64,000 nt of DNA, from the NCBI GenBank assembly GCA_977016875.1, contig CDRNST010000331.1, forward strand, positions 1,364,001-1,428,000, given 5' to 3'. Shown here in pieces: positions 1-64,000 of the stretch (its first letter is position 1; each line of letters begins with the position of its first letter). This stretch comes from Pavona decussata. Lineage: Eukaryota. Under the pieces are notes generated by a model. That model saw only the letters and a program-made list of their open reading frames with translations. It made no database searches and was not told where the DNA came from. Position numbers and translations under genes: made by a program.

Positions 1-589
1 GAAGAATGCTGTCAGTGATGACTTGGTCTTGGAATCAATTGGCATACAGAGTGGTTCTCTTTTCAGAATCTTAGTTTTGTATTTATTTTGATTTAATGGT
101 TCAAATTTTTTTAATTAGCTTTAATGACTTTAGCCTACCAGCTGAGCCAACCAAAGCAACATGTCAATGATTTCTTTTCTCTGTTTGAAGCCACACAAAA
201 GCAAATCAACCACACATCTGCAGTTCTGCAAGTCTCCTAGGCCAAGTTGTTCAAAGTGTGGTTAGTGCTATTAATCCAGGTTAACTACCACAAAAACCTA
301 CAGATTTTGTTCACAGTTAATTATAACCCAGGAAGGCTTTGAACAACTCGATTCTGAGGTTTTAGCAATTTCTCTAATTCAAACCTTTAGGTCATCTCAA
401 TCTGTAGACCAAAGTAGCATCCCAAAGCCAAAGCATCCCAAAGCCAAATGGTCAAGCCCATCTCCAGTGAACTCTTCATTTTGTTATGCACATTTGCTAA
501 ATGTTTGTTGAAAGAAAATTGCACTTTAGTGCTTTGGATATAAATCTGGTTCTCACAAGTAACAATTCTGACATAATTTTCTTGTCTAG

Positions 590-772
590 GGCATTACTGT
601 CCTCTTGAAACACAGAGTCCAACACAGTATCCTTGTGTTGCGGGATCATGGACCAACCTCACAAACCTAAAATCACAAGAAGAGTGTTATGAGTGTCCGA
701 AGGGCTGGTTCTGTCTCAGAGCAAGCTCTGCACCAACTGCTTTATGCTTCACAGGACACTTCTGTCCACCAG
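590..772 (+). CDS. Exon 1 in window (Cys-repeat)
   Basis: tctag|GG CAT TAC TGT...CCA CCA G|gtatg; GHYCPLETQSPTQYPCVAGSW...GHFCPP; phase 1-1. Confidence 0.85.
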
Positions 773-3700
773 GTATGTTCACTCAGGAGAGGGGAGGGAG
801 GGGGGGGGGGGGGTTGGAAAGACGACTATAGATTTAAACATTTTTGCTTCAAAAAAGCCTGTGATTTGTTTACTGGCTGGAAATGAAGTAAAGATTTGTC
901 AGTTTTGTGGGGAAAGGGGGAAAGTAAAGTAAAGCAATTTATTTAATGTCTACTCAATAACACAGGGAATGTTTGCACAATCTCCCAAGCCAGAGGCTCA
1001 TGATATAGTGCTTGACAATAATCCAGATTGAATTGGAATAATAATATTTGGAAATATTGGTTTTTGAGAAGAGGGGAAAACTGGAGTACCCGGAGAAAAA
1101 CTTTTTGGAACAAGGACGAGAACCAGTAACAAACTCAACCCACATATTCATGAGGCAGAGTCTAGGAATTGAACCTGGGCCACATTGGTGGGAGATGAGT
1201 GCTCTCACCTCTGCGCCATCCCTGCTCTGGGGTATAAGAAAATCAATGATTTTGCCAATACTGGTAATGTATCCTGAACTATAATAAAATTATTCCTCCT
1301 TTTTAAGGCAATGAAGAATCCAGTTTTAGAGTATAGTTAGAAAGTTTCTTTAAATGTGTACTCTTTACAAAAATAAAGATAAAATTCAAATTCAGATTTA
1401 TTTTTTGCTTGTTTGTGTAAAAGGAACCAAACGAGGCAATGAATTTCCATGTCCTGCTGGGACGTACAACAACAAGACTGGTCTGGAACGCGTAGAAGAT
1501 TGTGTACCATGCACAACTGGTCATTACTGTCCCCAAGGAACATCAATTCCAAAGGAATGTCCACGAGGAACTTTCAATGATGTACGAGGAGCCAAGGTAA
1601 GCAACACCACTGTGAATCCAAAGCCCTGTGAAAAAGATCCATAACGTAGGAGAGAAATACTAATTTCTGTCTGGCTTGGGTCATTACTAGGGCTGAGATC
1701 AAATGCTTTTACAACTTTATGTCCCATTTGTCCCTTTGAAAGCTAAGTAAAAGTGGTTTGATGTCAATAACAGTCCCTACAATTCTGGTGAAACATTCCT
1801 ACAGTGTGCGACGATTCATAAGAGCATCTGCGTAGCAAGTAGCTTGCGAACGCAGACGTATTTCTGGCCGTCATTTTTTTTTTCGGTTGACAGCCAGAAA
1901 TACGTCTGTGTTTGCAGGCTATGTAGCAAGCAAAATAAAGTAAAATGCATAGACTGGTTCAGAAATCATTAAATTTATTTGTAGCCCAAAGAAATGGAAA
2001 TATTTTTCGGCAGTTGAGCACACAAGTATTCTCAGCTACAAAGGTCACCATGTTGTTGACCTATCAAATATATATTGCCTGCAGTATTTAAGTATATTAA
2101 GTGTTTCAATTTCACGGGCCTCCACTGATCAGCAAAGTTACCAAACAAAGTTTACAAGGGACGAAGCGATCAATCAACTGTCTGCCCAAATATCCCCCCT
2201 AACTATAACTTGTTTGAACATTCATCATCACAAGTTAAAAATAAATGTGGAATATGGGGAAATAATAAATTAAAACTCAGATATTCTCTTTGTGCTTCCT
2301 TTTAGAACCAACTTGAGGGTTGCAAGCAGTGTGTAGCTGGGTATTATTGCCCCAACACAGCAAACTATGAACTCACTGCTTGTGAAGTGGCTAATTATTC
2401 GGTAAGGAACATTTTTTCTAAATACCACATGAGCTAGTTAATCCAGAATGTTTGGTCAAAATTAATTGCACTGGTTTGAGACAACTGGACCAAACATTGC
2501 CATTCCATCAATTTTGAGTTAACCTGTTTCTTTATCATGCGTCTGCTCAGTCAATTTTCAAACCCCAAGGTGTTTAGGGAAAGGATTAATCCTTTAAGCC
2601 CCAAAAGTGACCAGCAGTTAAATTCTCCTTATAATACCACTACTTAATCAAAAATGTTGGTTATGAGAACAAAGAATATGATCACCAAAGATGAAATGTT
2701 TTGATTTTTGTAACAAGTTCTCCCAACTGGTACTATAACAAAGATACAGAGTACAGTTAGGAGAAGTTGCATGTTGATATTGGGTTTCATAAATATTACT
2801 TTTTGCAGCTGGGTAATGTGGCCTCATCTGACTTATGGTCTTCTCAGATCTGTTGGACTAGAAATGTTTTGGTTAGCTCTTAGTCATAAGTCATAAGGCC
2901 TTGACAATCTGTTGCTTGTGATTTCACCAGCTATCTCTGCATATTTTTCTCCCAGGGTCCTGGTGCCTTTGTATGTACAACTTGTGAGGCCGGCCATTAC
3001 TGTGACAGTAGGACGACTAGTAAGGCTGTGATGATCAGCACCAAGATTTGTCCAGCTGGTACACACTGTCCTCCTGGCACAGATCAGAAACCTGACCTGG
3101 TCACTCACGCCTGTACAGAGGGTCATTACTGTCTCAGAGGTGATGAGGTAAGGCAACTCAATAACCATCATTGCTTCCTTTCTGTTCATACAGCTCTGTA
3201 ATGGACTTAACATGATACCAATAAGCTCCCGGGGATCTACCGGGACATTCTGTCACGTGATATTTTATCACCTTAATCACGTGACAAAACGTCCTACATC
3301 ACTTGTCAAAGATTCCGAGACGGAATTGAAAGCTCGTATCTTAGTATAAATTTTTCAATTCTGAAAAGGAAACTGTTTTGTTTGAAATACAATATGACAG
3401 GATCAAGGAACAACTTTTTCTCTAACAATAAAAAATGAATAATTAAAGTAAAACAACTTTGTTTAATGAGGGTGACACTTAACAGTCTGTTATGACTGAC
3501 AAACCTGTGGCCCTCAGATTCCGGATCAAATTTGAAATAGAATTACACCAATCCACTTAAATGCCTCGGATTTATTAATGGTTGAGAAAGCATTACTCAT
3601 TTTTGAAGTGACTATATTCAACAGAATGCCTATCCCATCAAGTGTCCAAATGGAACGTTTGGCCCACACACTGGCCGCAAACTTGTCAGTGAGTGCATTA

Positions 3701-6700
3701 AATGCACGGAAGGACATTACTGTGAGCCTGAAGGTTTGACAAAAGTGGTAAGTTAACCCTAAATCATCGTCATCATCATCATCATCATCATCATCATCAC
3801 TTTCGTAGCCTAAGTGCACTTTTAGAGACCCAATTATGCCCCTCCAATCCCATAATTGATCAGCCATTCTTGTTGCTGGAACTTATTGTAGGTGCCATCC
3901 GACTTCCATTGTAATAAGTTATTAATTTTTTTCTCAGGCTAATGTGTGCCCACCAGGTTATTTCTGTCCTGAGGGAACTGGCTATAGATTTTCACAGCCA
4001 TGCCCAGTGGGATTCTACAGAAAACTTTCTGCCGCAGTGTCTGTTCAGGATTGCAGTGTTTGCTTCTCTGGTCACTTCTGCGATGAAAAGGGCCTGGCAA
4101 ATCCTAAAACATGTCCAGAGGTAAGAGGTGTTTATTTGCAGCAGATGACAACGACTGTTCACATTCATGATTAATTAAAGGGGCATTGTCACCCATCTTT
4201 AGTGTAATAATGGTTCAGTCTTGTTCAATAACTCTACTAGTGCAAATGAATGCATTTGTAGTTTCACCTTTTCATAGCTATTTTCTATGCCTACCCAGAA
4301 GAAGTGTTTGAAGAGCAACAAGCCTTTGGAGAAAAACCATTAAAAGGGTACACTAACTTTAACCATTTGATGACAATGCATGGCTTGAAAATGCCTCTTC
4401 ATATTATTGCAGTTATCAGCGGTCTGACATAGAAATAAGGCAACTGAGTCATTCTGCATTGAATTGACCCTTTTACCTTGTTTGCTAGCTTTTTTACATA
4501 TTAAAAACTAAACATTATATTTGAATGTAAGATCAACTTAATAACAGCAATTTATCGCTCAAAGGGAGTGGTTATCACTCTTGAAGATCATGATCACTTG
4601 AATCATTTTTGTGTTGTAATTATAGGGCTTCTTCTGTCCTACCGGTACTACTATTCCTCAACCATGTCCAAGTGGTTACTATGGTAACTCGTCTGGAGTT
4701 AAGAGAAGTGAGGAGTGTACACCATGTCCTGCTGGCCAGTACTGTGCTGGTTATGGCCTGAAAGAACCCAGTGGACCATGTGACGCAGGTTTCTATTGCA
4801 GCGGAAGAGCTTATACTTCTGTAAGTATTGATTTAGGTCTCCTCGCCATTGTTACATCTATTTTTTTTTATTTTTTTTTTGTTTACATTGTATTTGCGGT
4901 GGCAAAATAAATAAATAAAAACTAATAGCCCAATTTCGATATATAATACATTATATATATTTTAAATTCAGCCTGAAACAATAAACATCTCTGCGAGGCT
5001 CTGCGGAATAAACACATATATACTGTACAATTTATTCCCCTGAGCCTCGAAGTGATGTTATTGTTTCAGGCTGAATTTTAACATATCGAAATTGGGCTAT
5101 TGAGCCTGTATGAAGAAGAGTACAGGTAGTAATATTTTGGGCGATGCTCAGTGTAAAACCTGTCACATTTTTGTTTGTTTCCTATCTTTTCCGTCACTTG
5201 TGAGTTTGGCAGGATTTTTACACTATGGATGAGGCTTATAATTATTTGTAGTTTTGGAATGGGAAAAATTCAGAAACTTTGAGGAACTTTCTTGGATTAA
5301 ATCAGACAGTGCCTAAAAGTGTGGGTTACAATATTATGGATTAAAATGTTACATTTGATTATGATGAGGACTACTTTAATTTAATAAATTGTATTTGGAT
5401 AAATGGGCAGCAAAAGGGACCTGTTTGCTTTTTGGCAGGTTAGATGGATAATTTTACAATGGTTTAAGATGATAAATTGAGGAATTTTCAATTGAGTGTC
5501 AAACTTATTCACATTTGCTCTAGTGTTGCTTTGTTACACTGTCTGACTGGTTTGCAAAGTTTGCTCCACTTTGTCAACCAATGAGCATGCAAAGCCAAAA
5601 CCAATCATGCCTTGTTCACACATGTTGATCTGTGCTTGGTACTGGTGACGTGTTTGCTGTGAGTTATGATTGGTTCATTGAGCAGTTTGTGTTTGTGGTG
5701 ATTGTCAAGAGTAACTGCTTTGGTTTTGGTTGTGCCACACTCAAATTGAGAAGTGCTTTATACAATAAATTTATGTTACAACAGGCACCACCAGAAGGAA
5801 GTCCCACAGGAGGACTGTGTCCCAAGGGAGGGTACTGTCCACAGGGTGCAAAGACCCCCGAGCCCTGCCCTGTTGGGAAATACAGTGGTACTAAAGGAAA
5901 CAAGGAACCTGACGACTGTATCACATGTGACCCAGGGTATGTATACTGTCAATAGTAATGAAAAGCTAAGGTATGAAGTAAGTAGGAGTATTGACACCCC
6001 TCCTTGGATGGGATGGGATGTTAGTCCATGACAGGATGCCCAGCATGAAGTGACTAGGAGTATTACTACTCCCCCCTGGATGGGATGTTAGTCCATTACA
6101 GGATGCCCAGCATGAAGTGACTAGGAGTATCACTACTCCCCCCTGGATGGGATGCTAGTCCATCACAGGATACCCAGCATGAAGTGACTAGGATATTACT
6201 ACTCCACCCTTTATGGGATGTTAGTCCATGACAGGATGCCCAGCATGAAGTGACTAGGAGTATTACTACTCCCCCCTGGATGGGATGCTAGTCCATCACA
6301 GGATGCCCAGCATGAAGTGACTAGGAGTATCACTACTTCCCCCCGGATGGGATGCTAGTCCATCACAGGATACCCAGCATGAAGTGACTAGGAGTATTGC
6401 TACTCCCCCCTGGATGGGATGCTAGTGTATCACAAGATTACCTCCAGCAGTTTGTCAGCGGTCCCCATTCATACACCTGGCTGAAAGGGACAGTGTGGAG
6501 CAATGTTTCTGTCTTAGGAAACAACACAGTAATGCAGAGATCAACCTAACCTGGAACCACTGACCCTCCGATCTTCCATCTCTCTGGAAGTCTGACACGG
6601 TAACCACTACCCCATTGAGGCTCCAGTATAGTGATGTTTCTTGCTGGATGAAGATGGCTTCACAAAATTCATTGTCAGATTTCTAAATGCCAGAAGGTCA

Positions 6701-9700
6701 GATTTTGGAATTTCTCCTGTCTGGTCAAGACACAATATGCATCAGAAATTAGCAGATTTCTTTCATGGTTTGTTAAACATTCTCCCATTCTTGAAATTTT
6801 CTACTCATTTTCAAACTCTTAGTAGCAGGCTATTTTTTCTGTAGCTGACATCCTTAATAGCCAGCTACCTGCTACTAATTATTGGCCTCAAGTGGTTGAC
6901 CTTCTTATTATTCCTCTCTTGTCCTTAAAAAACAAACCCTCCTGCATGGTCATTGTATTTTGTTTGTTCACTAAAATGTGTCAAGATTTTCCTTGACAAG
7001 TCTCTCCTTCAGTTTTGATTAAGACCATGGGGAACTTTTTTTTAAACCTTTTCAAGGAAAACTTGGTTGTGTGCAACCATTCCGTGTAGAACAGACATGA
7101 AGCCACATGCACTTAACCCTTTTATTACACCCGGTTTGAAATCACTGGTGATCCTTGCAATCTGATTGGCTCTCAACAGTGCGATTTATTCACAAACTAT
7201 TTTTTGCTCTAAATCGCATCTTTTTTTAGCCCATCAAAATGAAAATGAAACCGGGTTTCCTGAAGTGGATAAATAAATATTAATATTGATAAAAAAAACT
7301 GTGAGATTTCAAAATGGGTGCAATGAAGTGGTAATTGAACTTTTTGTTGCGCAATTTTGGTCTGAAATCATACTTGTGATTTCAAATCGAACTCACGTAG
7401 TGCGCTCGTTCAATTTTGAAATCATGCGTATAATTTCAGACCAAATTGCACTCCACTCAGTTCAATTACCATTATTAACCCCTAATATCAAGTCAGAACA
7501 AATTCTCCTATCTTGCCCCCTTACTTTCTTTATAAGAGTACTGGGGAAAAGTTATTAAAATATAAAGAAAATTCACCTTGGGTGATCATATCCTTAATTC
7601 TGATACCCTTTAGGGGTTGAATAAAGATTCTCCTATCTTGCCCCCTTACTTTCTTTATAAGAGTACTGGGGAGAAGTTATTAAAATATAAAGAAAATTCA
7701 CCTTGGGTGATCATATCCTTAATTCTGATACCCTTTAGGGGTTGAATAAAGATTCTCCTATCTTGCCCCCTTACTTTCTTTATAAGAGTACTGGGGAGAA
7801 GTTATTAAAATATAAAGAAAATTCACCTTGGGTGATCATATCCTTAATTCTGATACCCTTTAGGGGTTGAATAAAGATTGACATTCCAAGGTGAAATTTG
7901 ATGCTGATCACTGTAAGGGCTTAAAAAGTTACTTTCTCCCTTCTGCCATCTACACCGTTTGTTTCTCTCTTTTCAGGTTCTACTGCGCAGGTGACACTAA
8001 CCCTGAACCCACAGGCCCATGTTCACCAGGACACTTCTGTACAGGCGGGGCATCCACTCCAACCCAGCATGTCACACCCGCAGGCCACTTCTCAGCAGCA
8101 GCTGCCTCTTCTCCTGTCAAATGCCCAGTTGGAACTTATCAAGAGGTACATTAATAATAACTTTATTACTTTCCAAATTTTGGCTTTTCAAAGTAACTAC
8201 AATATTCAATAAAATAAGTAAAACTACAGAACAATAATATGATTAAAATCATATACATATAACAGAACAAGAAATTTACAATATATTTAGAACAAAGCTT
8301 CTAACATTCTCTTTGGAAATGACGCATAAGCTCCTTTTTGAATGATGCAAGGTTTGTTAGCTCAGTGAGCCTTTCGGGTAAGGAATTCCATAGTGAAACT
8401 GCTCGATAATGGAAGGTTCTTTGGCCTGCGGCCATTCTGTACCCTGGGATGTCCATCTTATTCTTGTTCCGTGTGTCTTTATTGTGGATTTCAGACCTCT
8501 TTTTACCAGTTGGTGGTAATGTTAATGAGTACATGAATTGTGCAAGTTTTGAGAGGGACTGTTTGAGGTGTCATTAACTGATGTTTTGATAACCCGAGCA
8601 GGAGTCATCATCAGAGTCAAATAAATTGTGTTAGTTATTGACATCTCGACTTTGCTGACCAATCATTAAGATTTGTAAAATTAGCAACTTGTCTTACAGA
8701 AGAAAAAAGGGTAGAATGACACTTACTACGCAAAACACAAAGAGTGGGGGAGGGGGGATGCATAAGCCAGTAAAATGCCCCAGATAAACTCCCTATCTGT
8801 ATCATGATGTTGGTTTCAAAGAAGTTTTTAGATTATGAGGACTTTAAAAAGGCAAACAATTAGCTGTTTTGTCTTTCAGACTGATCGTGCGGAACAATGT
8901 ACTAACTGCACAGAGAAGAACTTCTGTGATAAGATGGGACTGGAATTTCCAAAGACTTGTATTAAAGGGCACTACTGTCCACCCAACAGCATCAAGCCAA
9001 CGGCTTGTCCACCTGTAAGTATACTATGGCTTTGTACAGATTTTGAAACTGTTTACCCAATTAAGTTTGTAGAGCACATTTCTTTACGCATTGAATCAAT
9101 CGGTCTTGGGTTTATGACTTGTTCTACCTACTCATCTGACAATAAACTGTCTTGTTGTACAGCTTAATGACCAACAGAGCAGGATTGTACTTGATTTCAA
9201 TGGCAGTTACATATTATATCCACCTTTGTGCTGCATATATTATTAAACAGTCTTCTTCTTCTTAGCCCACTCAAAGCCCATGAAAACAATGCCAGTGTAA
9301 ATTAGGTGTTAGTAGCTGTCATTGACACAGATGCACATAAGGATTTAATACAAAACTGCACACAAAAATGCACATACATTTGTATGTTGCTTGTGCTCCC
9401 TGCGAGTTGGAGCTCTTTTCTCCTCCAAGTTATGCAGATACTGATTAAAATGATTCACAATTTGAAACTATGTTTGAAGTCAACATAATTGCCTTTAGGA
9501 AGTGCCAAACTTTTTTGTGAGCATCTCGAGACTTCTGACTGGTCATCTTGCCAGACCCTACACTAAACCCCTCCAGTTCGTGCCATTATTTCCTCTCCCT
9601 GATCCTGTCCTTTACTCCGACCTATATATACTTAATCTTACAGCTGGGGACAAGCTCAACCCTTCCTTGTATTGCATATGTAGTCTCCTTTCCCAGCTTG

Positions 9701-12700
9701 GGGGGTGGGGGTACTCCCTTACACTTACACTTTGTGAACTTCACAAATGACACTACACTACACTACATTACACTCCACTCCACTACACTACACTGTAATG
9801 CTCTGCTTCACCTTATATACTATACTATGGACCAAAGGGTATGATTTTTGAGCCATTTTGGTCTGAATTTATATATAAACAGAGTATAGATTTTAACCAT
9901 GTTGGTCTTAGGTCTCAAAACGGGTATGGATTTAACGGTATCAGAAAATTTCTGAAAACATTAAGTAGACAATTAATTACATGTTTTGGTCTGAAAAAAG
10001 GTTAGGGTTTGGAGAACTGAGCTGCACACCCCTACCAAAAATTCCCAGGAGTGTCCTCCCCCTCTCTGGAGTTTCTCTTGCCTAACACTTCATACTTCAT
10101 GAGTGGACCTTGGTTAACTCCAAATAAAAATGTTGCTTTTACAGGGTACATATAATCCAAATGACGGAACAGCCACAATACAGTCTTGCCTTCCCTGTGA
10201 TGCCGGCTTTTTTTGTAAGCAACCAGGCTTGAATTCCACTGAAGGAAAATGCTTTGCTGGATACTATTGTACTGGCGCTTCACCAAGTCCAACTCCAGTA
10301 AGTTCTTTCACATCTAACTGTTTGATTAGCACGGGATTCATACAGCTCACAGAAAACCTGGAAACTCATGGATTAGATCAGGTTTTGCCAGCCTCAGTGA
10401 AGAAACTGTAACTAGACGAAGTCTGAAAAGTCTATGTTGTCATGGCATTTTGTTGTACATACTTTGTGGATAAGCCCCAGGGCAGGGAATTTTCCTGTTT
10501 TTTTTTTTTTTTTTTTGTTGTTGTTGTTGTTGTTGTTTTTATTTGTAGGATACTGTGGGTAGTTTTGAAACCTTGGGAAGTGTTCAGCGTTGGGGTTGCC
10601 ATTGGGTGTTGATTTAATTGAATATTGTACTATCCTTTGTTTGTTTTCAGAATAATGGCTCTCTCTTTTCAAACATCACATATGGTGGCATTTGCCCTGC
10701 TGGATACTACTGTCCAATTGGCACGCAACGTCCATACGAGAATCCCTGTCCAAACGGAACCTACAGCAACAGGACTGGCCTTGAAAGGGAGGATCAGTGT
10801 ATTGACTGTGACCCTGGTAGGGCTTGCACAGGAGAAGGTCTGACAGAACCCAATGGAGTTTGCCGAGCTGGCTTTTATTGTATACGTAAGGCAACTTCAC
10901 CTTTCCCTCTTGATGGTATCACTGGGAACATATGTCCATCCGGTTCTCACTGTCCTACCGGAAGTGCTACCTTCAAAGATTGTGTACCTGGGACGTACAG
11001 GTATTTAGACTTATTTAATATAATTTCAACAAATTGTGGTATGTAACTCAATCTTGTAGAATATCCCCTGATTTCAACCACCTTGGCCTACAGCGTTGTC
11101 GGCAAAGTGTCAGGGAACGTTCTGCACGATTTCACAAGATACTTGTTAAATGTTGGCATATACTAATAAAGCAATAAGCTAATACAGAACTGCTTATGTC
11201 AGTTACTAACTAGACACAAAGTAGAGTGAGAATAATAAAGGTTTTTAAAAGTTGAATAAGCTTCTTTTTGTTTGTTTGTTTGTTTGTTTTTTTTTTTTGC
11301 TATTAATACCAATACAATCAGGCATTAAAAACTGGTCATCCAATAGGCATATCTTTCACACAATTTCTGAAAGATTAAGTGAATTTTCAGTGGCTTTTTG
11401 TTACCCTTTAAGCCCCAAAAGTGATCAGCATCTAAATTCTCCCTACATTATCACTGCTTGATCAAATATACAGATCATGAGAATAAAGAAATGATCAGCA
11501 AAAATTCAATGTTGTTATTTTTATGCTTACTCTCCCTACTAATAGCATGAGAAATGTATGAATAACAACGAGAAAAATACGATTGTTGATACTGGGGTTA
11601 AGAAAAGTGAGTAACCCTGGCACCCTCGTGGCTAAAACCTTGATGCCAATTCAGGTTTTACAATAACTTTCAAATTCTCATGTGCTAATTGGCTTGTAGC
11701 TATTGTCTATAAGAGTACAGACAATAAAAATGATGTCAGATGTAACATGCATCCTTTCTCATTGGAAAATAAAGCCAATTCCCCTTGTACTTTTTCCATG
11801 TTGTTACAAAAAAGCAAATTGACAGCAGTTTTCTTTGGGCTATACTCTTATAGGCCACAAGTGATGCCATAAAATGTTCAAAACTTGGCAGGGAAGCCAC
11901 TTGCCTGCAGCTTGTGGTTCCACTTGAGTTTGGAACATTTTGTGATGTAATTTTAATATTCTTATAGACCAAAGAAAACATGCCATTGATTTGTTAATTA
12001 GCTTTTGGTTTCTTGACTGTTCTTGCATTCTTGGTTGTGTTTCTTCAGCAATGTCACTGGTCTTGAAGCATGTCTACAATGTCCAGAACGCTTCTATTGC
12101 GAGGGGGCACAAGGAGACAGCAAGAGGCCGATTCCTTGTCCTACTGGTCACTATTGTCCAGCCGGTACGGGGCTGTCACGCCCAAAATGCCCCTCTGGAA
12201 CATGGAATCCCCAGGTTAGCTTTTGTTGCATCTACATAATTTTCCTCAAGTTGAGGGTATAAATCTTAAACTGATAGTTCATCATGGTAGAAAGATACTA
12301 AAAAAGTGGTGACGTCCTGCAAGGAATGTGGATGGTTATCAGTGGACTTTTGTTGCTTTCAGTTTCAGAAAGGAGTTGGGATCTTTCATGGAAAAAAAAA
12401 GGGAAAAAAAAACCAGTATGTGGGGCCGTGTAATCAAACAAATATTTTCAACAGAACAGAAACTCTTTAAAAATCCCAACTGGTAGGGAGGCTCACCAGT
12501 TGGCTAATTACAAAGTGTGGCTCAGGATTGAACAGGGGACTACCCCAAAACAAACCCAGCTAGTGGTCAGAGAGGGGACTCCAACTTGGGGTCTCTAGAT
12601 TATATGTCTGGGCCTCCAACCACTTGACCATGTCACCTCCCCTCTCGTGTTGTCTCTTAATGACTCTCTTGTTGTCTCTTTAGCTGAGTCTGGCTCGTGA

Positions 12701-15700
12701 AAATGAGTGCCCCCCTTGTCCAGCCAAGAGGTACTGTGGGGGAGCAGGAATTGACGCATTTCCAAGCAGTGAATCTGGGAACTGTGATCCCGGGTTTTTC
12801 TGTAAGAGGGGTGTGGATACACCACGGCCGAGTCAAAATTTCAGTGGAATCGGCGGCGTTTGCCCTCCAGGAGCCTATTGTCCTGAAGGAACAGATGTAC
12901 CTGTAGGATGTCCCAATGGCACCTTTTCTAATGTGTCCGGGTTGGAGAGTGCAAATCAGTGCACACCTTGTTCTGATGGACATTACTGTGAGCAGTCCAA
13001 TCTCACGGAGCCAACCGGTAAGAACTGTTTTGTATATAATGTTAATTTGTTGAAAATTAGTGACATTCCTCGCAGTTAATATGTGATAACTAATTAACAA
13101 TTAGATTATGAGCTCGAGATTTCTATCGCGTGATAGCTAGCTATCATGCATAGAAATCAAGAGCGAATAATCTAATTGTTTTAGTATAAATCTACTAATC
13201 ATTCAAAACTAAACAAGTAAATTATCTATATCCTCATCGCAGACACTTTGAAAACGCTAGGAGCGGCCTCCATTTTGTTGAAAACCGCTACTCACTATCT
13301 ATCACGGAATAGATAGCGAGCAGCGTAGCCAATCAGAGAATGGCATTCGTGATAGAACGCTAGTAGATTTATACTATAAGCATGTATAGAAGAGGTCTGG
13401 TTACACATTTAAAGTTGATTTGAATACCTCAATTGAAAACGTCTCATGAATGAGACAGTCTAATTGTTTGGCACTCATATTATTTTCATGCTCCTTGTGG
13501 TGTTCATCAATTGAAATTACTTAATAAACCAGCTGAGTCCTGAGTTTAAGTCCTATTGCTCCTTAGATTAAATTGAAACATTTCCAACTCCAAAAGTCAC
13601 TTCTGATTGTACATGTTACATGAAATTATTCACTAAATTGTCATAACGAAAACATATGCTTCTTACATAAAACAGGAAAGTGTGCACCAGGCTTTTACTG
13701 CAGGCGTGGCTCAAATACAGAAAGACCTACCATTGTATCGTCCATTGGAGGACCATGTCCAAAGGGCCACTTCTGTGAACTGGGTACTGCATTCCCAGTG
13801 GGCTGTCGAAGAGGAACATATAACCCCAACGAACGAGAGGCCGCTTGCTTTAGGTGCCCAGCCGGGTACTTCTGCCCTGAGAATTCTACTTCCTATGAAC
13901 CCTACCCTTGTCCCAAAGGTCATTACTGTCCAAATGGGACTGAGTATGCAACACAGTTTCCATGTAGTAAAGGCTATTACAATGGCTTTGAAAAAAAAAT
14001 GAGCATAGCAGACTGTAAAGCTTGTCCAGGAGGAGAGTTCTGCAATGACTCTGGGCTCATAGAACCTAGTGGACCTTGTGCACCGGGTTATTTCTGCGTC
14101 AATGCTGCTTGGACAGACAAGCCACAAGATTATGACAATTTCACATCAGGTGACTGTCTGTGCCCTGCAAACTCTACCGGAGGGGAATGCCAGGAAGGAT
14201 TTTTCTGCCCAGGTGGTTCCCATGAACCTACTGCCTGCACAGGAGGCTTTTACTGTGAAGGTAAAGGAAAGGATGTGGTGACAGCACAATGTGATCCAGG
14301 TTGGTTTTGTACCAGTGGAGCTAAGGTTCCACGTCCATCTGATGGAATCACTGGGAACATATGCCAACCAGGACGTTACTGCCCTAAGGGTACCAAAGTC
14401 CCAAGACTCTGCCCAATAGGAAGATTTTCAAATAACACAGGGAATAGTCATGAAGACAACTGCACTCTTTGCACGGAAGGGTCTTACTGTGAAACACAAG
14501 GATTAACAAAACCAACTGGGCTTTGTTCAGCTAAATTTTACTGTCCTACTGGAGAAGGTAGTGACAAGCTCAAGTCATGTACAAAGGGACATTATTGTCG
14601 TGAAGGAAGTCCTGCCCCAGTCAAGTGCCCTTCTGGAAGCTATCAGGATGAAGTGCAACAAGACTCATGTAAAACATGTCCTGCTGGATATTATTGTGAC
14701 AACAAGGATAATCTTGATGACTTTGTAGACTATTTGTGCCCCAATGGCTACTACTGTCCCAATGGAACAAGGTTTGCGACCGAGTTTGGCTGTCCAAATG
14801 GAACACATGGAAATGGAACACAGCTTACCCATGCTGATGAGTGTGTCAAGTGTCCACCTGGAAAGTTCTGCTATGGTAAGAACAGCTAAAATCAAACAAA
14901 CAAAAGGACAACTAATGACTATATTTCAGTTCAAAACCCAAATAACCCCTGGCCCATCCCAACAGACACAAACAGCAAAATGAACTTAAGACAGTTGGAA
15001 GCAAACGCATGTAAATGGCTTGTAGTGTAGGAAAATACATGCCAGCAGTTCACAATTTTTACTGAGTAACTTAAAACTGATTTGAAACTACAGCTGTAGC
15101 ACAAGCATTTTAAACCTACTACTGAATGTACTAAAAAGAGACAAACTGATTGACAGTTAATTCAAATTGAATAGTTCCTTGTTTTGAGGGTTGTGTGTCA
15201 TCTGCTAGGGTGGTATCCCCTGGGGCTTTTAAATTTCATGTAATAACCAATGGAAACTGCTTAATTTAACAGACTTTTTTACCGGTAGGTGGAAGTTAAA
15301 AAAAATTAATCCTCTAAGAATCTCGCCAGAAAATGCAAGTTGTCCAAAAAAAGAATGTTACTCTAGATCTCAGTTTGAAAGCCTCAGCTGTATGACACCA
15401 AAAATGATTTGAATGTTTAAATTGTTTGTAATGATCGGACACACAAAGGCCATCTGCATTTAGGTTTTTCAGAAATGTACTAAAATAAATGATTTACAAA
15501 CTGGACTTAAGTTTCTGTTATATGGTGTGCCACTCCCCAAGATACATGTAGTGTGTCACAGGCTACTTCCAAGGATAGCAGTGACTAGAAGCTCTACTTT
15601 GGAAACAATTTTTCAGACAGACTTATCAGTTAATCATTGGTCTTTTGATCTTTTCAGGTTCATCGCCAACCTTCACAGGAGATTGTCATGAAGGCTTCTA

Positions 15701-18700
15701 TTGCCGACTGGGTTCCCACACTCCCACACCAACTGATGGTTTCACTGGAGAAGAATGCCCCGTAGGCCATTTCTGTGTGAGGGGTGTTATTGCTCCCGAG
15801 AGTTGTCCCCCAGGAACGTTTTCCAACACATTAGGGCTAAGAAGCATTCACGAGTGCACAAATTGTACACCCGGTCTATTCTGCAACGGAAGTGCTCTCA
15901 CAGCCGAAAGTGGAAACTGTTGGCCACGGTATTATTGCAGTGGGAGAGCAGATAATCCGGCACCACAGGATGGCATTACTGGAGGGAACTGTACACCAGG
16001 GCATTATTGCCCCGGAAGAACACCAAATCCTATCCCTTGTGAGGTATGTAATTATCAGGGTCTTGACAATCTGCGAGCCAGTGAGCCATGCGAGGCAGAC
16101 GTGCGAGGCACTCAGGTTAGCCTTAAAAAACACTCCGGTTAGCCTAAATAGCACTCAGGTTAGATTAAGTAGCTCCCCGGTTAGTTTAATGGTTAGCATT
16201 TATGTTGGGGGTTGTTCGTGCCTCGCAAGCCTTGCATGTTTGTCTCTCATGGCTCGCATGCCTCGCACGTTTGGCTTGCTGGCTCGCACATTGGCCACAC
16301 TCTAATTATCAGGTGAAGGTGTTTAATGAAGCATGTTAAAGCAAGCAGTGGTATTTACCTTGTTTTAGCCCTTCATGTTCCAGTGCCAACATGCATATTC
16401 CCCTCACCATTCCTCATATATTTCATATGATAACAGTTGAGAGAATTTGGTTAGAATGTATGTGACAGAATTTTTATTATTCTTGTATGAAAATTGAAAA
16501 AAATCCTCATCAGTTTGTCTTCCCCATGTTTGAGGTGTTTAAAAGCGGCCAGAACAGTCAGTTCCTAAATGGAGTAAGTTCTTAATCAGAGAAATGAGAA
16601 CTGGCATATAACAAAGCCTTCAAATTGGACAGTTTCATCCATGAAATGACTGTGCCTTGTGCCAGGGGAAAAGCTGAGAATACAACTGAAGGAGCAAGCA
16701 AGTGCTAGTAGTGATCAGCATCTTATTTCTCTTCATACTATCACTATTTCATCAAGCATACAAGTTACGAGAATGAATGGACTGATCACCAAGAAAGATA
16801 AAATTGTATTTATGTTTAAACAAATTCTTCCAACTAGTATTATTAGAAACATATGAATGCCATTGTTGATATTGGAACTTAAAGGAGTACTTAAAGGGAC
16901 ACGGTCACAGCAATTTTGCTATATTTTCGTCAAAATGGCTCAAATATTTGACAAAGAACCTTTTTTCTACCATGAAATTGCTGTTAGAGCACCGGGAAGG
17001 AAATATCAAGGGATTTTTCCAGGGAAGAACAAACTATAAGCAGTTTTTGACGACTTCTCTACAATACACAGGAGGAACTTGAAAAAATTGGCCAATTTTT
17101 TCAAGTTGCAATCCATTTCCATCCTAGCCATCCCCAGCCAAAGATAATTAATACTAGTTTCCGTGCATTATTAGGGTTATTGTTAACAAAACTGAACCAT
17201 TATTTTGACGATTCCATCGATTCAAATATGTTTTTTGGCTATTCAAAGTAACAAAAAAACTGGCGACACTGCCCCTTTAAGGGAATGAAAAATGTCAACC
17301 AATATCTTTAAATGCTATGAGGGTAAAACAACATTTTTGAGGTACCTCACTACTTTCTTTTCATTATTGTTACACTAGGATGGAACATACATGAAGGACC
17401 CTCTTGCCGATGCCTGCTTGGACTGTCCTGCAGGATTTTACTGTGTGGACGACAAGAGTCAAGACCCCAAACCATGTCCACAGGGATATTATTGTCCGGT
17501 AAAAACAGGGTTCAACTGGAAGCCGTGCCCCAAGGGAACATATGGTGATAGAGATGGCCTTTCTAATATAACAAGTAAGTGTCCCTTTGGTGATATATTG
17601 CTACAATACATGGAAGTGTTAATCAAATCTTATTTCATTGCTCAAAGTTAAGAATTTCTTACACAGACTTGAAGGTTAGAGCCATCTTGCATTTTACAGG
17701 AGGAAAGTATGGCTTGTTGGCTTTCATCTAGAATAGCTGCTATTAAGGACTCGATCCAGAGTGTTAACCAGGTTAGAAGCATAAAACAAACATTACATAC
17801 CACAGGAAAGTGCTGTTTAGTAACTTAAAATTACGTTTTTAGCATTATCATCCCCTTAATCATTATAAATGTTATCTTCAGCCTTCCCCACACCATCATG
17901 CTCCTCCTCTTTCTCCTCTTGCTCCTTGTTGTCATCATCGTCATCATCATCATCATCATCAGGTCTCTAAGTGGAGAACTGAGCTTCTTGACATGCATGA
18001 TAAAAGCACCAAAATAGCTTTTGCCTAAATATTCACAATAAGGACCTCATCTAGGAGCTTGCTGTCAAGCCCCTGACAAAACTTTTGATGGCAACTGCAA
18101 CTTGTCAAAATGTAATGTCAAGTTTTCTTATTGGAGTTGTCCTTATTTGCCTCTTGAAGGTTGTCGTCCCTGTGATTCTGGTAGATTCTGTGCTCATGAA
18201 AATGCAACAACTGTTAGTGGACAGTGTAGTGCTGGTTACTTCTGCCGTCGTGGTGCTAAATCAGCAACACCAAGTGCAAGTGCTGATTCAGGACCTTGCC
18301 CGGAAGGACATTACTGCCCTGCTGGCATAGGGGAACCGGAAAAATGTCCAAAGGGAACTTACTCCAATGTACAGCTCCTAGAAAATGTGAACCAGTGTCA
18401 AAATTGCTCGGAGGGCAATTATTGTGGAGAGCTGGGACGCAGAAATGTTTCTGGACCATGTGATCCTGGCTTCTATTGTCTCAAGGGATCAGAGATCCCC
18501 AATCCACCAAATGTTACCGTATCTGGTGGGCCATGCCCTGTTGGACATTATTGCCCTGCAGGAACCTCCCATCCTTTGGGCTGCGAACCTGGAACATACA
18601 ATGATCGCACAGGCCAGTTTAATTGTACATCATGTTGTGCAGGGTACTACTGTCCGTCAAATTCAACAGCATGTGTGCTGGAGTGTCCACTGGGTCATTA

Positions 18701-21700
18701 CTGTCCTTTAGGAACTGAAGCACCTTTTGATAATCCTTGTCCCAAGGGTTACTTCAACAATAAAACGAGAAGGCAAAGCCTGAGGTAACTTTTTTCATAC
18801 TTCTTCATCACCTAGTTCTTATTTAAGCACTTAGGAATGGAATGAAATTATTTTTAGCAATGCTTAAGTGACGACTGCCGTCACATTCCATGGGTGCTTT
18901 CCGGCTCACATTGTTTGTTGTACTCTCATTCAGGAGGATGTGCTTGAGTAAGGTGCTGGCTAATGGTAGATGCATTTTGGGATGTTTGTGGAATAATTAT
19001 ACTATTTAATTTTTGTGGTGTTGAGTACATGTGCCAAGTATGTCAAATTTGTACTGTATGTTACTTTTGGTAGGTAGTTAGGGATTTTAGGAGGAAGATG
19101 TACCATTTTAGATGTACAGCATGTGTTGATATGTTGAAACATTTTCATTCACAGTGATTGCACTCCATGTCGTCCTGGCAAGTTCTGCGACAAAGCAGGC
19201 CTCGAAAACCCAACTGGTGACTGTGCAGGGGGTTGGTATTGCGTACGTGGGGCTTGGTCCGATAAGCCAACTGATGTTGGTGCTCTTGGCTACTGCAATT
19301 CTTCCAATGGAACTGGATGCTTCTGTCCCAATACAACAACAGGGGGTGTGTGCCAGCAAGGGTTCTACTGTCCTAAGGGATCTCATGAACCAACGCCATG
19401 TTTGAGAGGTAACGTTTCTCTAGTAACAATTATGTAAACATTCTGCCCTCCTCAGAGAACATAGCAACAACCACAAATTGCATGTTTTTATTGCATTTCT
19501 GAGATATTTTTTGTGTCTTAGGACATTACTGTGCTGTTGCTGAACTTTCTAATGTCACGGGCCCCTGTGATGCTGGTTATTTCTGCAAGGAAGGTGCCAA
19601 GTTTGCTGATCCAACTGACAATATAACAGGAGGGATATGTCCTAGAGGTCACTATTGCCCGGTAGGAACATATGATCCAGAGAAATGTCCTGAAGGAACA
19701 TACTCCAATTCTACCTCCAATCAAAATATAAGTAGCTGCCAGCCTTGTATACCAGGACACTATTGCGGTTCTAGAGGTCTTGAGCTGCCATCTGGAGAGT
19801 GTAATGCAGGTTTTTACTGCCCAGGAGGCCAGAAGACAAGCTCACCAGTTGCATATACCTGTACGCCTGGACATCAGTGTCCTAGAGGAAGTTCATACCA
19901 GGTACCTTGTGACAATGGAACTTACCAGGATGAGTTCCAACAAGGAACATGTAAGATCTGCCTTCAAGGTTATTACTGTGATGGAACCATTCTCAATGCA
20001 ACTCACTGCAGTCATGGGGTTCAGTTCCCAACCCCTTGTATCAAAGGTCACTACTGTCCCAGTGGGACTAGATTTGCACGGGAGCACAAGTGTCCAGCAG
20101 GTAAGGAAAATGGTTATTACATTGTAGTTTGCATGTATGTTCAGGAATGCATAAGCCAAACAAAAAAAGATATGAGTGAAATCTTTAAGTTTGGTTTTTC
20201 CGTCTAGAACAATAGCCCAATTTTGATATATTAAAATTCAGCCTGAAACAATAAACATCACTGCGTGGCTCCGGGGAACAAACCCATATAAACTCTACAA
20301 TTTATTCCCCGGAGCCTCAAAGTGATGTTATTGTTTCAGGCTGAATTTTTATGTATCGAAATTGGGCTATTCCAGTGCGCAATACATTTAAATGAATTCA
20401 AAGTATTTGTGTCAACTTTTCTTGGTGTCTTCTACTTCAGCAATTTTGGTTCAATGATCATACACCTGCAGTCTGGGGCTCAAGAAAACTTGTGAGATTA
20501 CATGCACTCTTGACCACTGTTTTTCAGAACTGTTACGTTTTAAAATAAACATTTATTCTTCCAGGAACCTTCAACAACAGGACTCATGGAGAGAGTGTTG
20601 CTGACTGTACTGATTGTCCAGCTGGCAAGTACTGTGCAGGTGAAGGAAATGAGATATGGACAAGTGACTGCTCACGCGGATTTCACTGCATCGGCCGAGC
20701 TGATAATGCCTCTCCAAATGATAGAGTCACTGGAGTCATTTGTCCAAAAGGGTGAGCCTCTTTTGTCATCTTTGTTTCTCTAGTTTGTTCAACCTGCAAT
20801 GGTTTGAACCCAGAAGTCGTCATAAGATTGTACATTGTGATCATCTGGGTGAGTGTAGTCCTGAGAAGGACTGTTTCAAGTGACAGTGACTGACGTTTCA
20901 AAAACCTGAGCAGAAGTCATCATCAGAGTCAAATCTAATTTGTCTCTTTGAGCATTCATTTGTTACAGTTTAAAATTAATCCTTTAATTCCCTCTTTGAT
21001 GTACAGGTCATGCAATCCGTTTTTAACTTCAGAGTTCATAATGGATTAACGTTTTAAGGACTAACTGAACTTCTGTAGAGTACAATTTAAGCTACAGACA
21101 GCGAAATCCTCACTCTGTTCAAACGTTTGGGCCATTCTCTTCTCAAAGTAAAGTGTAGTCGTTAGTTCAAAGACTGTACTATTAAAGGTATCACCCCATC
21201 TAGAGCTTGAATTACACACTAGTTTGGTCTGAAAGACTGAAAACAGGTTTGGATTTTACAAAAACTGGTATGGGTTCTTCCAACCAGGCCTTTAAATGGG
21301 TATGAGATTTAAAGGCTGAGTTTGAAAAAAGGGTATCGGAAAATGAAATATTTTGTCCTGAAATAGAGTCTGGGTTGGGAGCGCTGAGCAGCACTCTCCC
21401 ACCATAAAATTCCGAGGATTACACCCCTTGGCCTCACGATATCACTAGCTATAGGACTGTGGTTAACTATTCAGACATGACAATGTGTTCTGCAGTGAAA
21501 TCCATTGCCAGATTGCCATTGCCACCTGAAGTAAGGGATTAAATCTTTGTTTACCACTAATCAAGCTAGAACTTTTCACTTTTTTTTCCTACAGTCACTA
21601 CTGCCCAGCAGGGACACCCATTCCCATACCTTGCAAGAAAGGTACATATGGACCCACGGAACAGCTTGGCTCTCAAGCAGAGTGCAAGGATTGTGAACCA

Positions 21701-24700
21701 GGGGAATATTGTGCAGTCGATGGCCTCAACCAAACATCTGGCAACTGTTCTGCAGGTTATTTTTGCCGGCAAAATGCATCTGTAAATGAACCTACTGATG
21801 GAGTGACTGGTTAGTATTTAGGATAACTGATTTATTTCTTTTACTTCATGTAGTGCACTTGCCATCTGAGAATACTCACGGATAAGAAAACGTTACCGGA
21901 GGAATCAGGCATTTAGTAGATTACTCCAAAACTATCCCTAAAGTAAGCAGTCTGCTGTTGAAGACAACAAGGGGTTGAGAAAAAAGTGATTGAGAAAGTG
22001 GGGGTCACATACCTAATTACGCAGCAATCTGTTATCTTCCTGCATATAGTTGCCAATCGTAAAAAAAGATTAAAACCTGGTTCTTTCTTTTAGGTGATGT
22101 TTGTTGGATTGGGCATTTTTGTCCTGAAGGTACTGCTAGCCCTCGTCCATGTTCCCCAGGATCATACATGAACCACACCCAAGCTGCTGTGTGTTATACC
22201 TGTCCACCAGGACACTTCTGTATTAACAAAGTTTTGCCAGAACCCTGCCCAGCTGGTAAGACCCTTCTCTATTATTGTCGTTTATTCCTGCAGTGCCTTT
22301 CGTCTTTTGTTTCTGCTGTAACACAAGTTGGAAATCACTGGTCTCGCTGTTGAGGAAATTGTCTTTGTACCAGTCATGAACTATTGTACAATTGTATCCT
22401 TACTCAGAGAGATGTCTGTGAAACTTCCATTTAAAATGTGTAATCCGACAAGATGTCATATAAGGTGTTAGTCATTGTTGTTTGAAATTATAGGTCACAC
22501 TTGTTTGTTGTACAATTGTATCACATAGGTGTGGATACTGCTGGTGTTCAACAGATGATGGTGTCGATACACAACCAGTTGACACAATGGCTTGATGAAG
22601 ATCAGCAGTATAGTAGTCAAAATGTTGTGATCCACACCCATTTGTCAAAATCGTGAGACAATTGATTAACTTTGAGCTATTAATCTAACAGCGTGTTTGC
22701 ATACCATAGCTACGCCAAGCTAAAGGTGAAGTAATTTTTGCATTTCTTCATCAGGCTGGTATTGCCCATTGGGCACTGGACATGACTGGAAACCTTGCCC
22801 CAGGGGAACGTACAGTCCAGTTGAGTTCCTCTCCAGAGAAGAACAATGCAAGCCATGTGACCCAGGGCACTTCTGTGCTTTCCTCAATCTCACATCAACT
22901 ACAGGGCTATGTGATGCAGGTTTTTTCTGCCATAATGGATCTGACCAACAACAACCTTCTGGTGGAAACAGGGGTGATGCAGGTATTTGTCCAACTGGAC
23001 GATACTGCCCACAAGGTGATCCACTAGCACCGATAGCTTGTCCAGCAGGCCACTACAATAACAGAACACATGCAACATCATTGGCAGATTGCAAAAAATG
23101 TCCTGGTGGGCAGTACTGTGAAGGAGCTGGTCTCACTTGGCCAAGCGGGCCTTGTGATGCAGGCTACTACTGTATAGAGAGATCACATTCCCGTAAGCCT
23201 AATATTTCAGAAACTGGAGGTCCTTGCCCTCCTGGTAATTTCTGTCCAGTTGGGTCACCGTATCCAATTGCCTGTAGAGGTGGTGAATACAACTCGCGTT
23301 GGGCACAGAGTCAGTGCCTTGTTTGTCCTCCTGGTTACTTCTGTCCAAATGCGTCGACCAATTTTACTGACTGCCCCAAAGGATACTATTGCCCCAATGG
23401 CTCGGCATCAGCCATTCCATGTCCTAAAGGATCCTTCAAAAATGTCACCTTGGGTGATAAAGTTGGCGATTGCACCATCTGTCCTGCTGGACAGTACTGT
23501 GAATTCAGTGGCTTGGCTGAACCATCAGGTCTGTGCGCAGGAGGCTGGTTCTGCACTGGTGGTTCATGGCAAAGGAAGCCTCTCAACACAAGTGACATAG
23601 CAAATGGTACTTCTGTTTGTCCACTAATTGGTGAAATTGGAGGTTTCTGTAAGAAGGGCAGCTTCTGTCCTGCTGGATCTCATGAACCATTGCCTTGTAC
23701 ACCTGGCTACTACTGTGAGGAGGATAAACTAGACCGGGAGTCTGGAGTCTGTACAGCTGGATATTATTGCAATGGGAGTACAATCTATAGTCACCCAGTC
23801 AACCAAACTACCGGTGACAGGTGTCCAAAAGGTTATTACTGTCCAACTAAAAGTTCCTACCCTACTCCATGCTTACCAGGTACTTACGCTGACACAGAAT
23901 TCAACCAGTTCAAGAACAACTGCAAGCCTTGTATACCTGGAATGTTCTGCCAGACTTCTGGACTTGACTATCCAAGTGGAAATTGTTCTGAGGGATTCTA
24001 CTGTCCAGCTGGAGAAACACAGCAGAGTCCTCCAGACAAGGAATGCCAGCCTGGTCATTTCTGTCCTGAGGGCACCGGACTTCACAACCCATGTCCTGCT
24101 GGAACGTATCAGCCGTATTCCAGGAAAGGATTTTGCTACATCTGCCCTGCTGGAAGTTACTGTGACCCTAATGAAGCTAGGCAGAACATGTCATGCACAG
24201 GAAATGGTTCTTGTGGAGTCATTGCCCCATCTGATTGCCCAGCAGGATATTTCTGCCCTAATGGTACCAAGTGGGCTAAGCAATATCCATGTCCTGTGGG
24301 AACCTTCAGTAGTGCGACAAAGCGAATGGAAGAGGCCCAATGTACACAGTGCACAAGAGGAAAGTACTGCCATAAGTCAGGGATAACGGCTCCAACAGAC
24401 GACTGCCATGCAGGATATTACTGTGTGGAAGGTGCCAGCTTACCAACACCTAATGACACTGTCACAGGGGCCCCATGCCCAGCAGGTTCCTATTGTCTAC
24501 AAGGTTCTCACAAACCAGAGCCATGTCCAGTAGGGACTTATGGCCCAAGCCAAAGACTGCAAAGCCTTTCAGGCTGTGTAGACTGCGATGGAGGAAAGTA
24601 TTGCAACGTTGAGGGACTGGCTGCTCCAAATGGCTCCTGCGATGCTGGTTTCTTCTGTAAGATCCGTGCTATCAGACCCAATCCTGTCAATAGTAGCCAA

Positions 24701-27700
24701 GGTGGAGGTATTTGCCCAACAGGACACTATTGCCCCAGAGAAACAACCACGCCATTTAAATGTCCTCCTGGCACATTCAACAACGAGACACATTCAACTC
24801 AGCCTTCAAACTGTGTACCATGCACTCCAGGATATTACTGTGAAGGCTATGGCAACACATACCCAGATGGACCTTGTGATGAGGGATGGTTCTGCAGCAG
24901 AGGTGCTTATGCCAGAAGACCTGTTCCAGATGTGAATTCAATCTTCAACAACTCTAATGATTTCACATGTCCTATATACTCAGTAAACTTTACTGGAGGT
25001 ATTTGCCCTCTTGGCCACTTCTGTCCACAAGGGTCTTCAGAACCGAAGAGTTGTCTCAGAGGCACTTATTGTGGTCAGACAGGGCTTGCTAGTCCAGAAG
25101 GAAACTGTACAGCTGGATATTATTGCAGTGGCGGTGATACAATTTCCAATCCTAGGAATTGTACTGCAGGGAAATATTGTCCTGAAGGAACAGAAGAAGA
25201 GAAACCTTGCCCTGTAGGGACATTCTCTCCATATGCAGGGAAGTCTAAGGTTGAGGACTGTTTGAACTGCACAGCTGGATATTACTGCCCATTACGAGGT
25301 GCTACAGAGGTATCATTTGAGTGCTTGCAAGGCTATTACTGTCCAAGTGGATCTAAGCACAATTCCACTGCTCTGTGTCCAAGGGGAGCAAGCTGTCCCA
25401 CGGGAAGTGGCCTTCCAGAGAACTGCATTGCAGGGGAATACCAAGATGAAGAAGGGCAATTTATGTGTAAAGGTTGTTTAGCAGGTCATTACTGTGATCC
25501 ATCTACAAATCTCACTGGTGTCATCTACCCAACCAAGTGCACAGCTGGTAATTATTGCCCTGCAGGAACAAAGACAGAGAGGCAGTTCCCATGTCCAGCT
25601 GGTACCTTTAGCAACAAAACAGGACTAGAAAAATATGCAGACTGTACACCTTGTCTGCCCAAGACGTTCTGTGGGTCAACTGGTTTGACAAAGCCATCAG
25701 GACCTTGTGGTGCAGGTTTGTAATTATGTGCCTGTTAGGGACTTTTAAAACACAGGAGTGTTCACATGCTGGAGATCCAGGCAGCAACCGGAAGTGCAAT
25801 ATTGATCCTGGTAATCACGGATCAGAGAATGCTTGTTTTTGCATCTGTGATTTGATCTAATGTTCTCAAAAAATGTTTAAAAATTAATTAATGTTTAATG
25901 AGAAACACAGGGCTTCAGGCAGTCACTTGTGACATTTGGGATACCATCATTCTTGTTGCTTAAAGTCAAACACAGTTCAAGAGGACAGGTTAGGAAAATT
26001 ATACACTCAGTATCATTTCAGACAGTTCCCATTGTTGACCGTCAGTAGATTCAAGCATAGTAAAATATCATTGAGAAGTTGATATTCGATATTATACTGA
26101 TAGGTCACTTCTGTGTCAATGGATCTACGACATCAACGCCAACCGATGGAGTGACAGGAAATAAATGCAAGCTGGGTCAGTACTGTCCCGAGGGGTCCTC
26201 AGAGGGGATCGGTTGTCCTGCTGGTAAGATGTGCCACTTGTTTAGATGTTTCGTTTGTTTTGGCAGTGTGGTGGGGCACATTTTTGGGGAAGATTCACTG
26301 CAATTATTTTGTTCAGTATATGGATGCACTCACTATTGCCGTAAAAAATGGTCATTTAGAAGAACCGATTCATTTAGAACAACAATCGTTTTACATCCAA
26401 TCAATCTGTGCTCCTCGATTGATAAGTAGTGAGTGATGTTAAGGACATGTTGATCATTTCTTTTCAGGAACATTTTACAATGACACTGGACTTCAGAATG
26501 AAACAGGCTGCCTTCCATGTTTAGCTGGTTACTACTGTGACGGCACAGGGAACATTGTTCCCGTCAAGAAGTGTCGTGAAGGGTTCTGGTGTCGAGGAGG
26601 TTCACCGGAAGAGATGCCTCTTGATCAACCTTGGGGTACGGACTGCCCCAATGGCAGCTACTGTCCCACAGGTACTCCATCGCCTGTGCAGTGCCCTAAA
26701 GGAACCTACCAACCATATAGACGCAAGGCTCGAGTTGAAGACTGTGTATCCTGTGATGGTGGAAAGTTCTGTGATGCAACTGGTCTGAGTGCTGTCAGTG
26801 GCAATTGCCAGCGAGGTTTCTTCTGCAAGGGGAATGCTTCCAAGGCCAATCCGGAAGACAAAGTCACCGGAGACATCTGTCCTGTCGGCAGCTTCTGCGT
26901 TGAAGGTTCATCCAAGCCACAGACTTGCTACAATGGAACTTACATGAATCATACAGGTATGATGGAATTATGTGACGAAGTGTGATGGAGCACAGTATCA
27001 CTAAAAAAAAACCACGATTGCTAAATGAATCACACATCAAAATCAATTGAAAAAATCATTGATAACAGAGAAACTGTTCTTCTGCTGTGTTCACAATTCT
27101 CAATGGAGTTACTCTGTCTATGATGACAGTAGGTAAGAGCTTGTCTCTCTCAGATTGCCATGCATTTCTTTGTTACTTGTGAGAATTTTGAGATTAAATT
27201 CAAATTTCTTTTCACAATTCCTACAATAGTTCACCCCATATGTCCTCTTGACACTGTGTTTATACTGTAAGGAGTAGCTGATATAAATAAATAAATCACT
27301 CTATTTAAGTGTCAATATATTTAGCGCAGAGCAGTAATTAGGGACACTTTGCAGTTCGAAATGGAATTTAGAAGTGTTGGATTTTTGAGGAGAGGGGAAA
27401 ACCGGAGTACCTGGAGGAAAACCTCCCGGAGCGAGGACGAGAATGAACAACAAACTCAACCCACATATGACGTCGAGTTCGGGAATAGAACCCGGGCCAT
27501 CCCACTGGGCTCTCACCACTGGGCCATCCCTGCTGCTCATATTGATAGTAATTATAAATGAGTATTTTCTGATTGTATACTCACTTATTTAGGTGCTTCA
27601 TACTGTTACGTGTGTCCAGCTGGGTTCCAGTGCATCAGAGCAGTCCTACCCGACCCATGCCCTGCAGGATTCTACTGTCCTGAGGGGACTGGCTATGATA

Positions 27701-30700
27701 CCCAGCCCTGTCCTGTGGGGACTATTGGTAATAGGACAGGTCTGGCTAATGAGACCGAATGCACACAGTGCCCAGGAGGCTTCTATTGCGAGACGTCTGG
27801 CCGAGCAACTGTGACTGGAAAGTGTAAAGGAGGTACGCATGAGAAATATATATATTTTTTTTTTAGAAAGTTCCCTTCTATCTATGTCCTCTTAAATTTA
27901 CCTAAAACGAGAAATGTTGAAGCTGTTAGATTTGGAATTACGTTTATTGCAAACGGCAGAAATACCCGGATGACCATGTTTATCCTTCATTTACCTCTCG
28001 CTGTCTTCAGTTTGTCAGTGAAATTAAGTAGTTTTGGGTTAGCATCAAAGGCCAAAATTATTTCACACTATTCTCATCTTCGAACTTTTTTATTTTCAAG
28101 AAAACATAAACGCGAATCTTTTTTTTATTTTATTTTTTTTTTATTCTGCGTTATGTTACAATGTTACAAGTACTAACACTAATTATATTACTGTAATGTA
28201 ACATTTTACAGTACTACGGACTTTTGTCTGCAATACCTTACCATATAAACGCGAATCTGCCGTTTTCCGTTTGCCGTAAACGCGATTCTAAACTCTCTCT
28301 TCTGTTTATTTGTATTCCGGAACACAGTCAATGGAACATGGTCGCAACGTGTACTCACTGTTGTTGTTGTTGTTTTTGTTGTTTAGGTTTCTTCTGTACG
28401 TCAGGTGTCAATGTCAGTGCTCCTGATCAACATTATACTGGAGTTGGAGGACAATGCCCTGTTGGACATGAGTGCCCAGAGGGAAGCAGTACATCCCATC
28501 CATGTGACCCTGGATATTATGCAGCTGTGCTAGGAATGGCCGCTTGTGACGTGTGTCCAGCAGGTGCGTGGTGTCACCATCACTCGTTGTTGTTGTTGTT
28601 GTGATTATCATCATTGTGCCATCATGAACACTATATTAATTTTTTCTCTATTATACATAATACATATACTGAAATTGTTACATCAGTTCAGCGACATGGT
28701 GATCACCAAAAGGGTTGTAATCACTTAAGATGATGTAACGCCTTTATATGTCATTAATTTCCAGGTAAATACTGTAATGGCACCACAGTTACCCCAGCAT
28801 CTTGTCCCAAGGGACATTTCTGTCCAAATGGCACAGAATTTGCAACCCAACATCCTTGCAGACCAGGCACGTACAACAATGTCACTGACCAGACATCAGA
28901 GTCGGCATGCAAACTGTGCAACCCAGGAAAGTACTGCCAAGGATTTGGGCGGGTCTGGCCTAATGGTCTTTGTGATGAGGGATTTTACTGTGCTGGAGGA
29001 TCGTGGTCTAAGCGTCCGGGAGATATTGGCGTTGCCAACTATAACAATGCAACAAGCCCTGCTGACAGCTGCTATGCTTCATTTGAATGTGTTTGTCCTG
29101 CATGGAACAAGACCACAGGTAGCATTTTTAATTTTTAACAAATGTATATAACCACCTTTGGAACAAATGCAGCGTTGGATGATGGATAATGGATAATGCC
29201 AACAAAGACCATGTTATGAAACTAAGGGCTTAAGTGCTGAACAAGGCTAGCAATAGTTATGTTGGTGACTGTTAGAGCAAGCCGTTTTAAGCTGTTAACT
29301 TTTATTGTCAGACCGAATCAATTTTGAAATACAAAATGTCCTCCCTCTCTGTGAACAATCCCGCCATGAAAATGTTCCCTCAAAAAAGGCATTTGAATAA
29401 AAGTAAGCGCAGTGCCTCTATTCTGAATTTAAGGGTATTTCATCATTTATTATCGTGTAGTGTTATCACTGCAAATGAACCCTTCAAAATTATCAAGCCC
29501 CTATATAGATGCTCACCTTTAATCTCGCAGTAGCTTAGAGCTTACAGCATTTGAATAGTGTACAGATGGTCGTGTGTTACAGTCAGTCTACGTCACGCGT
29601 GGCCAGTACTTCCGAGAATGAAATGAACATTCGAATTCCTCTTTGTAATGTCCGGCATTTGAATGGAATGTTGAACATTAACTTAAAAAAAAGAGAGAGA
29701 GATTCAAAATACTTGGGAAACAATTGTTATTCTTGAAATACTTAATGCTGTAATGTAAAGAAAAATTCATAGCTCTGTATCGTCAATAAACTAAGGAAAT
29801 TTCTACGGGAACTCTAAACTCTCGTTGGCGATGTTCAAAACTGACTTGTAAATTTCAAAACTTCATGCAAATTTCAAAAATACTGGTCACGCGTGATGTG
29901 GATTGACTGTAAACTCGCATTAGAAACTCACCTTGTTTCTTTGCAGTCTCTTGTAAGCGTTTTATTTTCAAGGTTTGACTTCAGGCAGTGAAAGGATTGA
30001 CCTTTCATCATGTTTTCGTTTTCTTTTAGGTGACATTTGTCCAGCTGGTCATTATTGTCCTCAAGGTTCATATCGTCCCCTTCCTTGTAAACTTGGTCAG
30101 TACTGTCCTCATGCAGCAATGGCCACACCTCAAGGAAATTGCACTGAGGGATTTTACTGTAACGACAGTTCTACTGTGCCCGACCAGTTTGACTGTCCAG
30201 TGGGTCACTACTGTCCATCCGGGACTGGCATCCCGATTGCATGTCCTGCAGGGAAGTTCTCCAACACTCCGAGGAACACGAGACTTGGAGATTGTAGGGA
30301 TTGCACCTCTGGTAGCTTTTGTGCTGGAACAGGAAATTATGCACCCACAGACAAATGCGCTGCACAGTATTACTGTCCTGGTGGTCAAAGCACAGCAACA
30401 CCAGGAGAGTATCTGTGCACACCAGGTCACTTCTGCATTGTGGGCACACCACAACCTTTCAGATGCGAAAATGGAACCTTCCAAAACGAGGCTGGCAAAA
30501 GCTTTTGCAAGACTTGCCCAGAAGGGTATTACTGTGATGCCACGAATGCAGCCGTGGTGAATGCCACATTGTGTCCAAATGGTCATTACTGTCCCTCTGG
30601 TACTGGCAACTATCGCGATTTCCCGTGTCCAGAACGTAAGTAACACTTATTTTTTTGTAAAGCCTTTTCAGCAGTTCATGTCCCACAGTTGCTACCCCTT

Positions 30701-33700
30701 GCAGTTTCTTGTTTTGGGATACTGCCTGAAGGCTTTTCTTCCAGCTGGGAGATCAGAATGTAAGACGTGTGTTAAAATGTGTTACAGTTCTTGGAAATCT
30801 TTCAGGAGTTTGAGTATGGACGCTACATCTATATAAAAACAATTAAAAGGCTGCAAAAAATGCAATGTAAAACTTAAATGGTAAGTTGTGACCGAAAAGA
30901 AGAGATGGTGATTGTATGTAAACTATCTGAGAGATTATTCAATGGCTTTCTCTTGAATTCCAGGTACTTATAATGACAGACTAGGCCTGATGGCCATTGG
31001 AAACTGCACCGATTGCCCAAGAGGAAAGTACTGTGGAAGACAAGGCTTAACAGTGCCTTCTGGTGACTGTCATGGCGGACACTACTGTACCGAGAGGTCC
31101 AAGTCACCAGCTCCAGAGAAAGACTTCTTTGCCAAAAACTTTGCAGACTATGTGAACTTTCCATTCCCTTACTTAAATGATGCCTGCCCTCCGGGACATT
31201 TCTGTCCCAACGGTACTGACCCAGAACCTTGCCCCTCTGGTACCTTCCACAATGAGGGGCGCATTTCTAACAAGTCCCAATGTGTGCCTTGTCCAAGAGG
31301 AAGATACTGCAATGGGTCTGGCACACTGAATGGCACTGCACCGCCTTGTGATGCTGGGTTCATATGTACAGGAGGTTCAAGTTCACCAACACCTACTCAT
31401 CCATCTATGGGATATATATGTCCAAAGGGCTTCTTCTGCCCCTCCGGTGAGTGTGAAAACAGGATTGACTCGTTTACTCCGGGATAAACACAGGATTGAC
31501 TTTTTTATGAAAACAGGATGGACTTGTTTACCCCAAAGAGAAATGCAAACTACTTGACAAGAGTTTAAGCTTCATTCTACTGTGTACAATAACTCTCACA
31601 CACTCTTTTGTTACTTGAGGTGTGCTTCTGGAGTGAATATGTCCAGGGTGTTGATTCCTTATGAAGTCAGCTCTTTAGCTTGATTAAAAGTGCCGCAAAG
31701 AATATAACCGAGTATTACACCAAACAGTGCCACAACAATTTCCCCAAGTCACTTAATCCTTTGCTGCTAAGTAAGAAGATAATGGAATATATGCGCTGCT
31801 TTTGGCAGACATCATTATGTGTCGAATGTTTGGTTTTATCAACTAATTTGATTACGTAATTTGGCCACCGTAGAGAGATTCAACTGCTGACGTTTTGAGC
31901 GTTAGCCCTTTGTTAGAGCGAATGAAACAAACGTTCGTTTCTACTCTCCCACTGACTCATCACCGCAGTTACTTTTAAATACTAACCCCTTATCTATTAA
32001 GTGCTAAGTGTCATCCAACTCCAATTTCGCTTAAACGCAATTTACGTATTCTGTCAAGCGTTATGTCATGTTAAAATGAAAAATAACTTTGTCTAATATG
32101 AAGTACCAAAATTGAGAATTGCATTCCTGGACAAGAATGCTAAACAGAATTGGCATCAGGTGATACGGGAATATTTTGATGAGTTGATTCATGACTTAAT
32201 CCTTTACAACCTAACGTCAGTATGCATATTCTCCATACCGTCCTCTATACATTTCCTATGGTGCTGACAAGGAGAATTTGTGTAACAATCAAGAGCTTCT
32301 TTAGTTGATGATCATTTCCGTTATTCTCATGACATTAATGTTTGATTCAGTGGTGATACTGTAAGGAGAAATTAGATGCTAGTCACTCTTAGGAGTTAGA
32401 GGGTTAAGACAGCACTAATCAATCTCTTATTGAAATTAGGAAACTACACCGCCCTTAGCTGTCCGCCTGGAACTTATCAACCCAATATTGGACAAGGAAG
32501 CTGTATCTCATGCGGAGCAGGGAATATGTGTCCATATCACAACATGTCATCAGTCGAACCCTGTCAAGCTGGTTACTACTGTCCAGATGGAACACTCAAG
32601 CCATGTCCAGCTGGAACCTATGGCAATCGCAGTGGACTGTCCACCATTGATATGTGCACTGACTGTCCATCGGGATCTTACTGCGAGGTAAAGATGTTTA
32701 GTGCATTTACTTGTAAGTTGATAGAACAGTTCAGCTGTGGTGATGTAAGTTGCTGTCGCAAAGTGAAATGAATGCTGACCTTTATCGTACACTTGTGACA
32801 ATAATATATCATAATCTTCTTTATTAGTTATTGTAACTTATTTCCTTAGTTCTTTTTATTTAAATCTCTACATTTTTTTGGTTCCTCACCTGTCATTAAT
32901 TTCTGAACATCACTGCGCAATATGGAGGCCAACTAGAAAATCTGATGGTTAACTTGGCCTCCATGCTCAATCGCTACTTCAACTTTTCAAAATAAATTAA
33001 ACAAATTTTTACCACAAAAGAATGTAATCAAAACACACTAATCAATCATGAGGAAAAGAAAGGTTGTAGGTTGTTGTTGAATGCTAATTTCCAGAATTTC
33101 AATCCATTCACAGGCACCTGCGCAAACTACTCCCAAAGGCCCATGCACAGCTGGTTGGTTCTGTGAAGGGAAAGCTAGTACTTCAACACCCTCCTCAATA
33201 CCCGAGTTCCCCAGGAATGGTCCATGTCCCACAGGCTTCTACTGTTTACAAGGAACTAAAGCACCAGCTGGCTGTCCCCCTGGGACCTTCCGCAACACCA
33301 CTGGAGCGCGCTCTGCAGATGAATGTCTTGATTGCACCCCTGGTTTCTACTGCAAAGGCTACAATAACTCGTTCGTTACTGGGCCCTGTGCTGCTGGGTA
33401 CTATTGCCCCCAGGGATCGAGAGCCAATGTGTCCAGGCCCTATGGTTATTTGTGCCCAAAAGCACATAAATGTCCTGAGGGAACTGCAAATCCGCAGGAG
33501 TGTGAACCAGGTTTGTAGACATATAGGCACAATAGGTCATTTCCGAGTTGCTTTGAACCTCATTTTGAAAGCAAGGCTAAGTGCAAAGTTTTTATTATGA
33601 AAATTAGCTTTAATTTATATGCAAGCAAAACTAATTTTCGTACGAAAAGCTTCACAACAACTCAGAAATGGCCATTTAGAGGGTTGTGTCATGGGAATTT

Positions 33701-36700
33701 TGTACGTTTTTGCGTCAAAACGGAGGTAAAACCAAGTATCTTTCCTTGTTCGTAGATCACCAAGAGGGTGATTTCAACTTATGTTCTAAACCAGAGAATA
33801 AATCATCATTAGTTTTTAGCGATCTTTTTTCTAAGACATAGCTGCAGAAGTTGAGGGCCTTCGTTTTCAAGTCTATTTCCGTCCTGGCTATTCCCAGTCA
33901 AAGCGTTTTTTTGTTTTAATTTTTTTAGAAATAAAAACAAAGCAAAAAATACACAAAAATCCTTTACCAAGTCAGAACATCAAAATACAGTATAACTTTT
34001 TGCAAGCATTTAGTGATGTTACTACTAATAATGAAAGATAAGGGAGTCTGTTCGATGACCTCAATCCCAGGCTCTCTCTCCTTTGTGATATCATCAGCCC
34101 CTGCAAAAAAAATCTTCGGGGGCTGTCAGATACGCGTCTCAAGATCCATCCATTCATTCGGGTAATCGACATTGTCCCATACAATCTCGACTCCAGTCCA
34201 TATTAGGAGGCATTCGACGTAGATCTTTTTATTTATTTATTTATTTATTTATTTATTTGTTTGTTTGTTTGTTTGTTTGTTTCGCAGGTTATAACCAGAT
34301 TAATACAGGGCAACCAGATTGTGATCCCTGTCCGGCTGGTTTCTACTGCCCCAGTAAGACCTCCACACCTTTGAAATGCCCACCCAAACACTACTGCCCG
34401 GAAGCCACCACTGTGCCGCTTACATGTCCCAATGGCACCTTTACGCATGACAACATGTCAGGCTTGGCAAGTGCAGATGAGTGTCTGCCTTGCATCACAG
34501 GATCTTACTGCCGCTTGGGGGAGGTGGTGGGGCCGTGTGACGGTGGATACTACTGTAAGAGCCGAAGTCCTGATCCTAACCCCACTGGTGTGTGGAAGGC
34601 TATGGATTCCTCGGTAGTTATCACCCCATGCCCGAATAACATCACAAGCAATTACTCTGGCAGTAACAATTGCTCCAGCTGTCGCACTGGGAAGTTCTGC
34701 TTGCATCGTAAGTGTTTTAATTTTACAAACCTACATCTTAGCAGTTTCAAAGTTAACTGCAGCGCTGTCATTTGTAGTCAGCAAGCGGTTATTATGGCTG
34801 GCAACAATATTGTAGACAGCCGGCTCCTCAGAGTTTGAAAATGACGTAAAGGCAACAAGAATGCAGTACGTAACTTTATTGTTTGGTACCAAGAGTGCCG
34901 GTTTGAAAGATGAATATGTGCTCTAAATTTTCGTGTTGCGTTGATGAAGGGAAAAGCCGAAGACCTCGTAGTGTTTGTGAGAATGATTTGGAAGACTAAA
35001 GTAGTGAGCGACTGGTTTGGATGAGACTTTGTCATTTCTTTCAACGTCTTGTAGACGTTCGCGGAGACAGTCGCCGGCTCTCTTTCTGTTTCGTCATGTC
35101 AGATAGTTGTGTTGCGACTCTGTCGCTTGTCATACATGTTCCACGTCTTTAACCCTTTAACCCCTAATGTCAAAGAACAAATTCTCCTATCTTATCCCCG
35201 TATTTTTCTTATAAAAATATTGGGAGAAATATCAAGAAAATTCACCTTGGGTGAAGTCGACTTGTGAGAAGAATGTTTTACTTAATATATCAAACACGAG
35301 AAAGCGTGTTTCATCAGATATCCAAACATTGAGAACCACGGTCACAGAAGTGATTTTCTTTGTTTTCTTTTAATGAATTATTGAAGAGTTTGAGAAAATA
35401 ATGTTCGTTGTTCTGTTTCGACAGATTATTGGTATCCTGTGGAGGCCGGACCGTGTCAAGAGGGGTATTATTGTCCCAATGGTACCCTGTTGCCCATCCC
35501 GTGTCCAGATAACACGATGAAGAATTACACCGGCGGTTATGGGCAAGTCAGTGACTGTACCCCTTGTCTGGCTGGACGATACTGCTTAAATGGTAACACC
35601 TAATACCAAAGAACAAATTCTCCTATCTTGTCCCCATACTTACCTTATAAAAGTACTGGGGAGAAGTTAGTAAAATATCAAGAAAATGCACCTTGAGTGA
35701 TCACATCCTTAATTCTCATGACCTTAGGGGTTGGATAAGCATTGATATGAGAAGGAGAAGTTTGATGCTGATCACTGTTAGGGTATAAATAATGTTAAGT
35801 AATGTTAAGTAATGTTTAAAGCAGTGTCTAATCGGGATTTAAAACCACAAGGTGCAGCCGAGTGGTTTTAGACCCGATAAAACACGTGCTGCGAGTTTTT
35901 TGAACGGCTTCAAAAACATTCCTGAAAAAGCGTGTGTCAAGAGAGTTCATAACAATGATGCTTTTGTGAATGTTGGAAATTAGCATGAGAGGAAAACATT
36001 TAACACCGCATACTAACAAGGAGGAGGTTTTATCGGGTTTTAAAACCACTGCACGTGTTGTTTTATCGACCGTTTGGTAGGTCAATGGGCTTATGAATTA
36101 TTAATGAGTTTTTGAAAAATCTTTAATATAGCTGTGGGAAGATATTGAATGGGGATTTAAGTCAAGGAAACATACCAAAAAAAACTCTGAATGCGAGAAA
36201 AGGATGCAAGAGAAATACCGCGTTAAGACCAATATCTTTCACATATACCACACATGGACATTCAAATCTAAGCAGTATGCAAAATATTTGTTACTTGAAC
36301 CTAGTTTAGTGGCTTTGCTCCCAAAAGTCTCCCGTAGCTTAGTGGTAGTGTAATCGAACTGTTTATGCGAAGGTCAATGACACAGGTTTGACTCCTGTTG
36401 GCAGAACTCCGATTTCTCATGTCCTGTTTCCGAGTACACCTGTACTCCTGTGTCGCTGGCTGACAAAATCCCCCTATCGTGTTTTCTTTAGGAACAGCGT
36501 ATGGTGTATCTTGCCCGCCTGGAAAGTATTGCCTGCAGGGACAGCCGCCAATCGACTGCCCTGAGCACAGGTATCGCGACATTCCTGGTGGCGCTGACTT
36601 GGATGACTGCTTTCCATGCCCCGCTGGTTATTGGTGCAATCTCACTGGCATGGTTAACTACAACAACAGCAAGTGTCCAATTGGATACTTCTGCCCAAGC

Positions 36701-39700
36701 CAGCTTGGTCCTTCACTCTGTGGAGCTAGACGCCGTCGTGAAACACCGGGCGCAGGAAGCAGAGAAGACTGTGGTTTATGTCCGGGTGGTTATTACTGTC
36801 CTAATGATACTATTAATGTTCAGGGTGTACCTTGTAAGGCGGGGACGTATTGTCCCACTGGTTCGTCTTTGGAGCTCCTTTGTCCCGGGGGAGCTTACTG
36901 CCCTGGGAACACAAGTGTACCTATCTCATGTCCAGGTGTGTAGTTTGGAGAACTTCATTGCATAGCTGATGCTAGTAGTATATTGTCACGCATGTTAGCA
37001 ACATAAGCTTTAGTAGTGTGAATTTTCATTTGAAGATTCGCACTATAGCCTTAAGCCCTGTTCAAACGGCGCATGATAGTCAATGATAGTTGATGATAGT
37101 CGATGATAGTTAAAGCGCGCACGCTCGTTTGACCACCAACTATCATGCGCTATCATCGACTATCATCAACCATCATTCACTTTGAGCGTGTTCAAATTCT
37201 TCATGATAGTGATGATAGTGTTTCCCTTTTGACCAAGCGCATGATAGTTGGTGATAGTTCTTCGGTCAGCTGTTTTCTCCACCAGCGCTCTCAAGATTAA
37301 TTTTCAGTTACTTATTCTAACAACTGAAGGAAAACGAAGCAGGCAGCTGCTTTCTTTCTCCACGAAAAATTCATCCCTGCGAAGTTTTGTTTGCGATGTT
37401 GACACCCGGCAGGTGCCCGACACTAGAGGCTCACGGTAAACTATCGTCAGCTATCACGAGTTTCTTTGAGCCGTTTGCCCACCCGCTTGATAGTTGATAG
37501 TAGTGGATGATAGTTTTGACTATCATCAACTATTATCGACTGTCATGCGTCATTTGACCAGGGCTTTAAACGTCATTCCACACATTTTACCACAATACCT
37601 CTCAAACTTAACACAACCAACAGACACATAGAAAGGCATATTTTTCGCAAAAAATGTACCTATACTAACAACGTTGTGTATGCTAGGTTTGAAGTTTATA
37701 GAACGTTTCTAAGCGTTTTTTTTTTCTCAAGCGCCTTTAGCGCCTTTCTCTTTCTCTTTAGTGCCTTTAGGGTCTGCGTACGCTAAGAATTGTGGTTAAA
37801 TGTACCAGTCACCATCTTTTCTGGTATGGTGGACTGGGACCAACTTCCACTGGATTATAAAGAGCACCTCAAGATAGCGCTGCCCGGTAGCTTTCGTTAC
37901 TGTACGCAAAGTTAGAACCAACTTGTACAGTACAATAAACAGCACCACAAGAAAGTACTGTTCAGTAGTTTTCATTTGAATGGTCACACTTCAGGATTTC
38001 ATCCAGACTCAAAAGTGAGAGTCACCTTGTATAGCATAATAAACAGTACCACAGGAAAGTACTGCTCAGTAACTTTCATTTGAATGGTCACACTTTAGGT
38101 TTTCATCCACAGACTCAAAAGTTAGAATAATCTTGTACAGCATAATAAACAGTACCACAGGAAAGTACTGCTCAGTAGCTTTCGTTTGACTGGTTACACT
38201 TTAGGGCTTCATTCCCATTTCATCCACACTTAGTTTGGACTCACCTTGTGCAACAAGGCGTCGCATTTAAGTCGATGAACTGTGATCCCTCGTCAGTGGC
38301 ACTCCCTCAACCTTGATGGCTTGCACGTTTTTCCCTTTTATGTAGATACAGATTTACTGTAATGTTTGTTCGATTTTATTTCTTTTCGCACAGGTGGTTC
38401 TTACTGCCCTAATGGATCAGAGTTCCACATCATCTGTAGTTATCCAAATTATTGTCCTCCAAATAGCGTTCAAGAGCTCCCTTGTGAGCTCGGCTATCGG
38501 GCCCTCAACACCTCTGGTCTCCGCGACTCCCACAAAGATCATTGTGAAATATGTGAACCAGGGAAGTACGGCAATGATCCACAACGCCGCTTCTGTGCCC
38601 AGTGTCCTGCGGGTTACTTCTGCCCAATTGGAAGCAAGAGTCCCACAACAAATCCATGTCCTGAAGGCTCATACTGTCCAGCGGGTGTTGGGGCACCACA
38701 GTCGTGTCCACCCGGTACTTACGGTAACCGTTCCCGCGCAACCGCGGAATCGGATTGCTACGCATGCCCGCGAAACACGTTCAATAATTTAGAGAATCAG
38801 AGAGCTTGTCTCCCTTGTGGTAGTTCTTCCTTATCCGAGGAGGGCCAGACATTATGTACCTGTCTTGGCAAGTCCAGGTCATTCCAGGTGTCAGACGGCT
38901 CCTGTATTTGTTTGTTGCGGTACTTGTTTGATGATCCTTCGTCCAAAGAAAGAGAAGAGGGTAACAGTGCCTTGGACTGCCGGCCTATGGTTTGTGAATT
39001 TTTTTTTTCATTTACCCCAATGTCTTTTATTTTCCCGCGGTAGGATTCACAAATGCTATAGAGTGTGTGCACGACGGCCATGTTGGAGGACCGAAACAAT
39101 ACAATGATTTTCCTTTGGGAAATATATTCTATTTTTATGCAAATATCTTCTATTGATTTAGTCCTCCAACATGGCCGCCGTGCACACACTCTATACAACA
39201 TTGGCATCTGCAATTTTTACTGGTAAAACTTCGTAGATGACTGACCTAAATTAAGTGACAAAAAGTGCAAAGCTTGCTGTCAATACAGAGTTTAAGAATG
39301 GCGTTCAAAGACAAACGGCAATAGTGAGGTTCGCGTTTATGTTTTCTTGAAAAAAATGAGTACATAGATGAGTATAGTGCAAACCAATTCTGGCCTTTGA
39401 TGTCAATGCAAAACTACTTGATTTTACTGAGAAACTGAAAACAGCGAGCAGCAAATGAAGGGTAAACATGGTCACGTGATCATTTCTTCAGTTTAATCGT
39501 AAACGGTATTTTAAATCTCTTTAACAGCACATGTAATAAAAGGCAAACCTATGTTGGGAGTATTGAATTTGAAGATGAAGAATTACTTCTTCATCTACAA
39601 TGGAGGACAGATGTCCTTGGGACAGTTGCTGGATTCCTTTCAAATTTGCGTGTTTTACTCTCCCCGTCATTATTATGACCCTTTACCTACAGCTCCACCT

Positions 39701-42700
39701 CCCCCCCTTCCCCCAGGCAATGTTGAAAAGATCTTAGCGAATATCGACATTTATTTTGCTTGTGTAACGTCTGTTCAACCCACCCAGTTCAACATTGTTT
39801 GGGGGGGGAGGGGGAAATTACTGCGAAGTTTGCTGCTATTGCGTTTACTGTCCCAGCACTTTTAGCCCGCATTGTAGTTTTTTTCACCTTTAAGGAAAAA
39901 ATGTTGGAGTTTTTATTTGTAAAACCATGAATTGACCAAGCCACACTTACGCAGCACCATATTTTCTCTTTATTAATGACAGCCGAGGTGGCCTCTCTTA
40001 TAAGCCTGGTGGTTTCTTGAGGTCTCCTCGTCATTACCTTGACTTGTAATTTGAATGTTTTCTTCTTGACTAAGGCAATTAAATGACGATGATGATGATG
40101 GTAATGATGAGTCCAGAAGTTAGAGTCACCCGAAGATAAAAAGCATTTATACGATCTTGTTGTGAATTAGTCTCGCAACTGTAAGAGGCGTGAAAACAGC
40201 TATCGCTCTCAAAGGGTTAATTGTGACCAGCAAATAATTTCTCCTTCAGTACAATAGAGCGGTTTTCAATTGAGTGTGGTTTTGCATTACTACGCTCTGT
40301 GATTGGTTAACAAAACTCCCGCCACTTTCTCAACCAATGGGAATCTAAGCCAAAACCAATCGTGTTTTTAGGCCGCACGCTTTTTCCCGCGCTTGGCGCC
40401 AGTTACATGTATTTGCTTCGAATTCTGATTGGCTCGTTGTGTTGTTTACATCTGTTGCGATTGGCCAGAGTAATTATTTTGGTTGGGTTAGGGCTTACGA
40501 CATTCAATTAGAAACCGTTCTATAACGACTCAATCAAACCATCCAAGTCGTGAAAATGAAGGAAATGATTTCCAAACACTAATTCTCCCTAGTAGTTCCA
40601 TAAGAATTTATGGTAAAAAGGAGGAGAACTTGTGTGTTGATACTGAGAGTCGTCGCTTTGTTTCAGGATGCTGATAGATGTCCCAGTGGCGAAGTGTACC
40701 GTTTCTCTGACTGGAAATGCGTAAACCCAGAAACTGAGAATGAGGTTTGCAATAAACGCTGCAAAGACGAAGGGGAAAGGGAAGGAACATTCAACACTAA
40801 CTTTGGAGTCTGTATTTGTACTCATGCTAATGAGTGTGATGATGAATGCGAGAAAAACAGACCTAAATGCTCCTTGAAGCTGAATGCGGACGGGCAGTTA
40901 TCCTTGAAATACGCCGCCGTCGATGGAAGTTCTTCCACGTTTAACACTCCGTCATCATTAGGAATCAGTAATCACGATATTGACGAACACCCTTGCCAGT
41001 TTATCTTTTTCGACTCAGACCGCAAGTTGTCGGCGTTTATTCCTAAGTCTCTTGAGGATGTGGAGAATGAAAACCAAGGGCAAACTCCCGCTAGAAGAAG
41101 ACGACGTGCAGTGGGTGATAACACAACGAGCGCTACTCCTAATTCTGGCTTAACGATACCAAACCCGATTATTTGCTTGACGTATGGAGACTCGTTGTTG
41201 TTTAAGGTTGAGATCAACGAAGTAAACCGCAGTCTTAGCCACTACCCCCGCTACCGCAAGAATCATTTATCAAACACGAATGACAAGTTTGATTATGGTA
41301 ACTTCAGGCAGCTTCACTCGCTGGTGCAAGAATCCAACAACAGTCTGTCATACTTCGTTCACGTTTTCAATCAAAATGGAACTTTTGTGTTTTACGACAA
41401 TGCGGAGCCTACCCGAGAGATGTATGTCACGGTGAAAGAGCAGGGGTCTAGTTGCGCTGGTTTCACTGTTTCACCCATTACAAAGAGCGCTTTGAACAAG
41501 GTTGGCGTCGGCACCACCCAGGTAAAAGCTTACGTTCCATTAGACTTAGTTACAACAAAAACAACAACCTTATTTTCACATTTCCTTTTAAGATAGTATT
41601 AATACATATATGAATATTTAGTTAATTTAAAGTTTTAAAAACATTAATGTGGATAACAAAACATAAATATCTAATGTGGAAACGCCTAGCGCCTAAGTAA
41701 ACCATATAGTTTTCTAGGTTAGACACTAGTCTTGTAAATAAGCATTTTTAATGTAAACATCTTATATACATATTCAACACACACACTCACAGACGACACA
41801 TGCACTGCTCATACACTGACTGTTATAATAAATAAATTAGAGGAATTTGACTAGCTAGGTCATTATTTTTGCTTTGATAGTAGGTACTGTTTAGCTTTTG
41901 TAGGGAAATTTGAAATACTGAGATCTTTGTTCCTTATCATCGTCGTCGTCATGATCGTTATCATCATTATTATTATAAAAGCAGGAAGCTCACATCACCT
42001 AGGTGCTCTTCATTGGGGCCCTGCTAGTAAAAATAAAATAGCACTGTCGAAATAACATAAATATTACATTGGTTTAAAGAAAACGACAAAACTTTTAAGT
42101 TTGCAAAACATGTTTCGACATAGACTTCTGTCATCATCAGTGACTTAATGTACAAAGCGTTTGAAGTTGAATTTATAATAAGTAGACAAAAATGCTAATT
42201 ATGATAAACGGTGACAACAAAATGAACATGAAACGTGACAATGTGAGAATTATTATATATTGAATAATATAATTATATTATATTGAAATATTACATTGTA
42301 AAAACGGTAGGGAAAGTAATAGAATATTCAAAAATATTACATTACAGAATTATGAAAATTGATAAGAACCATACTATCTTAAGTGTAAGCGCCGTTATGA
42401 TTACGTTTGATATGATAATCTTTATGATATGATATGATAATCTTTATTTATCCACGGTACAAAATTCGTCAGCTTTAAAAATGCTAATGCTAATATGATA
42501 AAAATATTTAAATAAAAAGAAAAAGCTGCTTTCCACGAATGCCGTGCCTTACAGTTCTTTGAGTAATCGTTTAAATTGCCCAAGGGACTCTGCTTCTCTT
42601 AAGTTACAAGGAAGACTGTTCCAGAGAATGGCGCCACTATAGCTGAAGCTGTTTTTGTAATAGTTTGTGAAGCGTTCCCACTGAGATATAAGCGACATAA

Positions 42701-45700
42701 ACGGCGCTTATGATCATGATCGTTATGTCGCTAGTGGGAACCAAGCCTAAGAGCACCTGTGTTCACACGACAACAGCCCCGTTATTTGTATAAGCATAAA
42801 GTAAACTTTTTTAGGGTAACAGAGGTCAAGATTTATAGAGCGGTTTTCAATGGAGTGGTGTAAAACTAAAACCAAAGTTATCACTCTAACCAATTACAGC
42901 CGACGTTAAGAACACAATGAACCAATCAGGACTCGAAGCAAACACACGTAACTGGCGCCAAGCGCGGGAAACGCGTGTGTAAGGCAGGATTGGTTTTGGT
43001 TTTGGTTCTGATTGGATGAAAAATTGGAACGAGTTTTGCTAACCAATCAGAGCACAGTTAAGCAAAACCAAAGCAAGCAAAGGAAAGTACTTTTGACAAA
43101 TACTAAAATACTACGCAATAATAGTAATAATCAAAGATTAGGGAGTACGTTCGATCCCAGTCTCTCTTTCCTTTGCCAACTTGGTGATGATGTCATCCGC
43201 CCCTGCAAAATCTGCGGGGGATGCCAGATACGCGACCCCAAGATCCATTCATTTATTCGTTGATCGATTGATTGTCCCGTAGAATCACGATTCCAAAGAG
43301 CAATTTGGAGATAATTATTTCTCGTCGCACGTAGTTTTTGGCTCTCGATTGCTATGGGTGACCATTGATTTCAGCTGTGCCCTCATCAACTATTAAGCGT
43401 AGTCTAAACCTTAATTTATTTCTATGCAATTTACGGTAGAGCTGTCTGTTTTAGCACTAACATGTGTGTTCTCTGTTTATCAAAAAAGCCCCAGAATCTC
43501 AAGCCGAACTGGGGCGTGATCTGGGGTATGACCATCTTCATGTTAGTGTGCATCATCATGCTCGTTATTGCTGTCATCATCTGGCGCCCTAAGAGCATTG
43601 GACGATACCCTATCCGAGCACTAAGGCCCAAATACACAGCGCTTGGAGCGCCCATACCGGTTGTACCAATTCCAGGTGGGTATTGTCATGGCGATTTTGC
43701 TGTATGTTGCTCAAAACTGCTCAACTATTTGACGTAGAGCCTCTCTTCTAACATGAAATTGCTCTTACAGCACTGGGGAGAAAATATGAAATGACTTTTC
43801 CGAGATAGAATAGACTATAATCAGTATTTAGCAATTTTTTCAAAATACTCAGAAGGAAGTTGAAAAAAAATGGCTAATTTTTTTCAAGTTGCAATCCATT
43901 TCCATCCTTGCCATCTGCAGACAAAAATGATTGGTACTAGTTTCTGTGCACTAGTAGGGTTATTGTTAACAATACTGAACCATTATTTTAATATTCCAAT
44001 CAATACAAATATGTTTTTCGCTCTTCATAGGTGACACCAAAACTAGGCGACACTGCTTCTTTAAGTAATGTGGCCCTGAATTTGCAGTAATCAAATGATG
44101 TGAAACAAAATATGTCGAAGCAGTGTGCACCGAAGCATAGTTGAATAGGCAAAGAGAGACCTACAAAAAAAATATGTAGGCTTGAACGGGATTGGAAGCC
44201 AATGAGCCCATGACCCTTTACGTTTACATCTATTATATTTTAGTATAAATCTACTAGTGTTCTATCACGAATGCGGTTCTCTGATTGGCTACGCTGTGAT
44301 AGATAGTGAGTAGCGGTTTTCAACAAAATGGCGGCCACTTCATCACGTTTTCGAAGTGTCTGCGATGAAGATATAGATAATTTACTTGTTTAGTTTTGCA
44401 CGACTTGTAGGTTTATACTAAAACAATAAGATTATTAGCTCTCGATTCCTATCGCGTGATAGCTGATTCGGGCTGCGCCCTCATCAGCTATCACGCGATA
44501 GAAATGGAGAGCGAATAATCTAATTGTTAAATATTGTTTACAGGTATTGATGATCACGTGTACGATCTGGGTCCTCGAGGGTCCCCAGAGGGGGCCTCAT
44601 TTGACTCCCCAAACGTTCGTTTTGAACTGGAGAACTTCAACGTGCGTACATTGTACGATAAGCTTGAGGATCAGACCCTCCATGTGTCATCACAGCTCGC
44701 GCGCCATCAAGCAGACCTAAGAGCGTTTTACGATCGAATCAGCCAACAAGCTGAGAAGCTCAAGGGAATGCTTGACAGTATGGATGTATCTGCACTCATT
44801 AAAGCAACGAAAGAGGCAGGAAGAGCTAGAGGAAGTGAGGTATGGTGGTCTAGGACCGATTCTGTGAATTCAGGGGAGGGTGGTGGTGGGGGGGGGGGGG
44901 GGGGGTTGAAACAGAGGATGTAAATCTGGTAGAAAGTTGACGGACGCACAGCAAAAACTGTGTTCGTGATAGGGTTAGGCTCTGTTTCTAGCCGTTTTGT
45001 TATGCCTGAAGTTTTACCGCCTAGACAAACTGCTTAGCTAAATGGGTTTAAATTGAGCGTTTGTTAGGACTAGAAGCAGTAACAATATCATACGGTAGTA
45101 AACGACATAGGAAGTGGAAGTGCAAAGGTGTGAGTATAATACAGTACAGTATTTGAAAGAATTGTAGAAAGTAAGATCAGAATATCTGGTAGAGAATTGG
45201 AATTTAAACACTTGATCTGGAACGAAAATTATCACACGTCAAACACACGATGAGAAAGGAAATGGGCGATAGCTCCAACTTACAAAAATGAAATGATACT
45301 GCATGGAAAACTTATGGTCCTTTACCTTGCAGGGTGGTTCCTCTGAAGAGCACCAAGAAAGCGGCGTAGGTGAACCTAGTAAGAGATATGGTATGACCGC
45401 CGGCGGACAGGTCAGAGAAGAGGAACTTATGGCGAGTCTGCAGATGTTGCTGGAGAAAGTCGAGAAAGGACAATTCGCTATGGGGCCTGGTGAGAGCAAG
45501 ATATGTTTAGCAACAATGTGAAGTTTTGTTGAGATCTGCTTCGAAGTCAAAGAAATATAGAAATTTGAATTTTCCGGTACTTACAAAGAAATGTTTGCGG
45601 GCGGGCTGCCACTCCCCGCTCTATAACTTTGTAAAAATTTCATCTTTTTTCATAAATCTATATTTCCTCAAGCTAAGATCAGATCTCTACGAATGTTCAT

Positions 45701-47955
45701 CTTTTGGGTAAAGTCAGTATGGCGAATTCACTTCTGAACTCGTATTCAGCTGCATCAATAAAATTGCGACGCTAACCACGAACTGTTTAATCAATCGCAA
45801 CATTAGCAAACACGTGAGAGCAAATCATGGTTGGTTATGGATGTACTTCTAATTCGTTGGTAAAAGGGGCGCAATCACAGCACAAAAAGTTGCGAAAAAT
45901 GCAGATGAAGCAACCTTGGATGCTTTTGGCACGCAGGTGAAAACTGCCTTTACGGATGAAAGTTGACTGACCAACTGACTGATGGTCGAACGGACGGAAT
46001 ACTGAATAAACACTGACTGAATAACTCATTGACACATTGTCTGTCTGTCGTTTTGCCATTTGGGGGATTAATCTTCTCTGCTGACNNNNNNNNNNNNNNN
46101 NNNNNNNNNNNNNNNNNNNNNNNNNNNNNNNNNNNNNNNNNNNNNNNNNNNNNNNNNNNNNNNNNNNNNNNNNNNNNNNNNNNNNNNNNNNNNNNNNNNN
46201 NNNNNNNNNNNNNNNNNNNNNNNNNNNNNNNNNNNNNNNNNNNNNNNNNNNNNNNNNNNNNNTTAGTGGTAAATTCGACTTTGTTCATCCCTTAACCTTT
46301 TTTTTTTGTAGGCGTGGTTTCAGGCACAAACATCACCCTTCCAAGCTCGAACGTGGTAGTTATGGGTGGAGGACCTGCTGCATCCATGACAACTGTCACT
46401 CAGCCAGCCGCTGGCCAGACCGTAGTTGAGGTACACGCAGGTGAGGCTCCCGGCATGCAGTGGCAGGTCCAAGGAACCAGTGATGTCAGTGAGTTCTTAC
46501 GCAAAATGAACGCAGAGCGCATGCACCTTGAGCAGCAGATTGGGCGAGAGGAAGAGACCGCTGTACATAAGCTGCTGAAAGAACAAGTAAGGCTCAGAAA
46601 TTTTAGCAGAACACGGAGATTGGTTACGGGATTTCATCAGAAGTTTTTTGAAATTATTCACTCGGATATATTTAGCCTAACAGTGTTGATTGCACACTCG
46701 ATTAACTGACGAAAATTGGAAATTCCAAGTTTGTTGATGGCTAACTACTGAGATTTTGGTGACATTCGTCAGGGATTACATTTCCACTGCCCCAGATCAC
46801 GCGTCCGCAATTCAACTGAAACCTTATAACACGGGCAAATTGATTTTGCATTGAATTGCTGAAAGTGGTTCCAGTATTTTGTTTTTAGCTGTTCCATATC
46901 TTTTATAAGCAAAAACACGGAGCAGTGCATTAAAACACAGTAACTTACTTAGCTGCAAAACTGGTTAACAAAGAAAACAGGAAAGAAGTAACGGTTTACA
47001 GTGTTCCATGATTTAAAAGAAATAGATAGATGCATGATGATCCAGTCAAACCTCGTTATTACGGACACCAAGGGGATAGGAATAAGTGTCCTTATTATAA
47101 AGGTGTCCGTTGTAGAGAAGGAGGCTTTGTATGGATTTAGGTCTCTCAGGGACGAAGTGAACTGTCCGTAATAGAGAGGTGTCCGTATTATAGAAGTGTC
47201 CGTAAGGAGAGGTTCCACTGTACTGGTAAAGGCAAAACTAAGGGTGCTTTCCATTTTCGCCAATGGAGTGTACCGATTTGAAGGATAAGTTTTACCGTAG
47301 ACCTTCAGATTTCTTCAAAATAGCCCGTACCATTTTGGTAGTGATTATTTTTTAAGATTTTGCAGAGTACCATCCCTTCAAAATGATGCATTCGATTTAC
47401 AGACTGGCTGGCCTGGTCTGCCAGTTCTGGAAAATGGAAAACGCCCTAAAGTAGATATTTTTTGGTTAATAGGAAGAAAAACGCGCCGAGGAGATGAAGA
47501 AACTGGCAGAGACATTAGCGGACAAACTATCGGCAGGAGATTTGAGCGAGGATGAAATGAAAACGATTATGGATGATCACGATCGACAAGTGGCTCAGTT
47601 GGAAGGTGTATTAGCAGCGGAGAAAGACAGGCAAATGGCTGCACTCCGAGAAAAATTGAGACGACGAAGAGAAGAAAAAGAAGCCGCCTTGCTTAGGAAA
47701 CAGAAAGAAGAGGTAAACACAGACTTTCTAGTCTTCTCGGATAAGAACGATAAACCGTAGGTCCTGTCTCGTAACACTTGTTCGTAATTGTCTGTGGGAC
47801 ATAAAAGAACCCACACACTGTTCGAAAAGAGTAGGGGCCGTAGTCCAGGTGTGGTGGTCTTTCTCTGTCTCTGATTTCATCTGGCTTTCACATTCATGCG
47901 TGGGTTGAGTGGGTGGGTGAGATCAAAATATTAATTAATTAATTAATTAACTAAT

Positions 47956-47986
<31 letters not shown>

Positions 47987-50900
47987 TTTTGTTAGCTCCG
48001 CCAACAGACAATACGTTACAATAATGATCAACAACTTACAGAATAAAATAAGAACTCAAAATGGCAGGGAACCCGCCACTGATAGCGGACGGACTGCCAG
48101 GCTGAAAATATATGAACTACTTTCCCACTTCCGGGGCTAACCATTGTCGTTCTCGTTCAAAAGGCTGAGAAATCAAACATTCGTCTTGATGATGTACCAC
48201 CGCTGGTCAGTGCAGATACAATACTGAAGACTCAAGAAGGCTTTCAGGATGTCATTGTGAAGGAGGAGACAACTGGGCAGGCACGAGCAGAAGAACAACT
48301 CTCCAATGAACAAGCAGAAGCCTACCGCCGGCAGATGGGAGACAAGTTCTGTGCTATGGTGGTAAGGAGCTTCTTATACAACTCTTTATTGCGTGGTAAA
48401 AATGGACTGTTTCATCTTGAGATTCAAAAGCTAGAACCGCCTTGCACAGGAAAATAAGTAGCACCACAGGAAAGTACTGCTCAGTAGCTTTCATTTGAAT
48501 GGTCACACTTTAGGATTTCATCCACAGACTCAAAAGTAAGAACCATTTTGTACAGCATATAAACAGCATCACAGGAAAGTACTGCTCAGTAGCTTTCATT
48601 TGAATGGTCACACGTTCATCCACCGTCTTAGGGTTAAACCCGTTTTTCTTGTTTTATACCAGGATGACCTTGTAACATCCGGGTCTCTATACGCTGATCA
48701 AGCGGAACAAATCAAGCGAGAGCAAATGGAATTGGAGGAGAAGATGTCACGTGATCTGGCTCAGCAGCGCGCCCAGCAGACAGCGCTGCTAAAGGAAAAG
48801 CTTGCGCAGAGGAGGAGAGAGCGAATGAAGAAGCTGAAAGAACAGCAGGAGCTGGAAAAAGCCAAGGTAAAATACACAGTTCTTTACGTCATGAAAGGTT
48901 ATAGGTACTTTCATGTCTTAGCAACGTTTGAGCAGCTGTTGAGTGAACTCGAACACAATAGCCAAATAAGAATCTGCAAACAGGGGATTCTTACAGGAGC
49001 TGCCGGTCTCATTGTTTTCTTGCGCTCAAGATGGCAAGGATTTAGTGAATTAAGAGAAAATTAGAGTTTTCGTGTAGATGTACATTAGAACTACGGGGAG
49101 CAGGGATGGCGCAGTGGTGAGAGCACTCGCCTCCCATTAATGTGGCCCGGGTTCGATTCCCGGAGTTGACGCCATATCTGGGTTGAGTTTGTTGTTGGTT
49201 CTCGTCCCTGCTCCGAGGGTTTGTCTCCGGGTACTCCGGCTTTCCTTCCTCCACAAAAACCAACATTTCCAAATTCTAATTCAACCAGGAAACAGTGGAC
49301 GAATAACCACTCTGTGGATGTGCCACTGAAATTCCCATTTATTTATTTATTTTTATTTATTATTTATTTATAGACGTGGTTTTGAATGTCGACAATGTAG
49401 AGAGACGTGACAACAATTTTCATGTAACTGGTCACGTAATGTTGTCACGCATCAGATTCTGAACTTGTCACATAATTCTTGCAGGTCATCAGCGAGGGTG
49501 GTGACGTAGAAGCGTTACTGAAGCAGCAGGAGCAAGAGACAGCTGCTCTTGAAGCCAGTTTTGAGGCAGAGGAGGCACGCCACACGGCAGAGATTGTCAA
49601 GAAACTCAACGAAGAACACATGGACAATGTTCAACAAGCTCACAGGGCTTTGCTGGAGAAGGTGCGTTTGTTTGAAACGATCTGACTTTAGAATGATGTA
49701 TTATTCAGTGAGTGGGACAGGCAAACTCGGAAAAATGAAATCCGAGTTCTCCCAACAAGAGTCAAACCTAAGACCTTCCGATTACTAGTTCGGATGCTCT
49801 ACCACTGAGCTACAGGAGACTTGTGGGAGCTAGGGCCATTAAACTAGGTTCATGGGACAAACATCCAGTATACTGGTATTATCTGAATGTGAACGTGTCG
49901 CATAGGCGTAATGGAATAAATGTGATGGAATATTTTTAGCGTACAATTGATGATAATTTCTGTGCTTAAGCTATTCATCTCACACTTACAACCCAAGAGG
50001 CGTGTTTTTACGGTGGTTGTTGGCTCTGTCCTTCCTTTGATTTTGTAGTTTCGTGTCAGTAGTAAAACTAAAAGAGGCAACTGCTTATCAAGTCTGCTTC
50101 GGTTCAATTTCAGTTCACCAAAGACAATCTTGATGCAGTTCTGCAGCAGCAGATAATGGATCAGTTTAGAAAGGATAACGAAGCTCTTCAAGATCACCTG
50201 GAACAACGAAAGCTAAAATCTCTGGAAGATACCAAGGTAATAACCAGGATTGTATTCTACGTGGTGCCGTGACTATTTCTGATTTGTCTGTAAGGGTCAC
50301 ACCTCTTTGGAAAGTTTTACGAAAATTCCCTTTCACCGGTAAAACCTGTTTGGTTTCTTCTTTGTTACAGGCCAAACTTGCTGCTCGGCGGGCAAGGCGA
50401 CAAGAGGAGGTGCGCCGACAGTCAGAAGAGTCAGCTGCTAAGCGGATACTCGAAGAACAGAGCCAGGCCATCGCGGCCAACAGGCCAGTGGATGCAGATC
50501 ACGTCATTGTTCCTGACGTCATTATTCCGCGTGAAACGTCAGAAGAAGAGGTTGGAGCTTGTTATTTTCGTCTTTGTACGATTTAGTTCACTTCAGTTCA
50601 TATTCAAGACAACACGAATAAGATCCTACTCACTGTCCCTTGTAATTCCGAAAATTGTAATTGCATTGCTACATGAATTCTATTTTTAGCAAATCGGGAG
50701 CATGCTCGTCGTCTCACGAGGCGAAATTTGTCTGATTTTTTTTTTTTTTTTTTTTTTTTACCTTTTTCTAATTTGCTTTCACATTTTATAAGATTTTTCT
50801 TCGTTGGGGGCTGCTTACATGGGAGGAGGAAGACCCTAGAACTAGGAAGATCTTACAAGGCGGATCATGCTAGCGCCATAGGTTTTCCGTATTTAGTGTA

Positions 50901-53900
50901 CATGCAAAAGGTTGCACTTGGCTCTAGCTGAGAGACAGGAAGATCCTAGCACCATGTAAACTACCTTCGCTCAGAAGGTCCTAGCACTAGGGCCAAAAAA
51001 AAACATGGCGGCGTCCAGGCATTCAGCTTCTTAAGGCCGACAATTTCGTCTGAAAGTTCTGCATGTAAACAAAACGAAAAATGTTTTCGCCTTCTAGGAT
51101 ATTCCTCCCTCCATGCAAACAGCCCCTTAATTTGTGGAAGTACGATTATTCATGATTCTATTTGTGTTCAGTTTTATTCTCAGCTTGAAAATGTAATCTA
51201 CTTGTCAATTGCAGGCACTACGCAACGAACAGGAGCGGACATTAGCTGACATGCGCGAGAGACATGAACAAGACACCCACAAGATGAACGAGAAACTAGA
51301 ACGTGAATTGGTGGCAGACGAGGAACAAGCTGTCGAGCTGTTGGAAGCAGAGAAAGGACGACGACTCAGAGAGTTGAAGGACAGACACGCGGCAGAACTC
51401 GCGGCAAGATCAAAGGATATGTCGCCAGAGGAGGTGCAACAGGTAAAATGATCACGTGACTAGCGTTTTCCCGCCCTTGTGGTGGGCTGGTTTCTTTCTC
51501 TTCACGGGTGAAGCCTGGTGACTACCTTACGGGACATTTTCGCAACATCAAATTTTTGCGTTGGTTGCGCGAGGTTTTTCAAACCGCGATAACTTTAAGC
51601 TGCAAGTCGCTTATTTAATCGAAAATTTCATCAAATTCTAAAAAAATACTGTAGTTGTGATTTCGAAAAACAAAAGCTCCCATTTGACTTGACTGCGACC
51701 AGTCAGACTGGTAGGCTGGTTTAGTGATCACGGTTTTCTCACGCCGCACATAATCTGTTTTCAGCTTTTGGCCACTCATCAGCAAGAGCTGGATGAAATC
51801 ATGGAGAAGATGGATGCAGAAAGGCAACGACAGCAAGCTAATCTTCGTCAAAAGCTCCTAGAGAGAAAGAAACGGAAGCAAGACGCACAGAAACGAAAAC
51901 AAGAACGAGAGATGGCCAAGGAACTACTGGAGCAGCAGAAGGAGCTCACTGAAGTGCGCTCTGAGCACGTGAGTAACATTACTATTGCACGTGAAGATCT
52001 CAAAAAAGGCACGTGGCACTGGTGAAATACTGTAAAATAAAGAAATGGCGATTTATTAGGTCGGTAATCAAATGGAATGATTCTTTTGTGGAAGAGAGTT
52101 TTTGCTGGAACAACACCTTTCTAACGGCAAGGGGCACGCCTTAAAAGTGTTGCTGAAGCGTAGGAGAAATTTGATAGGAAATGTGCGAAATATTTATATC
52201 ACTAAGAAAAAATACGTGTCTTTTGTTTGTTGGCAGGTTAAGCAAGCTGAGAAACAAGCAATGATTGAAGGAATTAGGGAAAATGGGTCAGAAGCAGCCG
52301 AGTTTGTTATTAGAAAGGTAAGAGAGAAAATCTGTTTACTTTGAGGTGGATGTTGTTCATTAGGTCGTATTTTCCACTGGCTGAGGAACGAAATAAGTGG
52401 AAAATGTTTTCTCACATACCGCTGGAGCCTGGGTCCGAGGGGTTTTTGAGTCACGTGCTCAGTGTTATTTGTCAGTTGCTTTTTTGCTGTGCACCATTGC
52501 TGACGTATATTTCAGAGCCCCAGTTCCCACCCAACCCTTCGTTTGAGTTGATAAGATACACTCTGTTGGTTAGATATTCTTTATTAAGATTGCCAGCATA
52601 GAGTCTTACTAAGCTTATATATGTTGTTTAATATTACTGTATTTTTGCCTACATTACGTTTAATGTTAGGCTGTATTGGTTTGAGAAATAAAAGACTCAG
52701 TTGGCGGCGGTCAGCTTGACAATGGCTCCCAGAGGTGTGTGAGAATAACAATCAATTCAGTAAAGAAAATAAAGAAATGTATCTAAAACAATTTTGTTAT
52801 TGACAGGTTCTCGAGAAGCGTCACAGCCAGGAGCTTAAGGATTTAGAGCGTATGTTCCAAGAAGAGAGAAAGGTGGCAGTGGATGAAGCGCTTGCCAAGA
52901 TGGAAGAAAGACATGCACAGGAGAGCGATGAGCTACGCGCACTGAACGAGAAAGAGCTCAAAGAACTTGACAAGCAACATCTAAGCCCAGAGGACCTGCA
53001 ACAAAGACGCGCGCAGTTACTGAATCAGCAACAGCTGCGTCAAAGCGCGCTGGATAAGAAACATGCGGAACAACGGAAACAGATACAACATGATGTGCTG
53101 TCTGACTGGGAAGTGAGGTTTGCTCGCGCCAAGCTGGAACTTAAGGAGAAGCATTATCAGGTTTGTAGCTATTAAAGTTGCAAATTTCTTTTTCTCTGAG
53201 GCTTAAAGGGGCACTGTGACGACGATTTTGGTGTCGTTTGGTCAAAACGCAAATATTTGACAAGGAACCTTTTTTGTCTAACATGAATTGCTGTTCGAGC
53301 GCCGGGAAGAAAATGCTTCTGGGTTTCTCCGAACAAGAACAAACTGTAATAAGTTTTTAGCAACAACACACTGGAAAAACTTTAAAAAAAGCCGGCCATA
53401 TTTTGCAGTTGCAATCCATTTCCATCCTAGCCATCCGCAGCCAAACATAATTAATATTGTTTCTGTGCACTAATAGGGTTATTGTTAACAAATGTGGACA
53501 ATTATTTTGACGATACTATCGATTCAAGTATGTTTTAATGGCTATTCGAAGTACACAAAAAATAGGCGACACTGCCCTTTCAAGCTACGCACCCTCTCTA
53601 GAAAAATGGTTTCTCATTGACCATAGGTCATGATGGGTACTATCCTTTCAAACCTTATTAATTCCCCCACCCCTCCCCTCCCCTTTAAAAAGACCTAAGA
53701 TTTTTGTCCGGGAAAACTCGGGTTTTGCTGTAAAGACAACACCCATGCGATCCGCTCTCTCCACTAAAACAAACACACAGATTTAGACAACAGACATTGT
53801 GGATAGGGAATGTAATGAAAGCGAAACAGAATTTGGTCAATATTCACGCGTCAACGTTACAAAACTCTCGAGTTTTACCAATGACCTTACCTTTCTCCTC

Positions 53901-56900
53901 TCTCCCTCCCCTCCCTCAGGAATACGCTGATGCACTGAATGAGCTGACTCCGGAGCAGGCGGAAGAGCACAGGCGGTCGGTAGAGAAAGCTTTGGCGGCT
54001 GCGCGAGAACTTGAAGTAGTGAAACAGAAATTGGATGAACAGCGATTAGAAAACGAAGAAAAACTCAGACAGGAAAATGAAGGTTTGTTAACTTTGTGCG
54101 TTTTCTTAACACTTATCAATATCTGTAACGGGGTTAGTTTCAAAACAAACTGTGGTGCTTCGTCGGTGTGGAGTGGAGTGGAAATGAATGTTTGGTTTTC
54201 TCAAAAGAGTGGAAAAGGTAATCCAGCGACCGTAGAGATTCGAGTGTTGACGTTTCGAGCGTTAGCCCTTCGTCAGAGCGAAATCGATCCTTCGACTTGT
54301 TCGGCTTGTTTTCAAAAAATTCTAAAGTGGTTACTTTTGTTGTTTTAGCGTTTGAAACTGAACAACAGAAGAAGTTACAGAACGAACTTTCAGCCTTCGA
54401 CAAACAGCTGGAAGAAGAAGCCGAGTTGGAGCAGAAGAAGAACGAAAAGGCGATCCTCGCTTTGAACGCTCGCAAGGAAGCGCTGTTGAAAGAAAAGAAA
54501 GCCAAGGTCAAACAAGAAATGGAGAAAATGAGCAAGCAAGGGTCGTCCAAGGAAGAGCAGGAAGCCATCTTGAAAGAACACAGTAAAGACTTGGCTAAAC
54601 TGATGAACAAGATGGATGCGGACAGAATGAGAATGCAGAGCTCACTTGAGGAACGACTGAAGAAAAGACGAGAGGCTAAAAGACAGGCCAAGGTATGTTC
54701 GCTGAAGGGTAATGGCCGCTATTGAGAGTGGTCACTCGCGCTCGCATTTCTTTAAGCTTTTTGCTAGTGTCCCCGATTAGTCGAAACAGGACAGAAAAAT
54801 CCCTACGGACAGACAACAAAAGGTTTATTGTCTTAAAAAATTTAAACCATAACAATAGGCAAAGTTTGATATGTGCTCTGCGCTAAATACATTGGCACTT
54901 AAATAAAGTGATTTTTTAATATTGTTGGAACTGAAAAGTATGAGGCGCACTTAATAGTTTGTGTTGGTATCTTGTAGGTCGACGAACTGACGAACCGAAA
55001 CGAAGAAGAAAAGCGGGAATTTGAAGAGAAAGTGCAATCGGAACGCGACCGAGTACAAGCCGAAGAGGTGCTCGCCTTGAAGGAGAGCATCCATGTAGAC
55101 AACCTCGTGGCCGCTACGATCGAGTCCGAAGCTGCACCACCTCCTCCACCACGAATGATGCCGGACAGTTATCGATTAGCGGCACCATTAAGCGAAGGTG
55201 AACTAGCGTCTTTGTTGCTGTCATCACCGCTGTACCAGAAGATCGAAGGCATCAAGTCTCTGTTGAGTGGTGGTGCCGGCAAGGGTGGAGCAAACTACAG
55301 TGCTCCCGGTAAGGACTGGGACTGACTTTGTTATGTAACGTAGGGCGCGTAAAATATGGGTTTTTTTTTTTTTTTTTGCTTCATTGTCGAAGTTAAAAGT
55401 ACTGTCAACTTAAGGTTATAGTTTCCGAGGAATTTTAATATTCTTAAAAGAATGTTCGCCTAAGGGAACCTATCCGACCGAATATCAGGAGATAACAGAG
55501 ACTTTAAGCATCGACGACGGGCACGGCAACGGCGACGGAGAAACCGAGGAAAGACTGAGGAGAGGACGCGGTTGCGTCGCGAAATTGGAAGCAGTTAAGC
55601 AGGCGCAATAGGACGACAACTTCCCTCGAAGAGGATTAAATACGATGAGCGCTTTCCATTCACCAAAACTTTTCGATTTGAATTTTCGGAAATTTCGGTC
55701 TCGAATGGAACGGGCTTATGCTCGGTCGGTTTCCACTTTTCGGGAACAGCTGTTCAAAAAGGTTGTCCTACATTTTCGAAAATCTTTTGCGGAGAAGATG
55801 CTGTTCCATTCGATTCCCACCCGAAATTTTTGTAATTTTTCGTCGAATTGAAAGCACCCATCGAGTCTTCGTTAAAAGAAGTCAGAAATCGATTTTAATA
55901 ATGAAATAACCGATGAAGAATTTTTACTGCTGTTAACGAGAACGTGTTTGTCGCAGTTGCAGTTTTCCGATGTATAAACAATTCAGACCATTTGATATAT
56001 TTTTAGGTCGTAATAAAAATCACCGATATAACTAGAAATAGCAACTAGATTAACATTAATTTACTTCAAATGTTCTGCATCGAAGGCTGGGATTTCAAGA
56101 AACGCTTTAGCAGTGCGAGCACGCGTGAGAATTTCTTTATCTTTACATCTAAAAATTTGAACTGAAACCTACGATATGACACAGTGGTTTGTGGTTTGGA
56201 TGCTATTTTCGAGCAACATAGACTGTTTATTTTTCTCCAGCTTAAATGTAAATTAAAAGTTCTAGTTTGTCTTGTTTTGAATAAGAAAAAGTAATATTAC
56301 ACTGATGTTAGAGAGAAACATCGATAATTAGTGTCAGACTCGCAAGTCATTTCTAATTTTGCAGGCATCGTCACTAGTCTCACTAGCTTTCTGTCTTGTA
56401 ACAGCCGACTGATGAAGTTATTATAGTTTCGGAAAGAATAAAACAAAAACTCAACGCGTACTTTTCCTACGGTTGCCTTAAGTGCCAAGCAATATTAAAA
56501 ATATCATTTTTTGGGGGCGAAACGGAGGTAAAATATGTGAAATGCTACTCACGTTTTCGAGCAACGCCAAACGAAGCTTTCTCACGTCGGGCCCCGGAGC
56601 AGAACGTCTTGATATTTCCCGCCAGACATGCGCAATGTGACATTTGGGTTTTCCCTCACAATCTCACGTCGCCGTTGCCGTTCCCGTCGTCGATGCTTAA
56701 AGTCTCTAACGTTACCAAAGTAGGGGGGGGGGGGGGGTCGTTACCTCCATATTTAGAAGCTTCTTGCGTTTGGTACATTCGAGAATCGGAACTTTCGGGA
56801 GTTTGCAACTTTTAAATGTCTAAAACGTATACGAGTTATTTAGTTGAATTTAGATCTGTGAAAAGTAATGTATATGGCAATAACGTTCTTTTTGAACAAC

Positions 56901-58862
56901 AATCTTGAGAATTTACACGCTATACGTCTTTCAAATATTTCTTCAGTGTTGTACATTTTACAGTCCCCGCTGTCTATACACATTCTCCTCCGCCGGACCT
57001 TACCACACAGTACCTCGCTATCAATCGATAAAACAAATCACTAAAATTCTTCATTGTTTTTCAGCTCCTGGCGAAGGTTATATCGACATCAAAGATGACA
57101 CGCTGTGGGGAGGTGACGATGAACTTGTACCTGTCGATCTCAACACCTTACCTGCCCGCGCGTTCGTTACGTACAAGTTTGGTTCGTTCATTGTAGACTT
57201 GTTAGCCGTCCACTGCCACCATCTGCCTGTCACGCTTCTGCTCGCGGACAAACTGCCTCCAAACACGCATCTCCAGAGAAACGCCTTCCGCAACTCGTTC
57301 TTCTACGACGCTACCAACCGCATTTTGTACGTGCGCACGGAGCGGATGGACAACGTTGGAGAGTTCGTGTTAGTCTTGGTTCACTGTCTGTCACATATCG
57401 CTTGTGGCGACTTGCGTGACGACTCACATCCGGGCTTCTTGAAGGAGTTCCATCACGCCCTCGCCGTCATGTGCGATGACTTGTTCTTCGCGCGTTATCG
57501 CCGTTCTTCTGCGCTTGCGCGCACGCTGTCGTCACTTCCGACAGATGATGATCTAGAGAGTGCTAGCCGGATGTTGTTGGAGTCCGTATTTGGCGATGCC
57601 CATACAGAAGCTGACAAGTCAAACGTCGTGGAAGGACTCTTGGATGCGAAGCTACTGCGTGGTGCAAACAAAGACGGCGTGCATTTTACAAATGATGGCA
57701 TCGTAGAGCGATTGTCAAAGTACAGCAATTTTGCCGTTGAATCCAAACTGCGCTCGTTCCTCGGTGATGTTGAAGATAAGGCTACTCAAGCTCGGTTGCA
57801 AGGTACAGAAGAGTTTATTGACAAGAGACTTAACGAGCTTCAAGGCCCACAGGCAAAAGAAAGGCCAATTTCACGCTATGTTCAGTCACGAGGCAATTTG
57901 ATGTCACGCGGTATGTCACGGCAGATTTCCCGAGCGATGGCCACGTCACGCACTGCTACTGGTTTACCGATCTCTGGAAAATCACCCGCTGTTCGGCCAG
58001 TAGAAGACGAAGATCTTTACAAGACGTTCCTACAGGTATGTTCTGCCTTTGTTGGTCTCAGTTGTACCGTAACTAGGTTGTCTTTTGATTGTCGATAATA
58101 ATTACTGTGTGATTGGTTTTTCGTTTCTTTAGCTCTTTAACAGTTACTGGTTAAAATATCTCGTACAACATGCCCTTACCATTCAGAAGAAAACGCTGTT
58201 TATTTCAACCAACCAGGAGCTTATCCTCGTTTTCTCGCTCTTGTCTTCGTTTCCGTGTAATTTCCCGCGCTTTTTACCCATCGCATTTTTTCCCGCGCTT
58301 TTTAGCCCTAGTTTCCCGCTTGCGCCACCAGTTGCTTGTTTTCCCGCGCTTACCTCCAATTGCTTGTTTTAGCTTCAAGTTCTGATTACTGGTGGTAGAT
58401 GAGAGGTTTAATTAATGTATTACCTATGACATAACTTTACCATCACAGGTTCAAGTAGATGATATGGATGACACTGTAGACGCATTGAACCAAGAGTTTG
58501 CGCAGCTTTCCAGACAATCCCTCGAAATCACCACAAACCTACGAGAGCTAGAACAAGAACTACTGGCTCAAACAGACCTCTTCAGAGAGTCAGCGGAGGG
58601 CAGCATGGAACATGCGCAACACAAGAATGCTGTGCGTGAAACAACCACCAAGATCACCACAGCAAAGGCTTCGCTTGAGTCCATTGAACTGCAAAAGAGT
58701 AACTGCCTAGAGCGGCTGAACTTGTTCAAGAAAAGACTAGAGGAAAAACAAGCCCAGTTGGAGCAACATGCCAGTAAACCAGAGAGCGAAAGAAAACAAC
58801 AAGCAGAGAGGAAACTACAGTCCGCCATTGGCAAGTCACCCAAGAAAAAGACGAAGAAGTAA
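590..58862 (+). CDS. Giant multi-exon gene (57 coding exons in window, 5'-partial): Cys-rich GCC2/GCC3 (ephrin-receptor-like) repeat single-pass membrane protein with coiled-coil cytoplasmic tail, >=~6,700 aa
   Basis: All exons listed below are bounded by AG/GT with compatible phases. Lengths sum to 20,093 nt, in frame to TAA at 58860-58862. Continuous CPxGxYC repeats, then a TM helix, then coiled coils. Confidence 0.9.
921..1228 (-). mobile_element. tRNA-derived SINE (V-domain-like), CpG-decayed copy
   Basis: Reverse complement matches 49095-49370 and it aligns with 27284-27535; A/B-box-like head and CTCCGGGTACTCC core. Confidence 0.8.
1424..1596 (+). CDS. Exon 2 (Cys-repeat)
   Basis: aaag|GA ACC...GCC AAG|gtaag; GTKRGNEFPCPAGTY...DVRGAK. 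Confidence 0.85.
1840..1921. mobile_element. Short fold-back MITE with 9-bp TSD
   Basis: Arms TAGCTTGCGAACGCAGACGTATTTCTGGC / GCCAGAAATACGTCTGTGTTTGCAGGCTA, flanked by cGTAGCAAG and tGTAGCAAG. Confidence 0.7.
2306..2401 (+). CDS. Exon 3 (Cys-repeat)
   Basis: tttag|AAC CAA...TAT TCG|gtaag; NQLEGCKQCVAGYYCP...ANYS. Confidence 0.85.
2956..3147 (+). CDS. Exon 4 (Cys-repeat)
   Basis: cccag|GGT CCT...GAT GAG|gtaag; GPGAFVCTTCEAGHYC...GHYCLRGDE. Confidence 0.85.
3625..3747 (+). CDS. Exon 5 (Cys-repeat)
   Basis: aacag|AAT GCC...AAA GTG|gtaag; NAYPIKCPNGTF...GHYCEPEGLTKV. Confidence 0.85.
3763..3800. repeat. (CAT)n microsatellite
   Basis: Direct reading; a similar tract lies at ~17930-17961. Confidence 0.85.
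3938..4120 (+). CDS. Exon 6 (Cys-repeat)
   Basis: ctcag|GCT AAT...CCA GAG|gtaag; ANVCPPGYFCPEG...PKTCPE. Confidence 0.87.
4626..4820 (+). CDS. Exon 7 (Cys-repeat)
   Basis: tatag|GGC TTC...ACT TCT|gtaag; GFFCPTGTTIPQPCPSG...GFYCSGRAYTS. Confidence 0.87.
4924..5101. mobile_element. Palindromic MITE (copy 1)
   Basis: AATAGCCCAATTTCGATA...TATCGAAATTGGGCTATT; second copy at 20211-20371. Confidence 0.78.
5478..5762. mobile_element. MITE of AGAGCGGTTTTCAATTGAGTGT family, CpG-decayed
   Basis: Aligns by eye with 40255-40523 and, inverted, with 42836-43110; remnant at ~58100-58390. Confidence 0.65.
5785..5936 (+). CDS. Exon 8 (Cys-repeat)
   Basis: aacag|GCA CCA...CCA GG|gtatg; APPEGSPTGGLCPKGGYCP...CDP. 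Confidence 0.87.
5985..6435. repeat. 67-bp minisatellite, ~6.5 copies, inside a - strand SINE-like element (~5970-6625)
   Basis: CAGCATGAAG recurs at 6041, 6108, 6175, 6241, 6308, 6375. Confidence 0.92.
7502..7876. repeat. 125-bp tandem triplication inside a TTAA-ended MITE (~7474-7924)
   Basis: ATTCTCCTATCTTG at 7502, 7627, 7752; near-identical units; single-unit relatives at ~35150-35250 and ~35600-35790. Confidence 0.9.
7977..8145 (+). CDS. Exon 9 (Cys-repeat)
   Basis: ttcag|G TTC TAC...CAA GAG|gtaca; FYCAGDTNPEPTGPC...CPVGTYQE. Confidence 0.87.
8150..8507 (-). mobile_element. LINE (CR1/L2-like) 3' remnant
   Basis: ORF 8301..8534(-) ends GQRTFHYRAVSLWNSLP...FKKEL, typical ORF2 C-terminus, then an AT-rich 3' tail. 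Confidence 0.8.
8880..9014 (+). CDS. Exon 10 (Cys-repeat)
   Basis: ttcag|ACT GAT...CCA CCT|gtaag; TDRAEQCTNC...PTACPP. Confidence 0.87.
10145..10297 (+). CDS. Exon 11 (Cys-repeat)
   Basis: tacag|GGT ACA...ACT CCA|gtaag; GTYNPNDG...GYYCTGASPSPTP. Confidence 0.87.
10651..11000 (+). CDS. Exon 12 (Cys-repeat)
   Basis: ttcag|AAT AAT...TAC AG|gtatt; NNGSLFSNITYGGICPAGYYCP...CVPGTY. Confidence 0.87.
12049..12214 (+). CDS. Exon 13 (Cys-repeat)
   Basis: ttcag|C AAT GTC...CCC CAG|gttag; NVTGLEACLQC...CPSGTWNPQ. Confidence 0.87.
12430..12642 (-). mobile_element. Decayed tRNA-derived SINE-like element
   Basis: tRNA-like head on - strand near 12570-12640; heavily decayed. Confidence 0.5.
12684..13017 (+). 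CDS. Exon 14 (Cys-repeat)
   Basis: tttag|CTG AGT...ACC G|gtaag; LSLARENECPPCP...NLTEPT. Confidence 0.87.
13090..13379. mobile_element. Non-autonomous element with long terminal hairpin (copy 1)
   Basis: Reverse complement of 44237-44530; hairpin loop deleted in this copy. Confidence 0.75.
13676..14875 (+). CDS. Exon 15 (1,200 nt, Cys-repeat)
   Basis: aacag|GA AAG TGT...TAT G|gtaag; overlaps ORF 13798..14889. Confidence 0.9.
15658..16043 (+). CDS. Exon 16 (Cys-repeat)
   Basis: ttcag|GT TCA...TGT GAG|gtatg; within ORF 15645..16142. Confidence 0.88.
16056..16304. mobile_element. MITE with CAGGG-type end and internal CTCGCA/GGTTAG repeats
   Basis: Imperfect TIR; flanking direct repeat ATTAT (TAATTATCAGG occurs at both ends). 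Confidence 0.55.
16891..17280. mobile_element. Kolobok-like MITE (TTAA-AGGG...CCCT-TTAA)
   Basis: TTAA flanks and AGGG termini; relatives at 43678-44064, 53204-53583, 62231-63311. Confidence 0.75.
17379..17574 (+). CDS. Exon 17 (Cys-repeat)
   Basis: actag|GAT GGA...ACA A|gtaag; DGTYMKDPLADACLDC...GLSNIT. Confidence 0.87.
18160..18784 (+). CDS. Exon 18 (Cys-repeat)
   Basis: tgaag|GT TGT...CTG AG|gtaac; within ORF 18102..18788. Confidence 0.87.
19155..19408 (+). CDS. Exon 19 (Cys-repeat)
   Basis: cacag|T GAT TGC...AGA G|gtaac; DCTPCRPGKFC...GSHEPTPCLR. Confidence 0.87.
19522..20100 (+). CDS. Exon 20 (Cys-repeat)
   Basis: cttag|GA CAT TAC...GCA G|gtaag; HYCAVAELSNVTGPC...HKCPA. Confidence 0.87.
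20211..20371. mobile_element. Palindromic MITE (copy 2)
   Basis: Same termini and internal arms as 4924-5101. Confidence 0.78.
20565..20751 (+). CDS. Exon 21 (Cys-repeat)
   Basis: tccag|GA ACC...AAA GG|gtgag; TFNNRTHGESVADC...GVICPK. Confidence 0.87.
20888..20930 (-). ncRNA. Minimal hammerhead ribozyme motif, stem II degraded
   Basis: - strand GACU CUGAUGA U GAC...UUU GAAA C GUC AGUC; perfect stem I. Confidence 0.6.
21595..21809 (+). CDS. Exon 22 (Cys-repeat)
   Basis: tacag|T CAC TAC...ACT G|gttag; HYCPAGTPIPIPC...PTDGVT. Confidence 0.87.
22094..22255 (+). CDS. Exon 23 (Cys-repeat)
   Basis: tttag|GT GAT...GCT G|gtaag; DVCWIGHFCPEG...PEPCPA. Confidence 0.87.
22755..25715 (+). CDS. Exon 24 (2,961 nt, Cys-repeat)
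   Basis: atcag|GC TGG TAT...GCA G|gtttg; corresponds to the 984-aa ORF 22769..25723. Confidence 0.92.
26104..26223 (+). CDS. Exon 25 (Cys-repeat)
   Basis: gatag|GT CAC...GCT G|gtaag; HFCVNGSTTSTPTDGVTG...GCPA. Confidence 0.86.
26468..26956 (+). CDS. Exon 26 (Cys-repeat)
   Basis: ttcag|GA ACA...ACA G|gtatg; TFYNDTGLQNETGC...YMNHT. Confidence 0.87.
27284..27535 (-). mobile_element. tRNA-derived SINE (V-domain-like)
   Basis: Same family as 921-1228 and 49095-49370. Confidence 0.8.
27593..27832 (+). CDS. Exon 27 (Cys-repeat)
   Basis: tttag|GT GCT...GGA G|gtacg; ASYCYVCPAG...TGKCKG. Confidence 0.87.
28387..28563 (+). CDS. Exon 28 (Cys-repeat)
   Basis: tttag|GT TTC...GCA G|gtgcg; FFCTSGVNVSAP...CDVCPA. 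Confidence 0.87.
28765..29118 (+). CDS. Exon 29 (Cys-repeat)
   Basis: tccag|GT AAA...ACA G|gtagc; KYCNGTTVTPASC...CPAWNKTT. Confidence 0.87.
30030..30635 (+). CDS. Exon 30 (Cys-repeat)
   Basis: tttag|GT GAC...GAA C|gtaag; within ORF 29975..30643. Confidence 0.88.
30964..31446 (+). CDS. Exon 31 (Cys-repeat)
   Basis: tccag|GT ACT...TCC G|gtgag; TYNDRLGLMAIGNC...FFCPS. Confidence 0.87.
32196..32406. mobile_element. TTAA-ended (piggyBac-like) MITE
   Basis: TTAATCCTTTA...TAGAGGGTTAA; related copies at ~2586-2790, ~11400-11620, ~16700-16890. Confidence 0.6.
32440..32687 (+). CDS. Exon 32 (Cys-repeat)
   Basis: attag|GA AAC...TGC GAG|gtaaa; NYTALSCPPG...GSYCE. Confidence 0.85.
33114..33510 (+). 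CDS. Exon 33 (Cys-repeat)
   Basis: cacag|GCA CCT...CCA G|gtttg; APAQTTPKGPC...QECEP. Confidence 0.86.
34226..34282. repeat. (TTTA)n(TTTG)n microsatellite forming the pyrimidine tract of exon 34
   Basis: Direct reading; abuts the cgcag acceptor at 34287. Confidence 0.85.
34288..34707 (+). CDS. Exon 34 (Cys-repeat)
   Basis: cgcag|GT TAT...CAT C|gtaag; YNQINTGQPDCDPC...KFCLH. Confidence 0.85.
35425..35592 (+). CDS. Exon 35 (Cys-repeat)
   Basis: gacag|AT TAT...AAT G|gtaac; YWYPVEAGPCQEGYYCP...GRYCLN. Confidence 0.85.
36298..36475 (+). mobile_element. tRNA-like SINE-type repeat (copy 1)
   Basis: GTAGCTTAGTGGTAG...GGTTTGACTCC; inverted homolog at 49705-49875. Confidence 0.65.
36492..36935 (+). 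CDS. Exon 36 (Cys-repeat)
   Basis: tttag|GA ACA...CCA G|gtgtg; within ORF 36479..36943. Confidence 0.87.
37054..37565. mobile_element. PIF/Harbinger-like MITE with GATAGT subterminal repeats
   Basis: TTA|AGCCCTGTTCAAACGGCGCATGA...TCATGCGTCATTTGACCAGGGCT|TTA. Confidence 0.8.
37905..38250. repeat. ~105-bp tandem repeat, ~3 copies (also 48460-48625)
   Basis: AAACAG(C/T)ACCACA(A/G)GAAAGTACTG at 37937, 38041, 38147. Confidence 0.85.
38394..38989 (+). CDS. Exon 37 (last Cys-repeats)
   Basis: cacag|GT GGT...CCT ATG|gtttg; within ORF 38366..39043. Confidence 0.87.
39057..39195. mobile_element. Short palindromic MITE
   Basis: TATAGAGTGTGTGCACGACGGCCATGTTGGAGGA...TCCTCCAACATGGCCGCCGTGCACACACTCTATA. 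Confidence 0.78.
40255..40523. mobile_element. MITE (TIR TAGAGCGGTTTTCAATTGA), inserted in a TTAA-type MITE
   Basis: TAGAGCGGTTTTCAATTGAGTGT...ACATTCAATTAGAAACCGTTCTA. Confidence 0.75.
40667..41521 (+). CDS. Exon 38 (membrane-proximal ectodomain, RRRRR furin-type site)
   Basis: ttcag|GAT GCT...ACC CAG|gtaaa; within ORF 40610..41596. Confidence 0.88.
42096..42147 (-). ncRNA. Hammerhead-like motif in a Penelope-like remnant
   Basis: - strand CA CUGAUGA U GACA-GAAGUCUA-UGUC GAAA CAUGU U; stem I imperfect. Confidence 0.55.
42405..42670 (-). mobile_element. LINE (CR1-like) 3' remnant
   Basis: - strand translates TNYYKNSFSYSGAILWNSLPCNLREAESLGQFKRLLKEL*, then 3' UTR and a short-repeat tail. Confidence 0.8.
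42836..43110. mobile_element. MITE, same family as 40255-40523, opposite orientation
   Basis: TAGAGCGGTTTTCAATGG start; internal CCAATC/GATTGG motifs. Confidence 0.65.
43489..43675 (+). CDS. Exon 39 (transmembrane helix)
   Basis: aaaag|CCC CAG (alternative in-frame acceptor starting 43495)...CCA G|gtggg; WGVIWGMTIFMLVCIIMLVIAVIIW followed by RPK. Confidence 0.82.
43678..44064. mobile_element. Kolobok-like MITE copy
   Basis: Aligns with 16891-17280; ends GGCGACACTGCTTCTTTAA. Confidence 0.72.
44237..44530. mobile_element. Non-autonomous element with long terminal hairpin (copy 2)
   Basis: Hairpin AACAATAAGATTATT...CTATCGCGTGATAGCTGAT-loop-ATCAGCTATCACGCGATAG...AATAATCTAATTGTT. Confidence 0.75.
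44544..44839 (+). CDS. Exon 40 (juxtamembrane cytoplasmic)
   Basis: tacag|GT ATT...AGT GAG|gtatg; ...FELENFNVRTLYDKLEDQ... Confidence 0.87.
45333..45489 (+). CDS. Exon 41 (cytoplasmic)
   Basis: tgcag|GGT GGT...CCT G|gtgag. Confidence 0.82.
46086..46262. other. Assembly gap (177 N)
   Basis: Run of N in the intron between exons 41 and 42. Confidence 0.99.
46312..46586 (+). CDS. Exon 42 (cytoplasmic)
   Basis: tgtag|GC GTG...GAA CAA|gtaag; phase matches exon 41 across the N gap. Confidence 0.83.
47043..47220. mobile_element. Tc1/pogo-like MITE
   Basis: CAGTCAAACCTCG...GAGGTTCCACTG|TA; internal GTGTCCGT repeats. Confidence 0.7.
47473..47712 (+). CDS. Exon 43 (coiled coil)
   Basis: aatag|GAA GAA...GAA GAG|gtaaa. 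Confidence 0.86.
47722..47900 (+). mobile_element. SINE fragment with Deu/Nin-like domain
   Basis: CTCGGATAAGAACGATAAACCGTAGGTCCTGTC...AAAGAACCCACAC...TTCGAAAAGAGTAGGGG resembles the Deu/Nin SINE domain (recognised from memory). Confidence 0.55.
48164..48361 (+). CDS. Exon 44 (coiled coil)
   Basis: aaaag|GCT GAG...ATG GTG|gtaag; AEKSNIRLDDVPPL...FCAMV. Confidence 0.8.
48663..48866 (+). CDS. Exon 45 (coiled coil)
   Basis: accag|GAT GAC...GCC AAG|gtaaa. Confidence 0.86.
49095..49370 (+). mobile_element. tRNA-derived SINE (V-domain-like), near-intact
   Basis: A box TGGCGCAGTGG, B box GGTTCGATTCC, core CTCCGGGTACTCCGG, (ATTT)n tail. Confidence 0.85.
49485..49661 (+). CDS. Exon 46 (coiled coil)
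   Basis: tgcag|GTC ATC...GAG AAG|gtgcg. Confidence 0.86.
49705..49875 (-). mobile_element. tRNA-like SINE-type repeat (copy 2)
   Basis: - strand reads GTAGCTCAGTGGTAGAGCATCCG...GGTTTGACTC; flanks shared with 36298-36475. Confidence 0.65.
50114..50236 (+). CDS. Exon 47 (coiled coil)
   Basis: ttcag|TTC ACC...ACC AAG|gtaat; FTKDNLDAVLQQQIMDQF...LEDTK. Confidence 0.83.
50371..50550 (+). CDS. Exon 48 (coiled coil)
   Basis: tacag|GCC AAA...GAA GAG|gttgg. Confidence 0.84.
50806..51127. mobile_element. Harbinger-like MITE
   Basis: GGGGGCTGCTTACATGG...CCATGCAAACAGCCCCT. Confidence 0.6.
51215..51442 (+). CDS. Exon 49 (coiled coil)
   Basis: tgcag|GCA CTA...CAA CAG|gtaaa. Confidence 0.86.
51765..51968 (+). 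CDS. Exon 50 (coiled coil)
   Basis: ttcag|CTT TTG...GAG CAC|gtgag. Confidence 0.86.
52237..52317 (+). CDS. Exon 51 (coiled coil)
   Basis: ggcag|GTT AAG...AGA AAG|gtaag. Confidence 0.84.
52807..53160 (+). CDS. Exon 52 (coiled coil)
   Basis: gacag|GTT CTC...TAT CAG|gtttg. Confidence 0.86.
53204..53583. mobile_element. Kolobok-like MITE copy
   Basis: TTAAAGGGGCACTGTGAC...GGCGACACTGCCCTTTCAA. Confidence 0.75.
53920..54082 (+). CDS. Exon 53 (coiled coil)
   Basis: ctcag|GAA TAC...GAA G|gtttg. Confidence 0.86.
54246..54279 (-). ncRNA. Minimal type I hammerhead ribozyme motif (Penelope-type)
   Basis: - strand GCU CUGACGA A GGGC-UAAC-GCUC GAAA C GUC AAC: intact core, stem II, GUC site, one stem I mismatch. 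Confidence 0.7.
54349..54692 (+). CDS. Exon 54 (coiled coil)
   Basis: tttag|CG TTT...GCC AAG|gtatg. Confidence 0.86.
54978..55308 (+). CDS. Exon 55 (end of coiled coil, poly-Pro linker)
   Basis: tgtag|GTC GAC...CCC G|gtaag. Confidence 0.86.
55497..56707. mobile_element. 1.2-kb non-autonomous DNA transposon, ~40-bp TIR, 3-bp TSD; nested MITE at ~55647-55859
   Basis: AAC|AGAGACTTTAAGCATCGACGACGGG...CCCGTCGTCGATGCTTAAAGTCTCT|AAC. Confidence 0.85.
57065..58035 (+). CDS. Exon 56 (globular cytoplasmic domain with HCLSH motif)
   Basis: ttcag|CT CCT...CTA CAG|gtatg; within ORF 56905..58098. Confidence 0.88.
58449..58862 (+). CDS. Exon 57, terminal coding exon (coiled coil, basic C-terminus, stop)
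   Basis: cacag|GTT CAA...AAG AAG TAA; ends SPKKKTKK*. Confidence 0.88.
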   Translation, partial: VQVDDMDDTVDALNQEFAQLSRQSLEITTNLRELEQELLAQTDLFRESAEGSMEHAQHKNAVRETTTKITTAKASLESIELQKSNCLERLNLFKKRLEEKQAQLEQHASKPESERKQQAERKLQSAIGKSPKKKTKK

Positions 58863-59300
58863 ACATTTGTAGAGTTTAGTTAGAATAGACGTAAGCTTAC
58901 CAAGTGCTATCACGTCATAGTTTTGTATTATTTATTTGCGTTGATTGCGAAGTTATTTAAATGAACAAAACTTTAAAATGAGAGATAGTAGAACCTTGTA
59001 AAACCGGATCACGTACTGAACGACAAGAAAAAGTTATTTTTGTAATATTTTTGTATAAGTGAAACGATAGCAGTGCTAAGTTACAATCCTGATGTAGATG
59101 ATCTTATTTCTGTATTCCAAGGTTTGGAATGATAATTTTCAACGCTTTTTTCACTCACTCACCTGGTTGACAACTAGTCGAGTGAATTTTATAATATTTA
59201 CGTACCTTTTCTTATCAAGTAGAAAACATTAAGAAACACCTTTTGGTGTTAAAGTAATTTATAATTTAACATCAATTCAATACCATTCACGAAAATGTAA

Positions 59301-59306
59301 AATAAA
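59301..59306 (+). terminator. Candidate polyadenylation signal AATAAA
   Basis: AATAAA ~440 nt after the stop, with GT-rich sequence downstream. Confidence 0.45.
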
Positions 59307-59803
59307 GTAAGCATTTCTTAACGTAATAGTGTGGTATTTCGTAAGACTGAATAGAACATCCGTCATGTCTTGTTTTTGCTCGAGATGACAGTTGTAAATT
59401 CTTTGATTCCATAGCTTCAATTAAAAGTGTTTTTGTAGACAACTCCCTGGTCTCATCTCTTCAGCTATTTGTATTTCTGGTGGACCATTTTATGATTTTA
59501 TACAGCGGAGAATGAACTTTCACAGTTACGTTCTGGACCGGCGGACTTGTTTTTAGGTCCAATTGTAGCCTAAGAGGAATTTTGGGGGTTTTATTAGACC
59601 ATCGCCTAATCTCCTTGAATTGTCCCTGCGACTAATCTTTTTTATGAAATAGGTAGTTCACACGAAGGAACTTGGTCCCCGGGGCTAGTCGTGGGGACTA
59701 GTCGCAAGGGACTTGTCCCTTCGTGTGTGAATCAGCCATATTTTCACATAAGATCACTGTAATGACCTGTTATATCAAAGGAACAAAGCAAGTCAGTACG
59801 TTA

Positions 59804-61564
59804 GGGACCGTTCATTTTTTATGAGCATGGGGGGGCTGGTGGGATTTAGGGGGGGGGGGGCCACGAGAAAAAAAATGGCACTAAAGGGGGGGGCTACCAA
59901 AAAAAAATGAGTGAAAGAGGGGGGGGTCACCAGAAATAATTGGCTAGTAGGGGAAATTGAAAGTGGCTCAACACAGAAACAGATAAAGAAATTGAATATT
60001 ATTTCAATTTTATTTAATGCGATTTTCCTAACCACTTTTAATTTGTTTTACATACTGAGGTCGAAATCTGCATTTTATATTAACAACAACTGAGGAAATG
60101 AAGCATATCTGTTGGAAAAGCAATAATGAATATAAACTGAGGTAGACACCTATGTTTGTACAAGTTCAAATTAATATAAAAACGTATCAGTCTCACTATT
60201 GAATCATCCTTGGGGGAGTAGTTTTCTACAAAGTGGTTGTACTCTGAACTATATCAATAGATTGTTTAATGTTCTTTTTAATAGTACTCACTTTTATAAA
60301 GACTGTTGATTAGTAAATTATTTGAACCCAGGAGTATCAGTTGACTCAGTAGTATGCCTAGTGTGAACATCCAGATTAGTTTTAATAATAGAACTGTTGT
60401 TGGTGACTTCAGTTGACGGTAAATCTGAGCCGTAAGCCATCTTCAGAAAAGCTTGTAACTGTCATTTTTAATAGCAGTACTTTAATATCCAGGCGCGTAG
60501 GAGGGGAGGTTCGAGGGGTTCGAACGAACCCCCTTTACAGATCAGTAATGGCGGAAGAAAAAGCACTTAATGAGAAGGTTGAGCAATTACATGAGGTGTA
60601 CCATGCGAGAGAGTAGAATGTCTGCCCTGGTTCTAATGCATATCAAATATGATATGCCTGTCAATTTTGACGAGATAGTCAATTTGTTCGAAGGCCTACA
60701 CCCGAGAATGATGCAGTTTACCAGCTTGGTGTATGACTATCAGTAGATCGAATAGCTATCAGAACTCGACAGGACGCGGAATGTACATTGAACTTTCTTG
60801 TTTAAGTTGAAACAATTATGCCGTAGGAATGATGTATATAGCTCAAAAAGCTGCTGTAAAACAAATTTGTGATTTGCCTAAAATGGGTCTCAAAATGCAG
60901 GAAATGAGGTTTCTGGGAACCTAGATTTTCAAAAATTTCCGGGGGAGCATGCCCCCGGACCCCCCTAGTAAGCAAGATTTGGGGCTCAACGAACACCCCT
61001 ATCTAACCCTTACCTACACGACTGATATCTGTGCGTCCGCTGTTTTTTTCTGTTTAATATGACTCGTAATCGTTGATTGGTATGCTTCGATCCGTATTTT
61101 GTTAGTCAAATCTGTACGTGTATTAATTGTTTCTACTCGAAGGGGAGTAATTTCACGTTAACCATTTGCTTGATTAATTTTTATATTTTCTTTGAGAATC
61201 TAAATGGAAATTTAGGGTTTGTCGTTGCCGTAAACGTGTTGCTATCTATAAAACGTTTTTTTAAACAAGAGAAATCTTTACCTAAGTAGAGAACGGTTAC
61301 TTGTTAATAGTACTGTAAAGAAATCACAGTAACAATTACGTTTATCTTTGATATAAACAGTACATAAGCGTATTGTTAAAGTTAGGAGTATGATTTGTTT
61401 CTGGTTGGGCGGGAGGGGGGGGGGGTCATCAGAAAAAAAAAGTTCTGCTGGGGGGGGGGCCATGTGGAAAAAAATTGCATGCTAGGGGGGGGTCATACAG
61501 TTTCGTAGTGGCAATTAACCAAATCCCACCAGCCCCCCCATGCTCATAAAAAATGAACGGTCCC
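59804..61564. mobile_element. PIF/Harbinger-like non-autonomous element (TTA TSD, ~45-bp TIR)
   Basis: TTA|GGGACCGTTCATTTTTTATGAGCATGGGG...CCCCATGCTCATAAAAAATGAACGGTCCC|TTA. Confidence 0.88.
60490..61024 (+). mobile_element. Internally deleted hAT element with transposase C-terminal remnant, nested in the Harbinger-like element
   Basis: ATATC|CAGGCGCGTAGG...CCTACACGACTG|ATATC; 60567-60746 encodes LMRRLSNYMRCTMRESRMSALVLMHIKYDMPVNFDEIVNLFEGLHPRMMQ (hAT dimerisation-domain end). Confidence 0.82.
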
Positions 61565-62230
61565 TTATATCTTGCTTTTACACGTTGACTTATTTATTTT
61601 GGCCAATATTTCAACAAGTACAACTAGGGGTGCTTACCATTAACATGGAAAACGCCCTATTCCCGTCCCAGCCCCTCGCAACCCCAAATCCCCTGTTCCA
61701 TTATTTTAACCTTTTCGTCACTAAATCAGTCTCATTTTTCTCCGTTTTTTAAATTTGTTTTTGGTTCTCGTTTCTTTTACTGTTGCAGAAACTCGATTGA
61801 AAAAGAACATCTCGAGGGTTTCTAAATGTTTTGGAATCAAAGAAATTGAAATTCATTTGCATTGCAGATAAAATGTTTTATGTTGTACATTAATATTCAA
61901 TATTTCTTTTGACAACAACTCCGCAAGGGAAAATCAAAAGAGCAAGCGGCACAACATTTAACCGTCGCTTTATGATCGGTATTTCCGGCTAAACGCTCCT
62001 TGTGAAACCAACGTTCTTATCGTGAAATATTGTCCGTAGTAGCATCATGTTCGACGTTCTTCGCCGTGGAATCGAACTAATGTGGCTTTACATCAGCCAA
62101 AAGTTTTAGGAACAACGAGGAACGTCAGCCAACACGGAATACGATCAACATTTGTTACTCTGTAAACGACTCAAGCCTTCTCGTGAGGTAATATTTGTAT
62201 TTTGTAGATGTTCTTCGGAATATTTAGTTG

Positions 62231-63311
62231 AAAGGGGCACTGTCATGGAGATTTTGCTGTATTTTAGTAAAGACTGCTCAAACATTTGACAAAGAACCTT
62301 TCCTTTAATACGCAGTAGAGCACCGGGAAGAAAATAGTAAGAGATTTCTCGGAGGAATGACAGGCTGTCGTAATCTTTTTAATGATCTCCCGAAGATACA
62401 CAGGATCAGGAAGAACTTTAAAAAATTGGCCGATTTTCTCAAGTTGTAATCCATTTTCATCCTAGCTATCCGCAGGCAAAGAAAATGAATTCCCGGGGGG
62501 GGGGGGGGGGTACACAACAGATACTTGTGTAGGGAGGTGCAGCCGTGGGCCGGGTTGTTCGAAAGCCGATTAATCCTAATCCACGATTAAAAGTTAATCG
62601 AGGCTTTCAGCTCGCTCGTTAAAAATGGTTTTAAAGGCTAATTTCGAGCCAAAGGTAAAGAAAAGTCTAAGTAAAAACTGAGGGCTAAAAATCTTTTGGA
62701 AGGATCTTTATCGATTAGCAATTAAACTCGAATCAAAGTTCACGTTAATCCAGGATTAGCTTAATCAGGCTTTGAACAACTGGGCCCTGGCATTCAAACC
62801 CTGACCCTGTTTAAGACACAATTCTCTAATTTCCCTATCCGTTTAAGACAGAATTCAAAATTTTAAGACCCTTTCTAAGACCCAAAATCATACCCTGTTT
62901 AAGACTAGAATGAAATAAGAATACACTAGTTTGTTTCTGTTTTTTTATTGGCGGTCCTTTGCAGATTACTTTAACTTAATTGAAATACGCTTCGTTCTAC
63001 AAAAGACCAATAAAGAGACATCTAAGCTCATGTAGCGATACCCTGTTTACGACAGAAAGTGATGTAATGGATACCCCGTCTAAGACAAAACACCCTGAAA
63101 ACCATACCCTATCGGGCCGCAAGTCCCCATTAAAGTCACATAAGGGAGTACCCCCCTCCCCCCTCGGCATGAATTCCGGTTTAAAGTTTTTGTTCACTAG
63201 TAGGGTTGTTGTCAAGAAAACTTCACCATTGTTTTAAATGTTTCTATGGATACAAATACATTTTTTGGCCATTTAAAGTGACACTAAAACTAGGTGACAC
63301 TGCCCCTTTAA
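62231..63311. mobile_element. Kolobok-like MITE carrying two nested insertions
   Basis: Host is split at ATGAATTCC (62485-62493 and 63169-63177); a G-run/C-run-ended element lies inside, with a third TIR element at 62547-62787. Confidence 0.75.
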
Positions 63312-64000
63312 AATAACGTATTTAATTAAGTATTGCTGAGTGAAATATCACGGGGATAATATCGATAACAAATACAATATATAAAATCTGCATTTCCACA
63401 ACGACAAACCGATGAGTGGTGCCGGAATACTTGTAGACTTGGATCAGCGAATTATGACGAAGCACGCCAATGACATATCTCAACTTGTAACTTAGTCCTA
63501 AACAACCAATTATTGCCACGCATTTTATAATTTAAATCTTTATTTGTAAGGACCCCTTTATGCTTCTCACTTTTTCCTTTCGTTCAGCCCCCGAGGAAGG
63601 TTTGTATTGCAAACCAAAATACGGGGCAAAAAGGTTTTTTTTTTTTTTTTTTTTTCAAACAAATATATTTCAGTTATTCTAGCCTTTGTTGTTTATTCTA
63701 TCAAGCTCGCCATCTCCGCCGTTGGGATCAGTCTGCCGTCAGGATTGTGAAAGATTAACAGTAAGCATATGTTTATCGCAGTTTAAAATCAAGGGCTTGC
63801 TTGTGGTAGGAAATGACGCGCATTACTATGTAGAGTGCGGGGACGATTATCGCGTGTTCATCTGTACAGCACTAGTTCTAATTAGTTTAGCAAGCAAGCA
63901 AGAACGCGATAGTCTACTGGTAATACTCTACGTCACACATCTTCAATACGGCTACCCAAACCCAATGCAGAACGAGTTGGTTAAAAATTTTCGTCTTCGT

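Follow-up and report, generated by a model that had tools for sequence, protein, structure and literature searches.

Do the cysteine-rich repeats, the transmembrane (TM) helix and the long tail encoded across the 64,000 nucleotides of Pavona decussata DNA analysed here (the window) belong to one protein, and if so, what kind of protein is it and what might it do?

One expressed gene across the window

The preliminary description had proposed 57 exons in a single phase-consistent frame, and an independent reconstruction arrived at the same span and the same number: all introns of the model are GT..AG and there are no internal stops in 19.8 kb of coding sequence on the + strand (Table 1). A chance frame is excluded, because a single exon is by itself an open frame of 987 codons. 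The 6,594 amino acids encoded in the window comprise a Cys-repeat ectodomain of 4,922 aa, one TM helix and a cytoplasmic tail of 1,648 aa, close to the >4,700 aa, one TM and ~1,680 aa first described, and this type I architecture supports the earlier view of a receptor-like protein.

Transcript evidence was provided by spliced Logan contigs of 15,395 nt (X4), 14,806 nt (X7) and 5,282 nt (X1), which link positions 40667-41521, 43489-43675, 44544-44839 and 45333-45489 at GT..AG joints, corresponding to exons 38 (the end of the ectodomain), 39 (the TM helix), 40 and 41 (both cytoplasmic), and by a 938-nt contig in X8 that spans the last three of the four. This support represents four runs from four studies and at most three samples (X1 and X7 are the same sample), and the contigs were compared with ~6 kb of the window, up to 45999. 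Ectodomain, TM and cytoplasmic exons thus co-occur on spliced contigs, as the earlier claim of a single transcript required. Past 45490 the contigs run for 5,027-5,073 nt, whereas the coding sequence modelled there amounts to 4,402 nt, which leaves room for the probable 3' UTR (Table 1). That at least two neighbouring genes, or a decaying repeat array, have been read as a single frame is extremely improbable; the exon borders come mostly from an ad hoc gene model, transcript joints fixing those of four exons only, and the comparison covered 6 kb, but the spliced contigs span the boundaries between ectodomain, TM helix and tail, an identical fused architecture is found in many distant species, and the coding sequence runs without a stop.

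An assembly gap lies inside intron 41. The donor of exon 41 reads ...CTG/gtgaga and leaves one base over, for a modelled split codon (G + GC), and exon 42 starts at 46312 behind a T-rich tract and ag, at the acceptor ttttttttttgtag/GCG; the reading frame passes over this splice and not over the N gap, the pairing of the two exons being modelled. A small extra exon may be hidden within the gap, 46086-46262.

The frame had also been described as incomplete at its 5' end, and indeed Cys-repeat coding density on the + strand starts ~36 kb upstream of the window. In the gene model, an ATG with a signal peptide lies ~36.5 kb upstream, and the upstream part adds 2,297 aa to give ~8,890 aa in total over 89 modelled exons; at this size, ~8,900 residues, the gene would rank among the largest of its genome. 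Upstream there are recently duplicated repeat exons of ~100 aa, with 71-90% nucleotide identity. What lies in the window is thus the 3' two thirds of a single expressed gene, whose product is a giant type I membrane protein.

Table 1. Features of the gene within the window (positions counted from the first letter of the window).
Feature	Position	Strand	Basis or remark
In-window coding sequence	590..58862	+	57 exons, 6,594 codons and stop; splice-aware dynamic programme with manual curation
Exons 1-37: Cys-repeat array, CxxGx[YF]C units, spacing mostly 15-20 aa	590..38887	+	repeat pattern; weak Pfam
Exon 24, the largest: 2,961 nt, 51 Cys motifs	22755..25715	+	open frame 22730-25720, 997 codons
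Exon 38: conserved non-repeat membrane-proximal ectodomain module, 285 aa	40667..41521	+	transcript-covered; 3' end 41521 joint-fixed
Cupredoxin-like beta-sandwich, exon-38 aa 108-257, without copper ligands	40988..41437	+	VIA-align, Foldseek
Disordered loop, aa 140-157, inserted in the sandwich	41084..41137	+	pLDDT <50; RRRRR at 41093-41107
Exon 39, carrying the single TM helix (43513-43584)	43489..43675	+	both ends joint-fixed; hydrophobicity scan
Exon 40: cytoplasmic juxtamembrane; conserved ~56-aa motif 44618-44785	44544..44839	+	transcript joints
Exon 41	45333..45489	+	joint 44839->45333; contig pieces end at 45490
Intron 41, assembly gap 46086-46262 inside	45490..46311	+	phase 1 fits over splice (G + GC)
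Exon 42: low-complexity linker, then helical region begins	46312..46586	+	frame runs on into exon 43
Exons 43-55: ~850-aa charged, proline-poor helical rod	47473..55308	+	composition
Exon 56: conserved C-terminal globular domain, 323 aa	57065..58035	+	75 word-search matches; 739 representative relatives
Zincin-fold core, aa 22-142	57130..57492	+	motif H106-C-L-S-H110 ... D119 at 57382-57423
Exon 57: terminal helical segment and Lys-rich tail	58449..58862	+	stop codon 58860-58862
Probable 3' UTR	58863..59445	+	AATAAA at 59301, ATTAAA at 59420

Conserved modules on both sides of the membrane

The in-window ectodomain consists of 10.3% Cys and contains 223 CxxGx[YFWH] motifs and 126 N-x-S/T sequons. 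Its repeats had been assigned to the GCC2/GCC3 (Ephrin_rec_like) type, and this is supported by the open reading frame 38363-39040, which scores 24.7 bits with PF07699 Ephrin_rec_like against a gathering score of 23.1; among twelve repeat stretches it is the only one, and a single exon, above the cut-off, with four at 19.6-23.0 bits and seven without a score, and the crinoid orthologue reaches 28.6 bits. Judged by these scores, the repeats are at best divergent members of the family.

The AlphaFold2 model of exon 38, at the membrane-proximal end of the ectodomain (pLDDT 83.6, pTM 0.81), contains a sandwich that VIA-align places, at moderate Z, with plastocyanin 7zqe_M (Z 6.7, 92/98 residues aligned) and pseudoazurin (Z 6.4), nearly all of the best 50 rows being cupredoxin-fold proteins, while Foldseek gives several amicyanin and plastocyanin chains at a probability of 0.96-0.98. 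The predicted structure therefore has the Greek-key beta-sandwich of cupredoxins. The type 1 copper ligands (His, Cys, His, Met) are missing, and His is conserved nowhere in the exon-38 alignment. By phmmer the exon matches Asterias, crinoid and Diadema proteins (E 2.6e-42 to 4.5e-32) and by tblastn Chromosphaera (E 1e-15). Nine residues are invariant (P167, C170, P194, Y196, N203, D209, L216, G238 and C263) in the alignment, where the Glandiceps, Fabomonas and second Chromosphaera rows have no scored match and were placed by hand from the TM helix; C170 and C263 could be disulfide-bonded. A disordered loop interrupts the sandwich within the aligned range 110-257, and a polybasic or dibasic cluster is found at the matching alignment position in most giant relatives, departing from a strict furin site in several of them (e.g. 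SRKLL) and absent from the vertebrate clade.

The TM helix occupies aa 4923-4946, with a Kyte-Doolittle value of 3.1 against 1.66 for the next best segment over the 6,594 aa scanned, and its exon is 57% identical to the crinoid protein. Behind it, exon 40 finds proteins by phmmer from echinoderms through Fabomonas, Chromosphaera and Diphylleia, and vertebrate proteins weakly.

The cytoplasmic rod is made of 50-60% E/D/K/R/Q and 1-4% P+G, with a recurrent unit of ~45-80 aa ending in ...L..KL..RR; the unit of exon 43 occurs in up to 4 copies per relative. It is collinear with the crinoid protein in exons 45-46, 49-50 and 52-54, and exons 43, 44, 47, 48, 51 and 55 gave no HSP there by tblastn. 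A heptad scan of the tail gave weak signal, and the tail may be a single alpha-helix instead of a coiled coil. The tail pattern '...L..KL..RRR' had raised a suspicion of kinship to EVC2/limbin, which we reject: PF12297 EVC2_like is absent from the cytoplasmic exons and from four full-length relatives (a whole-genome scan with PF12297 gave no match, and neither did the controls of that scan). The same absence from the four relatives, and the lack of any detected ciliary motif or family, count against a ciliary or flagellar membrane protein that tethers the ciliary membrane to a cytoplasmic or axonemal scaffold, or senses contact for it. With Chromosphaera left out, most named carrier lineages (ancyromonads, Diphylleia, Hemimastigophora, Percolomonas and animals) build cilia or flagella and would fit such a role, which we nevertheless regard as distinctly unlikely.

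The C-terminal domain is predicted with a pLDDT of 92-98 across aa 11-140 of exon 56. Its core aligns best to Wss1 5xbn (Z 9.0, 108 aligned, rmsd 3.0), followed by abylysin (7.9), Wss1 5ln5 (7.8), YbeY (7.6), selecase (7.0) and Spartan (6.7), values of 6-9 being moderate and best Z values of 7-8 common by the note of VIA-align itself. With zincin-fold proteins in 24 of the best 25 rows we assign the core to the zincin fold; Foldseek agrees weakly, as do the Atlas shapes, which are YgjP/SprT/WLM-like. H106 is conserved in 46/46 sequences and H110 and D119 in 45/46 each, and D119 is a candidate third metal ligand, as judged from this conservation. The catalytic Glu of HExxH is found in 0/46 sequences, residue 107 being C/A/T/S/V in a motif H-[CATSV]-x-[AS]-H, and therefore the domain is not filed as a peptidase. 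An active, receptor-coupled metalloprotease would have the zincin fold, the two His in the active-site helix and the conserved Asp in its favour, but the missing Glu after the first His and the lack of a match to any Pfam peptidase family make it very unlikely. Searches for named counterparts returned little: ESM Atlas feature searches gave unnamed phage clusters only for the C-terminal exon and its own cluster only for a catfish paralogue, PDB sequence-profile searches with the cupredoxin-like and zincin-fold domains gave nothing relevant, and Pfam matches on the non-repeat exons were at chance level, so that neither signature domain has a Pfam or PDB sequence match.

Relatives and two animal lineages

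The protein had been called an orphan, which no longer applies to its kinship, since 739 representative relatives were found for the C-terminal domain at E<=1e-3 and the architecture recurs, but does apply to its function. The homology search of the non-repeat exons across eukaryotes that had been suggested earlier, run exon by exon, brought up wide relatives and no match to a well-characterised protein, and the retrieved database names are all "uncharacterized", "hypothetical" or gene-model identifiers, in agreement with the statement that no animal member had been characterised. A full-text literature search for zebrafish si:dkey-103g5.4 and mouse Gm32742 found nothing functional, the zebrafish name occurring in no paper and Gm32742 in a single RNA-seq table. 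Automatic annotation breaks up relatives of this kind, and the database matches are mostly short pieces.

The full architecture was found in Chromosphaera, Fabomonas, Percolomonas, crinoids, sea stars, sea urchins and acorn worms, that is, in ichthyosporeans, ancyromonads, heteroloboseans, echinoderms and hemichordates. Relatives of 3,812-7,499 aa from Chromosphaera, Fabomonas, Percolomonas and a crinoid show a Cys array, a single TM and the C-terminal domain near the end, three of them also scoring for an N-terminal signal-like segment. The modules are likewise matched by further proteins from echinoderms and hemichordates, which measure 4,536-6,496 aa. In phmmer searches against echinoderm and hemichordate proteins, E values were 1e-80 to 1e-93 for the C-terminal domain and 1e-32 to 1e-42 for exon 38. 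The coral protein carries the cupredoxin-like juxtamembrane domain, the single TM and the C-terminal H..H..D domain in the order of the family. Because the family is spread far beyond cnidarians, over protists, echinoderms and hemichordates, the role in cnidocyte discharge that had been suggested for it is unlikely as a cnidocyte-specific one.

In the tree, which shows two animal clades, the protein of the window falls into clade A (support 93/83) alongside echinoderm and hemichordate orthologues: Asterias rubens LOC117306372 (4,536 aa), Antedon mediterranea (4,701 aa), Anneissia japonica LOC117121631 (3,985 aa), Diadema antillarum (4,581 aa) and Glandiceps talaboti LOC144439946 (6,496 aa). 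Their modules and module order are identical to those of the coral protein, the crinoid being collinear over exons 38-56 with 33-57% identity in individual exons, but they are shorter than the ~8,890 aa modelled for the coral, and none has a described function. The second lineage, B, reaches birds and mammals, and its paralogue in this genome is a second coral gene on the same contig as the window. Its members include teleost si:dkey-103g5.4, a rodent Gm32742-type gene (the Jaculus protein is named 'Predicted gene, 32742') and 'uncharacterized LOC' genes in sharks, frogs, reptiles, birds, bats, warthog and hyena. Like the coral protein, these still possess a TM helix between a cupredoxin-like juxtamembrane domain and a Glu-less zincin domain, whereas in vertebrates the Cys repeats are almost all lost, leaving an ectodomain of roughly 130-470 aa without the basic loop, above a clade-specific cytoplasmic region of about 500 aa. 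The coral gene belongs to a family without prior description that is spread over distant eukaryote lineages, with two animal paralogue lineages, both present in this genome. Very few large receptor-like proteins are common to animals and distant flagellate protists, and the two conserved domains of this one are absent from family libraries.

The distribution of conservation also bears on whether the protein is a passive structural surface fibre, as part of a glycocalyx, coat or cell-matrix adhesion filament, with a tail that only anchors it to the cortex and with no signalling by cleavage or force. The huge, repetitive ectodomain, glycosylated according to its sequons, would suit such a fibre, the recent duplicates among the upstream repeat exons fit selection for length over a specific ligand site, and the family is present in surface-associated flagellates. 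The strongest conservation, however, is found outside the rod (juxtamembrane module, TM helix, exon-40 motif and C-terminal domain), and the vertebrate members dispense with nearly all repeats yet retain these modules; we consider a purely passive fibre rather unlikely.

A possible tether or contact sensor and its counterparts

The explanation that we favour is a long surface tether or contact sensor, a role that is plausible from the anatomy of the protein, while for the explanation as a whole the chances are about even. Outside the cell, the very long, N-glycosylated, disulfide-rich rod would bind or probe something. A furin/kexin-type convertase may cut the polybasic loop, after which nothing but the shared beta-sandwich would hold the rod, and a pull could strain or free it. 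On the inner side, the cytoplasmic rod would keep the Glu-less zincin domain far from the membrane, where it may serve for the metal-stabilised docking of a partner and not for proteolysis. Two hypotheses follow: convertase cleavage in the split domain near the membrane, and metal-dependent docking of a partner at the Glu-less zincin domain. Function is testable, since sea urchin, sea star, zebrafish and probably mouse, all of them tractable, have relatives.

A bolder version, which we hold to be quite improbable, would have an ancient receptor, possibly as old as LECA, in which the convertase-cut, split cupredoxin-like domain is a force-releasable joint under a rod of hundreds of nanometres that only shared beta-strands hold in place; a pull would alter binding by the Glu-less, metal-binding zincin domain at the distal end of the cytoplasmic helical rod, and mammals would keep a version with a short ectodomain, the Gm32742-type gene next to NFKBIZ.

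A parallel drawn at the outset was with the cysteine-repeat modular proteins (CRMPs), which are multipass proteins with 5-9 TM helices (5 in Tetrahymena, 9 in Toxoplasma/Plasmodium) and Kringle, MAR and EGFR-type domains, a GAIN domain having been reported in the Tetrahymena members (PMC9670195). Like the coral protein they combine a large Cys-repeat ectodomain with a module next to the membrane, and a contact-sensing role is proposed for them too (PMC9670195). In contrast to their 5-9 helices, the coral protein has one TM; its membrane-proximal module is cupredoxin-like, and its long tail carries a zincin-fold domain. No Pfam match to Kringle, MAR, EGFR-type or GAIN domains was obtained on any exon scanned, and the membrane-proximal fold is cupredoxin-like and not GAIN. 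With a single hydrophobic segment in 6,594 aa, and with homologues of the signature domains far outside alveolates, membership of the CRMPs is rejected and the parallel does not extend to kinship. A CRMP-like trigger of regulated organelle discharge, of cnidocysts for example, would draw on the ectodomain type in common, on a membrane-proximal module that may be cleaved and on the GAIN domain reported for Tetrahymena CRMPs (PMC9670195). It is highly improbable given the single TM, the lack of Kringle, MAR or GAIN signal and a family that is older than cnidarians and persists in vertebrates.

Returning to the tether or contact sensor, its C-terminal core resembles the minimal zincins (Wss1/WLM, SprT/Spartan, selecase/abylysin and YbeY) in fold and in the two His on the active-site helix. 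It differs from them in that the family is without the catalytic Glu and without a Pfam or PDB sequence match, and in that the domain ends a membrane-anchored helical rod.

The Notch S1 site in the NRR, the GAIN/GPS of adhesion GPCRs and SEA domains are all cleaved close to the membrane, with the halves held together non-covalently. The coral fold is unlike theirs in being cupredoxin-like, its cleavage is hypothetical and not every member of the family has the basic motif; the likeness lies in an exposed loop with a convertase-type basic motif, which sits within a folded domain next to the membrane and beneath a very long ectodomain.

Gene model and transcripts

The host genome comprises 602 Mb, and the window (G000:C331:1364001-1428000, + strand, in the handle for genome and contig) has a GC content of ~40% with a single N run at 46086-46262. 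From the window start to ~39 kb, the + strand displays Cys-rich (~10%) stop-free stretches with CxxGx[YF]C motifs, and the further open frames are listed in the table. The exon model was built by a splice-aware dynamic programme with dicodon log-odds, GT/AG site scores and checks of phase and split codons, which was retrained on its own output and then curated by the repeat pattern. The resulting in-window model contains 57 exons and 6,594 codons with 0 internal stops and only GT..AG introns, with a few in-frame borders (exon 16 end, exon 3 and exon 44) being uncertain, and it agrees with the exon count and sizes of the preliminary description. Intron 1 carries a ~300-nt interspersed repeat (921-1228), for which at least 39 other genome copies with 80-84% identity were found when 40 of 2,877 candidates were scored.

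The preliminary description regarded the frame as 5'-incomplete, and Cys-repeat coding indeed starts well before the window: the + strand density of Cys motifs begins ~36 kb upstream and is unbroken to +40 kb, with almost none before that point or on the opposite strand. A signal-peptide-like exon, opened by an ATG 36,470 nt upstream of the window and closed by the donor gtaaga, is present, and a stop-free upstream chain of 32 exons joins window exon 1 in frame and adds 2,297 modelled aa. The modelled full-length protein is therefore ~8,890 aa, encoded by 89 exons over ~95 kb. Within this chain, ten exons each encode a single module (294-300 nt, ~98-100 aa); they are located ~18.8-32.6 kb before the window start (loci L004 and L006). 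Six of these ten are mutually 71-90% identical in nucleotides, so the repeat array looks to have been enlarged by recent tandem exon duplication. Several module exons have near-identical splice flanks, ttcag|TTGT ... ATAG|gtgagc.

We also investigated transcripts; one rival explanation for the frame is an annotation artefact. In 15 sequencing runs the share of the window's words was 0.14-0.29, near the exonic fraction. Assembled contigs of four runs (four studies, at most three samples, since X1 and X7 are the same sample) were aligned to 40000-45999. Contigs of X4 (15,395 nt), X7 (14,806 nt) and X1 (5,282 nt) cover 40666-41519, 43487-43672, 44541-44837 and 45331-45490; in X8 a 938-nt contig spans the last three of these blocks and the first joint lies on a separate 184-nt contig. 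Consecutive blocks are separated in the genome by 1,967, 868 and 493 nt with GT..AG borders, so the contigs are spliced and cDNA-like, connecting the final ectodomain exon with the TM exon and two exons of the tail. Beyond this part, the X4 contig continues for 8,825 nt on its 5' side and 5,073 nt on its 3' side. A single transcript is thus supported, with spliced contigs crossing from ectodomain through TM helix to tail, and the split of transcripts between exons 37 and 43 that would speak against the preliminary description was not seen. In exon 38, five base differences within 10 nt (40779-40788) separate the genome from the X1, X4 and X8 contigs and are absent from the X7 contig (by its record, X7 derives from the X1 sample); they are probably an allelic variant. 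Intronic stretches at 40200-40600, 43000-43400, 43800-44000 and 44200-44600 attract many short contigs with odd joints and loose ends, at a summed depth of thousands versus 40-110 on exons; these contigs probably stem from transcribed transposon copies at other genomic loci.

The N run sits in intron 41. The exon 41 donor, CTG|gtgaga at 45489, leaves one base over, and exon 42 starts at 46312, preceded by a T-rich tract with ag; the frame is re-established by the split codon G + GC and continues. Contig pieces end at 45490, whose base is identical to the first base of exon 42, and the contigs themselves run on, so this donor is used, its partner lying beyond 45999. Past 45490, the modelled coding sequence is 4,402 nt versus 5,027-5,073 nt in the contigs, and once the polyadenylation signals (59301 and 59420) are allowed for, ~40-210 nt stay unexplained, which fits either no missing exon or one small exon.

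Relatives and a second giant gene

Homology searches were run exon by exon. The C-terminal exon (57067-58035) matched 75 fragment-size proteins, including Mytilus (53% identity) and shark (44%), and a 15-sequence profile searched against 1.84 billion representatives returned 739 relatives at E<=1e-3, 188 of them at E<=1e-30. These include proteins of Chromosphaera perkinsii (7,076 and 6,410 aa), Fabomonas tropica (7,499 aa), Percolomonas (4,727-4,786 aa), Diphylleia rotans (3,948 and 1,118 aa), Spironema (1,021 aa), crinoids (3,985 and 4,701 aa), Diadema (4,581 aa), Asterias (4,536 aa), Glandiceps (6,496 aa) and Saccoglossus (1,326 aa), vertebrate sequences from sharks, rays, teleosts (si:dkey-103g5.4), lungfish, frog, lizards, turtles, crocodilians and birds, and mammalian ones from bats, warthog, hyena, lynx and Jaculus ('Predicted gene, 32742'). 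All are named 'uncharacterized', 'hypothetical' or by a gene-model identifier, except for a few predictions that are fusions with the adjacent NFKBIZ gene, in line with the earlier statement that no characterised animal member is known. The giant relatives scanned share a Cys-repeat array that starts close to the N-terminus, a single TM helix at residue 1,473-4,776 and the C-terminal domain near the end; a crinoid protein is collinear with the window from exon 38 through exon 56.

A tree of the domain core resolves two animal clades. Clade A (support 93/83) contains the window gene, Mytilus, echinoderms, hemichordates and a lungfish fragment, and clade B (90/89) a second gene of the host genome and all other vertebrate sequences. 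This second giant gene, which represents the lineage that vertebrates have retained, lies on the same contig ~324 kb downstream of the window (G000:C331:~1690001-1746038; loci L014 and L017-L023). In the turtle and bird predictions P0249, P0250, P0266 and P0268 the clade-B homologue is fused to NF-kappa-B inhibitor zeta (ankyrin-repeat Pfam matches), and therefore the two genes are probably neighbours in sauropsids. The lungfish Protopterus annectens has clade-B and clade-A members, P0118 and P0167 (LOC122808494 and LOC122808514), whose close LOC numbers hint that the paralogues are linked there, as in the host genome.

Features of the window gene (window positions) and of the clade-B gene (contig positions)
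Feature	Position	Strand	Remark
Non-repeat open frame	40604-41593	+	after Cys-repeat stretches
Frame with one hydrophobic helix	43408-43734	+	
Many charged helical frames	between hydrophobic-helix and globular frames	+	
Globular frame	56896-58095	+	400 codons
Last frame	ends 58862	+	
Exons 1-10	590-772, 1424-1596, 2306-2401, 2956-3147, 3625-3747, 3938-4120, 4626-4820, 5785-5936, 7977-8145, 8880-9014	+	gene model
Exons 11-20	10145-10297, 10651-11000, 12049-12214, 12684-13017, 13676-14875, 15658-16043, 17379-17574, 18160-18784, 19155-19408, 19522-20100	+	gene model
Exons 21-30	20565-20751, 21595-21809, 22094-22255, 22755-25715, 26104-26223, 26468-26956, 27593-27832, 28387-28563, 28765-29118, 30030-30635	+	gene model
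Exons 31-40	30964-31446, 32440-32687, 33114-33510, 34288-34587, 35425-35592, 36492-36935, 38394-38887, 40667-41521, 43489-43675, 44544-44839	+	gene model
Exons 41-50	45333-45489, 46312-46586, 47473-47712, 48248-48361, 48663-48866, 49485-49661, 50114-50236, 50371-50550, 51215-51442, 51765-51968	+	gene model
Exons 51-57	52237-52317, 52807-53160, 53920-54082, 54349-54692, 54978-55308, 57065-58035, 58449-58862	+	gene model
Clade-B Cys-repeat array		+	at least 30 kb, dense
Clade-B cupredoxin-like domain	~1727411-1727641		
Clade-B-only cytoplasmic region	1732306-1734550		~500 aa
Clade-B zincin-like domain	1745514-1746026		

Conserved modules and predicted folds

The conserved modules are the second half of exon 38, kept even in vertebrates (invariant P167, C170, P194, Y196, N203, D209, L216, G238 and C263), the TM exon, a ~56-aa cytoplasmic motif (exon 40) shared by sequences ranging from Fabomonas to vertebrates, a helical unit of ~80 aa in several copies per protein, and a C-terminal core (exon 56 residues 5-150). 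None of them matched Pfam, and sequence-profile searches of the PDB gave no match. Tail residues ~260-1,110 past the TM helix are 50-60% E/D/K/R/Q and 1-4% P+G, with three strong and two weaker copies ending '...L..KL..RR.'.

The exon 38 model (pLDDT 83.6, pTM 0.81) has one disordered segment, residues 140-157, containing RRRRR. Almost all of its top 50 VIA rows are cupredoxin folds (plastocyanin Z 6.7, 92/98 residues aligned, model residues 110-257), and Foldseek gave a probability of 0.96-0.98 for several amicyanin/plastocyanin chains. Because the alignment runs across the disordered segment, this loop is a predicted insertion within the sandwich. No conserved copper ligands were found in this cupredoxin-like domain. 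Most clade-A and protist sequences carry a basic cluster (RRRRR, RRRLL, SRKLL or KR) at the equivalent alignment position, where the vertebrate clade has none.

The C-terminal domain was modelled with pLDDT 92-98 over residues 11-140. A VIA-align fold search against 48,161 chains ranked Wss1 first (5xbn, Z 9.0, 108 aligned, rmsd 3.0), followed by abylysin (4jiu, Z 7.9), Wss1 (5ln5, Z 7.8), YbeY (1oz9, Z 7.6), selecase (4qhf, Z 7.0) and Spartan (6mdx, Z 6.7), with aminopeptidase N catalytic domains next; Foldseek and the Atlas shape search pointed weakly in the same direction. The predicted fold is a minimal zincin. Its active-site helix reads H106-[C/A/T/S/V]-x-[A/S]-H110, then D119, with H106 in 46/46 sequences and H110 and D119 each in 45/46. 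The rival reading is an active protease; the Glu after the first His is absent from all 46 sequences, and we infer a metal-binding pseudo-protease.

Proposed mechanism and known systems

Anatomy, expression, conservation and predicted folds are results, and the mechanism that we infer would be as follows. Outside the cell the protein would form a long glycosylated rod, and a convertase may cut inside the split sandwich, leaving the rod held non-covalently. Inside, a helical spacer would reach ~125 nm (0.15 nm per residue, if helical throughout), and the Glu-less zincin domain may serve as a docking site. Rival proposals for such a molecule are a passive surface fibre and a ciliary tether. The preliminary description also noted that CRMPs carry such repeat arrays, and a CRMP-like trigger of discharge is a further rival; membership of the CRMPs fails because these are multipass proteins with 5-9 TM helices (PMC9670195), whereas the window protein is single-pass.

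The component parts are of known kinds and the overall type is a giant single-pass repeat receptor. No description of the family, its two signature domains or their combination was found in the libraries and literature searched. Notch S1, GAIN and SEA domains are analogues for a membrane-proximal cut with a non-covalent hold, and it is this that the putative cut inside the membrane-proximal domain of the window protein would resemble.
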